A stretch of DNA of 64,000 nt from a virus, in the IMG/VR virus record IMGVR_UViG_3300005347_000205, positions 8,510 to 72,509 of that record; one strand, written 5' to 3'. The position numbers and the translations under genes were made by a program. Under the pieces are notes generated by a model. It did not search any database. It worked only from the letters and a program-made list of their open reading frames with translations, and was not told the origin of the DNA. Below, piece after piece: positions 1 through 64,000 of the stretch. Numbering within the stretch: position 1 is the first letter of the stretch; the number at the start of each line of letters is the position of its first letter.

Positions 1-128
1 TATTTTTCAAGCAGGCGCGCGAGCATCTCCGCAGCAGCGATCGCTTCTTCTTCGGTACAGCCGTTCCCCACCGTTTTCGCACGCAACGCACGAATGCGGG
101 CGGCGATTTTCTCGCGCTCTCCGTTCAT
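1..128 (-). CDS. DUF2786-domain protein (5' part; runs off window)
   Basis: Manual translation from ATG 128: MNGEREKIAARIRALRAKTVGNGCTEEEAIAAAEMLARLLEKY, matching the DUF2786 helical motif; not in ORF track. Confidence 0.7.
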   Translation of the reverse strand, partial: MNGEREKIAARIRALRAKTVGNGCTEEEAIAAAEMLARLLEK

Positions 129-221
129 TCAGATACCTTCGCAGACGCTTCCGAACTTCATGCGTGTATTTCACCACATAGTTGTATTCCCCGGCAGCCG
201 AAGCCACCGGGGTGTACGAAA

Positions 222-917
222 TCAGCCCAAGGGATCGTCGTCGTCAGTGGTGGCCGGAGACGCAAATGCGTCGTCCTCGCCCTCTTCTTCGTCCATGGCC
301 GAGTTGGCGTCGACACGCTTGGCGCCGAATGGTTCGCCGTGGCGCTTATGTTGAACGACTTCGAGCGAAGCGTTGATGCGATCCGGGTTTTTGTCCTTCG
401 ACCCATCATACGCATAGATGCGAATGATCGCGTTGACGTAGCAACCGCCGTAGAGCAGCGCGTCAGCCGGGGTCAGCTGGCGGAACTTCTTCTCCCCGGT
501 GCGCTGGTCGACCTCCTTACGCGGGCCAATCAGCTGCAGCGGGTTCGGCGCATCAAGCGATTTCACCTTCTTCTTGGCGCTGATATACATCTGCCCTTTG
601 TAGCCGTCATAGAGCGGCTCGCGGGTGCCGTCGATCTCGGGCTCACCGTCGCGCATGCAGCGGCGCTCAGCGGGAATCTTCTTGTTTTGGCCAGGCCATT
701 TCGCTTCACGGGCCGCCACCATTGCTTCCGTGACCGCCTTAATTTGGTCTGCGTGCGTAACCTTGTCGAGAAGAAGCACACAGTTGTAGCTGATGTCCTT
801 GACCTTCTGGCCCGTATTTGGGTCGACCTTATCACCCTCCTGAACCTGGGGTTCGAACAGATTGTCGAAGCTCAGTCGAACGTCCTTCAGTTTGATCTCA
901 ATATTGGTGTCAGCCAT
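222..917 (-). CDS. Phage ssDNA-binding protein (DUF2815 / T7 gp2.5-like)
   Basis: VRLSF..LFEP, YGGCYVNAII, SLEVVQ..HGEPFG motifs; acidic tail ending DDDDDPLG. Confidence 0.85.
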   Translation of the reverse strand: MADTNIEIKLKDVRLSFDNLFEPQVQEGDKVDPNTGQKVKDISYNCVLLLDKVTHADQIKAVTEAMVAAREAKWPGQNKKIPAERRCMRDGEPEIDGTREPLYDGYKGQMYISAKKKVKSLDAPNPLQLIGPRKEVDQRTGEKKFRQLTPADALLYGGCYVNAIIRIYAYDGSKDKNPDRINASLEVVQHKRHGEPFGAKRVDANSAMDEEEGEDDAFASPATTDDDDPLG

Positions 918-928
918 TCTTCAGTCCT

Positions 929-2146
929 TCATTCTTCATCCATCGTGATCTCGACCGGCTTTACTGCTAGGCGAGCATCTGTCTCCGGGACCATTGAGTG
1001 TCCGTGCTGGCCGAACTTGATGTGTTCGGAGAGCTTCTCATAATCGTCGGATGAGATTTGCTTACGCGCTTGCGCGGGAGAAATCAACTTTTTGGTGAAA
1101 CTTCTATCACCAAGAATCGGCACCAGCACCGCCTCGGCAGCAGCCTCATCTTCATATGTATCTCTACTGCCCTTCCGAGTGTCGACAACGCATTTGCGAC
1201 CGGGCGTCGGCCGGCCGGCGAGCGCGTCCCTGAGTTCCTCATTCGCGAGTTGATCCAACCAGTGTTCGAGCATGGAACGATGCTGCAGGATGTAGCTGCG
1301 GCGCTCGGGCGTCATGGCGCCTGCCGGCACAATGGGATTGTCGATCATGATCTCAAGGTCCAGTTCGCTATAATCAGTGCCCAGCAAGGCGAGATTGAAG
1401 TCCTCGAACTCGCGGCATCCGCCTGCCGCGCGCTTACGTCGGCACCAGATGCAACCCTTCTCCGAGGCGACACGCGGCGGGTTCGGCTGCAGGGTCAGTT
1501 CGGCCCGCTCCCTGATCCAGTCTCCGAATGCCAGCAGATCGTCTAGCGTCGTGTGCCAGACGCCGCCGCCACCTGGGCACCGAGGCTGATCGATTTCGAT
1601 GATGAACCGCACCGGATCGGTGCCGACAATCTGCTGGGCGATCGTCTGCCAGAAGCCGAGTAAGTAGAGCATCACTTGCTTGTTCTGGACCGGACTGATC
1701 GCTACTCCCCTGCCCCACTTCAGATCGGAAACGTAGACGATCCAGACGCCGTCGATTTTTACGATTACCGCGCGATCAAGCGTGCCGAACTGCCCAGGCA
1801 ACACCCAGTGCGACACGTCGACCCGGTGTTCGCTGAAAAAGCGACCGCCCATGCCACGGACGCGGTCAATGCCAGGCTGCAGCAGCAGTGCATCGTCGAC
1901 CGTCCAGGTGAAGGTCCAATCGTGCAGGCGGGTGCGCTGTCCGACGAAATCGAGCGCGTCGAAGCCGTAGCGGAGGCAGTCGTCAGAGATCCCGTGCGCC
2001 ACCGTTCCTTCGGCCGCAACTTCGGTCGGATCGTCCGGCAAACCTCGGTTGGCGTTGACATAGTCGAGACATGTCGACCAGCCTTCGGCGCCGGACGGGC
2101 CGTGTGAGGAGTGCGCCAGCTCGCTGTCGAGGCGATCGTCGATCAC
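929..2146 (-). CDS. DUF2800 family PD-(D/E)xK (Cas4-like) nuclease
   Basis: HSSHGPSGAEGW.C, AAEGTVAH, FGTLD, DLKWGRG, NKQVMLY, CIWC; start moved to GTG 2146. Confidence 0.85.
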   Translation of the reverse strand: MIDDRLDSELAHSSHGPSGAEGWSTCLDYVNANRGLPDDPTEVAAEGTVAHGISDDCLRYGFDALDFVGQRTRLHDWTFTWTVDDALLLQPGIDRVRGMGGRFFSEHRVDVSHWVLPGQFGTLDRAVIVKIDGVWIVYVSDLKWGRGVAISPVQNKQVMLYLLGFWQTIAQQIVGTDPVRFIIEIDQPRCPGGGGVWHTTLDDLLAFGDWIRERAELTLQPNPPRVASEKGCIWCRRKRAAGGCREFEDFNLALLGTDYSELDLEIMIDNPIVPAGAMTPERRSYILQHRSMLEHWLDQLANEELRDALAGRPTPGRKCVVDTRKGSRDTYEDEAAAEAVLVPILGDRSFTKKLISPAQARKQISSDDYEKLSEHIKFGQHGHSMVPETDARLAVKPVEITMDEE

Positions 2147-2150
2147 AGGA

Positions 2151-2486
2151 TCACAGGCTCCATCTGTAACCCCTTCCCCAGACCACCTCCACTGGCCACG
2201 GAGCGCCAGCATCAGCGAGCGTCTTTCGGATTCTGCCGAAGATGACGGACATCGTGTTGCTTACGTTATTCGACTCGCTACCAACCCTATCAGCGAGCAC
2301 GTCCCGCCTCACAGGGCGTCCGTAGGAGGCTGCCAGGGTGTACAACAACTGCACATGGTTCTTGGGCAGGGTGATCGCTTCGCCATGAAACGACACTGCG
2401 CCGCGGGGATCGAGTATAAAACCATCGCGTTCGATCACCTGGTCTTGCTCAAGATTGAAGCCGCAATGAGGACAGTGAGCGGTCAT
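2151..2486 (-). CDS. Orphan OmpR/PhoB-type winged-helix DNA-binding protein with N-terminal CxxC
   Basis: LLYTLAASYGRPVRRDVL...IRKTL...VEVVWGRGYRW is a Trans_reg_C signature; no receiver domain. Confidence 0.8.
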   Translation of the reverse strand: MTAHCPHCGFNLEQDQVIERDGFILDPRGAVSFHGEAITLPKNHVQLLYTLAASYGRPVRRDVLADRVGSESNNVSNTMSVIFGRIRKTLADAGAPWPVEVVWGRGYRWSL

Positions 2487-2650
2487 GCGCAATCATCCCG
2501 CTGTTCGGCCTGCATCACCGCGAAACGATGGCGCGCGTCGATCACCGTCCGTTCGAGTATGCCCATCGAAATCCGCAGCGTGCGCTCGTTTGCCGAGAGG
2601 TTGCGCATCTCGCTCACTCGGGAGAGCAAGGTTTCATGATCTATCGTCAT
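2483..2650 (-). CDS. Hypothetical protein
   Basis: MTIDHETLL...; ATGA overlaps with both neighbours. Confidence 0.55.
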   Translation of the reverse strand: MTIDHETLLSRVSEMRNLSANERTLRISMGILERTVIDARHRFAVMQAEQRDDCA

Positions 2651-3123
2651 GACAACAGCTCCTTGAGAGCGTCGCGCCCGCGGGCGACGCGACTCTTGAT
2701 GGTGCCGACGGCACATCCGAGATCCTGTGCGGCCTCTTCATACGAAGCTCCTGCACCGACCAAGATCAGCGCCTCGCGCATGTCCTGCGGCAGCATGGCG
2801 AGCGCCTTAAGCGTGTCGGCAAGGTCGACCACTGCGCCCTGTGGCGCAGGAACCCATGGAAGCGCGCTTATCGCCAGATCCTCAGTGCTGCCGCCATCCC
2901 AACGCTTGCGCCGCATCTGGGTGATGAAGCGGTTGCGCAGGATAGTTTGTGTCCAGGCAGGGAGGTTGGTGCCGACCTGAAATTTATCCCGATGCTGCCA
3001 TGCTTTCCCCAACGTCCACGCCGCCAAGTCTTCGGCCGCGTCAAAATCGCCGCTGACGAGGTGCATGGCATATCGGATCAGCGGCTTGCGTTGTCCCGCA
3101 AGCGCGGCAGCGAAATCGCTCAC
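2647..3123 (-). CDS. ECF sigma-70 factor, EcfG/SigT-like
   Basis: Region 2 AEDL...KAW..RDKFQVGTNLPAWTQTILRN; region 4 LPQDMREALILVG..SYEEAA..GCAVGTIKSRVARGR. Confidence 0.9.
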   Translation of the reverse strand: MSDFAAALAGQRKPLIRYAMHLVSGDFDAAEDLAAWTLGKAWQHRDKFQVGTNLPAWTQTILRNRFITQMRRKRWDGGSTEDLAISALPWVPAPQGAVVDLADTLKALAMLPQDMREALILVGAGASYEEAAQDLGCAVGTIKSRVARGRDALKELLS

Positions 3124-3917
3124 TCGACATGCTTCCGATAAGCGTCTCTGAAGACGTTAGTCAGGGCGATGTTCGAGCCTTGGCCAGTCCGCGCAATCCA
3201 CTCGTTCATCTTCCGGACCCATTGCTGTTGGGTATTCATCGAAAGGCGGTCAACGAACGCTTCCAGCTTAAAATCAGGATCTCGACCGTCGGTCGCGAGA
3301 AAGACGAACAGGCTGCGGAGAATTTGCCCGGCATATCGCAGGATGTTGCCGTCGAATGCATCCGCCAAGGCACTCAGACCTTGATCTATCGTTAGTGGAC
3401 CGTAGCGCCTATAGGCTGATGCGATGCCCGGAACGCAGTAAATCATCCTTGGCTGCCAAGCCGTGTAATTGGAGTGCGGTGCGAGAACCAATCCTGATTT
3501 CTGGATCAGTGCCATGACTTCGGATGATTCGGCAGAACCTGCCGCTATAGATGCACGGAACACGTCAACTGAATTGAGTGATCTGCGTCTCTTGTTTAGC
3601 TTGACGAAGGTCTTCGCTTCGTCTTCAACGCTAGGTTGATCGAATATTACACAAGGTAGCCGGGGTATATCCGAGCGCATCTTCGCCGCTGTCAACCGGT
3701 GCTGCCCATCCATGACCGCGAGCGTGTCATCAGGCCGGCGGCCAACGGAAAGCGGCTGGCAGAGCCGCCAATCCCAGTCCTTCGCGATGTTGCGAATGAG
3801 TTCCTGGGATGAGCGGGCTTCGATTTTCCGCTGGTAGCTTTCGTCGACATACAGTTCGTCTAGCGCTACCCACTCCATTGCCGGCGGATCGCCTATGGCA
3901 GGATTGAAATCCGTCAC
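3120..3917 (-). CDS. ParB/Srx-like N-terminal domain protein (DUF6551-like)
   Basis: LYVDESYQR, WDWRLCQPLSV, VMDGQHRLTAA, EAKTFVKLN; start at GTG 3917. Confidence 0.75.
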   Translation of the reverse strand: MTDFNPAIGDPPAMEWVALDELYVDESYQRKIEARSSQELIRNIAKDWDWRLCQPLSVGRRPDDTLAVMDGQHRLTAAKMRSDIPRLPCVIFDQPSVEDEAKTFVKLNKRRRSLNSVDVFRASIAAGSAESSEVMALIQKSGLVLAPHSNYTAWQPRMIYCVPGIASAYRRYGPLTIDQGLSALADAFDGNILRYAGQILRSLFVFLATDGRDPDFKLEAFVDRLSMNTQQQWVRKMNEWIARTGQGSNIALTNVFRDAYRKHVE

Positions 3918-3921
3918 GGCT

Positions 3922-4101
3922 TCAGCCCTCGATCTTAAGCAACACGTCGCCGCTGAACCACTCAGAGGATTCTGGCGCCATGTTTGGAAACATGATGAGG
4001 TACGAGGCATTGCCCTCCGCATACTCGGCTCTGCCGATGACGATCCCCGTTGCTCCGCTGGGGTGAAACCGCACGGTTTCCTTCAACTCGAACTCGAACA
4101 T
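3922..4101 (-). CDS. Small hypothetical protein
   Basis: MFEFELKETV..GIVIGRAEY; GAAGGAG RBS upstream. Confidence 0.6.
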   Translation of the reverse strand: MFEFELKETVRFHPSGATGIVIGRAEYAEGNASYLIMFPNMAPESSEWFSGDVLLKIEG

Positions 4102-4182
4102 TGGTCGATCTCCTTCGGGAAGGCGGCTCAATTGCGCGCCGCCTACCGGAAGACCGGCCTCCGAAGAGGCCGGGCAACCTGC

Positions 4183-4722
4183 TCAGCCCAGCGGATCATC
4201 CTCCTCGGCAGGGGCTGCGCCGGCCTGCGCCGGATCACCGTCAAGATCGTAATCGGCCGACAGATCGACCGTGCAGCCGGCCAATAGCCGCCTGAAGAAG
4301 AACTCGGCTTCCTTGCGCTGGTCATCATCGAGCGTCGCATCTGGGCCGACCAGTTTGGGCGTATTGTACCGCGCGAGCAGCGACGCCATGAACTCAGCGC
4401 ACTTTTTCTTCTGCGCGTCGGTTTCCGCGCGCTCGCGATATTGAAGTGCTACCTTCTTCACGTCGTCGTCGCTGACACTCCGCTCAACAACAGCTGTGGC
4501 AGCGGCCTCCGCTGACCCCGTGCTGGCAGCTTCGGCGGCGTTTCCCGCGGGTTCCTCTTCCTTCGGCTTGCGCGTGCGCGTTGCCTTGGGCGTCTCGATC
4601 TTATCGATCGCGGCCTGCTGCCCCGCGATCAATCGCTCATGGTTGGCGGCAAGGACGGTAAGTTGTGCCGTGTTGGCGGCGAGCGCCTCGATCAGCGCAT
4701 CCAATTTGGCTTCGATGCTCAT
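4183..4722 (-). CDS. Hypothetical protein, first gene of leftward operon
   Basis: MSIEAKLDALIEALAANT typical phage N-terminus; ends EEDDPLG. Confidence 0.8.
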   Translation of the reverse strand: MSIEAKLDALIEALAANTAQLTVLAANHERLIAGQQAAIDKIETPKATRTRKPKEEEPAGNAAEAASTGSAEAAATAVVERSVSDDDVKKVALQYRERAETDAQKKKCAEFMASLLARYNTPKLVGPDATLDDDQRKEAEFFFRRLLAGCTVDLSADYDLDGDPAQAGAAPAEEDDPLG

Positions 4723-4799
4723 GGTGATCCCTTCGATCTCTGTACGTGCCCGCTGGGTCAGCGAGTCGGGCCACCTTAAAACACAGAGTTATTCCAATT

Positions 4800-4814
4800 T
4801 CAACCTTATGGTGA
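4800..4814. promoter_or_regulatory. Palindromic operator TCAAC-CTTAT-GGTGA in divergent control region
   Basis: One of 14 intergenic copies of TCAMY-N5-RKTGA. Confidence 0.7.
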
Positions 4815-4891
4815 AATATTCCCACACCGAGGTTGATTTTACCCGTGCTGGAAGGTAGAACCGCCCCAGACAGCATCGGAGATTCTTATTC

Positions 4892-5206
4892 ATGAACCAG
4901 CCCGCCAGTGTGAACCGTACCTGGAGCAGCGGTCCACTTTACAAGCATCTGGTTGCCGTGCTCCCGGCCTTTGTTGACAACCCCTTCTCCGACGATCCGG
5001 TGCTAAACGTGCAGAAACTGCGCGAGGCGACGGGGCGCAGCCATGAAGGCGTCTATAAGTGGCTCCGGGCTAGTCGGCTGACGGCCGCCGGCGCGAAGAA
5101 ACTCGTTACCGTCGCCAACTCGGCCGAAAATCGCCGCGCGCTGACCGCCCTCAACCGGGAAATCCCGACGATCGATAGCTTCGCGAGATTCGTCTTCGCC
5201 GACTGA
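4892..5206 (+). CDS. Putative HTH/Cro-like regulator
   Basis: LNVQKLREATGRSHEGVYKWL is HTH-like; first gene of rightward operon. Confidence 0.55.
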   Translation: MNQPASVNRTWSSGPLYKHLVAVLPAFVDNPFSDDPVLNVQKLREATGRSHEGVYKWLRASRLTAAGAKKLVTVANSAENRRALTALNREIPTIDSFARFVFAD

Positions 5207-5234
5207 GCTGTTGATCGACGGGAGTACCGTTTTT

Positions 5235-7727
5235 ATGAATTCGGTCGTCTCGATCGACGCCATTCGTCCGCTGGTCGAAGCCGGTTTCGCGGTGCATTGG
5301 CTGCATCCGCGCACCAAGCGGCCGATCGGCGATGAGTGGCAGCACGCCCAGGTGGCATCGCTCGCGTGGCTCCGGGCAAAACATCGCCATGACAACAATG
5401 TCGGCGTGCGCCTTGGCCAACATTCGTTGCTGACATCAGGTGGCTATCTTCACGCATTCGACATCGACATCCGGGTAGCTGACCTGGCCGACGAAGCATG
5501 GGAATCCTTCGATCGCCTGCTGCCCGGCGTCCGCGATACGCTTCCGTCGGTTGCGTCTGGGTCCGGTAGCACGTCCGAGCACCTCTATTTCGTTACCGAC
5601 GCTCCATTCTTCGGCAAGAAGCTTGCCGTGTCCGAGGGGAAGCACCGCGGCGCCGACGGTAAGTGGCATTACGACTGGGAGATCGAGCTTTTCGGCACCG
5701 GTAAGCAGATCGTCCTCCCGCCATCGATCCACCCCGACACCGGGCTGCCGTATCGCTGGAAGCGCGAGTTCGACTTCGAGGGGATGGATTTCGGCCTGCA
5801 GCCGCACATCCCTGTCGATCAGATAGAGGCGCTGGGTGTCGCAGAAACCGCGGAATATGAGTTCGAAAAGCGCGAGCCGCTGGAATTCAAACCCGGCCAG
5901 CTGGAAGCCGAACTCGATCTTGTGCCGATCGATCGCCTCGACGACTATCATGACTGGATCACACTCGGCCAGGCGCTGCATCATCAGTTCGGCGGATCGA
6001 CCGGCGGGTACGACCTCTGGATCGCTCATTCTAAACGCTCCGCGAAGTTCGAGGGCACCAATCAGCGCGAACTGCTCCGCAAGTGGCGCGGCTTCGGCCG
6101 CAACCGCCGGAAGCCGGTTACCATGGCGTCGGTCCGACTGTGGGTACAGGAAGCAAGGTCCGCCGCTCTGCTGGCGCAGTTCGACGAGGTCGAGGACGAA
6201 GAAGACGACGCATTTGGTAATTCGGGTGATGCGCTCGCGGATGATTTCGAGACACTTCTTGGCGGAAATGAGCCAGAAAAGACCGATTCTCAACGTGACC
6301 CTTTCGATGACGATGTTGCGGCGGCGCTAGCGACCAGTCCTCTCGACTGGGTTTCACTGCTTGACCTAAACGAAGAAGGCGCGATCAAGCCCACTTTGCA
6401 TAATCTCCGCTTGATCGTGGAGAATGACGTCTGGACGAAAGGTGTTGTGGCGTTCAACCAATTCACCCAGGAAATCGTCCAGCGTGGTCAGCCCGGAACG
6501 AAAAATCCCCGCCGCGCAAATTCCGCGAAGAAGCCGCTCCAACTCGACGGCGAATCATGGGTTCTGCGCGATCGGGTCAACGGAGATTTTTGGACAGAGG
6601 ACAAGGACAACGCGATCCGCGCTCTGATCGAAGCACCAAAGAGCCAAGGTGGATATGGTATCAAGGTTCCAGACCGAGATCTGCGCGCAGCAATAGACAT
6701 CGCCGGCCGGAAGAACGGCTTCCATCCTGTCTGCGAATATCTTGAGGGTCTCACCTGGGACGGGGTGCCGAGGGTGCGCACGCTTTTTCAGACCTACATG
6801 GGAGCGCCCGACGACGCCTATCACCGACAGGTCTCAGAAATCATGTTGGTGGCCGCGGTCGCGCGCGTCCACGAGCCCGGTGCGAAATTCGATACCGCAG
6901 TCATCCTCGAAGGCGTGCAGGGTAAGCGAAAATCGACCTTCATCTCCATTCTCGCGAAAAACTGGTTCGTCGAGCTCGACTGTGACGTGACCGACACACA
7001 GGCCGTTGTCGAGCTCCTGCAGGGCGCCTGGTTGGTCGAGCTGAATGAATTAGGCGGCTTCACCAAGGCCGACGTGCGTCACGTCAAGGCGTTCATCAGC
7101 CGGCGGTCTGACAAGGTGCGCCTCGCCTATGCCAAACGTGCACAGGAATATCACCGGCAGTCGATCCTCGTCGGCAGCACCAACGACGATGTGTATCTGC
7201 GCGACTCGACCGGTGGGCGCCGCTTCCTCCCCGTCCGCTGTTCAATCGAGGGTGAGATCGACACAGATCGCCTGCTTGCCGAGGTTGATCAGTTGTGGGC
7301 CGAGGCTCTGTTGATCTATCGAAAAATGCGCGAGAATCAGCCGCGCGGCACGTTGCCACTGTATCTGTCCGACGCCGAAGCCCGCGACATTGCCGAGAGG
7401 CTGCAGGAATCGCGGCAGGTCGAAAGCAGTGAGGATGCAATCGCTGGCCAGATTGCCGAGTGGCTTGAGCGACCGGTATACACCGGTTCCATCGACGATC
7501 CAATGGACGGCAAAGTCCGTAACGAGACCTGCCTGCTTGAGATCTGGTGCGACTGCCTCGACCGCGATGCCGCCCAGTATACCGGCATGTGGCCAGCGGC
7601 GCTTGGTCGCGCGATGCGGATGGTGCCGGGCTGGAGGGAAAGCGCTCGGAGGCCCCGCTTCGGTAAGTATGGGCAACAGCGCGCATTTGAGCGCGTTGGT
7701 TGGGTGAGAGACCACCTGCGACTGTGA
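5235..7727 (+). CDS. Bifunctional primase-polymerase / PriCT-2 / VirE (SF3-like) helicase
   Basis: Prim-Pol NVGVRLG, DIDI, HLYF, QIVLPPSIHPDTG; PriCT YHDWITLGQAL; Walker A GVQGKRKST; YLRDSTGGRRF; ATG 5235 after GGGAG. Confidence 0.92.
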   Translation: MNSVVSIDAIRPLVEAGFAVHWLHPRTKRPIGDEWQHAQVASLAWLRAKHRHDNNVGVRLGQHSLLTSGGYLHAFDIDIRVADLADEAWESFDRLLPGVRDTLPSVASGSGSTSEHLYFVTDAPFFGKKLAVSEGKHRGADGKWHYDWEIELFGTGKQIVLPPSIHPDTGLPYRWKREFDFEGMDFGLQPHIPVDQIEALGVAETAEYEFEKREPLEFKPGQLEAELDLVPIDRLDDYHDWITLGQALHHQFGGSTGGYDLWIAHSKRSAKFEGTNQRELLRKWRGFGRNRRKPVTMASVRLWVQEARSAALLAQFDEVEDEEDDAFGNSGDALADDFETLLGGNEPEKTDSQRDPFDDDVAAALATSPLDWVSLLDLNEEGAIKPTLHNLRLIVENDVWTKGVVAFNQFTQEIVQRGQPGTKNPRRANSAKKPLQLDGESWVLRDRVNGDFWTEDKDNAIRALIEAPKSQGGYGIKVPDRDLRAAIDIAGRKNGFHPVCEYLEGLTWDGVPRVRTLFQTYMGAPDDAYHRQVSEIMLVAAVARVHEPGAKFDTAVILEGVQGKRKSTFISILAKNWFVELDCDVTDTQAVVELLQGAWLVELNELGGFTKADVRHVKAFISRRSDKVRLAYAKRAQEYHRQSILVGSTNDDVYLRDSTGGRRFLPVRCSIEGEIDTDRLLAEVDQLWAEALLIYRKMRENQPRGTLPLYLSDAEARDIAERLQESRQVESSEDAIAGQIAEWLERPVYTGSIDDPMDGKVRNETCLLEIWCDCLDRDAAQYTGMWPAALGRAMRMVPGWRESARRPRFGKYGQQRAFERVGWVRDHLRL

Positions 7728-8269
7728 AACGCATTCGCTACGTCGAAGGGCGACCCTGCAGTTCATGCGGGCGGACGAAACGCCTCGCTTCAAATCGCCG
7801 GTGCGTCTTCTGCCTGTTTTGGGATGCCTGTCGCGTAGTCGAAGGTGAAATCATCCTGTCACGCCGCGAAACCGCGCGCGCCTGGAACACCTATATGGAA
7901 CTCGGTCGGGATTATCGACATCGAGAAACTGCGCGACGGGGAGCTAACATTCGAAGGGGCCGTATGGCTCAAGCCGCAGGCTCATTTACGAGCGCTCAGG
8001 CGGCCGCGATATTGAAGCTCCAGAACGGCAGGTGCGCCTATTGTGATGCCACGGTGAATTTGCATCTAGACCACGCAATTCCACTTGCCCGAGGCGGTTC
8101 TAACTGGCCTTGGAATTTACAATGGCTGTGCGCGCACCACAATATCTCGAAAGGTGCTCGCACTGACGCGGAGTACCGCGATATCATCGGACTGCCTGCG
8201 GACGAGCCGGTCAGCCTGCAAATTTGGCGAGAATTTTTCAGGGTTTCCCTGGTGCCGATTCTGGGCTGA
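7724..8269 (+). CDS. HNH endonuclease
   Basis: CAYC, HLDHAIPLARGGSN..NLQWLCAHHNISKG; GTG overlaps primase stop. Confidence 0.88.
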   Translation: MKRIRYVEGRPCSSCGRTKRLASNRRCVFCLFWDACRVVEGEIILSRRETARAWNTYMELGRDYRHRETARRGANIRRGRMAQAAGSFTSAQAAAILKLQNGRCAYCDATVNLHLDHAIPLARGGSNWPWNLQWLCAHHNISKGARTDAEYRDIIGLPADEPVSLQIWREFFRVSLVPILG

Positions 8270-8352
8270 ATCAGCCGAAAAAAAAACCTCCGAAAAACTT
8301 CGGGAAATTTTACCCGGAATCGGCGAAAACGGGCTGAATCGACCAATTTAGT

Positions 8353-8663
8353 GTGACAGCCCATAAAATTCGGCGATCCTGTCACAGGGCTGTCACAGCA
8401 CCGTCAACCTCAATTTCTCCAGGTTTTCCGCGGTTTTGCGGAACCTTGTGACAGGTGTGACGGAAATACCGGTCTCCCTATAAGTTCTCCTCGTGCAGAC
8501 CCCTCCATGGGTAGCCGTCAGGCCCCTTGAATCGTCGGTTTTGGGGCTCTTGCTCAACGACAACTTATAGAAATGCTGTCACTCCTGTCACAGTTGTCAC
8601 ATCATTTATAAAATCAATGACTTAGCAGGTGTGACAGCCCTGTGACAGCTTTTACCCTGTCAC
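8353..8663. repeat. Cluster of about 10 TGTCAC/GTGACA iterons, putative replication origin
   Basis: Copies at 8353, 8380, 8391, 8448, 8577, 8586, 8595, 8631, 8642 and 8658 in noncoding DNA downstream of the primase-helicase. Confidence 0.7.
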
Positions 8664-8790
8664 AAAATTTGGAAAAAGTTTCAGAGGTCGCCGCGATCGA
8701 AGGCTTTGCACCCTGGTGTGGTTTGAGATGTCTGGAAAAAAGGGGCTCAGCGCCCCGCGCCCGAGCCACAGACACTAACTGGGACCCGTG

Positions 8791-8910
8791 GGGACCGCTG
8801 GGGAAAACCAGCGCACCCGCAACGCCAGCGCACCCGCAGCTCACCAGACACCAATAGGGACCGCTGGGGAAAAGCAGCTAGCCAGGCTCAGGGTTTCCCT
8901 ATCGGTCCCT
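8791..8910. repeat. GGGACCGCTGGGGAAAA direct repeats plus a degenerate inverted copy
   Basis: 8791-8807 and 8857-8873; inverted TTTCCCTATCGGTCCCT at 8894-8910; CCAGCGCACCCGCA twice in between. Confidence 0.7.
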
Positions 8911-8936
8911 AGCCGTCTCTAGCGGTTGATTATGTT

Positions 8937-8951
8937 TCACTATTTAGTTGA
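8937..8951. promoter_or_regulatory. Palindromic operator upstream of early genes
   Basis: TCACT-ATTTA-GTTGA. Confidence 0.65.
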
Positions 8952-9004
8952 ATATGCGCGCCAGTTATGGTGTGATGATGAGAACACTAAGGAGTGATTC
9001 GATC

Positions 9005-9184
9005 ATGCGTAACTGGGCAACCCGCGAAGCCTATGGCACCCCGTCACCTGGCGCCTTCGAACTACCGGATGATGGGTTCGCCTATGGTCCGGTTTCGATC
9101 GCCTACATATTCGGCAGGCGCCCCCAGGAAAGCGTGCGGGAATATCATCTCGACCGTGCAGCTCGGAAAAACGAGCGCCCATAG
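9005..9184 (+). CDS. Early hypothetical protein
   Basis: AGGAG RBS before ATG 9005 (MRNWATREAYG...). Confidence 0.55.
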   Translation: MRNWATREAYGTPSPGAFELPDDGFAYGPVSIAYIFGRRPQESVREYHLDRAARKNERP

Positions 9185-9211
9185 TTTCAACTTACCATAG
9201 GATATTCAACC

Positions 9212-9437
9212 GTGGCGAAACGCAAAAAGATTATCCGTATGATAGTGGAGGTGTCCGCACCGCAGTGGTTAACGGCCGCCCAGGCGCGCCGCGAAGTCCG
9301 TGCGCTGATCAATGATCAATGATCAGTGTTTCTATGGGCACTGCGGCGCCGCCTGGGCGACGGAGGAAATAGGCGACGATAATTTCCGCGCTCGATCGGT
9401 TCGGGCGGTTCCTGAAGCCGCGGCGCGCGCGCAATGA
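9212..9437 (+). pseudogene. Small early gene frameshifted by a 7-bp duplication
   Basis: GTG 9212 ORF stops at 9322 inside TGATCAA-TGATCAA-TGATCAG; removing one unit restores the frame to TGA 9437, which overlaps the next ATG. Confidence 0.55.
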
Positions 9438-9559
9438 GCATCGCCCCATGGCGCCGCGCCGCCATCCCCTACGTCGCATGGATATCGCGCGTCCTGACAT
9501 GGGCGGCCGTGTCGCTCTGTCTGGCTGCTTTCGTGATTATCCCGATCATAAGATCATAA
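9434..9559 (+). CDS. Small membrane peptide
   Basis: MSIAPWRRAAIPYVAWISRVLTWAAVSLCLAAFVIIPIIRS, one TM helix. Confidence 0.45.
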   Translation: MSIAPWRRAAIPYVAWISRVLTWAAVSLCLAAFVIIPIIRS

Positions 9560-9571
9560 GGAGCCTGTGAA

Positions 9572-10402
9572 ATGTCGAACCTGGACGATTATGCCGGCCA
9601 CGGCGCGGCACAGATTTACCGCTACCATAGGCAACGGTGCACCCCGGCGGCCGCGCTGCAGGCGACGCGCGTCAACCTGATCGCGGGCACGTCGCGCTAT
9701 CCCAAATGCTCGAATAAAGCGGGCGCCCCGTTCGGATCTAGCCGGCTGCGGTGGATCGAACGCCCCGAGGATGCGGGATTCCGGTTCGTCGGTTTCGCCG
9801 ATGAGATCGCGGGCCGAGCGATCGACCATACCGGATGGTATACGCATCCCGACGGCGATTTTGGCGGAACGCTGCGCGGCGCGATCTACCAATTGCCAGC
9901 CAGGCGCGGCCGCGCTCGCTATGTCGCGGGATATCAGGAAATTGGTTTCGGCAGTGAAGGCGCCGCGCTCGCATTGGGAGAGATATTTACAGGCGAACCG
10001 GGCGGCATGGGTGAAACCCCATATCGTGGCCGTTACGCCAGCACCTACGGCGACACATTTGGCGCCCACCGTGACGCCGCATTCCGCGCCGATCGGATAG
10101 CCGAGATCTACGCGGAAAGAGAGCGCGAATATCAAGAGGCATGCCAACAGGCGGCGCGATGGGAAGAAGCTGCCGAGGACATGAAGCGCGAGCGCGCGGC
10201 CGCCCGTCAGCTCGTCCACGATATGCGCCAGGCGATCAAAGCCGGTTTAGCCGCGGCGCCAAGTATCTGCAACGCGCTACGGTCCGAATTGCGGCGCCGG
10301 CTCGATCGGTGGGAAGAATTGCGCGAGGAGCGCCGCGATCTGGCCGATAATTTCCATTATGAGCGCCAGGATATCGCGGAATTCGCCGCAGGTAATTTGT
10401 AG
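9572..10402 (+). CDS. Early hypothetical protein (C-terminal coiled coil)
   Basis: 276 aa ORF with AAGGAG RBS. Confidence 0.8.
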   Translation: MSNLDDYAGHGAAQIYRYHRQRCTPAAALQATRVNLIAGTSRYPKCSNKAGAPFGSSRLRWIERPEDAGFRFVGFADEIAGRAIDHTGWYTHPDGDFGGTLRGAIYQLPARRGRARYVAGYQEIGFGSEGAALALGEIFTGEPGGMGETPYRGRYASTYGDTFGAHRDAAFRADRIAEIYAEREREYQEACQQAARWEEAAEDMKRERAAARQLVHDMRQAIKAGLAAAPSICNALRSELRRRLDRWEELREERRDLADNFHYERQDIAEFAAGNL

Positions 10403-10434
10403 TAACGGTTTCACGTTTTACGGGAGTTATCAAT

Positions 10435-11085
10435 ATGCCTCGCATATATGTCGCTTGCCTCGCGAGTTATAACAACGGCCGGTTGCATGGCGCCTGGATC
10501 GACTGCGACGGCAAAGACGCGGACGATATACAGCGCGAAGTAAATCAGATGCTGCGCACCTCACCCTATCCGAACGTAATGCGGCGCCAGTGCATCGATT
10601 GCGAATATATTCAGGATGACCGGGGCGCCGATGATACCTGCGATGAATGCCGCGGCGAACTGTCGCCCGCGTTCCCCTCCGCTGAAGAATACGCGATTCA
10701 CGACCATGAGGGCTTTAGCAATCTGATCGGCGAGTCCACGTCCTTCGAAGACGTTGCTCTGATCGCAGCGGCCCTAGATGGCGATAACGCAATGGCGTTC
10801 AAATGGTTAATTTCAGACATTGGCATGTCCGCAGCGGATGCGGCTGATAAAGCTGACGAAGTCTGTATTTGGGAAGATGATCGCGGTCAGTGGGACGAAA
10901 CAATGCTGGCGGAGTATGCGGAAAAATTCGCGAACGACTGTTATGATTTGCGCGAAATTCCCGAGACATTCCGTAATTATATCGATTGGGAAGCAATGGG
11001 CCGCGATATGCGAGCAGGCGGCGATATTACCCTGGCCGAAATTGACGGAAGGCGGTTCATTGTCACGAACCCGTCCGAATTCTGA
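10435..11085 (+). CDS. ardA: Antirestriction protein ArdA
   Basis: RIYVACLASYNNGRLHGAWID, EEYAIHDHEGF, YIDWEAMGRD; highly acidic. Confidence 0.92.
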   Translation: MPRIYVACLASYNNGRLHGAWIDCDGKDADDIQREVNQMLRTSPYPNVMRRQCIDCEYIQDDRGADDTCDECRGELSPAFPSAEEYAIHDHEGFSNLIGESTSFEDVALIAAALDGDNAMAFKWLISDIGMSAADAADKADEVCIWEDDRGQWDETMLAEYAEKFANDCYDLREIPETFRNYIDWEAMGRDMRAGGDITLAEIDGRRFIVTNPSEF

Positions 11086-11116
11086 TTATAGTTTCACTAT
11101 ATTGTAGGAATTAAAC

Positions 11117-11647
11117 ATGTATATTTGGAAAACCCCGGATAGTTACGCCGGTTATAATCCAGACGGCCATATTCTTGTCGTTTCAACGTGGCGCGACGCG
11201 GACGCACTGACGCGGACGAATTGGGACGCTGCAATTACGCGGTTGCTGAAAGCCGCGAACCTGGAAGCCGTTGGAAGCCTCGAAAGCGAGCGCGGCGGAT
11301 GGTGGAACGCACCTGATCCTGCAAGCGCGCCAATGATTTACCAATGGTCGGCCTCACATTGGGCAGGCGGATGGATTCAATATCTCATGGTCCGGCCGGA
11401 CGCGCCGCAAGCTGTGCTCGATGAATGCCAGGCAATTGCGGACGATTTGGCAGCCTATCCCGCGCTCGATGAAGACGCATGGTGCGAGCTCGAATATGAA
11501 GAAAATTCGAACCATTGGCGTGATTCAAGCGTCCGCGATCGAGCCGATATCATCAAGCATAGCGGTTCCGACGCTTCGATATTTGCCGCGCGCCGCGACT
11601 ACCTGCCGTCCGACAATGGCGCTGTGGAGCAATATTTGAACGGATAG
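11117..11647 (+). CDS. Early hypothetical protein
   Basis: 176 aa; HWAGGWIQYL, YPALDEDAW motifs seen in phage early proteins. Confidence 0.75.
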   Translation: MYIWKTPDSYAGYNPDGHILVVSTWRDADALTRTNWDAAITRLLKAANLEAVGSLESERGGWWNAPDPASAPMIYQWSASHWAGGWIQYLMVRPDAPQAVLDECQAIADDLAAYPALDEDAWCELEYEENSNHWRDSSVRDRADIIKHSGSDASIFAARRDYLPSDNGAVEQYLNG

Positions 11648-11698
11648 GCCGCCGATGATGCTTGCTTATTGTTTCAACCGTAACGTGGAGATTCAACC

Positions 11699-12067
11699 AT
11701 GAAACGCCTGCCGATTATTTTTCGCGCCGATAAATCCGAGGTCACTGCGATTTTCCCGACATTGCCGCACGATTATCACGGCCGATTCATGACCTGTTAC
11801 GCCCACGTCGGACAGCATGGTTCCTGCTCGCTCGATTGGTATCGTGGCACGCGGCCCGCCAAGCCGGCGGAATATGCGGACCTATTAGCCGAGCTGCGCA
11901 GGATCTATTCGCGGCCCGGCGATCCGGACGCGGTGGAATTAGTTATCTACAGCCGCATAATGCCGCAGCATCGGGCCGCCCTGCGCCAGGCTGTCGCCGG
12001 ATATCAGACCGCGGTGGCCGGCGAGTCCGCATGGGTGCAAGGGCGCATCGGCGAGTCCGTCGCATGA
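11699..12067 (+). CDS. Early hypothetical protein
   Basis: VTAIFP..TCYAHVGQHG..TRPAKPAEYADLLAEL; GGAG RBS. Confidence 0.75.
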   Translation: MKRLPIIFRADKSEVTAIFPTLPHDYHGRFMTCYAHVGQHGSCSLDWYRGTRPAKPAEYADLLAELRRIYSRPGDPDAVELVIYSRIMPQHRAALRQAVAGYQTAVAGESAWVQGRIGESVA

Positions 12068-12264
12068 TATTCCAGCCAATCGGGCGCCAGGCACCCTGGT
12101 CGCCCATAGCCGCGCTGCGGACCGCTATCCGGGCATATCAGCGGCGCGAAATAACGTTATCCGAGCTCAAGGAAATTACGCTCGAATGCCGCGATTTGTA
12201 TGATTGGCAAAGCGAAGCCATGAAGGCATATTGTCGCGACGATAACGCGACAGGTGGCGAGTAA
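12064..12264 (+). CDS. Hypothetical protein
   Basis: ATGA overlap with upstream gene. Confidence 0.55.
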   Translation: MIFQPIGRQAPWSPIAALRTAIRAYQRREITLSELKEITLECRDLYDWQSEAMKAYCRDDNATGGE

Positions 12265-12440
12265 TGCCGGCGCCCGGATTTATCATTGTTGCGTTGCTTA
12301 TCATCTGCGTCGCGAGCTCCACGCGCCAGGCACGCAGTGAAGCCCGGCAACGGCTGAAGCGCTGGAACCCGATTTTCTGGAGCGCCGCGCTCATCTTATG
12401 GGCGATTATCCTGATACCGGAGTTATTCCGCCACCGCTGA
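12264..12440 (+). CDS. Small two-TM membrane protein
   Basis: MPAPGFIIVALLIICVASS...PIFWSAALILWAIILIPELFRHR; TAATG overlap. Confidence 0.55.
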   Translation: MPAPGFIIVALLIICVASSTRQARSEARQRLKRWNPIFWSAALILWAIILIPELFRHR

Positions 12441-12464
12441 CGCTCCGCCACAGCAACGTCATCT

Positions 12465-12497
12465 AAACCCGCCGGGCAACCCCCTGGCGGGTTTTTT
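12465..12497 (+). terminator. Rho-independent terminator
   Basis: AAACCCGCCGGG-caacc-CCTGGCGGGTTTTTT. Confidence 0.85.
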
Positions 12498-12758
12498 GTG
12501 CGCCCCAGGTTGACCGACCCGTTCGCCGCGGCGGGCCGCTTTCCGCGATTGATCACGGTCAGTGGGGCGCCCGGTTCCCACATCTCTTCTGGCACGCCAG
12601 CTAGGGCGTGAACCGTACTGTGCCGCTGTGATTGCGGCGCGTGGGGAGGCTCTTCCCACCTCGACCGTGAAAACCGAAGACCGAGGCAGTGTGCGTCCAT
12701 GGAGAGGCCGCCCCGGTTCGATTGGTCCCGATATATCCGAAACCACGCGTCCCTGCAA

Positions 12759-12860
12759 CCGGACTCCGGGACTCGAACCTCCTCGATTTATTCCGGACTC
12801 CGGGACTCGAACCTCCTCGATCTATTCCAGACTCCGGGACTCGAACCTCCTCGATTTAGT
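12759..12860. repeat. Three tandem 34-bp repeats
   Basis: CCGGACTCCGGGACTCGAACCTCCTCGATTTATT at 12759, 12793 and 12827 (1-2 mismatches), no spacers. Confidence 0.92.
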
Positions 12861-12861
12861 T

Positions 12862-12876
12862 TCAACTTTTTGTTGA
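12862..12876. promoter_or_regulatory. Palindromic operator
   Basis: TCAAC-TTTTT-GTTGA, overlapping a TTGACT -35-like box. Confidence 0.65.
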
Positions 12877-12955
12877 CTTTCATGCTACGACTCGATAGCA
12901 GCAGGTATGATGAACCGTTCGGAGCGCGGCTGCGGGCTACAAGAGGTGGTGAGAG

Positions 12956-13228
12956 ATGAGTGACGACACCCCCATGACCGAAGCCGAGCGCGGTTATTCG
13001 AAGGGCTACGCTGCCGGGCAGAGACGGATCGCAGCCAACATGACGAGGGAAGAACGACAGGCCGCCCGCGACGAATTCCGACGCGCCGTCTTTCTCGCGG
13101 TCATCCCGCACATTGGCGACGAATGGAAGCAGGGCGAAAAGCATATCAGTCTCGATGTCGCTGGCAAGGTCGAAATCGCATGGGACTTCGCTGACGAAGC
13201 CATGAAGAAAGCGAGGCTCCCATCATGA
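12956..13228 (+). CDS. Hypothetical protein
   Basis: 90 aa; GAGG RBS; AWDFADEAMK motif. Confidence 0.7.
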   Translation: MSDDTPMTEAERGYSKGYAAGQRRIAANMTREERQAARDEFRRAVFLAVIPHIGDEWKQGEKHISLDVAGKVEIAWDFADEAMKKARLPS

Positions 13229-14052
13229 CCGACCATGGCGACGAGTGCCCCTGTGATGAGCATGGGGAGACGGCTTACGGCATCGAGAAATGCACGTGCG
13301 GCGACAAAGCCTGTAACACCTATTGGCTGACCGGCATCGGTAGTTTTTGTCAGGGATCGGGCTTCAAGAAAGATGAGGCGGAACAAATTGTCGCCGCCCT
13401 CCGCCAAGGTGAAGTCGACCGGGCGCGGGTTGTGGAGTTGGAGGCTCTGTGCCTGGCCCTCGAATGTGAGGTGAGCAATAGTGCTGCTGACAAGGCCGCA
13501 GCCGAGGCCCAACTAGCCGAGGTGACGAAGGAGCTTGAGGAGGCGCGGGCCAAGATGCGGATGATCGTCTCGCACGCATCCGGTGGATGGACACAGGACA
13601 TCGAACAATCGACCAACGACATCTGTGTGCAAATCAGCGCCAACCGCAACACGGTCTACGAAGCTGGTATCGAAAAGGGACGCAAGGAAGCCGAATCCCG
13701 CCTCAGCGAGGCGGTTAAGGCGTTGGAGGATATCGCCAGCGGTCGAGCGTTCCGTCAGCAGCGGTTCGCCGAGGACGATGACGCAGACTATTTTTTGCGA
13801 GCGCAGCGCTCCGTGCAGAAACTCGCAGCCGAGGTCGTGAAGTCGACCACGCTCTCTCAGCCCGAGGGTGGGGAGGAAGCATCTTATACCGGGTCCGACT
13901 GGCGGCTGCACGCGCAGCAGCATCAGGCAGGGTCGGAGACTGGAAGTGAGCAGCAGAGCGGCCATGGTAACGCTTCTGCCAGCATGGACAGTTTGGAGGG
14001 TTCGAATCCCTCTCCCGGTGCCCATCCCGGCGATGCAGGGAGCGAGGGGTGA
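13225..14052 (+). CDS. Hypothetical coiled-coil protein
   Basis: Cys-rich N-terminus, coiled coil; ATGA/GTGA overlaps. Confidence 0.65.
   Translation: MTDHGDECPCDEHGETAYGIEKCTCGDKACNTYWLTGIGSFCQGSGFKKDEAEQIVAALRQGEVDRARVVELEALCLALECEVSNSAADKAAAEAQLAEVTKELEEARAKMRMIVSHASGGWTQDIEQSTNDICVQISANRNTVYEAGIEKGRKEAESRLSEAVKALEDIASGRAFRQQRFAEDDDADYFLRAQRSVQKLAAEVVKSTTLSQPEGGEEASYTGSDWRLHAQQHQAGSETGSEQQSGHGNASASMDSLEGSNPSPGAHPGDAGSEG
13887..14024 (+). ncRNA. Candidate tRNA-like structured RNA
   Basis: T-arm GAGGG-TTCGAAT-CCCTC, acceptor-like ACCGGG/CCCGGT, 3' CCA, two extended arms. Confidence 0.35.
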
Positions 14053-14240
14053 TGATCTGTTATCGTGACATGACGTTCTGTGCCGCTCAATGCGCCACGA
14101 AAGAATGCCCCCGCCAGTTGAACGAACGGCAACGCGAAGGTGCGCGCAAATGGTGGTCACACGATCCCAATAATGCACCGATCGCGGTTGCGGATTTCCA
14201 CCATAACTGCCCCGATTACGCACCGGAGAGCCGGATATGA
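14049..14240 (+). CDS. Small Cys-rich hypothetical protein
   Basis: MICYRDMTFC..C...C. Confidence 0.65.
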   Translation: MMICYRDMTFCAAQCATKECPRQLNERQREGARKWWSHDPNNAPIAVADFHHNCPDYAPESRI

Positions 14241-14926
14241 CCAACACCCCTGATCTCACTGTGACGCAGGAGGCGAGAGAGCAGATCATGCGTATCATCG
14301 GAAGTGTCTGTTATTCCGAGCGCTCGATCCCGCAGGCTACTGATGACGTTATAGCCACCATCCCCTCCCGCCCAGAAGCGCAAGCCAGGGAATTGGTCGA
14401 GCGGTTGCGGACACAGGCTGACAGCGCAGATGAAGCCTTCATGTCGCGAATGGGCATCACCTCAGTCGAGGCAGCAACAATGCGTCAGGCCGCCGACCTG
14501 ATCGAAAGCTTGAACCGCAGCAAGGCGCAGGTTTTGGAGCGCCACAGCCTCGCACCGCGCGACGGCGGGGAGGATCAGGACACGCGCGACAGCATAATCG
14601 CCGGCATGTGCATGACCTGGGATCACAGCTTCGGCCTGATGTCCGGCGACAAACAGAATGCGCTTTGGTCGAGCATGAGCCAGCTATACGAGCATGATGT
14701 AAAGCCTGCGATCGACAGGGCCCTAGCCACCCTCGACCGGGGGAAGGCGCAGGTTCGGGATGGGGCGCTGGAGGAATGTGCCTTGGCCTGGGAGGCGTTC
14801 AAAGGGCCATATCTCAAGCGCTTCGGCGGTTGGGGTGATGGCGCCGCGATCGACGCCATGCAGACGCTCAACCGCGTTTTGATGCCGATCTCGACCGAAA
14901 TCTGCGCACGCCGCGAGGGGAAATAG
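14237..14926 (+). CDS. Hypothetical protein
   Basis: 229 aa, overlapping start/stop. Confidence 0.6.
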   Translation: MTNTPDLTVTQEAREQIMRIIGSVCYSERSIPQATDDVIATIPSRPEAQARELVERLRTQADSADEAFMSRMGITSVEAATMRQAADLIESLNRSKAQVLERHSLAPRDGGEDQDTRDSIIAGMCMTWDHSFGLMSGDKQNALWSSMSQLYEHDVKPAIDRALATLDRGKAQVRDGALEECALAWEAFKGPYLKRFGGWGDGAAIDAMQTLNRVLMPISTEICARREGK

Positions 14927-14927
14927 G

Positions 14928-15134
14928 ATGAAGGTCACAAGGCTCAAGCGCGGCTACCGCATCAACCTGTCCGACGCTGAGTTCGAAGCGCTTGAACATC
15001 TCGTCATGCTTGGCAAAAGCGACATGGAAGGCGCGGATGAACAGCTTGATTTTCTCAGCCATCGAGCCCGCCATGCCATGGAAAAGTATTTCCTGTCAGG
15101 CGACTGTCTGGCAATTGATGAGGATCGGCGATGA
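14928..15134 (+). CDS. Hypothetical protein
   Basis: MKVTRLKRGYRINLSDAEF. Confidence 0.65.
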   Translation: MKVTRLKRGYRINLSDAEFEALEHLVMLGKSDMEGADEQLDFLSHRARHAMEKYFLSGDCLAIDEDRR

Positions 15135-15216
15135 CCCCGCCCGATCTAGCCGCCTTGGTGCGGGGGCTCAAAGCCGACGAGATCAACTTTCTCAACCGCG
15201 TTGCCCAGGAACCGTC

Positions 15217-15642
15217 ATGAGACTCGCAGTCACAGGCTCCCGCCAACACGGTCACGAGCGCCGGGTATTTGAAGCGCTCGATATCATTCACGCTGCAGAA
15301 CCTGTCGACGTACTGATCAGCGGACACTGCCCAAGCACTCGCTATAAGCCACGATCGTTCGACATGATATGCGAAGATTGGGCGCACGCCCGCGGCATCC
15401 CAGTCGATGAGTATCCAGCCGACTGGGACAATATCGATGCGATGCCGTGCCGAATCGAGATCAACGCGCGCGGAAGGCCGTACAACAAGCTCGCCGGCAT
15501 GAACCGAAACCACAGGATGCTGATGCTCGGAGTCCCACACCTACTGGCAGTCGGTCCGATCAGGGGCCCAGGCACCGAGCATTGCCGATCCCTCGCACTG
15601 AGCCGAACCTTCGAGATCCCGATCATCGACATCGACCTGTGA
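15217..15642 (+). CDS. SLOG-family (YspA/DUF2493) protein
   Basis: MRLAVTGSR, EDWAHARGIPVDEYPADW, AGMNRNHRML, GPGTEHC. Confidence 0.8.
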   Translation: MRLAVTGSRQHGHERRVFEALDIIHAAEPVDVLISGHCPSTRYKPRSFDMICEDWAHARGIPVDEYPADWDNIDAMPCRIEINARGRPYNKLAGMNRNHRMLMLGVPHLLAVGPIRGPGTEHCRSLALSRTFEIPIIDIDL

Positions 15643-15650
15643 TTGAATTT

Positions 15651-15665
15651 TCACCAATTTGGTGA
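15651..15665. promoter_or_regulatory. Palindromic operator
   Basis: TCACC-AATTT-GGTGA. Confidence 0.7.
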
Positions 15666-15677
15666 TATACACGCCAC

Positions 15678-17198
15678 ATGTCGATACAGACGCTCAACAA
15701 CTCAGAATCCAAGCTATCGTTCAGAACCAAGCTGAACGCCATGTTCACCGAGGTGTATGGCGGCTCCTTCCTGAGCGCAGGTAGCCTCGGCGCGCTATCG
15801 TTCGCTTTTAGCGTAGATGTCGATACCGGACTCTATCGCCCTGCCTCAAACTCGATCGGCCTGGTCGCAGGCGGAACAGAAATTGCCCGCTTGACTCTAG
15901 CCGGCTTTGGGATTGGGGCGGCACCATCCTACCCGCTTGACGTTGTCGGCGAAGTGCTCGGACCCGTGGTCGCGAGGGTGAACAACCTCAGTGCCGATGC
16001 GAGCGCGATCAGCAAATTCCGCGGCCAAACCGGATCACCGAACAGTTTCTTCGATCTACTCATCCAGGACGGTGGCGGCTCGGCAACCGTCTATCTTCTG
16101 ACAGGTTCGGCCGTAGGAGCAATCCGCAGCCAGGCTGCCGCCCATGTCTGGCAGGATCAGATAGGTACCACAGAATTCGGGCGCCTGACGGCAAACGGTC
16201 TATCCATTGGAGTGACGCCACCCCCGTGGAACAGCGCGGTCAACGCCCTTACGCTCACCAGCTATCTGGCCTTCACTGGGACGACCGGTAACATTACCTC
16301 GAACGCCTATCTCGCGACTGGTAATGTGTTCAAGTATATAGGCTCCGGCGCCGCAACCATGCTGCAGGTTGGCAGCGGCAAGATTGATATGTACGTCGCG
16401 CCCTCGGTCGGCAGCGGACCCAACCAGAGCTTGACATGGACCAGAGTATTCGTAGTCGATGACAAGGGTAATGCGGGATTCGGCGCCAACACTAGCGCGA
16501 CCCGCACACTCTCTGTCTCGAAGAACATCACGGGCGGATCAACGATCCATGGAATTGCCTCAGAAGGCGAGATCCAGACGGATGTCACGAACAGCGCTTA
16601 TCTGTTTTCAACTACCGCAAAAACGGCACCTTCAACGGCTATAGCCGGTAGTTTGGCCCATTATATGGCCACGCAGGGTACGTTTGGATCTGGTTCGACG
16701 GTTCTCGCGCAATATGGTTTTTACGCTGCATCTTCGCTAACCGGCGCGAGCTACAATTACGGATTTCGCAGCGACATCGCAGCAGGTAGCCAGAAATATA
16801 ATTTCTACGCCAACGGCACTGCAATGAACGTCTTCAGGGGCAACACGCGGATCGGCGGTGGTGCCGACCCCGCGAATACCCTCGATATCACCGGGTCGCT
16901 CGGACGCGGCACCCCTGTTGCAAAGACTGCTGACTTCACCGTCGCGGCAACCGACAGCTGGCTAATCAACAACAAGTCGGGTTCGAGCTGCACCGTCACT
17001 CTGCCGACCGCTTCGAGCTTCACCGGCCGCGAGATCATGATCCAGAACTATCAGGCCCAGACGGTCGTCAGCGCCTCGGCCAACGTGGTCCCCATCGCCG
17101 GGGGCGCAGCCGGCACAGCCATCCTGGCGGCTGCGGCGGGTAAGTGGGCCGTCCTGGTCAGCGACGGTACCAACTGGCTCATCACACAGGCTGGTTGA
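15678..17198 (+). CDS. Tail-fibre/adhesin-like beta-rich protein
   Basis: G/S/T/A-rich; RTKLNAMFTEVY N-terminal anchor-like motif, DTGLYRP, GNTRIG..P..TLDITG, TVTLPTAS..GREI, LVSDGTNW fibre motifs. Confidence 0.7.
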   Translation: MSIQTLNNSESKLSFRTKLNAMFTEVYGGSFLSAGSLGALSFAFSVDVDTGLYRPASNSIGLVAGGTEIARLTLAGFGIGAAPSYPLDVVGEVLGPVVARVNNLSADASAISKFRGQTGSPNSFFDLLIQDGGGSATVYLLTGSAVGAIRSQAAAHVWQDQIGTTEFGRLTANGLSIGVTPPPWNSAVNALTLTSYLAFTGTTGNITSNAYLATGNVFKYIGSGAATMLQVGSGKIDMYVAPSVGSGPNQSLTWTRVFVVDDKGNAGFGANTSATRTLSVSKNITGGSTIHGIASEGEIQTDVTNSAYLFSTTAKTAPSTAIAGSLAHYMATQGTFGSGSTVLAQYGFYAASSLTGASYNYGFRSDIAAGSQKYNFYANGTAMNVFRGNTRIGGGADPANTLDITGSLGRGTPVAKTADFTVAATDSWLINNKSGSSCTVTLPTASSFTGREIMIQNYQAQTVVSASANVVPIAGGAAGTAILAAAAGKWAVLVSDGTNWLITQAG

Positions 17199-17204
17199 TT
17201 ATTT

Positions 17205-17268
17205 TCACCATTATGTTGATTCCATATTGACCGGCAACGGGCGATTCGCTAATTCAACCATAAGTTGA
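17205..17268. promoter_or_regulatory. Two palindromic operators
   Basis: TCACC-ATTAT-GTTGA (17205) and TCAAC-CATAA-GTTGA (17254). Confidence 0.7.
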
Positions 17269-17286
17269 AATTAAGGGGACGCCACA

Positions 17287-17919
17287 ATGGATGATGGTCA
17301 GAAATTCGTTACCGATCATGCCGGGTTTGGGCCGCTGACTGTGCCAATTCCCCTGACGCTGATGGCATGCGAGATCCACCAGGATAACATCGAAGCCGGG
17401 TGGTGGAAGCAGGAATGGGTCAATGGTTATGGCGATGAGCCGGGCCGCTACCACACCCTGCCGCGGAATATCGGCGAACTGCTCTGCCTGGTCCATAGCG
17501 AGATCAGCGAAGCCTATGATGGTTGGATCGCCGGTAAGCAGGACGACAAGCTGCCGCACCGTCCTGCCCTGGAAGTCGAACTCGCCGACACCGTCATCCG
17601 GGTGCTCGATATCCTTGGATTTTATGACGTTAATGTCGACGCGCTGATCGCGATCCACCGGCAGGAACCACCTCGCGGCGGGGCATTCTGGTTCACGTTG
17701 ATGCACAGCACCGTATCGAATGCGATGGAAGGGTTTCGGAAAGGGAAGCAGGAGGTCGGCTGTCTCAAGCTGGTATTGCTGCTGGCGACCATCATCGACT
17801 GCTCGATAGCGTTCGACCTCGACCTGTGGACCGCGGTAGCCGAGAAGCGGGCCTACAACGCCACGCGTGCCGACCACAAGCCGGAGAACCGCGCCAAAGC
17901 TGGCGGCAAGCAGTTTTAA
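17287..17919 (+). CDS. MazG-like NTP pyrophosphohydrolase
   Basis: LCLVHSEISEAYDG, EVELADTVIRVLD, AVAEKRAYNATRADHK. Confidence 0.85.
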   Translation: MDDGQKFVTDHAGFGPLTVPIPLTLMACEIHQDNIEAGWWKQEWVNGYGDEPGRYHTLPRNIGELLCLVHSEISEAYDGWIAGKQDDKLPHRPALEVELADTVIRVLDILGFYDVNVDALIAIHRQEPPRGGAFWFTLMHSTVSNAMEGFRKGKQEVGCLKLVLLLATIIDCSIAFDLDLWTAVAEKRAYNATRADHKPENRAKAGGKQF

Positions 17920-17955
17920 GCCACGTTTCACCATATTGATGAAAGTACTGATACT

Positions 17956-18174
17956 ATGAGCAGTTTCGCACGAACGCTGCAGCGCCGGTTCGCCAGGTCC
18001 GCGGAGGATTATGAACCTAAAGTGCAGCCCGTCCGCATGCTGAAGGACGGAGGCTACGAGACGCTGCGGCCAACAAGCGGGTGGTACAGGATATCGGGGC
18101 GCCGATTACTCGCCCAGCGAAAGCTCGCCGTGCTCCGTCAGATAATTGACCTGAAGATGGGCAGGATCGGCTGA
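17956..18174 (+). CDS. Basic hypothetical protein
   Basis: 72 aa, YETLRPTSGW. Confidence 0.6.
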   Translation: MSSFARTLQRRFARSAEDYEPKVQPVRMLKDGGYETLRPTSGWYRISGRRLLAQRKLAVLRQIIDLKMGRIG

Positions 18175-18335
18175 TGCCAGTCAGGGTCAGCACGATGAGC
18201 CAGTGGCTATTAGCGGCTATCACTGGTGGATTGCTTAGCGGCATCGTGACCGACTGGGAATCGAGCTCGATAGGCTTCTTCATCGGAATCGTGTGGACAT
18301 CGGCCATAGCCTATCTTGGGAGCAAGATCCCGTGA
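18174..18335 (+). CDS. Small membrane protein
   Basis: WLLAAITGGLLSGIV...IGFFIGIVWTSAIAYLG; TGATG overlap. Confidence 0.5.
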   Translation: MPVRVSTMSQWLLAAITGGLLSGIVTDWESSSIGFFIGIVWTSAIAYLGSKIP

Positions 18336-18538
18336 TCCCCAAGATCTTAATGGTCCTGTTGCTCGTCGGCCACGCGGTCGGGACACTGCAGCTCGCGATC
18401 CGCTCACGCCAACGTTACCGGGGAATGGAGAAGCTCATGACGCCGGCCCAGGTTTTCTACCTGCGTTACGGCTACATCTGGGCCCTGCTGCCGGTGACCG
18501 AGGGGATCATCCTGTTCATCGGAGGCTATTTCTCATGA
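18332..18538 (+). CDS. Small two-TM membrane protein
   Basis: GTGA overlap; two hydrophobic segments. Confidence 0.55.
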   Translation: MIPKILMVLLLVGHAVGTLQLAIRSRQRYRGMEKLMTPAQVFYLRYGYIWALLPVTEGIILFIGGYFS

Positions 18539-18816
18539 AGGCGTCGACCGTTGCCGCGCTGCTGAGCGCCGATTTTGACGGGATCATCCATCCACCGCTG
18601 CCTCAGTTTCCGACGCCAGATGGCAACGGTGACGCCGAAGCTCCTCGCCTATGGCGCTCGGCCGACCTCAACCGGTTGCACGAACTCGAACTCGCCGTGC
18701 CTTACCGGCGCCGTGAGGATCATCTGTGGCTCTACCGCCTGACCGAGAAGGGTTGGGAGATGGCCGTCAAAACGGCCGCTGTGATTGCCACTGTAGAGAA
18801 GGAATTGGCCGCATGA
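18535..18816 (+). CDS. Hypothetical protein (wHTH-like end YRLTEKG)
   Basis: GGAGG RBS, ATGA overlaps. Confidence 0.6.
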   Translation: MKASTVAALLSADFDGIIHPPLPQFPTPDGNGDAEAPRLWRSADLNRLHELELAVPYRRREDHLWLYRLTEKGWEMAVKTAAVIATVEKELAA

Positions 18817-19277
18817 ACACCGTCTATCTGGCCGGGCCGATATCCGGGCTTTCGTATGCCGGCGCCACGGACTGGCGAGACACTGCGATCAACAGCCTCG
18901 CTGCTTCCGGCATAAAGGGCCTCTCGCCGATGCGGGCCAAGGAATATCTCCGTCACGTTGAGAGCGATGTCGGATTTTCTTCGACGTGCGAGGAATATGG
19001 TCACCTCTCGCCGCTGTCCGGGCCGCGCGGGATCATGACGCGCGACCGGTTCGACGCGACGCGCTGTGACGTGCTGCTGGTGAATCTCCTCGGCGCGGCG
19101 CGGCCGTCGATAGGTACTATTATGGAAATTGCCTGGGCAGACCTCTCCCGGACTCCGATTGTCGTCGCGATGGAACCAGGCAACCCGCACGAGCATGCCA
19201 TGGTCAACGAGGCGATCGGTTTCCGTTGCGGATCGCTCGATGAGGCGCTGGACGTCGTCAAGGCGATTTTGGGGTGA
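18813..19277 (+). CDS. Nucleoside 2-deoxyribosyltransferase / NMP N-hydrolase family
   Basis: VYLAGPI, RDRFDATRCDVLLVNL, SIGTIMEIAWA. Confidence 0.88.
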   Translation: MNTVYLAGPISGLSYAGATDWRDTAINSLAASGIKGLSPMRAKEYLRHVESDVGFSSTCEEYGHLSPLSGPRGIMTRDRFDATRCDVLLVNLLGAARPSIGTIMEIAWADLSRTPIVVAMEPGNPHEHAMVNEAIGFRCGSLDEALDVVKAILG

Positions 19278-19882
19278 GCCCGGCGCCGCGTCCTGCCGAA
19301 GATGCCGTTTGCTCGATTTGCGACGGTGGCCCCGGCAACGAATGCGCCTGCTCCTGCGGCCAGCGGATGTGGGACAGGGTTGAGTGCTGCCACCAAACGG
19401 TGCTGTCGCGCTGCCCAGGCTGCCCTCATGCTGAGTCAGCAGCGCGTCCCAAGACGATAATGTTCGAGCAAGGCGCAAGCGCTCGGATTGCCGGAAAGCA
19501 GAAATCCGAAAACCCATATACCACCTACTATAACCGGCGAGATTGGGACGATGGCTGGGATTCAGTCACGCCGTCCAACGGGTCTGGCGACTTCGCGTTC
19601 GGCAGCGCTGTCTGGCCCGGCATCTCAAAGGTTGTCGAGGAATGCGCTGAGGTCATCCAGGTCGCTGGCAAGCTCATGCAGCGTGGCGGCCGAACCGATC
19701 ATTGGTCGGGCGATCTGCTCAAGATGATGATCGAGGAGCTGGGTGACTGTCAGGCTGCGATCGACATGCTGATAGAGCTCAACGACCGGGTTGATGCTGC
19801 AGCCGTGGAAGAGCGCCGCCGCGACAAGCGGCGCACGTTCCGCCGCTGGCACCAGGAAAACATGGGGAACCCCGCATCATGA
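19274..19882 (+). CDS. Fusion: Cys-rich region + RMF/CrpP-like segment + MazG-like domain
   Basis: FEQGASARIAGK..NPY....RDWDDGW (RMF-like); KVVEECAEVIQ..EELGD (MazG-like). Confidence 0.65.
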   Translation: MSPAPRPAEDAVCSICDGGPGNECACSCGQRMWDRVECCHQTVLSRCPGCPHAESAARPKTIMFEQGASARIAGKQKSENPYTTYYNRRDWDDGWDSVTPSNGSGDFAFGSAVWPGISKVVEECAEVIQVAGKLMQRGGRTDHWSGDLLKMMIEELGDCQAAIDMLIELNDRVDAAAVEERRRDKRRTFRRWHQENMGNPAS

Positions 19883-20274
19883 CCGTGCACGTAGTCGGCC
19901 TCCTCTTTGACGATAACATCACCAAGATCGCTCTCCGCCAGGTCGACGGGAAGCTCGACGGCGTGCGCGGCGTTGTGCGGCCCGGCGAAACATCAATGGA
20001 GGCGATCGACCGGGCCTGCGACGAGGCGATTGAACTCACCTTCAACCAATGGACTCAGATCGCCGTCCTCCGGTTACCGGATGCGATCATCCACTACTTC
20101 GCGGTGTTCGCGGTAGAGATCACTTTAGCCGAGAATGTGGAGTTCTATGACATGCCGGGGGCCGCGCAGCGGAGCGACCTCGGCGATCGGCTGCCGCTGA
20201 TGATTTCGATCGCTACCGACCCGGCGATCCAGAAACCCGTCATGTTCAACCAAGGGGGAAGCGATGACGAGTAG
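19879..20274 (+). CDS. Degenerate NUDIX-fold protein
   Basis: VVGLLFD, GKLDGVRGVVRPGETSMEAIDRACDE resembles a decayed Nudix box. Confidence 0.55.
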   Translation: MTVHVVGLLFDDNITKIALRQVDGKLDGVRGVVRPGETSMEAIDRACDEAIELTFNQWTQIAVLRLPDAIIHYFAVFAVEITLAENVEFYDMPGAAQRSDLGDRLPLMISIATDPAIQKPVMFNQGGSDDE

Positions 20275-20464
20275 GGCGCTCATCGCTGCGGCGGTGCTGC
20301 TGCTCAGCGCGTGCGATCCGGGACCCACGATCGAGCTTTCGGTGAATGCGTGGCGCTGCACGGCACAGCGCACGGAGAAGTATCTGCGACCCCAGCCAAC
20401 TGGGAAGACGGTGATCATGATCCCGGATGTGCGAACCGTCTGCAGCCAATGGAGCAAGATGTGA
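20264..20464 (+). CDS. Small lipoprotein
   Basis: Lipobox LSAC after a hydrophobic leader. Confidence 0.65.
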   Translation: MTSRALIAAAVLLLSACDPGPTIELSVNAWRCTAQRTEKYLRPQPTGKTVIMIPDVRTVCSQWSKM

Positions 20465-21153
20465 GCGACAGTAAAATCGAGGTTCTCGACCACGGCTTCG
20501 TGCGCCTGGTCGACTCCATGGGTTCCGATCTATCGGTCGTCCGCGCGGCCCGCATCTCCTATGATGCGGCGTGGCGGGCAGGAGAAGACACGGGCTCCGA
20601 TCGCCGGCTGATCAACTACCTCTGGAAGAACCACCACACGACCCCGTTCGAGGCGGTGACGTTCACCTTCGAGGTCAAGGCGCCGATCTTCGTGTTCCGC
20701 CAATGGCATCGCCACCGCACCTGGAGTTTTAACGAACTGAGCGCCCGGTATCGCGAGCTGCCCGAGGAATTCTATGTGCCGGTGCCAGAGATGATCGGGG
20801 TGCAGTCGGCGGCGTCGAAGCAGGCTCGCGTCGCGGTGGAGATGGACGATCGGGAGTACCGCGATCGAGCCTATCAGGTCGAACTGTTCAGGGCTCATTG
20901 TACGGGCGCGTTCGAGCGATACCGAGGTCTCCTTCATGCAGGCTGGCCCCGCGAGCTCGCGCGATCGGTGCTGCCGGTCAGCACCTACAGCCACATGTTC
21001 GCGACGGTTGATCTGCTGAACCTGCTCAAGTTCCTGACGCTGCGCTGTCACGAGCACGCCCAGCACGAGATCCGAGTTTACGCGGAGGCTATGCTGGATC
21101 TCGTCCGCGAAGTTGTTCCTGAATGTGTTGCTGCCTGGGAGTCGGGGCGATGA
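20461..21153 (+). CDS. thyX: FAD-dependent thymidylate synthase
   Basis: HTTPFE, RQWHRHRTWSFNELSARY, RELARSVLP, HAQHEIR; GTG 20461. Confidence 0.96.
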   Translation: MSDSKIEVLDHGFVRLVDSMGSDLSVVRAARISYDAAWRAGEDTGSDRRLINYLWKNHHTTPFEAVTFTFEVKAPIFVFRQWHRHRTWSFNELSARYRELPEEFYVPVPEMIGVQSAASKQARVAVEMDDREYRDRAYQVELFRAHCTGAFERYRGLLHAGWPRELARSVLPVSTYSHMFATVDLLNLLKFLTLRCHEHAQHEIRVYAEAMLDLVREVVPECVAAWESGR

Positions 21154-21356
21154 CCAAGGAACAGGAACGCTTCGAAGCACTGGCGGATAAGCTCCTCAGT
21201 TTCGCTCGGAGTTCGGCATCCAAAGGCATCTCATCAGGGGTCAACCAAGTCGCTGCTGGACTGGCTTACCTTCATGCTCGCGGGGACATCATTCTACCGC
21301 CACCGGCAGCCCCGCCGCTCTTCCACTGGCTCGGCGCTGACGCCCCGACAGCATGA
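21150..21356 (+). CDS. Hypothetical protein
   Basis: ATGA overlaps on both sides. Confidence 0.55.
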   Translation: MTKEQERFEALADKLLSFARSSASKGISSGVNQVAAGLAYLHARGDIILPPPAAPPLFHWLGADAPTA

Positions 21357-21694
21357 GAACGAGGCTCCTGCCAGAGATGTTATGGAAAATAGATCCCAAG
21401 GTCGAAGCCGCCCGCAAGCTGCCTGGTTGGGGTCCCTTCCACTATGCCTGTCAGCAGGAGCGCTTCTACTTCGATCACTGCGAAAAGCAGGGGCGCGAGT
21501 ACAAGGTGCTCTGTTACTCAGTCGACGCACATTGGCACATCGTCCCGCTCGTCGAGGGTCGCGGGTCGGCTGTCCTCGACGCCTATCGCGACGCCCATGA
21601 GCGGTGCGGGCGGGCAACCACGGAAACTACGGCCGCGCTCGATACTCTGATCGCCGGGCCGCCGGCCGATGATTTCATGGAGATGCTGGGATGA
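21353..21694 (+). CDS. Hypothetical protein with C-terminal DDFMEMLG tag
   Basis: 113 aa, operon overlaps. Confidence 0.65.
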   Translation: MRTRLLPEMLWKIDPKVEAARKLPGWGPFHYACQQERFYFDHCEKQGREYKVLCYSVDAHWHIVPLVEGRGSAVLDAYRDAHERCGRATTETTAALDTLIAGPPADDFMEMLG

Positions 21695-22272
21695 ACGTGC
21701 TCACAGGCTGTTCTGTCGATGGGTGCCACAAACCGCTGAAAGCACTAGGGTTATGCCGTTCCCATTATTTGCGGAACTGGCGCCACGGGGCACCGGAAGC
21801 AGGTGGACAAAGTAGAGGTTTCGCGACCGAGTTCATCCGCAGCCACATCAACTATAAGGGTGATGATTGCATCCTTTGGCCGTTTGCTCGGACGCCGACC
21901 GGATACGGAGTGGTTAGATATCCTGGATTACATGGCAACAACGCACATCGCGTGATGTGCATTCTCGCCCGCGGTGAGCCACCTTCGCCGGAGCTTGAGG
22001 CAGCCCATGAATGCGGGAACGGGCATCTCGGGTGCGTAAACCCAAAGCATCTGAAATGGAAAGAAAGGATCGATAATATCCGGGACAAAGCAGTACACGG
22101 AACACAACTTTGGGGTGATCTTATCCATTTTTCTAAGTTGACCCTAGAGCAAGCGCAGCGAGTAAAGTTCGGATCTGATCGTGGTACTGATCTTGCTAAA
22201 GAATTGTCAGTAACACCTGCAACAATTTACCGCATTAGGTCGGGGCATACTTGGAAAGGACTTATGCTATGA
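21691..22272 (+). CDS. HNH (I-PpoI-like/HNH_3) homing endonuclease
   Basis: CSVDGC..GLCRSHY, DCILWP, AHRVMC, AAHECGN..CVNPKHL. Confidence 0.85.
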   Translation: MNVLTGCSVDGCHKPLKALGLCRSHYLRNWRHGAPEAGGQSRGFATEFIRSHINYKGDDCILWPFARTPTGYGVVRYPGLHGNNAHRVMCILARGEPPSPELEAAHECGNGHLGCVNPKHLKWKERIDNIRDKAVHGTQLWGDLIHFSKLTLEQAQRVKFGSDRGTDLAKELSVTPATIYRIRSGHTWKGLML

Positions 22273-23102
22273 CGGCGATCATGGTCGATCTGGAAACGTG
22301 GGGTAAAATCCCCGGCTCCGATATTCGCAGTATCGGCGCGGTCGTGTTCGACCCGGTCTCCGGGACTCTGAGCGACGAATTCTACGTGGCGGTGGATAAT
22401 CCGGTTCGATCCGACGCGCGGCCTATATTCTCCGATCCCGGCGATCCAAACGCTGATCGGCGATACCTGCTGTTCCGCGACCCGGACACCGTTGCATGGT
22501 GGGCCGACCAGAGTCCCGAGGCGCAAGGGGCGTTCGATAACCCCGTCGATCTAAGGAAAGGTCTGCAGCTTTTCGCGAACTGGTGGACGAAACAGCACGA
22601 CGGTGAGGGTTACTCGCGCTTCTGGGCGAAAGGCCCCCATTTCGACGAAGCGATATTGGCAGCCTGCTATCGGGCTGTCGATTTACCAGCTCCCTGGTCG
22701 TACCGCGCCCCACGGGACTGCCGCACGATCTATGAGGCGGCCGGTGGCGTCGAAATTCCTTTCGAGGGCACCCAACACAACGCTCTCGATGATGCCAAGC
22801 ATCAGGCGCGGTGCGTGATCGAGGCATATCGGAAACTGCGTAAGCATGTAACCATGACGATCGACTGCAACACGGCGCCATATCGGGAATTGATCGCCGA
22901 ACTCGTCGCTGCGCGGAGATACACCGATCAGCGCGTAACAGGACTGCTCGAAGCCAATAACCGCGAAGTCGAGCGACGGCGGACCGCCACTGGCCTGCTC
23001 CGGAAGGCTGGCGATTATATAGCTGACATCACGGGCGCCAGAGATCGCCCAGGTTCAGACAGCGCCGAAATTTGCGACGCCATCGACGAGTTCCTGGGAT
23101 GA
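22269..23102 (+). CDS. DEDDh 3'-5' exonuclease (DUF5051/Rv2179c-like)
   Basis: IMVDLETWG, SIGAV.FD, WAKGPHFD, RDCRT, HNALDDAKHQA. Confidence 0.88.
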   Translation: MTAIMVDLETWGKIPGSDIRSIGAVVFDPVSGTLSDEFYVAVDNPVRSDARPIFSDPGDPNADRRYLLFRDPDTVAWWADQSPEAQGAFDNPVDLRKGLQLFANWWTKQHDGEGYSRFWAKGPHFDEAILAACYRAVDLPAPWSYRAPRDCRTIYEAAGGVEIPFEGTQHNALDDAKHQARCVIEAYRKLRKHVTMTIDCNTAPYRELIAELVAARRYTDQRVTGLLEANNREVERRRTATGLLRKAGDYIADITGARDRPGSDSAEICDAIDEFLG

Positions 23103-23179
23103 GCGATTATCGCGAATTGATGGCCCTGTACCACACCCGATGACTGCAGCCTCAACCACTAGCAACGGATGCGAAACAT

Positions 23180-23818
23180 ATGACAATTGCCATAGGAATT
23201 AGCGGTTTCGCCAAAGCGGGCAAGACCACCGTCGCCGAGTATATCGAGCGCCGCTACGGGGTGAAACGCCTCCATGTTGCCGAGCCGCTGCGCGATATGT
23301 TGCGCGTGCTGCTGCGCGCCAACGGTGTCGCCGAAGACATGATCGAGCGCTACCTTACCGGCGACCTTAAGGACGGCGTCGTTATCCCTGAGATCGGTCG
23401 CACGTCGCGCGAGCTGCAGATCACCCTCGGCACCGAATGGGGTAGAGAATGTGTGCATCCCAATCTCTGGGCGAAAACATGGTCGCGCTGTGCCTCACCG
23501 TTCTTCGCGGTAATGAATGACAGCGTTCGCTTCCCCAATGAGGAAGATGTTATCCGCGGCGAGCTCGGTGGCCTGACCATACTCGTCGAGCGCTTCGATA
23601 CCCACCCCGTCTCCTATAAATGGGGCGCGGTTGGCCGCTGGCTCTACAACGTCTTCGGTTGCATGTGGGGTGTCCACGACAGCGAACGGACCGACCGGCT
23701 GAATCCGGACTTCATTTTGCGCAACAACGGTTCGCTTGAGGAGCTGTTCGAGCGCGTCGATGAAATCATCCAGGTCGAATTCGATATCGACCCCGTCGAG
23801 GTCGTTGCCGCGGCCTAA
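23180..23818 (+). CDS. Deoxynucleoside monophosphate kinase
   Basis: IGISGFAKAGKTT, RELQITLGTEWGR, SVRFPNE, HDSE. Confidence 0.88.
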   Translation: MTIAIGISGFAKAGKTTVAEYIERRYGVKRLHVAEPLRDMLRVLLRANGVAEDMIERYLTGDLKDGVVIPEIGRTSRELQITLGTEWGRECVHPNLWAKTWSRCASPFFAVMNDSVRFPNEEDVIRGELGGLTILVERFDTHPVSYKWGAVGRWLYNVFGCMWGVHDSERTDRLNPDFILRNNGSLEELFERVDEIIQVEFDIDPVEVVAAA

Positions 23819-23821
23819 CTT

Positions 23822-23836
23822 TCACCATATAGGTGA
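23822..23836. promoter_or_regulatory. Palindromic operator
   Basis: TCACC-ATATA-GGTGA. Confidence 0.7.
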
Positions 23837-23870
23837 ATTTCCATCCCATAAACCGGGAGACACCCGAGTC

Positions 23871-25820
23871 ATGCCTTCTGCTACCCTGCCGACTGATTAC
23901 CAGAGTTTCATTGCTTCCAGCCGCTATGCGCGGTTCTTGGAGTCGGAGGGGCGGCGCGAGCATTGGGACGAGACAATTGCCCGCTACTTCGATTATTTCG
24001 AAGACGACCTCAACCGGCGCCACAGCTACAAGGTGCCCGCGACGCTGCGCTCGGAGCTTCAGGATGCGGTGCTGAACCTTCACGTCATGCCGTCGATGCG
24101 CGCGCTGATGACCGCCGGCGAGGCGCTGCGGCGTGAGAATATAGCGGGTTACAATTGCAGCTATCTGCCGATCGACCGGCCGCGCGCCTTCGCCGAGATA
24201 CTGTATATCCTGATGTGCGGCACCGGTGTCGGCTTCTCAGTCGAGCGCCAGGAGATCGCCAAGCTGCCGGCCGTGCCCGATTCATTCAGCCCGTCGGCAT
24301 TGGAGATCGTCGTTGGTGACAGCAAGATGGGCTGGGCCATCGCATTCGATAGCTTGCTTGAATGCCTCTACGGCGGCACCATCCCGGACATCAATTATGA
24401 CGCGATCCGCCCGGCCGGCGAGCGACTGATGACCTTCGGCGGCCGGGCGTCTGGGCCGGAGCCGCTGCGCGAACTGTTCGAGTTTGTGATCCGCTCCTTC
24501 CGTAATGCTGCGGGTCGCAAGCTAAACAGCCTCGAATGCCACGAGATTGCGACGAAAACCGGCGAGATCGTCGTCGTCGGCGGCGTGCGCCGCTCGGCCG
24601 AAATCAGCCTGTCCAACCTCTCGGACCTACGGATGCGCGACGCCAAGTCGGGTAATTGGTTCCTGGATAAGCCCCACTTGGCGCTCAGCAACAACAGCGT
24701 CGCCTATACTGAGAAGCCGGACGTTGGCGCGTTCATGGACGAATGGTCAGCGCTCTATCGCAGCCGATCGGGCGAACGGGGGATCTTCAACCGCCACGGT
24801 AGCGTTCAGAAGATGCTGCGCCTGGGTCGCCGGGACCATCGTTACGACTTCGGAACGAATCCATGCGGTGAGATTCTCTTACGTCCCCGCGGCCTCTGCA
24901 ACCTCTCCGAAGCGGTCGCTCGGCTCGGCGACGGAGCGTCCGAGCTCAAGGAAAAGGTCCGGCTCGCGGCGATCCTCGGCACCTGGCAATCGACGCAGAC
25001 CAGCTTCAATTTCGTCGAGCCAAGCTGGAAGGTGAACGCTGATGAGGAACGGCTGCTGGGTGTCTCGCTGACTGGCATCTACGATAATCGCTGGCTGCGC
25101 GGCGAGATGGGTATGGACACGCTGGAATCGCTGCTGCGGACGTTGAAATCCAAGGTTATCACCAGCAATCGGCTCGAAGCGCATGCGATCGGTATCAACC
25201 CGTCTGTCGCGACGACAACGGTGAAGCCGTCTGGCACCGTTTCGCAGCTCGTGAACAGCAGTTCAGGCATTCACCAAGGGCACGCCGAATATTACATCCG
25301 GCGCGTCCGCGGCGACAATAAGGACCCGATCACCCAGTTCATGAAGGATGCCGGTATCCCAGGCGAGCCTGATGTCAGCAAGCCCGACGCGATGACGGTG
25401 TTCAGTTTCCCGATGTGCGCGCGCGGTACCGTCACCCGAGACCAAGTCACTGCGGTCGACCATCTCGAACTGGTCCGGACTTACAACACCCATTGGTCCG
25501 AGCATGCGGTCTCCTGCACGATCAGCGTGCGCGAGCATGAGTGGCCTGCAGTCGGTGGCTGGGTTTATGACCATTTCGACGACCTGGCCGGTCTGTCGTT
25601 CCTGCCTCATTTTGCCGACGACAGCAGCTACGCCCAGATGCCGTTCGAAGCGATCACCAAGGAGCGCTATGGCGAGCTCTGCGCCGCCATGCCCATCTCG
25701 ATCGACTGGGCGGATCTGGCACACTACGAGCGCGGCATCGACTCTGTTACCGCCACCAGGGAATTCGCGTGCGTGGGCAACAGCTGCGAAATCGTGGACG
25801 CACAGTCTCCGCTTGCGTGA
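23871..25820 (+). CDS. nrdJ: Class II (B12-dependent) ribonucleotide reductase
   Basis: PSMRALMTAG, YNCS, GTGVGFS, GGVRRSA, GTNPCGEI, VKPSGT, C-terminal CVGNSCE; no NrdB partner. Confidence 0.9.
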   Translation: MPSATLPTDYQSFIASSRYARFLESEGRREHWDETIARYFDYFEDDLNRRHSYKVPATLRSELQDAVLNLHVMPSMRALMTAGEALRRENIAGYNCSYLPIDRPRAFAEILYILMCGTGVGFSVERQEIAKLPAVPDSFSPSALEIVVGDSKMGWAIAFDSLLECLYGGTIPDINYDAIRPAGERLMTFGGRASGPEPLRELFEFVIRSFRNAAGRKLNSLECHEIATKTGEIVVVGGVRRSAEISLSNLSDLRMRDAKSGNWFLDKPHLALSNNSVAYTEKPDVGAFMDEWSALYRSRSGERGIFNRHGSVQKMLRLGRRDHRYDFGTNPCGEILLRPRGLCNLSEAVARLGDGASELKEKVRLAAILGTWQSTQTSFNFVEPSWKVNADEERLLGVSLTGIYDNRWLRGEMGMDTLESLLRTLKSKVITSNRLEAHAIGINPSVATTTVKPSGTVSQLVNSSSGIHQGHAEYYIRRVRGDNKDPITQFMKDAGIPGEPDVSKPDAMTVFSFPMCARGTVTRDQVTAVDHLELVRTYNTHWSEHAVSCTISVREHEWPAVGGWVYDHFDDLAGLSFLPHFADDSSYAQMPFEAITKERYGELCAAMPISIDWADLAHYERGIDSVTATREFACVGNSCEIVDAQSPLA

Positions 25821-25828
25821 CCACTCTT

Positions 25829-25843
25829 TCAACTTTATGGTGA
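25829..25843. promoter_or_regulatory. Palindromic operator
   Basis: TCAAC-TTTAT-GGTGA. Confidence 0.7.
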
Positions 25844-25868
25844 TATTCAATAAACGGAGCGAGTCGAT

Positions 25869-26150
25869 ATGAGCGGCATTGGTCATAATTCTGGCGAAGA
25901 TCCCCTGGACGACAAGGGCAGCATCGCATCGCAGGAGCTTCGGCTGTTTGTCGAGCGCGTCGAGCGGCTTGAGGAGGAAAAGAAAGGGATCGTCGATGAC
26001 ATCAAAGAGGTGATGTCAGAGATGAAGGGACGTGGCTACGACACGAAGATGGTCCGAAAACTTATCGCCATACGGAAGAAGAAGAAGGGTGAATATGAGG
26101 AAGAGCAGATGGTGCTCGATACCTACTTAGCCGCGCTCGGGATGATCTGA
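25869..26150 (+). CDS. gapR: GapR (DUF2312) nucleoid-associated protein homologue
   Basis: LRLFVERVERLEEEKKGIVDDIKEV..E.KGRGYDTK..RK....LDTYLAALGM. Confidence 0.92.
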   Translation: MSGIGHNSGEDPLDDKGSIASQELRLFVERVERLEEEKKGIVDDIKEVMSEMKGRGYDTKMVRKLIAIRKKKKGEYEEEQMVLDTYLAALGMI

Positions 26151-26151
26151 T

Positions 26152-26463
26152 TTGTCTGACGCCGCCCTCTCCCATCTGCTGCGCGACGCCGCACCCGACA
26201 ATCTGCGCATCCATATCTGGACCCGCGCCGGCGGCGGCTACCAGATCAATGTCAGCGAGCGCGGCAGCGGCTCCTGGACGGTAGTTCACGATGATGATCC
26301 GGCTCTGGGTCTTGCGGTCGCGCTGCGACAGCGGGGGAGCGGATCACCGGGCCGCAGGATTGCCCACAGCAGCGAGCCGACGTTCGATGCCCCGGATGTG
26401 CAGATTGACATTGAGGAGGCGATCGCGACCGCGGTGGACCCGTTCGAGGATATGCTTGGATGA
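26152..26463 (+). CDS. Hypothetical protein with C-terminal DPFEDMLG tag
   Basis: 103 aa filling the operon gap. Confidence 0.6.
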   Translation: MSDAALSHLLRDAAPDNLRIHIWTRAGGGYQINVSERGSGSWTVVHDDDPALGLAVALRQRGSGSPGRRIAHSSEPTFDAPDVQIDIEEAIATAVDPFEDMLG

Positions 26464-27074
26464 GCAGCCCGTTCGCCGATTTGCCGGCCAACCACTTCGG
26501 CATGATAGAGGCCGATCCGGCCTGGGCCTGGACGAGTTACGCGGGGAAGGCTTCGGCGCCACACCGCACGGCTGACGCTCCCTACCCCGTGATGTCGCTC
26601 GACGAGATGAAGGCCCTCCCCGTGGCCGACCTCGCAGCTAAAGATTGTCTGCTGAATATGTGGGTGATCGGCAGTCACCTCGACCAGGCGATTGAGCTCG
26701 GCCGGCACTGGGGATTCCTATTCAAGAGCGATGGCTTCATCTGGGTTAAAACTGGCAAGCACGATGCGACCCTGCGACCGATCGGCATGGGCAAGTGGGT
26801 GCGAAAGCAGGTCGAGTATAGCTTGATCTTCAGCCGCGGGAAGCCGAGCCGGACTGATGCCGGGGTTCGCCAGCTTATCGAGACGGGCGAAAATGTGATC
26901 TATGCGCCGAAGCGCGAGCACAGCCGCAAACCCGAAGAGCGCTACGAGAGAATCGAGCGCCTAGTGTCCGGGCCCTACGTCGAATTATTCGCTAGGGAAA
27001 CCAGGCGCGGATGGTCCTGCTGGGGAAACGAGACATCGAAATTCGACGATCCCTTCGAGCGCATGCTGGGATGA
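26460..27074 (+). CDS. MT-A70 family N6-adenine methyltransferase
   Basis: ADPAW (DPPW-like), YPVMSLDEMKALPV, FIWVK, REHSRKP, YVELFAR..GW..WGNE. Confidence 0.92.
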   Translation: MSSPFADLPANHFGMIEADPAWAWTSYAGKASAPHRTADAPYPVMSLDEMKALPVADLAAKDCLLNMWVIGSHLDQAIELGRHWGFLFKSDGFIWVKTGKHDATLRPIGMGKWVRKQVEYSLIFSRGKPSRTDAGVRQLIETGENVIYAPKREHSRKPEERYERIERLVSGPYVELFARETRRGWSCWGNETSKFDDPFERMLG

Positions 27075-27349
27075 TAGGTTTTTTCCTATTACGGGTTGCA
27101 TTGTAGGAACAGATAGGGAACTTTAGACGGCGAAATGTTCGATTCGCGTAAACCAGAAGAGCGCAGGCGCGATAAATCGTCTCCGCAACAATCCCTAGAG
27201 GGAGGGCATCGGCCTCTACGAAACCGGCCGAAAAATAAGACGAAAGTCGAACAGTGCGGCGCAGCATTTCAACTCACCTTAGTATTTTCAACTTGAGTGA
27301 GTCCACTTTTCTGCCTATTCAACCGGAACCTATTCACGGGGAGAGTGTT

Positions 27350-27652
27350 ATGAACGATTCACTTACCGCCAATCCGCCATCGAATCCGCAAGTAGCGGAT
27401 CTGAGCTTCGTTACGTTCCGGAACGGCAAATGTGACATGTGGACACCTGAGCGCCCCGCCGATCGCGCCCAAGCGATTGAGATGGGTAAGGATTATGCCA
27501 GGGAAATGCTGGTGATGATCAGGGAGACCGACAATCCGCTCATTTTTGGAGCGGTCATCCGCACGATGACGAGCAACGGATTATGGGGCCCAGTCGAGAT
27601 GGGGTTCTGCTCGGTCCTCGGCATCGAGTTGCTGGGCGCCTTCAGCTTGTGA
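27350..27652 (+). CDS. Hypothetical protein
   Basis: GGGGAG RBS before ATG 27350. Confidence 0.6.
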   Translation: MNDSLTANPPSNPQVADLSFVTFRNGKCDMWTPERPADRAQAIEMGKDYAREMLVMIRETDNPLIFGAVIRTMTSNGLWGPVEMGFCSVLGIELLGAFSL

Positions 27653-27686
27653 AGCCACGTTGAAGGGCGGCTCAGGCCGCCCGGTT

Positions 27687-28862
27687 TCACGAGATCATTG
27701 CGATGTCACATCGTGTTCGCTGGATTTCACCATAATCGCGGTGATAGGTGATTACATTCATGTCACGGCCAGAGCGATACCCTTGCCCAGCGTGCCAGGC
27801 ATCTTTCGCAGCCAGAGTGCGAAAGGTCTCGACGATGACGCCGGGATGCTCTTTCGCCGACCAATGGTGGATGTGACCGCATAGCCAATAGCGGTGAACA
27901 GTTTCACCCCAATCAACCGCTCGATCCGTGGCCATGAGCAAAGGGAGCTCGCCAGATTTGCAAGCGTGCCCATGGTGGCTCCCGATCAGGACTCGGCCAA
28001 AGCGCATATATTTGTAGAGCGACGGTGACATATCCACGATCACGCGAGGCTGGTCGTTAAACCACGCATTGAGCGCTATGGCGAGAAGCTGGGAGATGTG
28101 GGGATCATGGTTGCCAGGCATCATCCACGCGTGGACCCGATCGTGCTTTTCCAGTAGCCGCCGCACACAGTAGACGATCGCCCGAAGCCCGACCTGGGCA
28201 ATCTTACCAAAGCGACTGTCAACATCGAGTTTGTTGCCGTGACCTGGTGTTTCGTTGCGCGAGTCGTCGGCATGGAAGAAATCGCCAAGGTTGAGCAGCA
28301 ACGCGGTCTTTGCGGCCGGCGCGGCCGATACGAGGCGATCAATAGCCGTACAGGTTATCCGCTCGGCTTCCTTGAGATCGAAATCATCACCGGTTTCGGC
28401 CGCCCAGCTATGCAGCCCGAAATGCGGATCTCCCATCGGGTACACCGCTAGGAGGTCTTCGTCAGTGGTCGCTGGGGGAGGCGTAAGCGGTGCCAGTCCT
28501 CGGACACCCTCTGTCGTCAGCCAGTCGACGAACTCGGCGATGATCTGCTGCTGCCAGTCATTGTCGCGTACCGACTTGACCCACTGCCCGCGGGCAACCC
28601 CGTCGCTATCGTAATAGGTGCTGACTCCCTTGACTGTGAAGCCGTCGGGGACGGTCTTCTTCATGTCATGTTCGGGACTGTGACCCTGCAGAGCAGCCTT
28701 CTTCCTGACGGCCGCGATGGATCGACCAACAGCACTCGGATGGACACCAAACCGCGCGGCCACGGCCTTGGCGCTACCTAGCTCAATGAGCGCATCGATA
28801 TATTCAGCCTGACGTGGCGCCGCCCAGCGTTTGAGCTCGGCGTCGATTTTCAGTGCGACCAT
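27687..28862 (-). CDS. Calcineurin-like metallophosphoesterase with N-terminal HTH
   Basis: GDPHFG, LGDFFH, GNHD, HHGH, GHIHH; HTH GSAKAVAARFGVHPSAV. Confidence 0.88.
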   Translation of the reverse strand: MVALKIDAELKRWAAPRQAEYIDALIELGSAKAVAARFGVHPSAVGRSIAAVRKKAALQGHSPEHDMKKTVPDGFTVKGVSTYYDSDGVARGQWVKSVRDNDWQQQIIAEFVDWLTTEGVRGLAPLTPPPATTDEDLLAVYPMGDPHFGLHSWAAETGDDFDLKEAERITCTAIDRLVSAAPAAKTALLLNLGDFFHADDSRNETPGHGNKLDVDSRFGKIAQVGLRAIVYCVRRLLEKHDRVHAWMMPGNHDPHISQLLAIALNAWFNDQPRVIVDMSPSLYKYMRFGRVLIGSHHGHACKSGELPLLMATDRAVDWGETVHRYWLCGHIHHWSAKEHPGVIVETFRTLAAKDAWHAGQGYRSGRDMNVITYHRDYGEIQRTRCDIAMIS

Positions 28863-28874
28863 GGTGACGGTCTC

Positions 28875-29111
28875 CTATTTGGAGAGATCGTCGTCCTGAT
28901 GCTGGCGGGATGTGATCCTGCGATAGAGGACGATCGAGGAATCAATGATCCGGATGATCATCCAGATCACGGTTAGAATGGTCGCAAGCTGCGGTAGCAC
29001 GTCCAGAAACACGGCGAGCAGCGTACCTACCGCGGCGAAATCGGTGGACAGCTTGAGCGTTTCGGCATGTTCCTGGACATATTGTATCACCACGCTGGCG
29101 CCATCCTTCAC
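28875..29111 (-). CDS. Small membrane protein (holin/antiholin-like)
   Basis: LPQLATILTVIWMIIRI; inside lysis cluster. Confidence 0.6.
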   Translation of the reverse strand: MKDGASVVIQYVQEHAETLKLSTDFAAVGTLLAVFLDVLPQLATILTVIWMIIRIIDSSIVLYRRITSRQHQDDDLSK

Positions 29112-29425
29112 TTTTCAGCGCGCGGGCAGCCCGCGACGACGGTTTCAAGGTCATTGAGCCGCGTAACGCGTAGGGGTCGCCCGGCTGCGAAAAGCTGGTA
29201 GCGTTCAGCGGCACTTGGCGCGCTGCGCAGAGCCTCGTCGCTATCTGGATAGATCGGAGCCGGTCCCAGGTAGGCCGGTACGCACGGGCTGGAAACCGGA
29301 ACCGGGCGATCGACCGTAACAATGCGTTCGGGCGGCCTAGCCTGATCATGAGCGCACCCGGTGAGAAAAAGCGCGAACCCGCAGGCAAAGACCGGCATCC
29401 AGATCATCGATAGGCGACGGATCAT
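29108..29425 (-). CDS. o-spanin-like lipoprotein
   Basis: Lipobox LTGC, Pro-rich VPVSSPCVP, follows i-spanin. Confidence 0.75.
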   Translation of the reverse strand: MIRRLSMIWMPVFACGFALFLTGCAHDQARPPERIVTVDRPVPVSSPCVPAYLGPAPIYPDSDEALRSAPSAAERYQLFAAGRPLRVTRLNDLETVVAGCPRAEK

Positions 29426-29865
29426 TTCAGGCTCTCCAGAACACGGGCGTCGATATCGCGGATCTGCGCTTCGAGCGTGTCACCCGTTGGCTTCGTCGCG
29501 AGGATAGACCCGGATGAACGGCGTGCCCGCTCACGATCGCGCTCGGCCGCTGCAAGCCGGTTGCTGGTTTCTGCCAGGCGCGCGGCATCGGTAGCTGCCT
29601 TGGCATCGAGTTCGGCTCGTGTGCGGGCGAGCGCGATCCGAAGCGTGGCGACATTGGTGTCTGACTGGGCGAGCTGGACCACCAGGCCGGTGTCGCGGTT
29701 GTTGATGCGATCGTCGAGGGCGCGGTTCTGCCGCTTGACCTGACCGAGATCGATCCGGGTCGTGATCAGGAGGAAGCCCAAAATTAGGGTTCCGGCCACT
29801 CCCGCGACGCCGGCGATCTTGAAGCCGAGACTTCCGAGCAGACGGGCTACAGCTGTAGTGATCAT
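29422..29865 (-). CDS. i-spanin-like protein
   Basis: N-terminal TM then coiled coil; ATG 29865. Confidence 0.7.
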   Translation of the reverse strand: MITTAVARLLGSLGFKIAGVAGVAGTLILGFLLITTRIDLGQVKRQNRALDDRINNRDTGLVVQLAQSDTNVATLRIALARTRAELDAKAATDAARLAETSNRLAAAERDRERARRSSGSILATKPTGDTLEAQIRDIDARVLESLK

Positions 29866-30170
29866 AGTGGAAACTCCGGTAGATCGACCGTCTGGCCCGC
29901 GAGCGCATGCGTGCTGTCGCCGCAAAACTCGATCCGTCCGCCCCGCACGAAGCTGTGGCACCGCTTCGTCAGGCCGGGCCAAGTGACAAGGATCGACGGC
30001 GAAAAGGTCGGGGCGGCTGCGTTGCCGTCATATTCCCATCGTGGCCCTCTGGCTGGGTCGGCAACGCCGACGCCGTGGGGCTTGTCACAACCTGGGCAGT
30101 GGAACCACATTTCCCCCTCATGCTCGCGCAGGAGTGGTGACGGTTTCGCCATATCAGCGAACGCCGTCAT
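29862..30170 (-). CDS. DUF6527 family protein
   Basis: FHCPGC..H, W.YDGN...PTFSPSILV, CHSFVRGGRIEFCGDSTHALAGQTVDLP. Confidence 0.8.
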   Translation of the reverse strand: MTAFADMAKPSPLLREHEGEMWFHCPGCDKPHGVGVADPARGPRWEYDGNAAAPTFSPSILVTWPGLTKRCHSFVRGGRIEFCGDSTHALAGQTVDLPEFPL

Positions 30171-30790
30171 GCCTCGTTCTCCGATATCGCGCCGCTGCGC
30201 TTCAGTCGAAACGGGCGCACGGACGCCGGTGGTGTATGATATTCGGGGCGGCGGATGGCGACGCAGCGCCTCTTGGCGATCCAGGTGAAGCTGACGGCAT
30301 CACCCTGGTTGAAGCCGAGGACACGGTAATAGTCGCTGTCCTCGCCGATATAGAAGCCGACATGACCAGAGCGGGTAGTCGCGCCAGGTTGAGTTCGATC
30401 GAAGACCAGCACGTCACCGAGGGAAGCCAATAAGGCGTTCGCAAATATTAGCGGCAGATCGACCATTAAGCCTTGTCGCAGCGCGACAGGCGTGCCGAAC
30501 TTCGCCCAGTTGAGGGCATAGAGCGGGCCTTCGGGAATCCGCTTTCCCGCACGGAGGCAGCTGATGGAAACGCCGAGGCCACACCACGGAATCGAGTCAG
30601 CGGTGTATTTCCAACCAATTCGCTGCTCGCCGAGTTCGGCGGCCCATTCCATGATGACCGGGTTGTTATCCGACCCGACCTTTTCCTTGACGCCATATAG
30701 CTTGAGGGCCTCGTCGATGACGCGCGGCAACGGGGTCTGATGAAGCACCCAGGCGTCAGCGAGCGGTACGGCCGCATAGCCAGTCGTCAT
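30167..30790 (-). CDS. Endolysin, TIGR02594 (NlpC/P60/CHAP-like) peptidase
   Basis: NNPVIMEWA, DSIPWCG, GDVLVFDR, GHVGFY, VLGFNQGDAV. Confidence 0.88.
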   Translation of the reverse strand: MTTGYAAVPLADAWVLHQTPLPRVIDEALKLYGVKEKVGSDNNPVIMEWAAELGEQRIGWKYTADSIPWCGLGVSISCLRAGKRIPEGPLYALNWAKFGTPVALRQGLMVDLPLIFANALLASLGDVLVFDRTQPGATTRSGHVGFYIGEDSDYYRVLGFNQGDAVSFTWIAKRRCVAIRRPEYHTPPASVRPFRLKRSGAISENEA

Positions 30791-31095
30791 TCCGACGCTC
30801 CAGTTTTGCTGTCGGCATCGATTTCAAGGCCCGTGCCGGCCGGGCCGCTGGCCTTGACCCTCACCGCGGCGAGGGTAACGATGATCACCGCGATCAGAGA
30901 CAGAACGATCAGCAGAGACCAACCGATATAGTCTAGCCGCCGGGCGGCGAGTTCGATCGGCCAGTCGCCCTGCCATACGATCATGACGAGGGCGACCGCG
31001 GCCGCTGTGAGGACAGGTCCGCCACCGATCAGCGCCCACAGCCGCAGAGGCGCGAGCCTAGTCAGAGGGTTCAGATGGCGGACCAGCCACTCCAT
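30787..31095 (-). CDS. Putative holin (2 TM)
   Basis: Two TM segments immediately upstream of the endolysin. Confidence 0.65.
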   Translation of the reverse strand: MEWLVRHLNPLTRLAPLRLWALIGGGPVLTAAAVALVMIVWQGDWPIELAARRLDYIGWSLLIVLSLIAVIIVTLAAVRVKASGPAGTGLEIDADSKTGASE

Positions 31096-31101
31096 TCCGG
31101 A

Positions 31102-31449
31102 TTACTTCGCCACCCGGACGCGCAGGGTGCCGGAGGCGAGATCTAGGGTGCCACCGCTCTCGTTCTGGAAGCGCACCGCTACGGTATTGGCGGCCGACAC
31201 ATAGGCGCTGAGCGTAATCCCCTGAAGGTCCAGGCTGAACGAAACACCGGTGACGAAATCACCCAGCGCCGCGCCGGTTACGGTTACCGTGGTGGTCGTG
31301 CCCGCCCCGTCGGCAAGACTGGGGGGATCATAAGTGGCGCTGCCGGCGATACCGTCGAGGATCGCCATCGCCGCTTTGTACGACCGCTTGAACTGGGTAT
31401 CGCCGAGCGTATCGAGCGGGAGGCTGCGGACCGGAGTCTTCTTTGCCAT
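31102..31449 (-). CDS. Tail-fibre-associated protein
   Basis: SATYDPPSLADG..TTVTVTGAALGDFV..YVSAANTVAVRF fibre C-terminal module. Confidence 0.7.
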   Translation of the reverse strand: MAKKTPVRSLPLDTLGDTQFKRSYKAAMAILDGIAGSATYDPPSLADGAGTTTTVTVTGAALGDFVTGVSFSLDLQGITLSAYVSAANTVAVRFQNESGGTLDLASGTLRVRVAK

Positions 31450-31491
31450 CGTTGACTGTTCCTTCGTTGCGGCTAAGACTTGGGTTGAATA

Positions 31492-31506
31492 TCACTATTA
31501 TAGTGA
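31492..31506. promoter_or_regulatory. Palindromic operator
   Basis: TCACT-ATTAT-AGTGA. Confidence 0.7.
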
Positions 31507-31520
31507 AATTACAATCAGCC

Positions 31521-32189
31521 CTATTGGACGGCCTTCAAGGTGATCCGCAGCCTGGCAATTGTGCCGTCGGTCGTTCCCGGAGCTATCAGGCTCAATAGAT
31601 CGCCGGCGGCAAAGGAGAGCGATCCACCAGTGGTGGTGAATGTCGCGACGCCACCAGTCGAAATGCTGATGCTACCGACGCTCGACCCATTCTTGCGGAC
31701 ATCGATCAGGAATGTCGACGCGGGATTGGTTCCTACAGAGGCTCGTGAGCCGGCTAAGTCGTCGGCAAAGACGGTGCTCTCGACGAACATCTGGTCGAGC
31801 AGGATCTGGGACGATGTCGGAGCGGGTACCGAGAAGCAGGAAAAACTCACGGAACGCGGAGGCGTTACCCAAGCGCTGCCATTCCATACGACCAGCAGAT
31901 CCTCATCCTGCAGCCACGCGCGCAGCCCCTCGAATGCGGTGATATAGACCCATCCCCCGTTATCACGCGCCGCCACCTCGTTCGGATGGCTTCCGGCGCC
32001 CGATGGCACGATATAAAGATCACCGTTCGTCGGGCTTCCGGGTAGCGCGGTGACCCGCGACTTGACCGTCAGCTGGGGTAGAAGCGAAAGCCTCAACAGG
32101 TTGGCGTTCATGGATGCTGTCCATCCGTCCTCACCGCCCGAATAATCTCCAGTCAGCCCCATAGGCCCGGCCAAATTGCGCGCTGTCAT
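31521..32189 (-). CDS. DUF2793-domain tail protein
   Basis: PGSPTNGDLYIVP..W.....EGLRAW..DE....WNGSAW; ATG 32189. Confidence 0.85.
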   Translation of the reverse strand: MTARNLAGPMGLTGDYSGGEDGWTASMNANLLRLSLLPQLTVKSRVTALPGSPTNGDLYIVPSGAGSHPNEVAARDNGGWVYITAFEGLRAWLQDEDLLVVWNGSAWVTPPRSVSFSCFSVPAPTSSQILLDQMFVESTVFADDLAGSRASVGTNPASTFLIDVRKNGSSVGSISISTGGVATFTTTGGSLSFAAGDLLSLIAPGTTDGTIARLRITLKAVQ

Positions 32190-32200
32190 TGCCGCCTCCG

Positions 32201-34606
32201 TTAGTAGATGAAGAAAAAGCCCCACGGGAAAGGCGGGAACTGATAGCCGGGGGCCGGCTGATATTCCGCTCCCGGTGGCGACGGATCGGGATCTCCTGGC
32301 GGCGGATCGTCGTTTGTGCCGCCCCAGTTGTCACCCCAGTTGTCGCCCCAACCATTCGGTCGAACCTTGACGCGGACCGTGTGCCCCTGAAGCGATTCGA
32401 GTCCGTCCCGCTTGGACGTGACACGGACATCGGCAACCGCCCTGTCCCCGAAGGATGCGATCGGGACGCTGAAGCTGGTACCCGTCAGTCCGTCATGGGT
32501 AGCAAGGGTGGTACCGTTGATATCGATCACGCGCACGGTCGTCGTCTGCCCAGGTTCCGGCGTCATCGAACCGTCGGTCCAGCCGAGTACCTGACTGTCC
32601 TCCATGGTTCGGTTCCTGATCGCCCAGGCGACTGGAACGAGCGTCGGATTGCTGGCCGAGATGTCGATCGTGCCGAAGGATGCGCCGGCGACAGCAACAT
32701 TTGCTGGCCTGTTCGGCAGATAAGGGCGACCTGTGAGAACGACGCCGGAAAGTGGCGCCTCGTCGATCGACAGCGTCCCCTTCGAGGTGGTCGGGAGCAT
32801 CTTGTAGACGACACTTTCCCCCGCGGAGTGGATGTTGTTGGTGTCGATGAAATTGGTGTTGACGGATAGGAACCAGCAGGGCGTCCCGGTGGGCCAGTCG
32901 CGTGGAACGGTATCGAGCACTCCGCGCTTAAGATTGAAGCCGTTGTCGTCGATCGACTGGATCAGCGCGATCTCTTGCCCACCTTCCGGTTGATTGCCGA
33001 TGAAGATGAACGCCGCGCTCCGTGGGCCCAGACCGCCAGTTACCACGCCGAAGCTGAGGACCGTGCTCAGCGCGGCAGCCGGGAGCGGTTCGATAAGCTG
33101 CGCGTAGCCGAGCAGCGGTTTGACACCGGCGAGGTCACCGACAACTTCGCCGTTGGGCTGGGTCACCTGGCCTATCAACTGGTAGTCGACCGTGTCATCG
33201 ATGTTCGAGCTGGCCAGCATTGCAGCGAAGACTTCGGGATAGTCGAGCGTGTCGGCTTCTGCCTGCGCGAGCGCGGCGGACATGAAAAATCCCGGCGCGG
33301 TGATCAACCGCACGAAGTCGAGCGGGCTCGGAGGCGTGGCCGGGTTGACCCATGCCGATGTCTCAGGGTCTTCGAACGCGGACGCGGGCAGCGAGAAGAG
33401 ATCCTCGGTCGCGGATATCTTGATTACCGCGTCGCCTGGCTTTCCATAGTCAATCTGGGCAATGCGGAGGATCAGACCATCGATCCCATATTCTGGGTAA
33501 ACCAGCTTGACGCAGCCGCCGGGTACAAAATTCCAGGCCGACCGGTTCACCTCTATCTCGAAGGCTGCAAGCGGCGACGAAGATAGTGCGAGGTCGCGTT
33601 GGGCGAGCCTGAGTGCCAGGTCGCGATTGCGTACCCCATAATAATTGCGCGAGTCCGAGATCGTCGCGCCCTGTATGACGATATTCGCCAGATTCTGCGC
33701 TGTGACCGTTTCCTCTTGCTCATTTTCAGGATTGGTCCATGTGACGACGATTTCGTTGACAGTCTCCCCCCAGGCTTTTCGATCGAAGCTGCTTACAGTG
33801 CAGTTATCTGGATCAAGCACCGGCAGGGCGTCGGCATCATAGTCGTTACGTATCAGCTTGAGCGTCATCAGCCCGTCACGCGGATTGATGAACAGCGTTG
33901 CCTGAATATGGTCGAGAACTTCGCTGACAAAGGTCTCGATCTCGCTTTGACGCGTCCACTGAAGCGACATGCCGAAACCTTCGGCTGCCAGCTGCTGCGC
34001 CGCCGATACGAATGCGCTGGTGTTGATCAGGCTCGGACTCATGCCCGCACCCCAGGCAGTGTTGACCAGGCATTCGTAGATGATTGCAGCGGGGTTGGCA
34101 TCATCCCCAATCATGCGGAGCGAGGTACTCAGCACCTTCGGGCTTCGCTTCACCTTCATCCAAATGTCACGAAGATAGGGGTTGTTAGTACCCCACATGA
34201 AACCCTGGAACGTCGCGGGAAAATACAGACCCCACAGGATCGGCTCGCCCGTGCCCTGGATGCCGCTCGCGCCTCCGGAGAACCATACGGACGCGAGGCC
34301 GCGATAACCCGGTGCCGTATCCGGCGTGAGACCTACTTTGGACGCGAGATAAGCCGGAAGCTTCTGATTGCTGTCCCCAGGCAGATAATGAGCATAGCCT
34401 ACGAGCCCGCCTTCCTTCTTCTGTCCGCCAAACAGATCTGGACGATTGATCGCAATGGCGCTCTCTGTCGACACCGAGCCTGACCAGGCTTCCTTTTCGC
34501 CGACATAGATGCCTTCTATCGAGTCCACCGGCCCATGGCAGATGCCGTAATGGATCGACATCCGGTAATCGGTGATCTCTATCTTGGCACTGCCGGACTT
34601 ACCCAC
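32201..34606 (-). CDS. Central tail tip/hub protein (Chi-like phage tail protein)
   Basis: HYGICHGPVD, PGYRG, DANPAAIIYECL, RGVLDTVP, GWGDNWG. Confidence 0.85.
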   Translation of the reverse strand: MGKSGSAKIEITDYRMSIHYGICHGPVDSIEGIYVGEKEAWSGSVSTESAIAINRPDLFGGQKKEGGLVGYAHYLPGDSNQKLPAYLASKVGLTPDTAPGYRGLASVWFSGGASGIQGTGEPILWGLYFPATFQGFMWGTNNPYLRDIWMKVKRSPKVLSTSLRMIGDDANPAAIIYECLVNTAWGAGMSPSLINTSAFVSAAQQLAAEGFGMSLQWTRQSEIETFVSEVLDHIQATLFINPRDGLMTLKLIRNDYDADALPVLDPDNCTVSSFDRKAWGETVNEIVVTWTNPENEQEETVTAQNLANIVIQGATISDSRNYYGVRNRDLALRLAQRDLALSSSPLAAFEIEVNRSAWNFVPGGCVKLVYPEYGIDGLILRIAQIDYGKPGDAVIKISATEDLFSLPASAFEDPETSAWVNPATPPSPLDFVRLITAPGFFMSAALAQAEADTLDYPEVFAAMLASSNIDDTVDYQLIGQVTQPNGEVVGDLAGVKPLLGYAQLIEPLPAAALSTVLSFGVVTGGLGPRSAAFIFIGNQPEGGQEIALIQSIDDNGFNLKRGVLDTVPRDWPTGTPCWFLSVNTNFIDTNNIHSAGESVVYKMLPTTSKGTLSIDEAPLSGVVLTGRPYLPNRPANVAVAGASFGTIDISASNPTLVPVAWAIRNRTMEDSQVLGWTDGSMTPEPGQTTTVRVIDINGTTLATHDGLTGTSFSVPIASFGDRAVADVRVTSKRDGLESLQGHTVRVKVRPNGWGDNWGDNWGGTNDDPPPGDPDPSPPGAEYQPAPGYQFPPFPWGFFFIY

Positions 34607-34790
34607 CGCGACGCTCCTCGGCCAGCTTCACAACCCGCTCGGCCAGTGCATCTCCGGTGGCGACGAGTTGATCAGCCTCGATGCCGTTTTCTAGGAAGTC
34701 CCGGAAATCGAGCCCGTGGGTAGCGAACCAGCCTCTGACTCCGCGGACGCAATGTCCGGCGCGCCGCATGTCGTCGATGCGGATGATCAT
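34599..34790 (-). CDS. Small tail assembly protein
   Basis: CVRGVRGWFATHGLDFRDFL..GI conserved in Chi-like tails. Confidence 0.8.
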   Translation of the reverse strand: MIIRIDDMRRAGHCVRGVRGWFATHGLDFRDFLENGIEADQLVATGDALAERVVKLAEERRGG

Positions 34791-35014
34791 GCCTTGATCT
34801 TGTAAGTCGACATCGACTTGTCACCGTACCATAGACAGTTCGGACTCTTGATCAGCATGCGACCGAACGGCACCGGTATTTCGCGCCCGGCCTCCGCTGT
34901 TGGCCCGTCCATCTCCTTTGCTGCCTCGGGCTTCGGAGCTTTCGGGCGCGGCATCAGCACATAGCTGACCACCAGGAGAGCAATCGCGATCAGGAAAGGT
35001 ATCAGAAATGCCAT
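34787..35014 (-). CDS. Small tail assembly protein
   Basis: TM then PTAEAGREIPVPFG..NCLWYGD. Confidence 0.85.
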   Translation of the reverse strand: MAFLIPFLIAIALLVVSYVLMPRPKAPKPEAAKEMDGPTAEAGREIPVPFGRMLIKSPNCLWYGDKSMSTYKIKA

Positions 35015-35026
35015 CGGCGTTGAATA

Positions 35027-35041
35027 TCACTTTTTTGTTGA
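35027..35041. promoter_or_regulatory. Palindromic operator
   Basis: TCACT-TTTTT-GTTGA. Confidence 0.65.
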
Positions 35042-35079
35042 AATCGGAAGTCGGTGTCGCTCGGATACGACGATAATAT

Positions 35080-35925
35080 TCAATAGAACCGGTTTACGAA
35101 ACCGATGGGATTCTCCAACGGTATCCACGGATCGCCACCGAAATTGTTGATGTTGTTGAATACAACCGAGCAGTCTCCCCCATTTATCCCTTTGTGATTG
35201 CAACCTAACGACACCTTCACATAATCACCAGCTTGCAGCTCGTGTGGGAGCCCGTCGAGCAGAATGTTTTGGCTTAGATGATATGCGCGCAAGATCGTCC
35301 GCAGTTCACTCCGGCCAGAGCGCGTGAATTCGAACAGCCCGCCGATGAACTTGATCGCTGACTGGCCGGAGCCATTCTCCCAGCCCGGCTCCATGGTGAG
35401 CTGCGCACCCGATATAGCGATAACCTGCCGCGTCCAGGTGAACTGATTGCGATCAGCACGGCACTGCGGTCCGTAAAGTGCATGGGGGCAACCATATTGA
35501 TAACGCTGGCGGAGACCGGGGCGCCGCATCGATGTATTGATCGGCTCGCAAGCCAGCGATGCCTCGGACCCTTCGCGCGGCGCACTGACGACACGACCAC
35601 TATATATGGCAAGAAACTCAGAGTCCGGGTCGCCATAGTGACCCTGGAAAATCGTCACCCCGACCACCTCCGACGGTGGAAAAACACGGAAGAGTTCCGC
35701 CACTTCACAATCGTGAGGTACGTTGATCTTGATCTGCGACTTGTCGAGCGATCCCGATGTAGATACCGAATCTCGGTCGATAGCCAGCGGCATGTACGAG
35801 ATGCCATTGAAGGTGATGGGTTCCTCGGCGTCTGTGTAGGCGTAGACATCGGTGAACACCGTGAAACGGTACAACGTGTCCGGGGAGCCGAGCGAGCGGC
35901 TGTTCTCACGGCTGCCGAAGCTCAT
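35080..35925 (-). CDS. BR0599/DUF2163 tail hub protein
   Basis: YQYGCPHALYGPQC, GCNH...C...FNNINNFGGDPWIP. Confidence 0.88.
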   Translation of the reverse strand: MSFGSRENSRSLGSPDTLYRFTVFTDVYAYTDAEEPITFNGISYMPLAIDRDSVSTSGSLDKSQIKINVPHDCEVAELFRVFPPSEVVGVTIFQGHYGDPDSEFLAIYSGRVVSAPREGSEASLACEPINTSMRRPGLRQRYQYGCPHALYGPQCRADRNQFTWTRQVIAISGAQLTMEPGWENGSGQSAIKFIGGLFEFTRSGRSELRTILRAYHLSQNILLDGLPHELQAGDYVKVSLGCNHKGINGGDCSVVFNNINNFGGDPWIPLENPIGFVNRFY

Positions 35926-38885
35926 CCAACAATCTCCGGATAAATGACGTTCACGATCTGGTCGAGCGGGTCATAAAGATTGACTACCTCGATCCCGCCC
36001 GACTCAAGCACCCAGAGAGCAGCCCCGTCGTAGATCGACTGATCAAGATCCGGCTCATCGTCGGGCAACGTTTTCATCGACATCTGGATCTGGGTCACGC
36101 TGTCGGTGAGCCACTCGGTCGTCAGCAGATCGGATGCCATGCGCGTCACGGTCATCCAGGATATCCGCTTTACCTCGGACGGGGATATGTCGGACTGCCA
36201 CGTCTGAGACAACTGGAGAACGGATTCCCCATCATCTCCCGTCATGCCCGTCACGGTGCGCAGAATCTGGGCACCTCCAAAAAGCGTGAGCGAAATCGAA
36301 CGGTGGACGGGATCGTTCAGAAAATTGTCTGCAACATCGGTACCGCGGATTCGCAGGGTGTTGTTACCGGCAATGGCCGGGGCGGCCATCAAAAGATCCT
36401 CCTGGCCGCTCGGCAGATAAAATTCGCCCTGGCGGCCACGCATCCGCTCGAAGAAGCGGCGGACACCATCTGTCTCATCGCGCCCGATCCCGACGAATGT
36501 GGCTCGCCTCGTTTCCGATCCGAACGCTACAGGGCGATAGGTATTGACAACTCCATAGCCGTAGTCGACCTCCTCCACGGGCCAGTCGAAATTGTTGTCT
36601 ACCCCCCTTGCCCAATTGGGGTTAAACGGGAATACCTCCCGCCCATTGTGGACGAGCAACCCCGGATCACCCCCATCATATGGTTCAGAGCCGGGTTCAA
36701 CCCTGAACCCGATCGTCACGGCAGCGACATTGTCGGTGAGGTTCTTGGCCGAGATGCTGTCATCCAGTCGCCCAGTGAGACCTGGTCGCACTCGCGCACC
36801 CTTGGGCCAGGACTGCGTGCTGCCGCTGACGAGCGAAATCTGCGAACCATTGATCCCCTTGATCGTCGCCGCTTCCATTCGGTCGGCAGCGTCTATGACA
36901 ATGGTGGCCCCGATCGTCATCCAAGCAGGAGGTGCGCTGTTCAACGTCAGGCTTTCCGCGCCCGGTGCTGTTGTTGAGGCTATGGTCACCGAACGGGTCG
37001 GATCGCCCAGGGTCATGTCGCGATTCTGCGCGGTCTTCAGCAGTCGCGTAAAGGAGCGAAATCGTTCACGATCGACCGTCACGGAGAATTCAAACCGCTT
37101 ACGTCCGCTTCGCCGAAGCGCGCGGCGCTGCTCACGCCCGGATCTGGTGGTGATGATGTCGGTACGGAACTCCAGATCCACATCGACCGACTTGCTCCAG
37201 TTTGGAGCGAAATCGAACAGGACTGCGCGCTTGCCAGTCACTGTGAGATATGATGGTAATAAACTGCTACCGAAGTTGAATTGAAAGCGGCCGTTGATAT
37301 TATACGGTCCGTCCGAGCCAACATTCACGGTGAAGCCGAGTGTCCCGAGGGCACGGATATCCAGACCGTTGTTGAGCCCGGAGATCGTTACTCCACTCTC
37401 GCCGAGCGATTGCGTCTCCGTCAGGACGACTGGGTTCGGCCACGCGTTCCATAGCGTCGCCGTTCGAGTGGCTGCGTTGGGAATCGCGCCGATGTCCAGC
37501 ATGTTGGGAAGGAGGTGGATTCTGTAATACCAGTCGCTCCTGAAGCTCCGCTGACGACCACCCGGAACGAGGATCTCTGGTGCCAGAGCAGGTGATGAGC
37601 CGGTAATAGTGCCACCCCGCATCACGACGGTAGGTAACACGGCACGTGGGATCGAAGGCCGCTGGCGGACAAAACCCGATGTCGACCAGCTTTGGTCATC
37701 GTCCCAGCTTTCGCTATCGTTCCATAATTCTGTCGTCTCCTGGTCACCCTGACAATTCAAAGTGAGTCCGATAAGCCCGACGGCCGCCAGGGGGGCCGGT
37801 CGCTGACCGAAGCGATCGCCTGTGATCGCTGCCAAATAATCCTGCTGCTCAGATCCATCGAAGCTGGCCGCGAGATTGGTTACTGCAAAGGCCCCAAGAT
37901 CCTCGGCGCCCTCGCTACCGCTGAAGCTCGCGACAGCTGCCGGTATAGCAGCCGCACTCAGATCATCACTGTCCTCGACGGCCGCCATCAAGGCCGGGCG
38001 ATAATGAACGGCGGTAGCAGATGCCACCAAGCCATCGCTACCCTCGGCTGCCGTGAAACCTGCCGCCGCGACTGGGCCTATGACTGTGGTGAGAGTTTCG
38101 CGCCCTTCATTGGCATGGAGGACGGGTTCGGCAACATCGACGGTCGTGACGACGATGACGATTTGTCCATGGGAGCCAAAGCCAGACCCTGCCGAACCGG
38201 TGTTTTCACCGAAGCCGCCACCTCCCGCGCCCCAGCCGCGGTTGGTAACCGACAGGTCACCGCCGCCATGGCCACCGGTGAAACCAAGTTTGGCCCCGCC
38301 GCCGCCCGAGCCCGGACCGCCCGTGCGCCCATCGGACGAGCGCACGAACATCGCCATAAGGGCGCCAGAACCGCCATCGCCGGAGTTACTGCCGATGCCG
38401 CCCGCTGGTCCACCTGGGAGCGATCCACCGTTCGTACCGCTACTACTGGTGGGGGAGGTTGAGGAGCCGCCAGGGCCCGTCAGCGTCGCGGCAGCACCGC
38501 CACCCGATCCTCCGCCGCCGGGCCCGACGCTTCCCGAATTACCGCCGCTATTGGCTCCGCTCAGGCCGGTAGCGGTACCACCTTGCCCTCCGACAAGCGC
38601 CTCCGGCCCCCACTGCCCAGAATTGGCTCGGAGAATATCACCCGTGTTAGTGGCGTTGCGCAGAAAAGTCTGCCCGCCTTCGCTGACGAAACTCGCGACA
38701 CCGCAATTATAGACAGTACCCGCCGAGGTCGTAACGCCAAGCGCCCATCCGAGACCGCCGCCTCCGCCGCCGCGTTTCCCGCCGAATCCGCCCGCACCCC
38801 AACCATAGGCGTCGAACGACACCGCGCCCGTGGGCATGGTGATCAAGGTCGTCCCAGGCGGATAGTAGAATGTGAGCTTGGCCAC
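35922..38885 (-). CDS. Virion structural protein: Gly-rich N-domain + acidic repeats + distal-tail-like C-domain
   Basis: WGAGG Gly-rich region; PNWS..V..EFRTDIITTRSGREQRRALR; F..MRGRQGEFYLPS. Confidence 0.8.
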   Translation of the reverse strand: MAKLTFYYPPGTTLITMPTGAVSFDAYGWGAGGFGGKRGGGGGGLGWALGVTTSAGTVYNCGVASFVSEGGQTFLRNATNTGDILRANSGQWGPEALVGGQGGTATGLSGANSGGNSGSVGPGGGGSGGGAAATLTGPGGSSTSPTSSSGTNGGSLPGGPAGGIGSNSGDGGSGALMAMFVRSSDGRTGGPGSGGGGAKLGFTGGHGGGDLSVTNRGWGAGGGGFGENTGSAGSGFGSHGQIVIVVTTVDVAEPVLHANEGRETLTTVIGPVAAAGFTAAEGSDGLVASATAVHYRPALMAAVEDSDDLSAAAIPAAVASFSGSEGAEDLGAFAVTNLAASFDGSEQQDYLAAITGDRFGQRPAPLAAVGLIGLTLNCQGDQETTELWNDSESWDDDQSWSTSGFVRQRPSIPRAVLPTVVMRGGTITGSSPALAPEILVPGGRQRSFRSDWYYRIHLLPNMLDIGAIPNAATRTATLWNAWPNPVVLTETQSLGESGVTISGLNNGLDIRALGTLGFTVNVGSDGPYNINGRFQFNFGSSLLPSYLTVTGKRAVLFDFAPNWSKSVDVDLEFRTDIITTRSGREQRRALRRSGRKRFEFSVTVDRERFRSFTRLLKTAQNRDMTLGDPTRSVTIASTTAPGAESLTLNSAPPAWMTIGATIVIDAADRMEAATIKGINGSQISLVSGSTQSWPKGARVRPGLTGRLDDSISAKNLTDNVAAVTIGFRVEPGSEPYDGGDPGLLVHNGREVFPFNPNWARGVDNNFDWPVEEVDYGYGVVNTYRPVAFGSETRRATFVGIGRDETDGVRRFFERMRGRQGEFYLPSGQEDLLMAAPAIAGNNTLRIRGTDVADNFLNDPVHRSISLTLFGGAQILRTVTGMTGDDGESVLQLSQTWQSDISPSEVKRISWMTVTRMASDLLTTEWLTDSVTQIQMSMKTLPDDEPDLDQSIYDGAALWVLESGGIEVVNLYDPLDQIVNVIYPEIVG

Positions 38886-38900
38886 CGCGTGGCTCCAGTT

Positions 38901-39458
38901 TTAGTTGGCGGCGGTGAAATCGAAGGCGGAGACCGTCACCTGCTGGGTGGTGGCGATATTGGTGTTGGTCATAGTCATGCTCTCCGGGCCGGCGTAGGCC
39001 CACACGACCGTGCCATCGGTGATACCGGTGCCGGTACCGCTCGGGCCGCCCGACGATGCCGACGTGCCTGGTGTCGTGCAGCGAAACACGAGGCCGTTGA
39101 TGTGACATTGCTGACCAGAGGCCCAAGCCGTGTTCGGCACCCATGGCTGCGATACTAGCCCCTGAAAGTGGCAAGTTGTCCCTGAACTGTCCATCAACTC
39201 CCACTGGGTCGCATAACCGCTGGCGTCGGCGGAAGGATCTTCCCAGGTGCCCGTTTTTACCTTGGTCCGCGAGCTCGCATTGCCCAGCCAGTCGGAAGGG
39301 AGGTTTATCGTGGCGAGAATCGTGCCGCTGCGCGCTGCAGCGCAGTTGGCCGGCATCGTACCGTTACGAAGACGCAGGATCGGCGATGTGCCGACCGTGG
39401 TTTCATACGCATTGAGCTTCGCATTGGCGACCGCATCAGAGGTCTGGAACGTACCCAT
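38901..39458 (-). CDS. Virion structural protein with inserted carbohydrate-binding-like module
   Basis: LATINLPSDW; W.PNTAW..GQ....G.VFRCTT.GTS..P......DGTVVW. Confidence 0.7.
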   Translation of the reverse strand: MGTFQTSDAVANAKLNAYETTVGTSPILRLRNGTMPANCAAARSGTILATINLPSDWLGNASSRTKVKTGTWEDPSADASGYATQWELMDSSGTTCHFQGLVSQPWVPNTAWASGQQCHINGLVFRCTTPGTSASSGGPSGTGTGITDGTVVWAYAGPESMTMTNTNIATTQQVTVSAFDFTAAN

Positions 39459-39470
39459 CGAGTTCTCCTA

Positions 39471-40430
39471 TTAGCCGAGGTAGGCGTAGCCGATGACATG
39501 GCTGGTTTCCTCAGCCGCCCAGCCGCCCAGGCTTTTGCCAACAGTGGTTGCCTCCTTCTTCGAGAAGGCTGGAAACAGATACCAAGTGTCGCTTCCGATG
39601 GTGAGCTGCGCGCCAGGATCGATCCCACTCAGATTGACCATGCGGACTCCGGCCGGGTTTCCAAGCGGAGCAAAGTTCGCCGTCGCTCCGCCAGCGGTAG
39701 GGGCGTAAAGCTGGATCGGCACGAGCATGTTGATACCAGCGAACGTGCCGATGCCGCGGGCCACATAAGCGTCGTTAATCTCGTCCGAGAATCCCCCAAA
39801 GGCTTCACTACCGGTCATGGTGTCGACCGGGTTGCCGGTTATCGGGCAAGCAAAGGTGCGCCATTTCACACCATTATTGGCGTGATCAACGAGGACGCCG
39901 CCGGCCTCGGATGGCGTGCGGAGGGCCTGGAAGCCGGAGAACAGATATTGGTGTGCAGGATCTCGGTAGTTGCGAGGATAATCGGCACCATCAGCAGACG
40001 CAGCAAAGTCGCAACCTGATATCACCTGACCGCCGATATAGCCGCCAATCTTATCCATCCCGCCCAGGTATAGGTGACGGTAGCTGTTGAAGCCGTACTC
40101 GACGATGATAGCCAGATAGGGGGCCGGGCTGAGACCGGCGATAAAATGAACCTTGGTCGGTGCAGAGACCGTGGGCGTAGCCGTCGTTCCATTGAGCTTC
40201 GGACTGCGCGTGCGTGCCGCCGACGTGATCGACGGCGCAGACTGGGCATCCCAGCGGAGTTCCTGGTCGAAACCGTCAGTCGTGGCACTGAGTAAGAAAT
40301 GGATTCCGTCGATCGCGAGCGTCGGTGCGGCCGAACTTCCGCCCACAGTCAGCCCGGCGGTCGGCGCGAAGCTATACATGAGGGCAGGAATTTGGGCGAG
40401 CGCGCTGATACCGTTCTGCTGATATGCCAT
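39471..40430 (-). CDS. Virion structural (tail) protein
   Basis: YRHLYLG, PLG...GVRMVN, IGSDTWYLFP, GYAY. Confidence 0.8.
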   Translation of the reverse strand: MAYQQNGISALAQIPALMYSFAPTAGLTVGGSSAAPTLAIDGIHFLLSATTDGFDQELRWDAQSAPSITSAARTRSPKLNGTTATPTVSAPTKVHFIAGLSPAPYLAIIVEYGFNSYRHLYLGGMDKIGGYIGGQVISGCDFAASADGADYPRNYRDPAHQYLFSGFQALRTPSEAGGVLVDHANNGVKWRTFACPITGNPVDTMTGSEAFGGFSDEINDAYVARGIGTFAGINMLVPIQLYAPTAGGATANFAPLGNPAGVRMVNLSGIDPGAQLTIGSDTWYLFPAFSKKEATTVGKSLGGWAAEETSHVIGYAYLG

Positions 40431-40476
40431 CAGCCGTGAATATCACTATTTTGTTGCAAACGGAAGCGGCGAGCGG

Positions 40477-41421
40477 TCAGTCAAGCCCGACTGCGATATA
40501 TTCGCCGGCGGCGGTTCTAAACACGTTCTGGACGACCATGTGCGTAACACCGTCGGCAGCAACCATATTTTCGGATGCGAGCCCGATACCGGCCACCCGA
40601 TAGACCCCGTCAAGCACACCAAAGGTCTCGTCGGCCGGAATCTTCTGTACGAGGCTGACATCGGTGAGCGGATAGGTACCGTCGAATGTCGCGGTGGTGC
40701 GCTTACGGATCGCGTCGTATCTGGTCGGATCGACGCCCAAGCCGTCGAACATCTGCTCAGGTGCCATGCCGATCTTAGGGTCACCTGGATCATCGCCATG
40801 GTTCCAGCAGCGCAACCACTGGCCCGAAGGATCAAGCATCCATGCACTACTGTCCCGCGCGGGCGAGGACTTGAAGTTTGGGCTGGTGAAGAGAGTATGA
40901 TCGTCTGCTACCGATCGCCAACTAAGCGGCGGTGCCGGATTGTCACCGCGCGTACCTCCCACGAACATCGGGTAAGGATAGCTCAGTGGAGTGGAATAAG
41001 GGAGGAAAAGCCCGCCATAAGCGACTTGGTAGACCGTCGAGATACGTAAAACGACGATGAAACGTCGGCCATTGGCGATGAACCAATAGGTGAATGGGTT
41101 GGCGTCGAGGTACAACCCGACCTTCTTCGAGACATTGATATGTCCCCCAACGTCCGTGGCGCCGGTCAATACCCCGGACATGCCGCGCAGTTCGAGCCAG
41201 TAGCTGTCGAGCGCGACATCTGCATTCAGGCGCAGACCGATAAAGACTTCGTCACTCTCTGATAGCCCCGGCCCTTTGAGAACGCGCTGGTTGCCGTTCG
41301 ACCACGCGACAGTCCAATCTTCATTGGCGGCGACGAGATCGACATTGGTCGTGAGGAAGTTGAGCAGCTTCGACCAGAGGTCGGTGTGACTGCTGGCGGT
41401 ACCGGTTGCATAGGCTGTCAT
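40477..41421 (-). CDS. Virion structural (tail) protein
   Basis: MTAYATGTA, YWFIANGRR, YPYPMFVGG, GVLDGVY, VVQNVFRT. Confidence 0.82.
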   Translation of the reverse strand: MTAYATGTASSHTDLWSKLLNFLTTNVDLVAANEDWTVAWSNGNQRVLKGPGLSESDEVFIGLRLNADVALDSYWLELRGMSGVLTGATDVGGHINVSKKVGLYLDANPFTYWFIANGRRFIVVLRISTVYQVAYGGLFLPYSTPLSYPYPMFVGGTRGDNPAPPLSWRSVADDHTLFTSPNFKSSPARDSSAWMLDPSGQWLRCWNHGDDPGDPKIGMAPEQMFDGLGVDPTRYDAIRKRTTATFDGTYPLTDVSLVQKIPADETFGVLDGVYRVAGIGLASENMVAADGVTHMVVQNVFRTAAGEYIAVGLD

Positions 41422-41517
41422 GGTCGCGATTTAACACGACTTCGGTGCACATACAATTTTATGTTGATCTTGTGTAAGTCGAGTCGTTCATGCCTGAATA
41501 TCACGCGCCGGTGGTTC

Positions 41518-44500
41518 TCATCCCAATGCCGCCTTCACAGCGCGCGAATTCGAGCGCATGAAGTTCAGGATCGCCTTCTCCCCGACCTTGGAGCCGAGAC
41601 CCTGCGACACGAAGTCGCCTGCGTCGATCGTGTTGACGATCTTAATGTTCGGCGCGGCTCCGCTACCGCCATTATTGCGATGGCGTGGATCGTCCGCTGT
41701 CAGCACTTCCTCCCCCTTCTGCAGGATGGCTGGCACCTCGTCGGGGCGGAGGCCGGCCATACCGCCGGTGTGGTAGCGCGTCGCCGATGCGAATATCCCA
41801 GGTGACACGATGCTGTGTCGCGCCAGGCCCCCGCCGCCGATGACGCCACCGCTGTGCACCATCACCGGGGCGACACCGAGGCCACCGCCACCGGCCGCCG
41901 CTGTTGCACCACCGGTGAAGCCCGACAGGAAGCCGGCCACTGCATTGAAGATGAGCTGCTGGATGATCATGCGCGCAATCTGGCGCAGGAACTCAGCGGC
42001 GGTTTCGAGAATGGCTGCCCTCAGCGATTTGAAAACGTTCGCGCCACCGGCGACCGCCTGGGCAAAACGATCAATGGCGTTGACCGCGGCGCCAGAGAAA
42101 GTCTCGGCCAGCTGCTGCCCAGTCAGGCGCGCCGATCCGAGCCGCAACTGGAATTCGATGACCTTCTGCTTGGCGGCCTCAAATCCTTGGATGATCGCCT
42201 GGATTTGTAGCTGGAACTCATCACCGAACAGAGACCTCGCATCCTGCTCGGAGAGGCTCTGGAGAAACTTTTCGGCATTGGAAGTGGCTTCCAAGAGCTG
42301 CTTGTTGATCGTATCGAGCAACGGCTGCAATTGCGCGGCGGTACCACTCTGTCCGGTTTCAAGCAGGCCGGTGATACGCTCCTGCAAGGCATCGCGGTTG
42401 TTCTTAAGAATGTCGACCCGATCGTTGATGGCACCCCAGCGCTCACGAACGACATCCTGGGCATGCGCTTGATCGAAGAGAGCCGCCGTGGTCTCCTTGA
42501 TCTGCTTCACCTGCTCATCGGTAACGTTGACGCCGGCGTCCCTCGCCTTCAGTTCGGCGCGCTGGACCGCTTCGGCTATGGCCTGCTCGCGCTGCTTTGC
42601 GATCAACGCCTCTCCACTCAGGCCGATTTGCTCACGAAGCAGTTGGGCGCTCAGCCGGCGCTTATCATTCTCGGCGTCCAGATCTTCGTTGAATTCCTTC
42701 TGGCGCTTCGCGGTCGCCTCGGATTCCTTGAACTTGCTTTGGGCAATATCACCCTGCGACGGGGCACGACGAACGCCAACCACGTCGTTACGACTGAACG
42801 ACTGGGTGTTCACCCCGTCCTTCTGGTTGCCACCGAGCACCTTTACGCGACCCTGCGCATCGAAGCCCTGGAAGAAGCCGACATGCCCATCGGACGGATT
42901 GCCGCCGCGGTTGAGGATGACGATGTCCCCGACCTTGGGCTCCCCCTTCACTTCCTGACCGAAGCCAAGGAAGGACTTGGCGCTGAGCGAGCCGGTGCCA
43001 GCGATACCGTTGGTGGCGAGCACGGCGTTCACAAAGGCCGCGCACCAGGCGGTCATCTTCGGATCGACATTGATCCCGTTCGACTTGAAGAAATCCTGCA
43101 ATGATCCGCGGTTGGCGGTCTCGTTCATGCCGCTGAACCGCCTCGCAGTGGCGACCAGGGCATCGTTGCTGCTGTTTCCGAGATCCTGCGACCATTCGCG
43201 GACCTGTTTGTCCCTGGCGCTCTGCTGCTGTTTCCGCGCTGCTGTGATCTCTTTCTCGACCGCAAGTTCGCGCTTCTTGTTGGCGATCAACTCGGAGCCG
43301 GAAGACAGGATTTCATCGTTGTACGCGAGCTGTCCAGCCAGGAAGGCTCGGCGCTTCTCCTCGCTAGCGCTCAGTCCCTTATCCGACTTGTCGCGCAGCT
43401 TCTGGAGCTCATTTTCAAGATCGAGCTCAGCCGCCTTCTGTCGGTTAACTTTCTGCTGGGCTGCCGATTCCTGGATGCCGGTGCGCGCTGACTCGGCGTC
43501 GGCCTTGGCGGCTTTTTCCGCCATTGCGGCGGCTTCTTTGCGGAGTTCGCCGAGCTTGGTCTGAAGACGCTCTATATTGAACGGGTTGGCGAGACCAAGC
43601 TGGGCGCCCTGACCCGATTGCGCGAGCGCCAGTTCCTTCTGCGTGTTCGCGATATCGGTGGCAATGTCCTTCAATGTCCGGTTGCCGGACAGTCGATTTA
43701 GGACACTGGTTATCGACCTCGCCAGATTGTCGAAGCTCGTTATTATCCCGTTGATCGCCGCAGTATCGGCGATCGCCTTGATCATCCCATCCCAGGCATT
43801 GCCGAGCGCCTTGGCTGCATCGGCCCATGGTCCCCGCTCCGCAGCTGCGATCTCCGCCATCTTGGCGGCATAGCGCTCAAAAGCTTCGTTGCGCGCGCGA
43901 GCTGCTTGACCGCTTTCGAACATGGCACGAATTTGCTCGCGCTCGGCGGTCGACAGGAAATTCAGGGTGTCGTCGAGCTTCGCGATAGCATCGAAGCCAC
44001 CAGTGAACGCGTCCGCCATTTCCTTGGCGGCAGCCGGCAACTCCTTGCCCGTGGCAATCGCTGCATCCTGCGCGGCACGTCCGAATGCCTCGAACCGCGA
44101 TGGATCGAGCCCATCCCTGTAGAAGAGCTTGACGACAGCAGTGGCGTCTTTGGTTGACGCGCCATAGCGGTCGATCGCCTCAGCTGCCTTGTTGAGATCC
44201 TCAGCGGTCGTCGCGATTCCCGATCCGGTCCCGGCGATCAGGCCATTGAAACCCTTAATCCGGGCCGCCTGATCACTAGCCTCTTTAAGAGACAGCGCTA
44301 TGACCCCGACGGTCGCCGCGAACGTCAAAATGGCCGGGTTACTGAAGGCGGCGACTATCGCGCTGCCGACACGCGGGAATATCTGGAGGAGCTGACCGCC
44401 CTGCTGGGCCAGCGTCTGGCTGAGCGACGTGCCAGAGGCGAGCTGGGTGAAAATGTCGTTGATCTGGAACGACAGGTTCTGCAGCTCATAGGGTTTGAGG

Positions 44501-45645
44501 CCAAACAGCGTCGGCTTGCCACCGAGGCCATTGCGCCCGATCCCCTTGGCTGCATCGTCGGCGCGCTGTTTTACCAGCGCCAGTCCATCCGCATATTCCT
44601 TGCTGCTGATGCGACCGGCCTTGAACAGGACCGATAGCTGATGTGTCTCCTCGGCTAAGCGCTCCTGAATCGAAGCGAGCGGGTTCAGTTTGTCGCGCAG
44701 CGATGCAGCGGCGTTGTCGAGCGCCTTGGCATCAGCCGCCGCAGCCTTCATCTGGGCGTCGAATTTCCGGAGCGCCTCGGCATCGGCTTCCTGGAAGACT
44801 GCCGCCGAATCCCGTGCAGACTTGCCGGACAGGCTACCGGCACCGAGATTGGCCGCGCGTGCCTGGGCGGCCTGCGTTTCTCCCAGTTCCCGCGTGGCGC
44901 GCTCCTGTTCGCGCAGTTTCAGGATTTCGCGATCGCGAGCTTCGGCGAGTCTCAGCACCCCGGCGATCTGGTTTCGATCGCTGTCGGTCAGTGTGCTCTG
45001 TGCGCGATCAACGCCGGTCGCCCGGTTGATGCGCGCCTGAATAGCAGTCGTCTTATCAAGTTCGCCATTCTGGCGTTTCAGTTCGGCAGTAACTTGGGCT
45101 ACCGCGCTGCCGACCTCGGCAAAACCCTCGCGATAAACACGCTGTGCGGCGCGAAGTTCGCCCAGTTGCTGGCGCTCCTTCTCGAAGCGAGCGACCAGGC
45201 CGCCATCGCCGCTGCGACCATTAAGCTGGGTTGCGGCGCGGCCGAGCTCGCGCTTGATCGCTGATATCTGCGCGGCGACCGCCTTGGGATCGCCGAATTG
45301 GCTCGGTCCAACGAAATCCTTGCCGCTCTCCGCCTGCAGCAATTTGAGCGCGCGCCCCAGCTCCTCGATACGGGCCTTGCGCTCGCTGATCGCGCGGTTG
45401 GTCGCCAACAGCCGTTCGGCCTGGGCGCCGGCCGCAGCAGTGGTCGCGTCGAGTGATTTACCGATATTGCGTTCGCTGCGTTCGAGCGCAGCCAGTTCGC
45501 GGGCTAGGGACTTGGCGCTATCAGCGGCGCCCGACTGAGCGGCGTCGAGGGTGCTGAGAGACTTGGCAGCAGCGTTGACGCCAGCGGAGGCTTCGTTCTT
45601 GGCTCGGATGACGAGATTGACATCGCGGTTGCCGCTGCTGCTCAT
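41518..45645 (-). CDS. Tape measure protein with internal TIGR02594 peptidoglycan peptidase domain
   Basis: 1375 aa Ala-rich; QINDIFTQLASG..LAQQGGQL; AWCAAFVN..GHVGFF..LGGNQ; YHTGG..GL.PDEVPAILQKGEEVL. Confidence 0.92.
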   Translation of the reverse strand: MSSSGNRDVNLVIRAKNEASAGVNAAAKSLSTLDAAQSGAADSAKSLARELAALERSERNIGKSLDATTAAAGAQAERLLATNRAISERKARIEELGRALKLLQAESGKDFVGPSQFGDPKAVAAQISAIKRELGRAATQLNGRSGDGGLVARFEKERQQLGELRAAQRVYREGFAEVGSAVAQVTAELKRQNGELDKTTAIQARINRATGVDRAQSTLTDSDRNQIAGVLRLAEARDREILKLREQERATRELGETQAAQARAANLGAGSLSGKSARDSAAVFQEADAEALRKFDAQMKAAAADAKALDNAAASLRDKLNPLASIQERLAEETHQLSVLFKAGRISSKEYADGLALVKQRADDAAKGIGRNGLGGKPTLFGLKPYELQNLSFQINDIFTQLASGTSLSQTLAQQGGQLLQIFPRVGSAIVAAFSNPAILTFAATVGVIALSLKEASDQAARIKGFNGLIAGTGSGIATTAEDLNKAAEAIDRYGASTKDATAVVKLFYRDGLDPSRFEAFGRAAQDAAIATGKELPAAAKEMADAFTGGFDAIAKLDDTLNFLSTAEREQIRAMFESGQAARARNEAFERYAAKMAEIAAAERGPWADAAKALGNAWDGMIKAIADTAAINGIITSFDNLARSITSVLNRLSGNRTLKDIATDIANTQKELALAQSGQGAQLGLANPFNIERLQTKLGELRKEAAAMAEKAAKADAESARTGIQESAAQQKVNRQKAAELDLENELQKLRDKSDKGLSASEEKRRAFLAGQLAYNDEILSSGSELIANKKRELAVEKEITAARKQQQSARDKQVREWSQDLGNSSNDALVATARRFSGMNETANRGSLQDFFKSNGINVDPKMTAWCAAFVNAVLATNGIAGTGSLSAKSFLGFGQEVKGEPKVGDIVILNRGGNPSDGHVGFFQGFDAQGRVKVLGGNQKDGVNTQSFSRNDVVGVRRAPSQGDIAQSKFKESEATAKRQKEFNEDLDAENDKRRLSAQLLREQIGLSGEALIAKQREQAIAEAVQRAELKARDAGVNVTDEQVKQIKETTAALFDQAHAQDVVRERWGAINDRVDILKNNRDALQERITGLLETGQSGTAAQLQPLLDTINKQLLEATSNAEKFLQSLSEQDARSLFGDEFQLQIQAIIQGFEAAKQKVIEFQLRLGSARLTGQQLAETFSGAAVNAIDRFAQAVAGGANVFKSLRAAILETAAEFLRQIARMIIQQLIFNAVAGFLSGFTGGATAAAGGGGLGVAPVMVHSGGVIGGGGLARHSIVSPGIFASATRYHTGGMAGLRPDEVPAILQKGEEVLTADDPRHRNNGGSGAAPNIKIVNTIDAGDFVSQGLGSKVGEKAILNFMRSNSRAVKAALG

Positions 45646-45646
45646 T

Positions 45647-46383
45647 CTACCATATCTCCGAGAGCCGCTTGATCAGCTTGTTGAAAAAAGGTCCCCCTTT
45701 GGTGGTGGTTATCGCTGCACCGGCTGAGTGGATCACCGTGCCAACGCTAGCGAGCATCCCGTTCTGCCGTTCGATCACAAGGGCCGCTTCGTCGCCCAGA
45801 AACCCGAGCGGGTAACCGCCAGCGTCCGGATGGCCATTGCCGAGGAGAAGTCCCACTTGGCGCCGTAACCCCCACAGCCAGCGTTCGAGCGTCAGGGTAC
45901 CTCCCGGCTCGGCGCCGCGCTGATCCCGCCGGCCTGAAGCGTCTTCTGGATCAGCGCGAGCATTTTTCCCGGCGGCATGTCCGAGGTGAAAGTCTGCAGC
46001 GCGATCTTCTCCAGGGCATCCATCTGAGCCCCGACGGGGAGACCGCGCGCGATCACCACGTCCCCGACCCAGGTGAGCAGAATCGGATCATCCGAATCTT
46101 CGAGACCGCTCGGTGCGATCGAGCCACTGGCTAAGGCGATTGCCTCAGCAACAAGTTGTGGCGCTGCATCGATCGCCTGCACGAGGAAGGTCGCCACATC
46201 GGCCTCTGATAGCTGGGCGCCACCGCGTATCTTCTCCGCGATCGCGTTGAACTGAGCAACCATGGCGAGGCCGTGACGCTGAAACAGCGTCAGCAAGTGG
46301 TCGAAGCCCAGACCACGAACGGCGAAATTGCCGCCCGCGGTCTGGACCTCGTAAGTCGGGAAGGTGAGGTTGCGCAGTCCCAT
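45647..46383 (-). CDS. Tail assembly chaperone GT (-1 frameshift product)
   Basis: Slippery GGGAAAA at 45970-45964; -1 frame open to 45647 giving ..LRRQVGLLLGNGHPDA.. Confidence 0.8.
45892..46383 (-). CDS. Tail assembly chaperone G
   Basis: Lies between major tail and TMP; FAVRGL, AP.LVA..IA, LP...Q.DAL..I..TF. Confidence 0.85.
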   Translation of the reverse strand: MGLRNLTFPTYEVQTAGGNFAVRGLGFDHLLTLFQRHGLAMVAQFNAIAEKIRGGAQLSEADVATFLVQAIDAAPQLVAEAIALASGSIAPSGLEDSDDPILLTWVGDVVIARGLPVGAQMDALEKIALQTFTSDMPPGKMLALIQKTLQAGGISAAPSREVP

Positions 46384-46399
46384 CGCAATCTACTCCGGA

Positions 46400-47176
46400 T
46401 CAGTAAGGTTGGCCGTCGATGTAGATCGCCGCCTTGTTGTAGGTCGTATCGGCGAGGATCTCGACCGTGCAGGGAAGCTGCTGCCATTCGTCCGATTTCA
46501 GTTCGAAGTCGCCGTTCGGCCCGAGCCGGACATAGGGCATCAGGAAGTCGTTATTCTGACCGCTGGGGTTATCGGCCAGGAACCGCAGTGCCCCTTCGAC
46601 CTGGGTGGTGCCGGAGATGACCTGTTTGCGGTTCACGGCCGCACGGTCGTAGGTGACGTTGATCGTCGCACCATCGGCTATCGTGCCGCTCTCGACGATG
46701 AAGATGATGCCACGCGCTGCGTCGACCGTGTAATCGGTGCCGAGCGTCTTCGGGCTGCCGGAAACCTGAACCGTGACGTTGCTGATCGAGCGAACGCCGG
46801 TTTGATTGTTGGTCGTGACGCCGAGCTGATAGGCGAACCCTTTGGTCACGCTCGCGAAAGCTTCCGCCTGCGAGGTCGCCGAGGTCTGGGCAACAGTGGA
46901 CTGGGTACCGAAGAAGAACAGCGCCAGGTTGGCATTGTTGATATCGTCCATGGTGACGTTGCCGGAATAGTCGGTCTGCAGAATGACCGTCTTGTCCTTC
47001 ACCCGCACGCCGGACTCGGAGGAGAAGTGATCGAGCTTTTCCTGCGAGATGGTGAGGTTGAAGCTGGGCGTGTTTCCGATGTAGCGGAATCCCGAGGGCG
47101 TGTGCGTGCCCGAGTTGAACAGCGAGAAATACACCTTCCCGCGGCCGAGGGTCTGATTGCCAAGTTCAAGCGCCAT
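46400..47176 (-). CDS. Major tail tube protein
   Basis: LGRGKVYF, RYIGNTPSF, LDHFSS, GALRFLADNP.G, L.PNGDF.LK.DEW. Confidence 0.9.
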   Translation of the reverse strand: MALELGNQTLGRGKVYFSLFNSGTHTPSGFRYIGNTPSFNLTISQEKLDHFSSESGVRVKDKTVILQTDYSGNVTMDDINNANLALFFFGTQSTVAQTSATSQAEAFASVTKGFAYQLGVTTNNQTGVRSISNVTVQVSGSPKTLGTDYTVDAARGIIFIVESGTIADGATINVTYDRAAVNRKQVISGTTQVEGALRFLADNPSGQNNDFLMPYVRLGPNGDFELKSDEWQQLPCTVEILADTTYNKAAIYIDGQPY

Positions 47177-47201
47177 TTTATTTCAACCTCCAGATTGAAT
47201 T

Positions 47202-47216
47202 TCACTCCTATAGTGA
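47202..47216. promoter_or_regulatory. Palindromic operator
   Basis: TCACT-CCTAT-AGTGA. Confidence 0.65.
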
Positions 47217-47231
47217 AATTATGGGTAAATG

Positions 47232-47774
47232 TCACGCGTCGGGTGCAAGCGGATCATCGTAAATGGTCGGGACCACACTCAACCAGAAATAAGCTCGCGC
47301 CGATATGTCATCTGCCGGCCGCACCGAACCAGTGCCGATCCGCAACGCGGTGACCCGGCAGCCGCCGCGGCCGAGACCCAGAATGTCGCTGTCATGCTCG
47401 GCCGTCTTGCGTTTGACCTCGATCGCAAGACGGCGCTTTACGTCGCGCAGCAGGAAATATGCCGGATCAGTCGGGTGCTGGGGATCGTCCTTCACAAAAC
47501 CTTGCACTATCAACGGCCACTCATATTCCGATCTTGGGGTTTGCTGCGGTGGCTCGGACAGTTCGTCACCGGGAGCCGTACCTTCGAGCACACTCGTCAT
47601 CGGCAGGGGACTTTCCTCTCCGAACCACAGGCGACCGCGGTAAACGCGGGCGGTCATGACGCCGTCGCCGGGGACGAAGTCGCTCAGGTCGCTCACATAG
47701 CCGTTCGCCGGAGTGATGCTTTTCAGTGCATCAGTGATTGCGGACAGGACGCGCAGTTTGAACGGGTCACTCAC
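47232..47774 (-). CDS. Tail terminator/completion protein
   Basis: ITPANGY, VYRGR, HPTDPAY.L..DV. Confidence 0.8.
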   Translation of the reverse strand: MSDPFKLRVLSAITDALKSITPANGYVSDLSDFVPGDGVMTARVYRGRLWFGEESPLPMTSVLEGTAPGDELSEPPQQTPRSEYEWPLIVQGFVKDDPQHPTDPAYFLLRDVKRRLAIEVKRKTAEHDSDILGLGRGGCRVTALRIGTGSVRPADDISARAYFWLSVVPTIYDDPLAPDA

Positions 47775-48397
47775 AGGTCGAGCTCCAACAGTCTGGAAAA
47801 TTCACGAGAGAGGTAGTCGCCGGTGTCGCCGCTGATGTCCCCCGCAACGCCGGCGAAAACCTGGTCGATCGACGGACCGAACAAAAGATATGGCCCTCCC
47901 CTGCCCATCTGGACCATGCGCAGCTTGTTCGCGATGCGCTCACCAGCCTTCAGGCGGATAGCGAGACCGAGGTTCGATTTGGTCTCGACATTGCCGCTGC
48001 CGGCAGGCAACCGGATCAAGAAGGCGCGGCGCATGAATTTTGCGAAACCCGGCGCGACCTCGACTCTGACGCCGTTACGGCCACCGACGCTGCCACTGGT
48101 CGCGAAGCGTGCCAGCATGGTCGGACGCTGGCGACCGGTGATTACACCTTCGAGGTCCCCGCCCCGCGCCTTCTTGGTGATGCCGAGCCGCTGGCGGCCG
48201 GAGGAATCCTTGCCGGTGAGATAGGAAGCCGGGAAGGCAACCTGGTCGCGGACCAACCGGCGCGACCGGGCGGTTGCCCAGTCGAGCGTTCCATTGACGG
48301 CGCGCAAGGCAGCACGTTCGACCGAGCGCGGTATTTCATCCAGGCCGCGGAGATCCGACAAACCCTCGACCGCCACTATGTAGGGATCGTTATTCAT
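47771..48397 (-). CDS. Minor tail/neck protein (lambda Z-like)
   Basis: Basic; RPTMLARF, LLFGPSIDQVF. Confidence 0.75.
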   Translation of the reverse strand: MNNDPYIVAVEGLSDLRGLDEIPRSVERAALRAVNGTLDWATARSRRLVRDQVAFPASYLTGKDSSGRQRLGITKKARGGDLEGVITGRQRPTMLARFATSGSVGGRNGVRVEVAPGFAKFMRRAFLIRLPAGSGNVETKSNLGLAIRLKAGERIANKLRMVQMGRGGPYLLFGPSIDQVFAGVAGDISGDTGDYLSREFSRLLELDL

Positions 48398-48773
48398 CGG
48401 CGACCGGCAGGCCGTCGGCCTCGGTTGCCGTCAAGGGTATGACGCGCGCGCTCTGAAACTCGTCGTCAGCCGGATAAACGTGATCAATGCGGTACGCCTC
48501 GCCCGCGGCCACTGATACGATCGCGTTGCGGCGCAGATCGGCGGCAAAGTCTGGACGGTAAAAGCGAATGCGGTCCTCGGGCTCAACGCTTTCGGCGGAG
48601 CCCTGATAGCTGGCAAGTTGTCCGCCCATGACAGGCTGCCCCTTGTGCCATATCCGCACGGTGCATGGCACCGGAGTCACAGCGAGCGCTGGGATATAAA
48701 GCGCCGGGACGCACATCTCGCGATGTAGGTCCCGGCGCGCACGCCGCTTCTGTTCCCGGAAGCGGTTCATCAA
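48390..48773 (-). CDS. Head-tail joining protein
   Basis: KRRARRDLHREM; position after capsid. Confidence 0.75.
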   Translation of the reverse strand: MMNRFREQKRRARRDLHREMCVPALYIPALAVTPVPCTVRIWHKGQPVMGGQLASYQGSAESVEPEDRIRFYRPDFAADLRRNAIVSVAAGEAYRIDHVYPADDEFQSARVIPLTATEADGLPVADE

Positions 48774-49076
48774 TCAGTTGAGCGGATCATCGCTGGGGGT
48801 TGGTCCCGGCTCATCGTCATCGTCATCGGGGTCGATGCCCAGCTTGAACAGGCGTGCCTCGGTCTTCGACAGTTCGACCGCCGCGCCGCAGTCGACAAGG
48901 AAGCGACGCTCATCTTCGGTAATCGGCGTGAAAACCGAGTCCGGAGGCGCGGTCTGGTCGTTGCCATAAACGATCATGTGCACTGCCTTGAGCGGCTTGA
49001 CGCCGGCCTGCTGTTCCACCTCAATCCGGGGCTCGTCCTTCTTGAAGACGGGCTCTTCCTTAACCTTGCGAGTCAT
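48774..49076 (-). CDS. Hypothetical head-region protein
   Basis: 100 aa, acidic tail ending SDDPLN. Confidence 0.7.
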   Translation of the reverse strand: MTRKVKEEPVFKKDEPRIEVEQQAGVKPLKAVHMIVYGNDQTAPPDSVFTPITEDERRFLVDCGAAVELSKTEARLFKLGIDPDDDDDEPGPTPSDDPLN

Positions 49077-49080
49077 ATAT

Positions 49081-49095
49081 TCACCTTATTGTTGA
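49081..49095. promoter_or_regulatory. Palindromic operator
   Basis: TCACC-TTATT-GTTGA. Confidence 0.65.
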
Positions 49096-49133
49096 AACCA
49101 CGGGCACGGTCCGCCCGTGTTTCCGGGTTCGGT

Positions 49134-50249
49134 TTAGGCGACCGTTGCCTTGAGCGTTGCGTTCGGGTTGATCGGGACGAACAGCGGTGCAGATTCGATC
49201 GAGATATTCTCGACCTTCGTGCGGGTGCCCGTCTCGAAATTCTTGGGGAACATCGGGATCGCCTCGTAACCGGCATCCTTGTCGACGATCATGCCGAAGC
49301 AGGAGTAACCCTGGATCGCATCGACGGTCGACGTGAAGATCACGTCGCTGGTGCCAATATAACGCGTCTTGGTCAGAGCGCCCGTGGTCGTGTTCTTCAC
49401 GTCATAGGTCTCGTCGTTCTGCCAGAGCTCGATCGAGGCGCCGGAAGCTCCGCCGATCTGCATTTCGCCGAACTTGAAACGCTTGCCGTTGCCGCGGGCC
49501 CCCGGTCCCGTGACCGGTCCACGATCGACGGTGATCACGGCGCCACGGATGTTGACATCCATGTGCTCCAAGATCTCGGCATCCTTGCGCAGGATCTTCG
49601 CCGCATTACCGCCCATCTCCGCACGCACCGGCATGCCGCCGAAGTCAGCGTTGGTCATGGTGTCGATCACGAGCTGGAAGAAGTCGAAGATCGAGACGCC
49701 CGAGTCACCCCAGCGGTTGCCCGAAGTCAGGGTGATCGTATTGCCGGCGTCGCGCTGGAAGTCGACCGTGACCGACTGGCCATCGACATAGTTGAGCGTC
49801 ACTGCACCGTCGGAGATGGCGCGACACCGCATCCACTCCCAACGGCGACGCATGGCGTCCTGAAACTCGGCGACCATTGCGGCCTTAATCAGCTGAAGGC
49901 GCTGCATCGGGCTGAGCTTGTTCATCTCGGGATGAAGCATGGACGCGTCCATGCCGGGCTGCATCGTCAGCGGACGGAGAGGATCGACCGCATCCTCGAC
50001 CACTGAGTTGGCCGGCTTGAAGCGGTAACCTTTCACCTTGTCGGTGAAAACGCCATGACCGCGGCCACCGGGCTTCACCAGCGGCGCGAGCTGACGGCTG
50101 CGGACAGGCAGCTTCTCGAAGTCGATCCACTCATCAGTGGAGAGGAAGACGTTCGGGAAATAGTCAGCGAACGCCCAGTCTTCGGGGCGGGTGTCGCGGA
50201 AGACACCGAGGAGCTTGCGGGTCGTCCACAGCTCATAGGGATTTGCCAT
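49134..50249 (-). CDS. Major capsid protein (lambda gpE family)
   Basis: LAPLVKP, FKPA, RRWEWM, VDFQRD, ESAPLFVP..PNA. Confidence 0.92.
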   Translation of the reverse strand: MANPYELWTTRKLLGVFRDTRPEDWAFADYFPNVFLSTDEWIDFEKLPVRSRQLAPLVKPGGRGHGVFTDKVKGYRFKPANSVVEDAVDPLRPLTMQPGMDASMLHPEMNKLSPMQRLQLIKAAMVAEFQDAMRRRWEWMRCRAISDGAVTLNYVDGQSVTVDFQRDAGNTITLTSGNRWGDSGVSIFDFFQLVIDTMTNADFGGMPVRAEMGGNAAKILRKDAEILEHMDVNIRGAVITVDRGPVTGPGARGNGKRFKFGEMQIGGASGASIELWQNDETYDVKNTTTGALTKTRYIGTSDVIFTSTVDAIQGYSCFGMIVDKDAGYEAIPMFPKNFETGTRTKVENISIESAPLFVPINPNATLKATVA

Positions 50250-50282
50250 TTCAGAAGTTCCTTATGTCGGAGCGGTGGAAGG

Positions 50283-50756
50283 TCAGCCGGCAACCAGGCG
50301 ACGGCGGAAGAGCAGATCAGGATTGCCCTGGTAGACAGGCAGTCCGGCCCAGGTGGTCTTCTTCGCAATGGTGTCGAAGGAGGTATCCCAGACCAGCGGG
50401 CTGTCGGTACCGGCGTCGTCGGAGCCAACGTTGAAGTTGCCTGCCATCCAGACTTCGCCGAAGACGGTGGTGTTGGATGTGCTCGACGTAGCAGCGTGGA
50501 CGAGGACGCCCACTGGGATGACACCGCTCGACACGGTCGCATTGTAGACCGCCTTCACCAACTTCTTGTTGGCGTCCAGGCCGACGACGGTAAACGCCGC
50601 CAGTGTCTGAGAGTCCGCCAGCAGCAGGCGGATCGAGCGACCGATCGCCGGCTCGGCGCCGGCAACGAGGTTCGCGTCGATGAACGTGTCCATCACCTCG
50701 AAGGCAGCAACGCCGCGGACCGACGCATTTTGATAGGAAACGGGAATATTCGCCAT
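50283..50756 (-). CDS. Head decoration protein (gpD-like)
   Basis: Between protease and capsid; VWMAGNFN..LVW. Confidence 0.8.
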   Translation of the reverse strand: MANIPVSYQNASVRGVAAFEVMDTFIDANLVAGAEPAIGRSIRLLLADSQTLAAFTVVGLDANKKLVKAVYNATVSSGVIPVGVLVHAATSSTSNTTVFGEVWMAGNFNVGSDDAGTDSPLVWDTSFDTIAKKTTWAGLPVYQGNPDLLFRRRLVAG

Positions 50757-50768
50757 GGGACTGTCTCC

Positions 50769-51227
50769 TTACTTGGCAGTCAGGGCGGCGAAGCCCTTGA
50801 TGCCTACCCGAGCAGCGAGAGCAACAACTTCACTGCCGTCGTCCTCGTCATCGCCATCACCCTCGCCGGTCGTGGTGGCACCGACGTTCGGCTGCGCGCC
50901 GTTGTCCATTGCCTCGGCGAAACTGGTTGGCTGCTGCTTGCCCTGCGGCTTTTCGGACGCCGGGGCTTGTGCGGCAGGCGCGGCGGCGAGAGCTGCAATC
51001 GCATCCTCGGCGCTCTGACCGGTCTTGAAAGCGAAGTGCTGCGCAAGCGAATCGCGACCCTTGGCCTCCTCGGAACCGAGGATCGCACCGATGCGCGTCC
51101 GTTCGGCGGTGGCACCTTCGGTCAGACCCTCGGTCCGGCCGGCGGTGTGACCCGCGACGCGACCTTCTTCGCGCGCGGCATCGACGGCGGCCTGATCGAC
51201 CGCCGACGTATTGGCAGGCTCTGCCAT
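50769..51227 (-). CDS. Nested scaffolding protein (Nu3-like), in-frame internal start
   Basis: GGAGACGAGAAT-ATG at 51227 (MAEPANTS), AERTRIGAIL; same architecture as lambda C/Nu3. Confidence 0.6.
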   Translation of the reverse strand: MAEPANTSAVDQAAVDAAREEGRVAGHTAGRTEGLTEGATAERTRIGAILGSEEAKGRDSLAQHFAFKTGQSAEDAIAALAAAPAAQAPASEKPQGKQQPTSFAEAMDNGAQPNVGATTTGEGDGDDEDDGSEVVALAARVGIKGFAALTAK

Positions 51228-52142
51228 ATTCTCGTCTCCATTGTTGTCGGACTGGTCGTCCAGGAAGCCCGCGAACGCGGACATGGCGTCTTCCAGGCTG
51301 CCGATCGTGTCGGCGAGCCCATTGGACACGGCTTGGGTGGCGGTGTAGCAATATGCCTTCAAGTCGCTTCGGATTACCTCTTCCGAGAGACTGCGGCTCT
51401 GCGACACGGCGGCCACGAAAATAGAATAGAGTTCATCGACGCGCGCCTGGATGCGCGCCTTCGCTTCAGGCGACAGGGCCTCGTAAGGGTTGCCCTCGAC
51501 CTTGGAGGCGTCGCTGGCGATGAAGGTGATCTGGAGCCCAAGCCGGTCCATCATGCCAGCGGCGTTCATGTGGCTCGTCACCACGCCGATCGAGCCGACG
51601 CCGCCGGTGCGGCTAACGTGAACCTGCCCCGGATCGGCAACGGTTATGATCGCGTACCCGGCAGAATAGGCGGACTCATGCGCGAAGCCCGCAACGGGAA
51701 CGCCAGTTTCCTCCTTGAGCGCTACCATCTTGTCGCGCGCGTCGAAGCAGCCTGCGACCATGCCGCCTGGCGTGTCGCAGATTAAGGCGATCCCCCTGAT
51801 CTGGCCGATAGCAAAATCGGCGCAACCGCGCTTAAATGCCTGCCAGATATATTCGTATCCGGTCGCCCAGTCGAACAGGGCGTAGGGGAAGTTGTGCAGC
51901 AGTACACCCTTGACCGGGATATGGAGAATTCCGTCCTTGACCACATACGGTCGCAACTGATGCGCCCAGCTCCCCGAATCCTCGGTCGGCCAGAATTGAT
52001 CGCTGCTGCCAGCGGCTGCCTGCGCCTCCGCGAGCATGGGATGCGCCGCGGCCTGGGCAAGACACATCTCGAACCGCTCGCGCAGCGTCGGTTCGACCAG
52101 GGCTGGTCCGCCTGCAAACTGTGCGATCAGCGGATTGCTCAC
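50769..52142 (-). CDS. S49 prohead protease (gpC) with C-terminal scaffold
   Basis: DTPGG, AYSAGYAI, GVGSIGV, KVEGNPYE. Confidence 0.92.
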   Translation of the reverse strand: MSNPLIAQFAGGPALVEPTLRERFEMCLAQAAAHPMLAEAQAAAGSSDQFWPTEDSGSWAHQLRPYVVKDGILHIPVKGVLLHNFPYALFDWATGYEYIWQAFKRGCADFAIGQIRGIALICDTPGGMVAGCFDARDKMVALKEETGVPVAGFAHESAYSAGYAIITVADPGQVHVSRTGGVGSIGVVTSHMNAAGMMDRLGLQITFIASDASKVEGNPYEALSPEAKARIQARVDELYSIFVAAVSQSRSLSEEVIRSDLKAYCYTATQAVSNGLADTIGSLEDAMSAFAGFLDDQSDNNGDENMAEPANTSAVDQAAVDAAREEGRVAGHTAGRTEGLTEGATAERTRIGAILGSEEAKGRDSLAQHFAFKTGQSAEDAIAALAAAPAAQAPASEKPQGKQQPTSFAEAMDNGAQPNVGATTTGEGDGDDEDDGSEVVALAARVGIKGFAALTAK

Positions 52143-53845
52143 TTGTCACCTCCGTCCGGCGTGGTCGCATCGGCGATAGCCTTGAGCGCGCTGGGATCTG
52201 TCGCCGAGAAGGTCAGGCCGAGTTCCTCGCGCTTCTTTTTCTCGCGGGCGAGCTGACGATAGACTTTGCGCCAGTCCTTACCGAGACGTGCGAGTTCATC
52301 TTCGGCGGTAGACAGGCCACTTTCGATGCGCAGGACGGCCGCCTGGGTTTCTTTGAGTTCGTCGATCTGGCCGCGCGAGGCGCCGATCCACTCGCAGCGC
52401 GACAGCGCATCGAACGCGAGGCTGAGGCGACCGCCGAAATAGATAAGACCGGCAGCCTTGCGCGCGGGGAGCGATGTGATCTCGTTCTTGTTGATCGCCT
52501 CTTCGAGCCACAGCCTGAAACAGATCGTGGCGAAGCGATCGGCGATCAGCTTCTTGCGCGCCTGCATGAACTTCCAGGTCTCGGTCATCGCGGCGCGCGC
52601 GGAGCTGTAATTGGTGTGGGTATAGTCCCTGCTGAGCTGCTCGTAGCTGACGCCCATCGTCGCCGCGATGTAGCGAAGTAGGGATTGCTCGAATTCGGTG
52701 CCTAGCGGACCGGTGTTCGCGGCAGACTGTAATTCCAGCTTCTCGCCGGGGAACAGGCGCGGTATACGCACGCCATCAATCGCGATACCCTTGTTGCCGA
52801 CATATTTTCCGACCGAGCTCAGATACCCCTCGGCATAATTGGTGATCGCCGCAGCGGCAGCCTCTGCCGAATCACCGGCGCCCATGCGGGTCATGATGTC
52901 GGCCATGGGGAGGTCTGAGGTGATCGCGGCAGCATAAATCGCCTGCGAAACAGCGTGCTGGACGGTGATGTCGCGCCACGTATGCGTGATCTTCATCGCC
53001 TTGAGCGCGGCGGCCATCTGGGTGATGCCGCGCGACTGGTCGGGACGGGTCTGCTCGAACAGGTGAATGACCTGGAGCCGCCCCCATGGCTTGCGCTTGG
53101 GGATCGGCTTCCAGGTCGGAAGGTCGAAACTCAACGGGCCGATATCGTTCGGATGTGCCGATCGGATGAAATAAGTTTGCGGGGCACCGCGGAAATTATA
53201 CTGAATACCGGCACGCTGGTTCGGAAGCTGTTGAAACGGCAGGATGCGATCCTCGGGATCGGACAGTCGGTCGAGATCAACCATCTGGACCGAGGTGCTG
53301 AATGGTGCTCCGTCGTCCTTTATCCACTCGACCGCGGCGAGCACCTCTCCCGCCATGAGATCGATGCCGACGGCCATGCGGACCAGCGAGGTTAGATTGT
53401 TGGTGCGCGACGCGTCGATCCAGTTGTCGGCAGAGTCAGCGTATAGTTCCCACTTCTCCTCGACCTCCTCCTGGAACTCCTCCTCCCAGGCATCATCCTG
53501 CTTGCCACGCACGATACGGCTAGAAGGCCGGCAATTGAGCAGGAAGTGTGAGCCGACGATGTTGTCCTTGTGCAGGTTTGACCCGCCCTGGACGAACGCA
53601 TCATTGCGGAGCATCCCGCGCGAGCGCGCATCGATGATCGGCTTTTCGGGCAGAATGTCGGCGTCGACCGACTGGAGCGGCTCGGACCAGAGAGCGATGC
53701 TGCTGTTCAGCTTGTCCGCCCCCTCGAAGGGACCCATGGCGCGTTCGCCCCCGGCACCGGCGGGGACCGTCACCGTCGCCGGGGGCTCTGCAGGCGTGGA
53801 CAGGGGATGACCCACGCCCAGCATTTCCTCGAATGTCGCGCTCAC
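52139..53845 (-). CDS. Portal protein (lambda family)
   Basis: RSRGMLRND, VIHLFEQTRPDQSRGI, GVSYEQLSRDY..NYSSARA, IDELKE. Confidence 0.95.
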   Translation of the reverse strand: MSATFEEMLGVGHPLSTPAEPPATVTVPAGAGGERAMGPFEGADKLNSSIALWSEPLQSVDADILPEKPIIDARSRGMLRNDAFVQGGSNLHKDNIVGSHFLLNCRPSSRIVRGKQDDAWEEEFQEEVEEKWELYADSADNWIDASRTNNLTSLVRMAVGIDLMAGEVLAAVEWIKDDGAPFSTSVQMVDLDRLSDPEDRILPFQQLPNQRAGIQYNFRGAPQTYFIRSAHPNDIGPLSFDLPTWKPIPKRKPWGRLQVIHLFEQTRPDQSRGITQMAAALKAMKITHTWRDITVQHAVSQAIYAAAITSDLPMADIMTRMGAGDSAEAAAAAITNYAEGYLSSVGKYVGNKGIAIDGVRIPRLFPGEKLELQSAANTGPLGTEFEQSLLRYIAATMGVSYEQLSRDYTHTNYSSARAAMTETWKFMQARKKLIADRFATICFRLWLEEAINKNEITSLPARKAAGLIYFGGRLSLAFDALSRCEWIGASRGQIDELKETQAAVLRIESGLSTAEDELARLGKDWRKVYRQLAREKKKREELGLTFSATDPSALKAIADATTPDGGDK

Positions 53846-54054
53846 AGGAAGAACGGCCTCATCGGGCCGGAGCAGATCGGAGCCTCGGCAATCCGGAGTT
53901 CGAGATCCGCGATATAGGACGCCAGCGCCTGACGGTTGGCGCTGCTGTAGCGAACACGCTCACCATTACCGTCGACAAGCTCGACCACGGCTTTCCCGAT
54001 AACCAGATCGTGATAAGCCGACTTAGCTTCGTCGAGCTGCTGCTGAAGGGTCAT
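53842..54054 (-). CDS. Head-tail joining protein gpW
   Basis: AYHDLVIG..V...DGNGERVRYS.AN...L..YI. Confidence 0.88.
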   Translation of the reverse strand: MTLQQQLDEAKSAYHDLVIGKAVVELVDGNGERVRYSSANRQALASYIADLELRIAEAPICSGPMRPFFL

Positions 54055-54193
54055 GCAGCCCGTATCGCACGTTTATAGTGAAATTACAACTTGTCGTTGA
54101 ATGTTGACAAGTTTCCATTTATTCGTTGCACGACGACTCGACTATGTCTCGTGACAGAGGCGTCGTGCCGGGGCCTGCGGGGTGGCGGGAGGG

Positions 54194-55333
54194 TTAGGGG
54201 GCCGCAACAACCTTTACCGGCCTTTCTGCGCCAAGCATCCGCATCCGCAGCCAGTCCCGTGCCCTCTTTTCGATCAGATCGAACGAAGCATATCCGAACA
54301 GGCACATGGCGATCAGATAGGCGATGAAGAAACCGTTCGTCAGCACGATATCAACCGACCAAAGCCCCGCCGCAGCGCCGGCCAGGAACAGCATCTGCAA
54401 TGGGCTATGCCATAGATAAGTTGAATAAGTCAGATCGCCCACGGCGCGGAAACGCTTATAGGCCAGTCCAATCCGCTCAGACAGCGCGAGCGCGAGCAAC
54501 ACCGGCGCGAACAATCCGAGCAGGGTGAAGGTCAGCGGCAGCTTGGCGAGCATCCCCATGGCGAACGCCCCCGCCCAGGCCACAAGGCTGATCAGGCTCG
54601 CAATCAGCGCCCATCGGTAGCGTGGCGCCGGGATCATCGAGAACGCCGCGTAGAGGGTTGCCCCAGCGAAGAAGTAGGCGCCGCAAAGGATAACGCTGAT
54701 TCGGAAGACCATAAACAGCGCGAGGAACGCCAGCGCCAGCAATCCCGAGCTAAGCAGGCTCGAAAAACCGGCCCGGATGTAGAGCCAGAACAGGACATAG
54801 ATCAGGATTTCCGCCGACACCGACCAGATCGGCCCGTTGAAGCTGTTTCCTTCCGACAGGCCCCATTCCGACGCCATGAAAAGGTTCAGGACGAAGTGCC
54901 AGGCATCGTTGATCTGATAGATCAGATAGTGCCCGAACGCGCCCATGCTGGCCCATTGGATCGCCGCGACGAGCAGCAGCGTCAGGAAGTGTAGCGGATA
55001 GAGACGGGCGAAGCGGATGGCGAAAAACTCCCATCCGGTGACGGACTTTCCGGCATAGACGTGCATGAACACAAAACCGCTGATCATCCAGAACATCATG
55101 ACCGCAAGCGCGCCGTGCGTGCGGATGTAGCCGAGCGACCAGTAGAGAGACACCTCGCTCAACCGCTCCGGTGGCAGGCTGATAGTGCCGTTGCCCATCG
55201 TGAAATGGCCGTAGTGGAAGACGAGGATCGCGATGGCTGACAGGCCGCGCAGCATGTCGATCGAGTGGAAGATTCCGCCCGTGCCGACGATTGGGTGTGT
55301 CAGCGCCGTGCTGATATTGGACAATATCCCCAT
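54194..55333 (-). CDS. Acyltransferase-3 family (O-antigen/polysaccharide acetylase, OafA-like)
   Basis: IDMLRGLSA.A.LVFH, FWMISGFV, RFARLYPLH, WSVSAE, GDLTYSTYLWH; about 10 TMs; start uncertain. Confidence 0.9.
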   Translation of the reverse strand: MGILSNISTALTHPIVGTGGIFHSIDMLRGLSAIAILVFHYGHFTMGNGTISLPPERLSEVSLYWSLGYIRTHGALAVMMFWMISGFVFMHVYAGKSVTGWEFFAIRFARLYPLHFLTLLLVAAIQWASMGAFGHYLIYQINDAWHFVLNLFMASEWGLSEGNSFNGPIWSVSAEILIYVLFWLYIRAGFSSLLSSGLLALAFLALFMVFRISVILCGAYFFAGATLYAAFSMIPAPRYRWALIASLISLVAWAGAFAMGMLAKLPLTFTLLGLFAPVLLALALSERIGLAYKRFRAVGDLTYSTYLWHSPLQMLFLAGAAAGLWSVDIVLTNGFFIAYLIAMCLFGYASFDLIEKRARDWLRMRMLGAERPVKVVAAP

Positions 55334-55388
55334 GAGTCGCGCATAACCGGAGCTTCCCGTTTTCGCCAGATGGGTATATCGTCTCGGC

Positions 55389-55559
55389 ATGGAGCAGAAT
55401 ATCCTAATCCTGGCTGGCGCCTTCATCCTGATTTTTACGGCAAGGAGCTGGATCGCCGTCAGCAAGATACCGCATGGGACATGCAACCGCTGCAAATGGG
55501 CAGAGGCGAACGCAACCGGCTATATCTGTGATGAGTGCGCTGACGCCGAAGCGTGGTGA
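55389..55559 (+). CDS. Small TM + CxxC..CxxC protein
   Basis: MEQNILILAGAFILIF..CNRC..CDEC. Confidence 0.45.
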   Translation: MEQNILILAGAFILIFTARSWIAVSKIPHGTCNRCKWAEANATGYICDECADAEAW

Positions 55560-55577
55560 TCGGTCCGGGAGGGTAAC

Positions 55578-55703
55578 ATGGTTGCACAGATAAAGGATTG
55601 GCTTCGGAGCCTGTGGACCGTCTTAATCAGCGCTCCGCCGCCGGAATGTTCATGCCGTAACTATGTGTGTAGCTGCGACCTTGTAGACCAGCTTGGGCCT
55701 TAG
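55578..55703 (+). CDS. Small Cys-rich peptide
   Basis: GGAGGG RBS; MVAQIKDWLRSLW..CSCRNYVCSC. Confidence 0.4.
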   Translation: MVAQIKDWLRSLWTVLISAPPPECSCRNYVCSCDLVDQLGP

Positions 55704-55727
55704 TCACCCTTCCAGGGGAGGTTGTGA

Positions 55728-58649
55728 TCACCGCTCGTAAGCTCCTGCCGCACCCGATCCGTTATTGAGACGCGTCGCGCCGCCCAGGTCATATTTCAAC
55801 ATCGCCAAGCCCGAAGGAACGCGATCATAAGCACCGTTGCTGCCGCCGCTCAGATGGTAATCACCTCCACCAACACCCGTGCCCACCATCAGGCACTTGT
55901 CGTCGACGTAGGTTACTGTGGCGTAACCAGTCGCACCGTTGCCGACATACCAGTTCGTTGGTACGTACATGCCAGACCATTTGCTGTTATTGACACCGCC
56001 GGTAGTGCCCGCGCTGGGATCGACGCCGGATTGCAACACAGTGCCGCCCTCGGTTGCTGCCCCACACAGGTTGACGGTCCCGAGTGAGCCAACCTTGTAG
56101 GCCCATTCGAAATTGCCGACGCACCCGCTGTCCTGTATGAAAGTGTCTTCCTTGGTCGGCATAGAGTAGAGTAGTTCGAACCTAGATACAGCTCGCTTCT
56201 GATAGCCTGCGGCCCCGACGACATCATTATACAACCTGTTTCCGCGATTGCCGAGAACGGTATTATAGGCAAACAGGCCATCTCCGACACGATTGATCTT
56301 CGAGTCGCTCGACATGCTGAACGTGATTGTCAGTGATGCGTTGGATAGAAGTTCAATCATATTCTGAACTACAGCCATGCCGCGCGCGTAATTTGTGCCA
56401 GTAGTGCTCATCATAAAGCCGGTACTGTACGCCGAAGTCGTGGCCTTAAAGATACTGTTGTTTGCGTAGATCTTACCATCGGCAGAATAGGTTGCAGTCA
56501 ATGTGCCACCCGGATCGCCACCGAGTTGACAGGACGTGACAACATTACCGATCGTGCAGAATTGCTGATCGAAAAGAATCCCCCCGACAGCGGTGTTACC
56601 GAACATTAGAACGAACGCTTGGTTGCTGTTGGCGTTGGTAACGGTTTTCCCATGCGAGCCCGGCGAAAGCCAGTTGACGTTGCGACTCCAGATATAAGTC
56701 GCGCGCAAATAATTGGCTCCGGACGCAGAGCCCGCGACACTCATATCCATCACGCATCCGTCGATGCTGAGATTGATTGTCGTCGAACCGCCCAGCGCTG
56801 AACCACCGCTTCCGGTCAAGGTGTAGGAGGTGTTGTAGACGGTGATACCTGCGCCGATAGCCGTCATATCGGGGACAGTGGATGGGCCGAATGTGTAGTT
56901 GGTCTGAAGCTGCACCGCCGCTGTATTCAGAGGATCGGCCTCGGTCGTGGTCCAGCAAAGCCCTGCTGTGGTAGAGATCGCACCGAAGTTGTGCGTCACC
57001 GGCCCACCAGCACCGTCGTCCATCAAACGAATGGTCGAACCGCTGTGATCGTTATGGCCGCGATTGGCATTATTCCAAACTTTCAAGGCAGCATAAGCAG
57101 ATGCCCAGTCCGGGTAAGGAGCCGCGCGCGCCGTCGCCGCCGTAGCGCTGACTGTGCCGCCGCTAGCTCCAGCCTTAACATAAGCATAAGCACCGCCATA
57201 GGTTCCGTTCTTATCATTGACAAATTCAAGGCTCACCCAGGTGTCATAACTCGGGACCGCCGCGCCGCTGACCTCGGTGTCGAGAATCGCGGTGCTGTCG
57301 CCGATCCACGGATAGACTTTCGCGTGGACCTTTGAGCGTGTCGTCGTGGTCTGTGTGAGCGCGGTAAGCGGGATGCTCGCTTGCCAGCTTTCAACGATGT
57401 TGCCGCGCGTCTGGATCGTGGAGAGGGCGGGGGCCGAAGTGCGCTGCACCGCCGCCGAATTGCCCGACGCATCCTTGCCGGTGAACTCGACGCAGGCGAC
57501 CATCTGCCCGTTCATGCCGTGCCGATGATAGGCGACACACTCGACATGGAAGCTGCTGGTCGACTCCCGCTCAAACTGGCGGTTGAGCCAGGCGAAATAG
57601 GGCTTCGGATAGGCCAGCGTCGAGCTGTTCGTGACCGATGCACCTGTCAGTACCAGCGCGTTCGAGCCCGGATAAGCGGTTGCGTCGAAAGTCACCGAGT
57701 TGATCGTCGTACCTTGGTAGATCACATCCTCAAGGCAGATGATGAGCTGGAGATCTGAGCCGACAGTAGCGATCTGGCGCGCCTGATTGTTCGAATAGGC
57801 TTTGCGCAGCGTGATCGAGCCCTTGACAGTGCGGTTGACCGTCGTCGTCGTGCCAGAGGTCGTATAGCCCGGATCGGTGACGCTCAGCGTCACCTTCTGC
57901 CCGTCGAATATATCGACATTCGCGTTCGGGCTCAGGCCCTTGAAGACGACGGTCGCGGTCCAGCCATTGCCGAACACTCCGTAACCACTGCCATTGGGAT
58001 CGATGACCGAAGCGCCTGAGACGGCGAAGGAGAGCGGATCGCCTGTTACTGGTGTGTAGCCGCCGCCTGAGGCCGGGGTTCCACTCGCCTCCCCGCTCGC
58101 CGCGCCCGTGCCGATCGCATTCGTCGCGCTGATCCGATAGGTGTAGCTCGTGCCGTTGGTCAGCCCCGTGTCGACGAACGGCGATCCACCCGTATAGGTC
58201 GCGGCGATCGTCGAATAGGAGCCGGCGCCTGCCTTCCGTTCGATCTTGTACGAGGTGATTGCCGAACCACCATTGCTCGCCGGTGCGGTGTAGGCCACCG
58301 AGTTCGTGGTGTCGCCGGGCGTCACCGTCCCAATCGTCGGCGCATCAGGCACCGTCAGCACCGCCTGACCAGTAAGCGTGAAGCTCTTTTCGACGGCATC
58401 ACCGGCGGTGTTCTGAGCACGCGCCACAAACGTCGCCGTCGCACCATCGGCAAGGCCGGATGACAGCGATACAGTGCCGTCAGAAGCAACGGATACCGAA
58501 GCTGCACCGGACAATTTCGAGTAGGATACCGTGCCGAGCAGGCGCGCCTTTAGCGCCGCAACGGCTCCCGTTGAACCCGGCGTGACCTTGGACGGAGAGA
58601 TCCTGAACGACGTTCCGCCAGCTACACTGGCTCCAAGCGTCCCGAACAT
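55728..58649 (-). CDS. Large FN3-domain / beta-helix surface or virion-fibre protein
   Basis: FN3 VPDAPT..PASNGGSAITSYKI..GLTNGTSYTYRISATNAIGTG; C-terminal DYHL..DLGGATR..AGAYE; ATG 58649. Confidence 0.8.
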   Translation of the reverse strand: MFGTLGASVAGGTSFRISPSKVTPGSTGAVAALKARLLGTVSYSKLSGAASVSVASDGTVSLSSGLADGATATFVARAQNTAGDAVEKSFTLTGQAVLTVPDAPTIGTVTPGDTTNSVAYTAPASNGGSAITSYKIERKAGAGSYSTIAATYTGGSPFVDTGLTNGTSYTYRISATNAIGTGAASGEASGTPASGGGYTPVTGDPLSFAVSGASVIDPNGSGYGVFGNGWTATVVFKGLSPNANVDIFDGQKVTLSVTDPGYTTSGTTTTVNRTVKGSITLRKAYSNNQARQIATVGSDLQLIICLEDVIYQGTTINSVTFDATAYPGSNALVLTGASVTNSSTLAYPKPYFAWLNRQFERESTSSFHVECVAYHRHGMNGQMVACVEFTGKDASGNSAAVQRTSAPALSTIQTRGNIVESWQASIPLTALTQTTTTRSKVHAKVYPWIGDSTAILDTEVSGAAVPSYDTWVSLEFVNDKNGTYGGAYAYVKAGASGGTVSATAATARAAPYPDWASAYAALKVWNNANRGHNDHSGSTIRLMDDGAGGPVTHNFGAISTTAGLCWTTTEADPLNTAAVQLQTNYTFGPSTVPDMTAIGAGITVYNTSYTLTGSGGSALGGSTTINLSIDGCVMDMSVAGSASGANYLRATYIWSRNVNWLSPGSHGKTVTNANSNQAFVLMFGNTAVGGILFDQQFCTIGNVVTSCQLGGDPGGTLTATYSADGKIYANNSIFKATTSAYSTGFMMSTTGTNYARGMAVVQNMIELLSNASLTITFSMSSDSKINRVGDGLFAYNTVLGNRGNRLYNDVVGAAGYQKRAVSRFELLYSMPTKEDTFIQDSGCVGNFEWAYKVGSLGTVNLCGAATEGGTVLQSGVDPSAGTTGGVNNSKWSGMYVPTNWYVGNGATGYATVTYVDDKCLMVGTGVGGGDYHLSGGSNGAYDRVPSGLAMLKYDLGGATRLNNGSGAAGAYER

Positions 58650-58903
58650 CAGGCCGCAGCCGCCGTAAACGTGCGACCTGGGGTACAGCCTCTGAATTCG
58701 GTTCCGTCGAAATATTCGACTTTGCCGTTTTGCCAAGTGATGTTGTACGCGCCGCCTTGGGGGTTAAGCCGCATGAGCACGGCGCCATCTGGCACTGTAA
58801 TCGACGATGTACTCTGCACGTCGAAAGGCTCGCCCGCCGGTACCTGAGCGTATGTTCCGCTGATACTTTGGATCGCTTTGAAAAAGGAAACAGCAAGGGC
58901 CAT
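58649..58903 (-). CDS. Small hypothetical protein
   Basis: GGAG RBS; TGATG coupling to the FN3 gene. Confidence 0.65.
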   Translation of the reverse strand: MALAVSFFKAIQSISGTYAQVPAGEPFDVQSTSSITVPDGAVLMRLNPQGGAYNITWQNGKVEYFDGTEFRGCTPGRTFTAAAA

Positions 58904-58980
58904 GGGGGGTGCGCTCCACGCGAGACGGTTGAGCGCAGACTTACCACGACGCCAGTGAATTTACAACTGCGTGTTGAACT

Positions 58981-61182
58981 TCAACCTAGAACTCCGCCGA
59001 GATCTGCCAAGGTGATCGACGGCTTTGCGGCGACGGACAGACCCTCGCCGGGTATGAAGACATGATCATTATGATCCCAATCGGCATACCATGGCTGAGG
59101 CGTCGTCCAGGTCAATCGATCGATCTTGATGCTCGAATGGGAAAGGAAAGCGACGCAGTAGCACAGCAGATCGAACGCCTCATTCTTGCGGCGTCCCGCG
59201 TTCTTCCATCCCGCGGCGATGCGGTTCTCGGCAGTGAGCTGCGTATAGAGCCAGTTTATGTCTTCGGGCCGGCCGTCCTCGTGATGCCAGATGGGAAAAT
59301 GGATCTGACCTCCTGGCTCCGATCGGCCGAGCAGATTCGAAACCTGATCCTTGGCGGGATTCGAGTTGATGAGCCACACCGGCACATCGCCGCGGGCGAT
59401 CGCGAATTTGTCCTTTTGTTGCGAATCCGGATAGCTGACGTGCAGCATGGGCGCCGTCTGGCTGGGCGCACCTTTCAGGAGGTGGAAGCGCTGATGGTAA
59501 TTCCTGCCTTCGGGGTCGCTCAATCGCAGATAGCGCCAGAACTCATAGGCGTTGGATGTTACCGATACGCGGGGTCCTTCGAGCGCCGGGTTCAAGCGCA
59601 CCGCGGTCGCACTGGCGCTGGCACCACCCGAGTCACAGGCTACGAGCTTAGCACGCATTACCCGGCCTGAACCGTCGCCGAGCGGGTATTCGCGCTCGAT
59701 CACCTCGTCGATCAATATGTGCCAGTCTTCGGGGTTTGCGGCAGGATCTATGAGCTTACGCTCGCCATCCTGGTCGAGGCGGCGCGACTTGGTGATCTTC
59801 CACATGTCGACGTGATAGACATCGAACGACCATGCTCCACCCTCCATCTGCACGGGCGCGATACCGAAGGTGTGGATGACGAAGGCCGGTCTGCCGCCAG
59901 CCTGCACGTCGATGGTGGTGATCAGGAACCGTACGCCGGGCGGCACTTCGCCGCGGACGTTGTACGGCCGAGCGCGCGCCTTGAGCTCTTCGGGCAGGCG
60001 CCCTGCTTCCAGCGACTTGGGTGTGTAAGGGAGGCCGAGCGAGGTATTGGTGACGGCCTTCAGCTTTTCTTCGCTCCCGGTCCGCTCATAGTCTGCCTTG
60101 GCATTCAGATAGGCAAGCACCTGGCGCTGCCACGTATTGAATGCCGCAGCGGGTCCCTTGATCCAGAATGATGCCGTCTCCGAGCGGCGCGGTGTTCCCG
60201 TGATCGAGCCGTCCGGATGCCAAATCTCACCTTCCTTGATCCACCGGCCACGCAGGTTGAGTTCGTGCTGCATGTCTGGTGTGTGCGGGTAGCCGCACGA
60301 TGGACATGACAAGGTGACGGCGTCCGCCACCTCCTGCGGATCATGGGAGTCCTTAAGATCGAACAGATGGAAGTCTGGTTCGAATTTGTGCGAGCACTGC
60401 AGGCATGGCCAGTACCAGCGCCGGCGGTCGCCAGTGTTGTAGATCGACAGCACACCCTCGCACGGGGGCGCCTCGTGCGGAGAACTCGGAATCCATTTAG
60501 CGTCGGTTACTTCGAAACCTGGCGAGGATTCGGCGACGTTCATCGCATAGCGCCCGAGGGTCTCGCCGCGCTTGCCGACGAGCGTCCAGGCATCACCCTC
60601 GCCATCGATGCTGGTTGGTAAGCGGTCATAGTCCATCGTCCAGGTTCGACCGACCGTTTTGCCCGATAATTCGTTGATTGATGGATGGACGATGGTGACC
60701 CGCATCCCGCTGATAAAGGTCTTGTCGAAGACATTGTCGTTGACCCGACCTGGCACGAGTTTGGCCGCAACATCGGTAGAGTTACGGAAGTGCTTGCGCA
60801 GATCCGCCAGTGAGAATTCGCGGGCTCGCGCCTGCGACATCTGAACCAGCATCATGTCAGCGGGGTCGCATAACGCCGAGTGTGACATCCAGTTGAGCCA
60901 GAGCTGCGATTTGCCGATCCGAGCTGGACCGACCAGTACCATGCCCAGATAATCTAGGCTGGTGAGCACGTCCTGTGGCTCGACGGCGTAGGGTGCCTTG
61001 TCGCTCGACCAAGGGCCACTATAGTTCTTCTCCTTGATCCTGACATATTTGCGGGCGGCCTCTGTGACCGTCAGACGCTCGGGCGGACTAATCGCCTCGG
61101 TAGCGGCAGCAACAAGCTCTTCGAGAGTGGCGTATGACGGCGCCCGGTCGCGGACCAGGAGGCGCTTGGCTGGCGCGCTCAA
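58981..61182 (-). CDS. Terminase large subunit (GpA family)
   Basis: GPARIGKS, ESSP, GDRRRWYWPC..C, TIDVQ, DSGG, NEAFDLLCY. Confidence 0.95.
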   Translation of the reverse strand: MSAPAKRLLVRDRAPSYATLEELVAAATEAISPPERLTVTEAARKYVRIKEKNYSGPWSSDKAPYAVEPQDVLTSLDYLGMVLVGPARIGKSQLWLNWMSHSALCDPADMMLVQMSQARAREFSLADLRKHFRNSTDVAAKLVPGRVNDNVFDKTFISGMRVTIVHPSINELSGKTVGRTWTMDYDRLPTSIDGEGDAWTLVGKRGETLGRYAMNVAESSPGFEVTDAKWIPSSPHEAPPCEGVLSIYNTGDRRRWYWPCLQCSHKFEPDFHLFDLKDSHDPQEVADAVTLSCPSCGYPHTPDMQHELNLRGRWIKEGEIWHPDGSITGTPRRSETASFWIKGPAAAFNTWQRQVLAYLNAKADYERTGSEEKLKAVTNTSLGLPYTPKSLEAGRLPEELKARARPYNVRGEVPPGVRFLITTIDVQAGGRPAFVIHTFGIAPVQMEGGAWSFDVYHVDMWKITKSRRLDQDGERKLIDPAANPEDWHILIDEVIEREYPLGDGSGRVMRAKLVACDSGGASASATAVRLNPALEGPRVSVTSNAYEFWRYLRLSDPEGRNYHQRFHLLKGAPSQTAPMLHVSYPDSQQKDKFAIARGDVPVWLINSNPAKDQVSNLLGRSEPGGQIHFPIWHHEDGRPEDINWLYTQLTAENRIAAGWKNAGRRKNEAFDLLCYCVAFLSHSSIKIDRLTWTTPQPWYADWDHNDHVFIPGEGLSVAAKPSITLADLGGVLG

Positions 61183-61406
61183 CGATAGACTTCCTTGATC
61201 TGGCGATACACCCGCGGCGGCACATAAACCCGCGTAGGTTTGAGGATCTCAAGCCGAAAACGGGGCGGCCACGGGCCGGAAGCGACAATGTGGCTACCGC
61301 GCAGGGCCAGGAAATGTCCCTTGGGCAGGAAAGCCGGCACCGCACCAATGCGGAGTCTGCCCCCGCGAAGCAGGCCGGCCGACACGAAGTCTACCATGTC
61401 GCTCAC
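61179..61406 (-). CDS. Hypothetical protein
   Basis: Overlaps both terminase genes by 4 nt. Confidence 0.5.
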   Translation of the reverse strand: MSDMVDFVSAGLLRGGRLRIGAVPAFLPKGHFLALRGSHIVASGPWPPRFRLEILKPTRVYVPPRVYRQIKEVYR

Positions 61407-62185
61407 TCATCGTCCTCGTCATCGAGCCAACCCGTTTCCGGGACATCGGGCTGCCCGTCGATCGAACCGGACACTCCGAACAGCGGCTTCGCGAACATCG
61501 ATCCGGTTGCGCGCCTGGCCGGAAGATCGACGAGTTGCGCACGCATCTCGGTACGGATTTCGTCTATGGTTTCGGTGACTATCCGGGTTTGATGCTCGTC
61601 CAGTTTCGCGCGGTTGCGCAGTTCCTCGACGACCATGACCAAGCTGTCCTTGATCATCATGGCAACGTCGCCGAGGACTTTCAGCACGTCCTCGGTCTCC
61701 CATGCCTCCTGGGCCTCGATCTTATACTTCACGCGGCTGCGCTGGCTGTCCCAGAAGGATTTATTGATCTCGGGAGGTAGGTCGGCCTTGTTCAGCGTCT
61801 TCGCGAACTGGTCAGCTGTCATCTTCGGCTTGATCAGGTATGGTAGCGCGTCGTGGAAATAGTAGACGTGGCGTCCCGAGCCAACTGTTCCGACGGGCTT
61901 GAGCGCACGCAGTCTGGCCTTCACCGTCATTGGGTCCATGCGCAGAACACGCGCGAGGAAATTCACGCTGACCGGTAGAAAGAACTCGTCTTCGTTGACC
62001 TTGGTGTGCCCCGAACCTGCAAGCCGGATTTCATTCTGGTGATTTAGATCATCGGCACGCTCTGTGGCGCGGCGCGCTCGCTCCTCCCGACTGGGGCGGC
62101 CTAGCTTCTTGCCCGACGCCGTATACCCCCGCGGCGGGCTGCTGTCGGCGGTACTTCCAAGCATCGCCTCAAAGTCATCTGTCAT
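61403..62185 (-). CDS. Terminase small subunit (DUF1441-like)
   Basis: HTH LARVLRMD..TVK.RL; LPPEINKSFWDSQRSR..E...W.T.DV as in Chi-like terS. Confidence 0.8.
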   Translation of the reverse strand: MTDDFEAMLGSTADSSPPRGYTASGKKLGRPSREERARRATERADDLNHQNEIRLAGSGHTKVNEDEFFLPVSVNFLARVLRMDPMTVKARLRALKPVGTVGSGRHVYYFHDALPYLIKPKMTADQFAKTLNKADLPPEINKSFWDSQRSRVKYKIEAQEAWETEDVLKVLGDVAMMIKDSLVMVVEELRNRAKLDEHQTRIVTETIDEIRTEMRAQLVDLPARRATGSMFAKPLFGVSGSIDGQPDVPETGWLDDEDDE

Positions 62186-62210
62186 AAGTCCTCACGAAAT
62201 CGCAGAATAC

Positions 62211-62225
62211 TCACTATTTGGTTGA
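62211..62225. promoter_or_regulatory. Palindromic operator at late-operon start
   Basis: TCACT-ATTTG-GTTGA. Confidence 0.7.
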
Positions 62226-62336
62226 TATTCAACCTTGGATTGGTATGGGTTAGGTGTCTGCGATCGAATGCAGAATGGCAATCCAACCTGGAGATCAGCG
62301 ATGGTCAACTAATCCAACAAAACCAAGTGAATAGGT

Positions 62337-62372
62337 AAACCCAGGATCGTGGATATGCGATCCTGGGTTTTT
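62337..62372 (+). terminator. Rho-independent terminator (possibly bidirectional)
   Basis: AAACCCAGGATCG-tggatatg-CGATCCTGGGTTTTT. Confidence 0.8.
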
Positions 62373-62507
62373 GTTGACCGAGTTTGGCGTTGACCAATGC
62401 CGGTAACGACCTAAATACGACAGAACGGGCGCCCTATTCCCGTACCTCATGGTCCCCCGGTGTCAGGAGATTTCTCCGTGAATAGGTAGCATCGGGGGGC
62501 CACCAGG

Positions 62508-62732
62508 TCAGCCGAGTGCGCCCATGAAATCGTCGGCTATCGCGTTGAATTCTCGGCAACGCCGTTGCCACTCCTGTATTTTGTCGGATGGCCAATAGGT
62601 TCCGCTGCCGTCCGGGTACCGCTCCGGAGCCGGAAACTCCCCATCGGAGATCTTCCGGTAGATATGAGACTTGCTCCAGCCGGTAACGGCCTCGACCTTC
62701 TTGAGCCGCCAGAATTCTATATAATCCGACAC
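62508..62732 (-). CDS. AlpA-family excisionase/regulator
   Basis: RLKKVEAVTGWSKSHIYRKISDGEFPAP...W....EW; GTG 62732. Confidence 0.88.
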   Translation of the reverse strand: MSDYIEFWRLKKVEAVTGWSKSHIYRKISDGEFPAPERYPDGSGTYWPSDKIQEWQRRCREFNAIADDFMGALG

Positions 62733-62767
62733 TGCTGATCCCCACAGGCACCGATAGGGAACAACTA

Positions 62768-62782
62768 TCACCAAAAAGTTGA
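62768..62782. promoter_or_regulatory. Palindromic operator between int and alpA
   Basis: TCACC-AAAAA-GTTGA. Confidence 0.65.
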
Positions 62783-62785
62783 AAG

Positions 62786-64000
62786 TCAACCTAGCATGTC
62801 GAGGAAGGGATCGTCTGGCCATACGAGGTCGGCCCACCACTGCATCATTCGACGGCGCTCCGGGAGATATTCGGCAGCGTTGTATGAGCCGCGAACTTCG
62901 TTCTCCTCGACATGGGCAAGCTGGCGCTCGATGGCGTCCGGATGCCATAGTCGGCGTCCATCGTCGTAAGCCTCATTGGCAGCTGTGCTGAACGTCGAGC
63001 GGAAACCATGCACGGTGGCACGCGAGCGATAACCGAGCCGGTACAGTGCGAAGAGCATCGTGTTCTCGGACAGCACGCCGGCGACCGCCTCGCCGGGAAG
63101 GATGAGATCACCCTTGGCACGGTCGATCAATCTGATCACGAGATTCTGTGCCTGCCTGGAAAGCGGCACGAGGTGTTCGGCGGGCCGGTTCTTGATCTTC
63201 ATCCGAGCAGGGGGAATCCGCCAAAGTGCATCGGGGCCACCCAAACCCTCGAATTCTCGTTTTGTGGCGAACCTGATCTCCATGCTGCGCAGCACCGTCA
63301 GCACCGTCAGCTCCAGGGCATCCTTGGTCGACGCATCCAAGCTCTGATCAGCGGTCAACCTTCGGCGGAACTCCCCCATCTCGCTCAATTTGAGAAACGC
63401 CCGCCGCTTCTTTCGCTTGGGTGGTTTCAACGCGTCTCGAATATCAGCCGTTGGATCACGCTCAACCCAGCCCTCTGGGATCGCAAAACGGAAAATCTCA
63501 CCGCAATAGTTCTTGATACGTTTCGCGAGTTCGATCGCGCCGCGATCCTCGATCTTCCTGATCGTATCAAGAACCATCTTCGGGGTAATCGTATCGATCG
63601 CGAGCCTGCCCAACTCTGGATAGACATCACCCTCTATCCGGTTGCTGATGCGAACCGCGTGCGCTGGTGACCACCCATTGCTACGGGCAGCGAACCATAA
63701 TTTACCGACCTCTTCGAACGACGGTGACGTGGTTTCGCTGATCGGCTTGTCGCGCGCCCCAGGATCTCCGCCAAGGGTGAGTTGCTCCTTGGCCGCGTCA
63801 CGGCGCTTCCGTGCAACACTCAGTGTCACATCCGGGTAGGCGCCGAAGCTCAGGGTCTTGCGCTTTTTCCGAAAGCTGTAGTCGAACCGCCAGAGAATAG
63901 ACCCGCTGGGCTTAACCAGGACGTAGAGACCTTCCGAATCAGCCCGCTTGTAGGGCTTGCTCATCGGCTTCAGTTTTTTGAGCGCCACTTCAGTGAGCAT
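62786..64000 (-). CDS. int: P4-type tyrosine integrase
   Basis: Arm-binding D..GLY..V..SGS..W; R..E, HGFRST, IERQLAH, YNAAEYL.ERR.MMQWWAD. Confidence 0.96.
   Translation of the reverse strand: MLTEVALKKLKPMSKPYKRADSEGLYVLVKPSGSILWRFDYSFRKKRKTLSFGAYPDVTLSVARKRRDAAKEQLTLGGDPGARDKPISETTSPSFEEVGKLWFAARSNGWSPAHAVRISNRIEGDVYPELGRLAIDTITPKMVLDTIRKIEDRGAIELAKRIKNYCGEIFRFAIPEGWVERDPTADIRDALKPPKRKKRRAFLKLSEMGEFRRRLTADQSLDASTKDALELTVLTVLRSMEIRFATKREFEGLGGPDALWRIPPARMKIKNRPAEHLVPLSRQAQNLVIRLIDRAKGDLILPGEAVAGVLSENTMLFALYRLGYRSRATVHGFRSTFSTAANEAYDDGRRLWHPDAIERQLAHVEENEVRGSYNAAEYLPERRRMMQWWADLVWPDDPFLDMLG

What the first reader, a model, noticed from the sequence alone, without database searches (positions are those of the whole stretch)
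6240..62815. A shared acidic 'D-[D/P]-F-x-x-M-L-G' peptide tag on about 8 unrelated phage proteins
Seen in sequence: integrase C-terminus DDPFLDMLG* (62786-62815), AlpA excisionase DDFMGALG* (62508-62534), MT-A70 methylase DDPFERMLG* (27045-27074), ORF 26152 VDPFEDMLG*, ORF 21353 DDFMEMLG*, TerS N-terminus MTDDFEAMLG (62156-62185), portal N-terminus MSATFEEMLG (53816-53845), and the primase-helicase acidic linker DDFETLLG (6240-6263). A weaker copy is the exonuclease end DAIDEFLG*. Synonymous codons differ (ctg/ctt/cta/ctc; gga/ggt/ggc), so the constraint appears to be on the peptide rather than a DNA repeat. The tag lies outside the folded domains, and I do not recall it as a standard part of P4 integrases, AlpA, MT-A70 or lambda portals. 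Inference: a phage-wide short linear motif (acidic lead plus amphipathic FxxML helix) that docks DNA-handling proteins for integration, excision, replication, methylation and packaging onto one hub, or acts as a shared degron, anti-degron or modification tag. I know of no described system like this.
Basis: partly seen in the sequence, partly recalled or inferred. Interest (0 to 1): 0.9.

Follow-up and report, generated by a model that had tools for sequence, protein, structure and literature searches.

The report
Shared docking peptide on phage proteins
About ten unrelated proteins of this temperate phage carry the same short acidic, helix-forming peptide at an end or in a linker, and related phages carry their own versions at the same places, so it is probably an address tag read by one shared partner that has not been identified.

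Summary
All eight copies and the weak ninth are in frame at the stated coordinates. F-x-x-[ML]-L-G occurs 9 times in 82 predicted proteins against 0.68 in shuffles. Seven copies sit at a protein end against 0.03 expected, and 0 of 1000 shuffles reach either count.

The window is 64 kb of a 72.5-kb virus record related to Casjensviridae. Nine relatives carry lineage-specific versions at the same places: TerS N-terminus, portal N-terminus, primase linker, and the C-termini of integrase, AlpA and methylases of four Pfam-defined families. Many copies are doubled. The tag is absent from host genes in two lysogenic Sphingomonas genomes.

It is a real short linear motif. It is related to the acidic tail of the phage's gp2.5-type SSB and is closest in logic to the T4 clamp-binding tails and the T7 gp2.5/gp4 tails. 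The reader of the tag is unidentified; the one complex prediction gave no answer. Candidates are the large terminase, the replisome/SSB groove, GapR, or a host factor.

I rate it a new variant of a known kind and found no description in print. The scan had already noted this peptide on this genome (e1-6172288, e1-6197715). On other genomes it noted only different shared tags.

The parts
62789..62815 (-). Tag at the integrase C-terminus (DDPFLDMLG, then stop)
   Evidence: Translation. Pfam integrase domains end at residue 376 of 404. In the AlphaFold2 model the tag is a separate short helix, 398-403, after the last core helix, 376-393; mean pLDDT of the last block is 60.
62511..62534 (-). Tag at the C-terminus of the AlpA-like HTH protein (DDFMGALG, then stop)
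   Evidence: The likely start is the GTG at codon 72 of the long ORF, giving a 74-aa protein.
62156..62185 (-). Tag at the N-terminus of the small terminase subunit (MTDDFEAMLG)
   Evidence: DUF1441 / phrog_141 TerS match starts at residue 65-73. The same place is tagged in relatives.
53816..53845 (-). Tag at the N-terminus of the lambda-family portal (V/M-SATFEEMLG)
   Evidence: Phage_portal_2 starts at residue 50. The same place is tagged in relatives.
27045..27071 (+). Tag at the MT-A70 methylase C-terminus (DDPFERMLG)
   Evidence: Methylases of three other Pfam families (C-5, N6_N4 and MT-A70 in relatives) are tagged too.
26434..26460 (+). Tag at the C-terminus of orf26152 (VDPFEDMLG)
   Evidence: Orthologues in G001 and G003 end in their own tag versions.
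21668..21691 (+). Tag at the C-terminus of orf21353 (DDFMEMLG)
   Evidence: In the four-sequence alignment A2 the D-D-F of the tag is invariant inside a variable tail, and three orthologues carry two copies.
6240..6263 (+). Tag in the acidic linker of the primase-helicase (DDFETLLG)
   Evidence: The linker is tagged in RHph_X2_30, DSS3-P1 (three copies), G002, G003 and RcSalem.
23079..23099 (+). Weaker copy at the C-terminus of the Rv2179c-like 3'-5' exonuclease (AIDEFLG)
   Evidence: The RcSalem homologue ends ...DSELLI*.
225..245 (-). Acidic tail tip of the gp2.5-type SSB (DDDDPLG): the short form of the tag
   Evidence: PF10991 and phrog_112. Tail pLDDT is 67, 64, 47 in the model. Of 125 family representatives, 12 end in LG.
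4186..4206 (-). The same short tail (EEDDPLG) on a 179-aa protein upstream of the primase gene
   Evidence: Orthologues end GDDFD*, DDDFG* and DDEFG*.
48777..48794 (-). Short tail (SDDPLN) on the 100-aa protein encoded just after the major capsid gene
   Evidence: The tail changes together with the SSB tail in relatives.
25869..26150 (+). GapR-like DNA-binding protein, directly upstream of two tagged genes; its own C-terminus resembles the tag. Candidate reader or fellow carrier.
   Evidence: PF10073, E 7.6e-29. 53-57% identity to three relatives. C-termini.
58981..61182 (-). Large terminase subunit (lambda gpA type), not tagged. Candidate reader of the tag.
   Evidence: Pfam GpA_ATPase + GpA_nuclease. 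Orthologous in all relatives. Its candidacy rests on inference only.

Best explanation
The peptide is a genuine short linear motif: an acidic lead followed by a one-turn amphipathic helix (aromatic-x-x-hydrophobic-Leu, often capped by Gly). It hangs on flexible ends or linkers of otherwise unrelated DNA-handling proteins.

It is an extended form of the acidic, hydrophobic-tipped tail that the phage's own gp2.5-type SSB carries. I propose it works as a docking tag. One phage-encoded reader, or a few, that co-evolves with the tag binds it.

Shown here:
- The motif is real.
- Its position is independent of the host fold.
- It is conserved and co-varies across relatives.
- It is related to the SSB tail.
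- It is absent from host genes.

Inferred: that it binds a common partner.

My rough odds, given that there is a common reader:
- Large terminase subunit, about 25%. Small terminase and portal, its two obligatory partners, are the most widely conserved carriers.
- Replisome parts, as in T7 (polymerase, helicase, or the SSB DNA groove), about 25%.
- GapR, about 15%.
- A host protein, about 25%.
- Something else, about 10%.
For: 1. Enrichment. 9 observed against 0.68 expected, and 7 terminal against 0.033 expected; 0 of 1000 shuffles reach these.

2. Independence from fold. The tag occurs at N-termini, at C-termini and in a linker. It lies outside the Pfam envelopes. In the integrase model it is a separate short helix.

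3. Orthologous positions with a lineage-specific spelling.
- This phage: F-x-x-M-L-G.
- G001: D-D-F-D/E-x-L/F-L, without Gly.
- G002 and G003: F-x-x-L-L-G.
- Rhizobium phage RHph_X2_30: F-x-D-I/V-L-G.
- Ruegeria phage DSS3-P1: S-I-D/E-D-L-L-G.
- Rhodobacter phage RcSalem: T-D-L-S/T-D-L-L/F.

4. Repeated independent acquisition.
- Methylases of four Pfam-defined families carry it, often twice in tandem: MT-A70, C-5, N6_N4, plus annotated methylases in three GenBank phages (with 14, 27, 96).
- 7 of the 120 best-listed integrase homologues carry it; the others have other tails.

5. Link to the SSB tail.
- In DSS3-P1 the SSB, the exonuclease and the primase all end in ...DDLLG*, the same peptide as the TerS N-terminal tag.
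- In G001 the SSB ends ...GDDFD* and the tags read DDFDxLL.
- In phage Chi, eight proteins including SSB, primase, exonuclease and TerS end in D/E-D/E-E/D-V*.
- 12 of 125 full-length representatives of the SSB family end in LG, and 82 of 125 end in a hydrophobic residue.

6. Precedent for tail binding. In the crystal of the Enc34 SSB, from a phage of this group, the acidic tail lies in the DNA-binding sheet of a neighbouring molecule. The T7 gp2.5 tail is implicated in binding polymerase and primase-helicase (PMC5686142, passages).

7. Phage-specific. A back-translated pattern gave 18 hits in two lysogenic Sphingomonas genomes, of which I read 15. Only 4 are at a protein end, and 3 of those lie in the prophages. 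The other 11 are internal.
Against: - No binding was shown. The one complex prediction (SSB core with a tagged tail) returned 'no answer', so it counts neither way.
- The tagged set is heterogeneous. A portal and an integrase have no known common partner.
- The DNA polymerase is not orthologous between DSS3-P1 (weak family A match) and this phage (family-B-like). The tag persists all the same, which speaks against the polymerase as the universal reader.
- Loktanella phage pCB2051-A has GapR and acidic tails but almost no long-form tags. Achromobacter phage AchV4 has no GapR yet tags its TerS. GapR therefore cannot be the universal reader.
- My gene calls come from a crude script, not a validated gene finder.
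- Only 37 of the 82 predicted proteins were run against Pfam or PHROGs.
Confidence: 0.55

Rival explanations
1. GapR latch mimicry. The tag imitates the C-terminal segment of GapR, the alphaproteobacterial nucleoid protein that closes as a tetrameric clamp around DNA. The tag docks on host or phage GapR when that interface opens, so GapR serves as a DNA-bound toolbelt.
For: - The phage encodes a GapR homologue directly upstream of two tagged genes. The order GapR, orf26152-like, methylase recurs in G001-G003.
- GapR ends ...D-T-Y-L-A-A-L-G-M-I. This has the same spacing as the tag: acid, aromatic-x-x-small/hydrophobic-L-G.
- In Caulobacter GapR the C-terminal helix and tail (69-89) form the tetramer interface. 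Y82 sits in its core and G87 at a critical position, and the interface opens dynamically (PMC7498317, passages).
- All tag-rich phages seen here infect Alphaproteobacteria and encode GapR.
Against: - AchV4, a phage of a betaproteobacterium, has no GapR hit but still carries the TerS tag.
- The Loktanella phage has GapR but no long-form tags.
- In RHph_X2_30 and RcSalem, GapR itself carries the phage's acidic tail or tail tip.
- The spacing of a helix capped by Gly is generic.
Confidence: 0.1
2. Shared degron or stability signal. The peptide marks potentially harmful DNA enzymes, and unassembled packaging proteins, for a host AAA+ protease or an adaptor.
For: - The tags sit at extreme ends, where such signals usually lie (established knowledge, recalled).
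- Related integrases carry alternative C-terminal extensions: 50 of the 120 best-listed end in Ala-Ala and 21 end in hydrophobic-hydrophobic-Gly. The integrase tail is therefore an exchangeable module.
- The tagged set is rich in nucleases, methylases and recombinases.
Against: - There are internal copies in the primase linker, up to three in DSS3-P1.
- Tandem doubling is common.
- The tag is present on the portal and on the abundant SSB.
- The spelling changes between phages of closely related hosts (G001 versus G002), although host proteases are conserved.
- Host genes lack the motif at their ends.
Confidence: 0.12
3. No common reader. Each tail folds back on its own protein's DNA-binding surface as a DNA mimic, as SSB tails do. 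Tails look alike within a genome because they spread by short recombination between genes.
For: - Nearly all carriers bind DNA.
- The Enc34 SSB tail governs discrimination between ssDNA and dsDNA and lies in a DNA-binding sheet (PMC5686142, passages).
- The integrase and MT-A70 tags share 12 identical bases at their start, which is compatible with recent copying.
Against: - Different folds would not all select the same aromatic-x-x-Leu-Leu tip.
- The tip changes in concert across ten or more genes per lineage.
- Synonymous codons differ among copies.
- The tag sits at either end or in linkers, and often in tandem.
Confidence: 0.12
4. Capsid-targeting signal. The tag binds portal, scaffold or protease inside the procapsid, so that integrase, methylase and primase are packaged and injected with the DNA.
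For: - The portal N-terminus carries the tag in most relatives.
- In lambda the corresponding portal segment, which contains a similar I-P-x-L-L-G, is annotated as a 22-residue cleaved leader.
- Packaged methylases and other injected proteins are known from other phages (recalled).
Against: - The small terminase and the SSB carry the tag but are not head-internal proteins.
- In AchV4, whose record labels many virion structural proteins, none of the tagged replication proteins is so labelled.
- No protease-site pattern accompanies the tag.
Confidence: 0.06

Closest known systems
Sliding-clamp-binding C-terminal peptides of phage T4 (gp43 polymerase, gp55 late sigma, gp33 co-activator)
   Same: A short hydrophobic-and-acidic peptide sits on a flexible linker at the extreme end of functionally unrelated proteins. 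The copies are interchangeable and are read by one hub (PMC2988020, passages). T4 gp43 ends ...SLDFLFG* and gp55 ends ...SLDFLYEAND*. The spacing hydrophobic-x-x-hydrophobic-hydrophobic-(Gly) is that of the present tag, for example DSS3-P1 SIEDLLG*.
   Different: - No clamp gene was found among the 37 of 82 proteins searched.
- The polymerase here is not tagged.
- The carriers here are integrase, excisionase, methylases, small terminase, portal and primase.
- Copies also lie at N-termini and in linkers.
Acidic C-terminal tails of phage T7 gp2.5 (SSB) and gp4 (primase-helicase)
   Same: The phage has a gp2.5-type SSB with a disordered acidic tail. In T7, SSB and primase-helicase share an acidic tail ending in an aromatic residue (...DGDF*...DTDF*), and these tails bind basic patches of the polymerase (PMC12593628, passages). 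In G001 the SSB ends ...GDDFD*.
   Different: - Here the tail has spread to 10-13 proteins, far beyond the replisome.
- It has grown an amphipathic helix.
- It does not need a free C-terminus.
- The polymerase type differs between tagged lineages.
C-terminal tip of bacterial SSB as an interaction hub (recalled, no call)
   Same: An acidic run ends in a hydrophobic tip that organises many DNA-repair and replication enzymes.
   Different: The polarity is reversed. In bacteria one SSB tail is read by pockets on many clients. Here many clients carry an SSB-like tail.
C-terminal closing segment of GapR
   Same: The pattern acid, aromatic-x-x-small-L/I-G is the same. That segment forms the interface that opens and closes the DNA clamp (PMC7498317, passages). 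A GapR gene sits next to tagged genes.
   Different: The GapR segment is part of a folded oligomer, not a free tag. The distribution of GapR does not match that of the tags perfectly.
Cargo and targeting peptides of T4 internal proteins and of encapsulins (recalled, no call)
   Same: Short shared terminal peptides on unrelated proteins are read by one assembly.
   Different: Those target the capsid interior. Here small terminase and SSB carry the tag, and no virion data support packaging.

Membership tests
Sliding-clamp-binding motif (T4 gp45 type / PIP-like) | Short hydrophobic-acidic peptide at a protein end on a flexible linker, shared by unrelated proteins | tested here: met
   T4 sequences checked.
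Sliding-clamp-binding motif (T4 gp45 type / PIP-like) | A sliding clamp encoded by the phage | tested here: not met
   No clamp family appeared among the 37 of 82 predicted proteins run against Pfam or PHROGs. No unannotated 200-380 aa protein is shared by all tagged relatives. The remaining 45 proteins were not searched.
Sliding-clamp-binding motif (T4 gp45 type / PIP-like) | The replicative polymerase carries the motif | tested here: not met
   The polymerase and the 40 homologues printed end in a conserved hydrophobic ...W/Y-F-A-x-A-V*, not in the tag.
Sliding-clamp-binding motif (T4 gp45 type / PIP-like) | Binding to the host beta clamp pocket | not tested
The spacing of the tag differs from the bacterial clamp-binding consensus as I recall it.
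T7-type acidic tails (gp2.5/gp4 to polymerase) | gp2.5-type SSB with a disordered acidic C-terminal tail | tested here: met
   PF10991 (E 6.7e-22) and phrog_112. Tail pLDDT is 67, 64, 47.
T7-type acidic tails (gp2.5/gp4 to polymerase) | Primase-helicase ends in the same tail | tested here: not met
   In this phage the primase-helicase ends ...VRDHLRL* and carries the tag in its linker. The feature is met in Chi, DSS3-P1, RHph_X2_30 and AchV4.
T7-type acidic tails (gp2.5/gp4 to polymerase) | Tail binds the phage polymerase | not tested
   A polymerase alignment (A1) was prepared but not used. The polymerase is not orthologous across tagged lineages.
C-terminal degrons of AAA+ proteases | Signal acts only at a free end and shortens half-life | not testable with these tools
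   Internal and tandem copies fit poorly. No stability data exist.
Capsid targeting / cargo-loading peptides | Carriers are found inside the particle | not testable with these tools
   In the AchV4 record the 'virion structural protein' labels do not fall on tagged replication proteins. I did not read the paper behind those labels.
GapR C-terminal interface segment | Same residue pattern as the segment that closes the GapR tetramer | tested here: inconclusive
   The pattern matches. However, it is the generic pattern of a helix capped by Gly, and the distribution of GapR does not follow that of the tags.

The most novel reading that the evidence does not exclude
These temperate phages of Alphaproteobacteria run a phage-wide address code. 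One co-evolving reader uses a 6-8 residue tag to collect integrase, excisionase, every methylase the phage acquires, nucleases, primase-helicase, small terminase and portal. Replication, DNA modification, recombination and packaging would then be physically coupled. Any newly acquired gene could join simply by gaining the tag.
Probability: 0.2. Interest if true: 0.9.

Novelty: new variant of a known kind. Interest (0 to 1): 0.72.

Why it matters
If one reader binds all these tags, this is a simple and evolvable way for a phage to organise its DNA transactions. Methylases of four Pfam-defined families have picked up the tag independently, often in two copies, which suggests that newly acquired enzymes must be plugged into the system to work well.

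It would also give a rule for annotation: the tag marks true protein ends and members of the network. Because the tag is short, it could be tested as a portable handle for recruiting proteins in these hosts. The question is directly testable in three cultivated phage-host pairs (Sinorhizobium, Ruegeria, Rhodobacter).

The wider pattern also seems not to have been described: many proteins of Chi-like phages end in the phage's own SSB tail. My three searches and the passages of the Enc34 SSB paper returned by my term search did not mention it.

Tried and rejected
- Complex prediction. I submitted the SSB core (residues 1-205, alignment A4) with the tagged tail of orf21353 (residues 76-113, alignment A2). 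The verdict was 'no answer': score 0.00 in both runs, and the controls were not run. This is neither support nor evidence against.
- Polymerase and TerL alignments (A1; A3).
- DNA-level repeat or start/stop-overlap artefact. Rejected.
- Host-proteome motif. Rejected. Three of the 18 pattern hits were not read. One of them lies in locus L043, where the scan had already shown it to be a C-terminal tag.
- GapR as the universal reader. Weakened by AchV4 and the Loktanella phage.
- Polymerase as the universal reader. Weakened by its non-orthology across tagged lineages.
- Protein Atlas look-up of orf21353. No informative neighbour; best score 0.83.
- Generic regular-expression census across ten genomes. 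It did not discriminate well and I do not use it.
- Earlier-findings look-up for relatives. It found nothing.
- Literature. Searches found no description of a shared tag in these phages. I read listings only, apart from the papers cited elsewhere. Supplements were not opened.
- A resemblance to eukaryotic viral acidic activation domains, to the FtsZ C-terminal peptide and to the ParB N-terminal peptide occurred to me from memory. I did not pursue these.

Full report
WHAT THE WINDOW IS. The window is bases 8510-72509 of a single 72,509-bp virus record. It has a lambda-type head module:
- gpA-type large terminase, gpW, lambda-family portal and an S49 protease.
- A DUF1441 small terminase, a P4-type integrase and an AlpA-like protein.

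Its replication module is of the Chi/Nazgul type:
- A Prim-Pol/VapE primase-helicase, a DUF2800 nuclease and a gp2.5-type SSB.
- A polymerase known only to PHROGs, a helicase, and a GIY-YIG and an HNH endonuclease.

The nearest GenBank phages are Casjensviridae, with large-terminase identity of 42-48%. No near-identical phage is deposited. Homologues of its polymerase and terminase sit in Sphingomonas, Sphingobium and Novosphingobium genomes. The host is therefore probably a sphingomonad. This is an inference.

- A scan of the six frames for F-x(2,3)-[MLIFA]-L-G gave 16 hits in the window, and 8 of them are the claimed ones.
- A tenth copy lies just outside the window, on a GIY-YIG endonuclease.
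- In 82 proteins predicted by my own crude ORF caller, F..[ML]LG occurs 9 times against a shuffled mean of 0.68. Seven copies lie at a protein end against 0.033 expected, and 0 of 1000 shuffles reach these values.
- Codons for the conserved Leu and Gly vary.
- Only 4 of the 14 genes that end in Leu-Gly overlap the next start codon. The pattern is therefore not a by-product of translational coupling.
- The tags lie outside the Pfam envelopes.
- In an AlphaFold2 model of the integrase (65-sequence alignment, mean pLDDT 91.8) the tag is a separate short helix, residues 398-403. It follows the last core helix (376-393) and has low confidence: the last block averages 60.

RELATIVES KEEP THE TAG BUT SPELL IT DIFFERENTLY. 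This is the main new result.
- Rhizobium phage RHph_X2_30 has F-x-D-[IV]-L-G. It occurs at six C-termini, twice at the methylase C-terminus, at the portal N-terminus and near its C-terminus, in the primase linker, and (as F-D-D-I-F-G) at the TerS N-terminus.
- Ruegeria phage DSS3-P1 has S-I-[DE]-D-L-L-G. It occurs at the TerS N-terminus, three times in the primase linker and once at the primase C-terminus, and twice at the methylase C-terminus.
- Rhodobacter phage RcSalem has T-D-L-[ST]-D-L-[LF]. It occurs at the TerS and portal N-termini, the integrase C-terminus, one methylase and a small protein. It also has many tails ending in ...E-L-L-V*.
- Twelve closer relatives came from a viral contig collection, with terminase identity of 44-77%. 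Three of their records were fetched whole.
  - G001 has D-D-F-[DE]-x-[LF]-L without the Gly. It is on the integrase, a C-5 methylase (two copies), TerS, portal, a DUF4326 protein and several small proteins.
  - G002 has [DE]-[DE]-F-x-x-L-L-G. It is on the integrase, AlpA, TerS, portal, an MT-A70 methylase (two copies), a C-5 methylase, the primase linker and small proteins.
  - G003 is similar and includes an N6_N4 methylase with two copies.
- In the orf21353 family the D-D-F of the tag is invariant inside an otherwise variable tail.
- Among the 120 best-listed integrase homologues, 7 carry an acidic F-x-x-L-L tail. Fifty end in Ala-Ala and 21 end in hydrophobic-hydrophobic-Gly. The integrase tail is therefore an exchangeable module.
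- Achromobacter phage AchV4 has the tag on TerS and a weaker form on the portal and the primase end.
- The Loktanella phage has at most a weak portal copy.

THE TAG GRADES INTO THE SSB TAIL.
- The gp2.5-type SSB of this phage ends ...DDDDPLG*. A 179-aa protein upstream of the primase ends ...EEDDPLG*. The small protein encoded after the capsid gene ends ...SDDPLN*.
- In each relative these three positions, and often the nuclease, helicase or primase ends, carry that phage's own tip:
  - ...DDLLG* in DSS3-P1.
  - ...DDDDI* in RHph_X2_30.
  - ...DDDI[AI]* in the Loktanella phage.
  - ...DDPLA* and ...DDMLA* in AchV4.
  - ...GDDFD* in G001.
- In Salmonella phage Chi, eight proteins end in [DE]-[DE]-[DE]-V*: primase, gp4, nuclease, SSB, TerS, a PAPS-reductase-like protein, a RecE-like nuclease and gp62. 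The helicase ends ...WDDEE*.
- The tip Leu-Gly-stop is common in this SSB family. Of 125 full-length representatives, 12 end in LG, 82 end in a hydrophobic residue, and 89 have at least three acidic residues in the last eight.
- The SSB tail is disordered in the model.

THE TAG BELONGS TO THE PHAGE, NOT THE HOST. In two Sphingomonas genomes that carry related prophages, a back-translated pattern for D-[DE]-F-x-x-hydrophobic-hydrophobic-G gave 12 and 6 hits. I read 15 of the 18. Four are at a protein end, and three of these lie within the prophage regions next to the prophage GapR genes. The other 11 are internal, many in frames that look non-coding.

WHAT IT MOST LIKELY DOES. A short peptide that is independent of fold, sits at either end or in linkers, is often doubled, is acquired repeatedly by incoming genes and changes its spelling in concert across a genome is what one expects of a docking tag read by a co-evolving partner.

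Two phage precedents exist.
- T4. [quoted passage not shown] I checked that gp43 ends ...SLDFLFG* and gp55 ends ...SLDFLYEAND*. The spacing is the same as in the present tag.
- T7. SSB and primase-helicase end in matching acidic tails (...DGDF*...DTDF*) that bind basic patches of the polymerase (PMC12593628, passages). In the crystal of the SSB of Enc34, a phage of this group, the tail lies in the DNA-binding sheet of a neighbour (PMC5686142, passages).

WHO READS THE TAG IS OPEN.
- For the large terminase:
  - Small terminase and portal, its two obligatory partners, are the most widely conserved carriers.
  - The protein at the lambda FI position carries the co-varying short tail.
  - In G001 both extra genes flanking the terminase gene are tagged.
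  - The terminase is orthologous everywhere.
- For the replisome: the T7 precedent and the identity of the tag with the SSB tail. The polymerase, however, is of a different family in DSS3-P1.
- For GapR:
  - Its gene sits beside tagged genes.
  - Its C-terminus has the same pattern.
  - In Caulobacter that segment forms the tetramer interface that opens to load DNA (PMC7498317, passages).
  - Against it: AchV4 lacks GapR, the Loktanella phage has it without long tags, and in RHph_X2_30 and RcSalem GapR itself wears the acidic tail or tip.
- A host reader cannot be excluded.
- The one complex prediction allowed gave no answer.

NOVELTY. The principle of shared terminal docking peptides in a phage is known. 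What is new:
- The set of carriers: integrase, excisionase, methylases of four Pfam-defined families, small terminase, portal and nucleases.
- The spread to roughly one protein in eight.
- The use of N-termini and linkers.
- The absence of a clamp gene among the proteins searched.
- The family-wide rule that many proteins end in the phage's own SSB tail.

Three literature searches found no description. I read listings only, and supplements were closed. The scan had noted the same peptide and the Leu-Gly ends on this same genome (e1-6172288, e1-6197715). On other genomes it reported only different shared tags.

Noticed in passing
whole record (window 1-64000 plus 8.5 kb upstream): 22 of 82 predicted proteins end in Gly (residue frequency 9.1%) and 14 end in Leu-Gly. 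These include the untagged large terminase (...LGGVLG*), the tape measure protein (...VKAALG*), a nucleoside deoxyribosyltransferase-like protein and a DUF2786 protein. Only 4 of the 14 overlap the next start.
   Followed up: partly
window 25869-26150 (+): A phage-encoded GapR homologue (PF10073) is the best-conserved small protein among relatives, at 53-57% identity. The gene order GapR, small tagged protein, tagged methylase recurs in G001-G003.
   Followed up: partly
L027:2217-4190 and L027:2530-3036; G002 55728-57521 and 56161-56637: Inside the C-5 methylase gene of two relatives, a 158-168 aa ORF in the +1 frame is better conserved than the methylase frame itself (76% over 112 aa against 55%). 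Both frames end in the tag. This could be an overlapping gene or a frameshift isoform.
   Followed up: partly
L022/L068 (phage lambda, NC_001416): [ILVF]-P-x-L-L-[GSA] has 7 six-frame hits in lambda. By my frame check of the hits inside the gpA gene, three lie in annotated reading frames, and all three are in packaging proteins: the Nu1 C-terminus, gpA near residue 126, and the 22-residue cleaved leader of portal gpB.
   Followed up: partly
L039+L040 (Salmonella phage Chi, NC_025442): Eight proteins, including SSB, primase, two nucleases, TerS and a PAPS-reductase-like protein, end in the same acidic ...D-D-[DE]-E-V* or a close variant.
   Followed up: partly
proteins P0251, P0289, P0314: Some close large-terminase homologues are 1046-1128 aa long and carry PF14528, an intein-type homing-endonuclease domain. 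The Sphingomonas prophage locus L043 has such a long terminase match.
   Followed up: no
L001:5259-7175 (-), upstream of the window: The DNA polymerase has no Pfam family (only phrog_1252). A few homologues touch DNA_pol_B. All 40 homologues printed share a strongly hydrophobic C-terminus...K-x-S/N-A-x-x-W/Y-F-A-x-A-V*.
   Followed up: no
window 2151-4022 (-): An ECF-type sigma factor ORF, a receiver-less OmpR-type winged-helix protein (PF00486) and a DUF6551/ParB-like protein lie together in the early region. First-stage notes on this genome also report a 15-17 bp palindrome in many intergenic gaps.
   Followed up: no
window 54194-58736 (-): Two large genes (433 aa, membrane-rich; 1002 aa) are inserted between the large terminase and gpW genes, a place that is compact in the relatives.
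   Followed up: no
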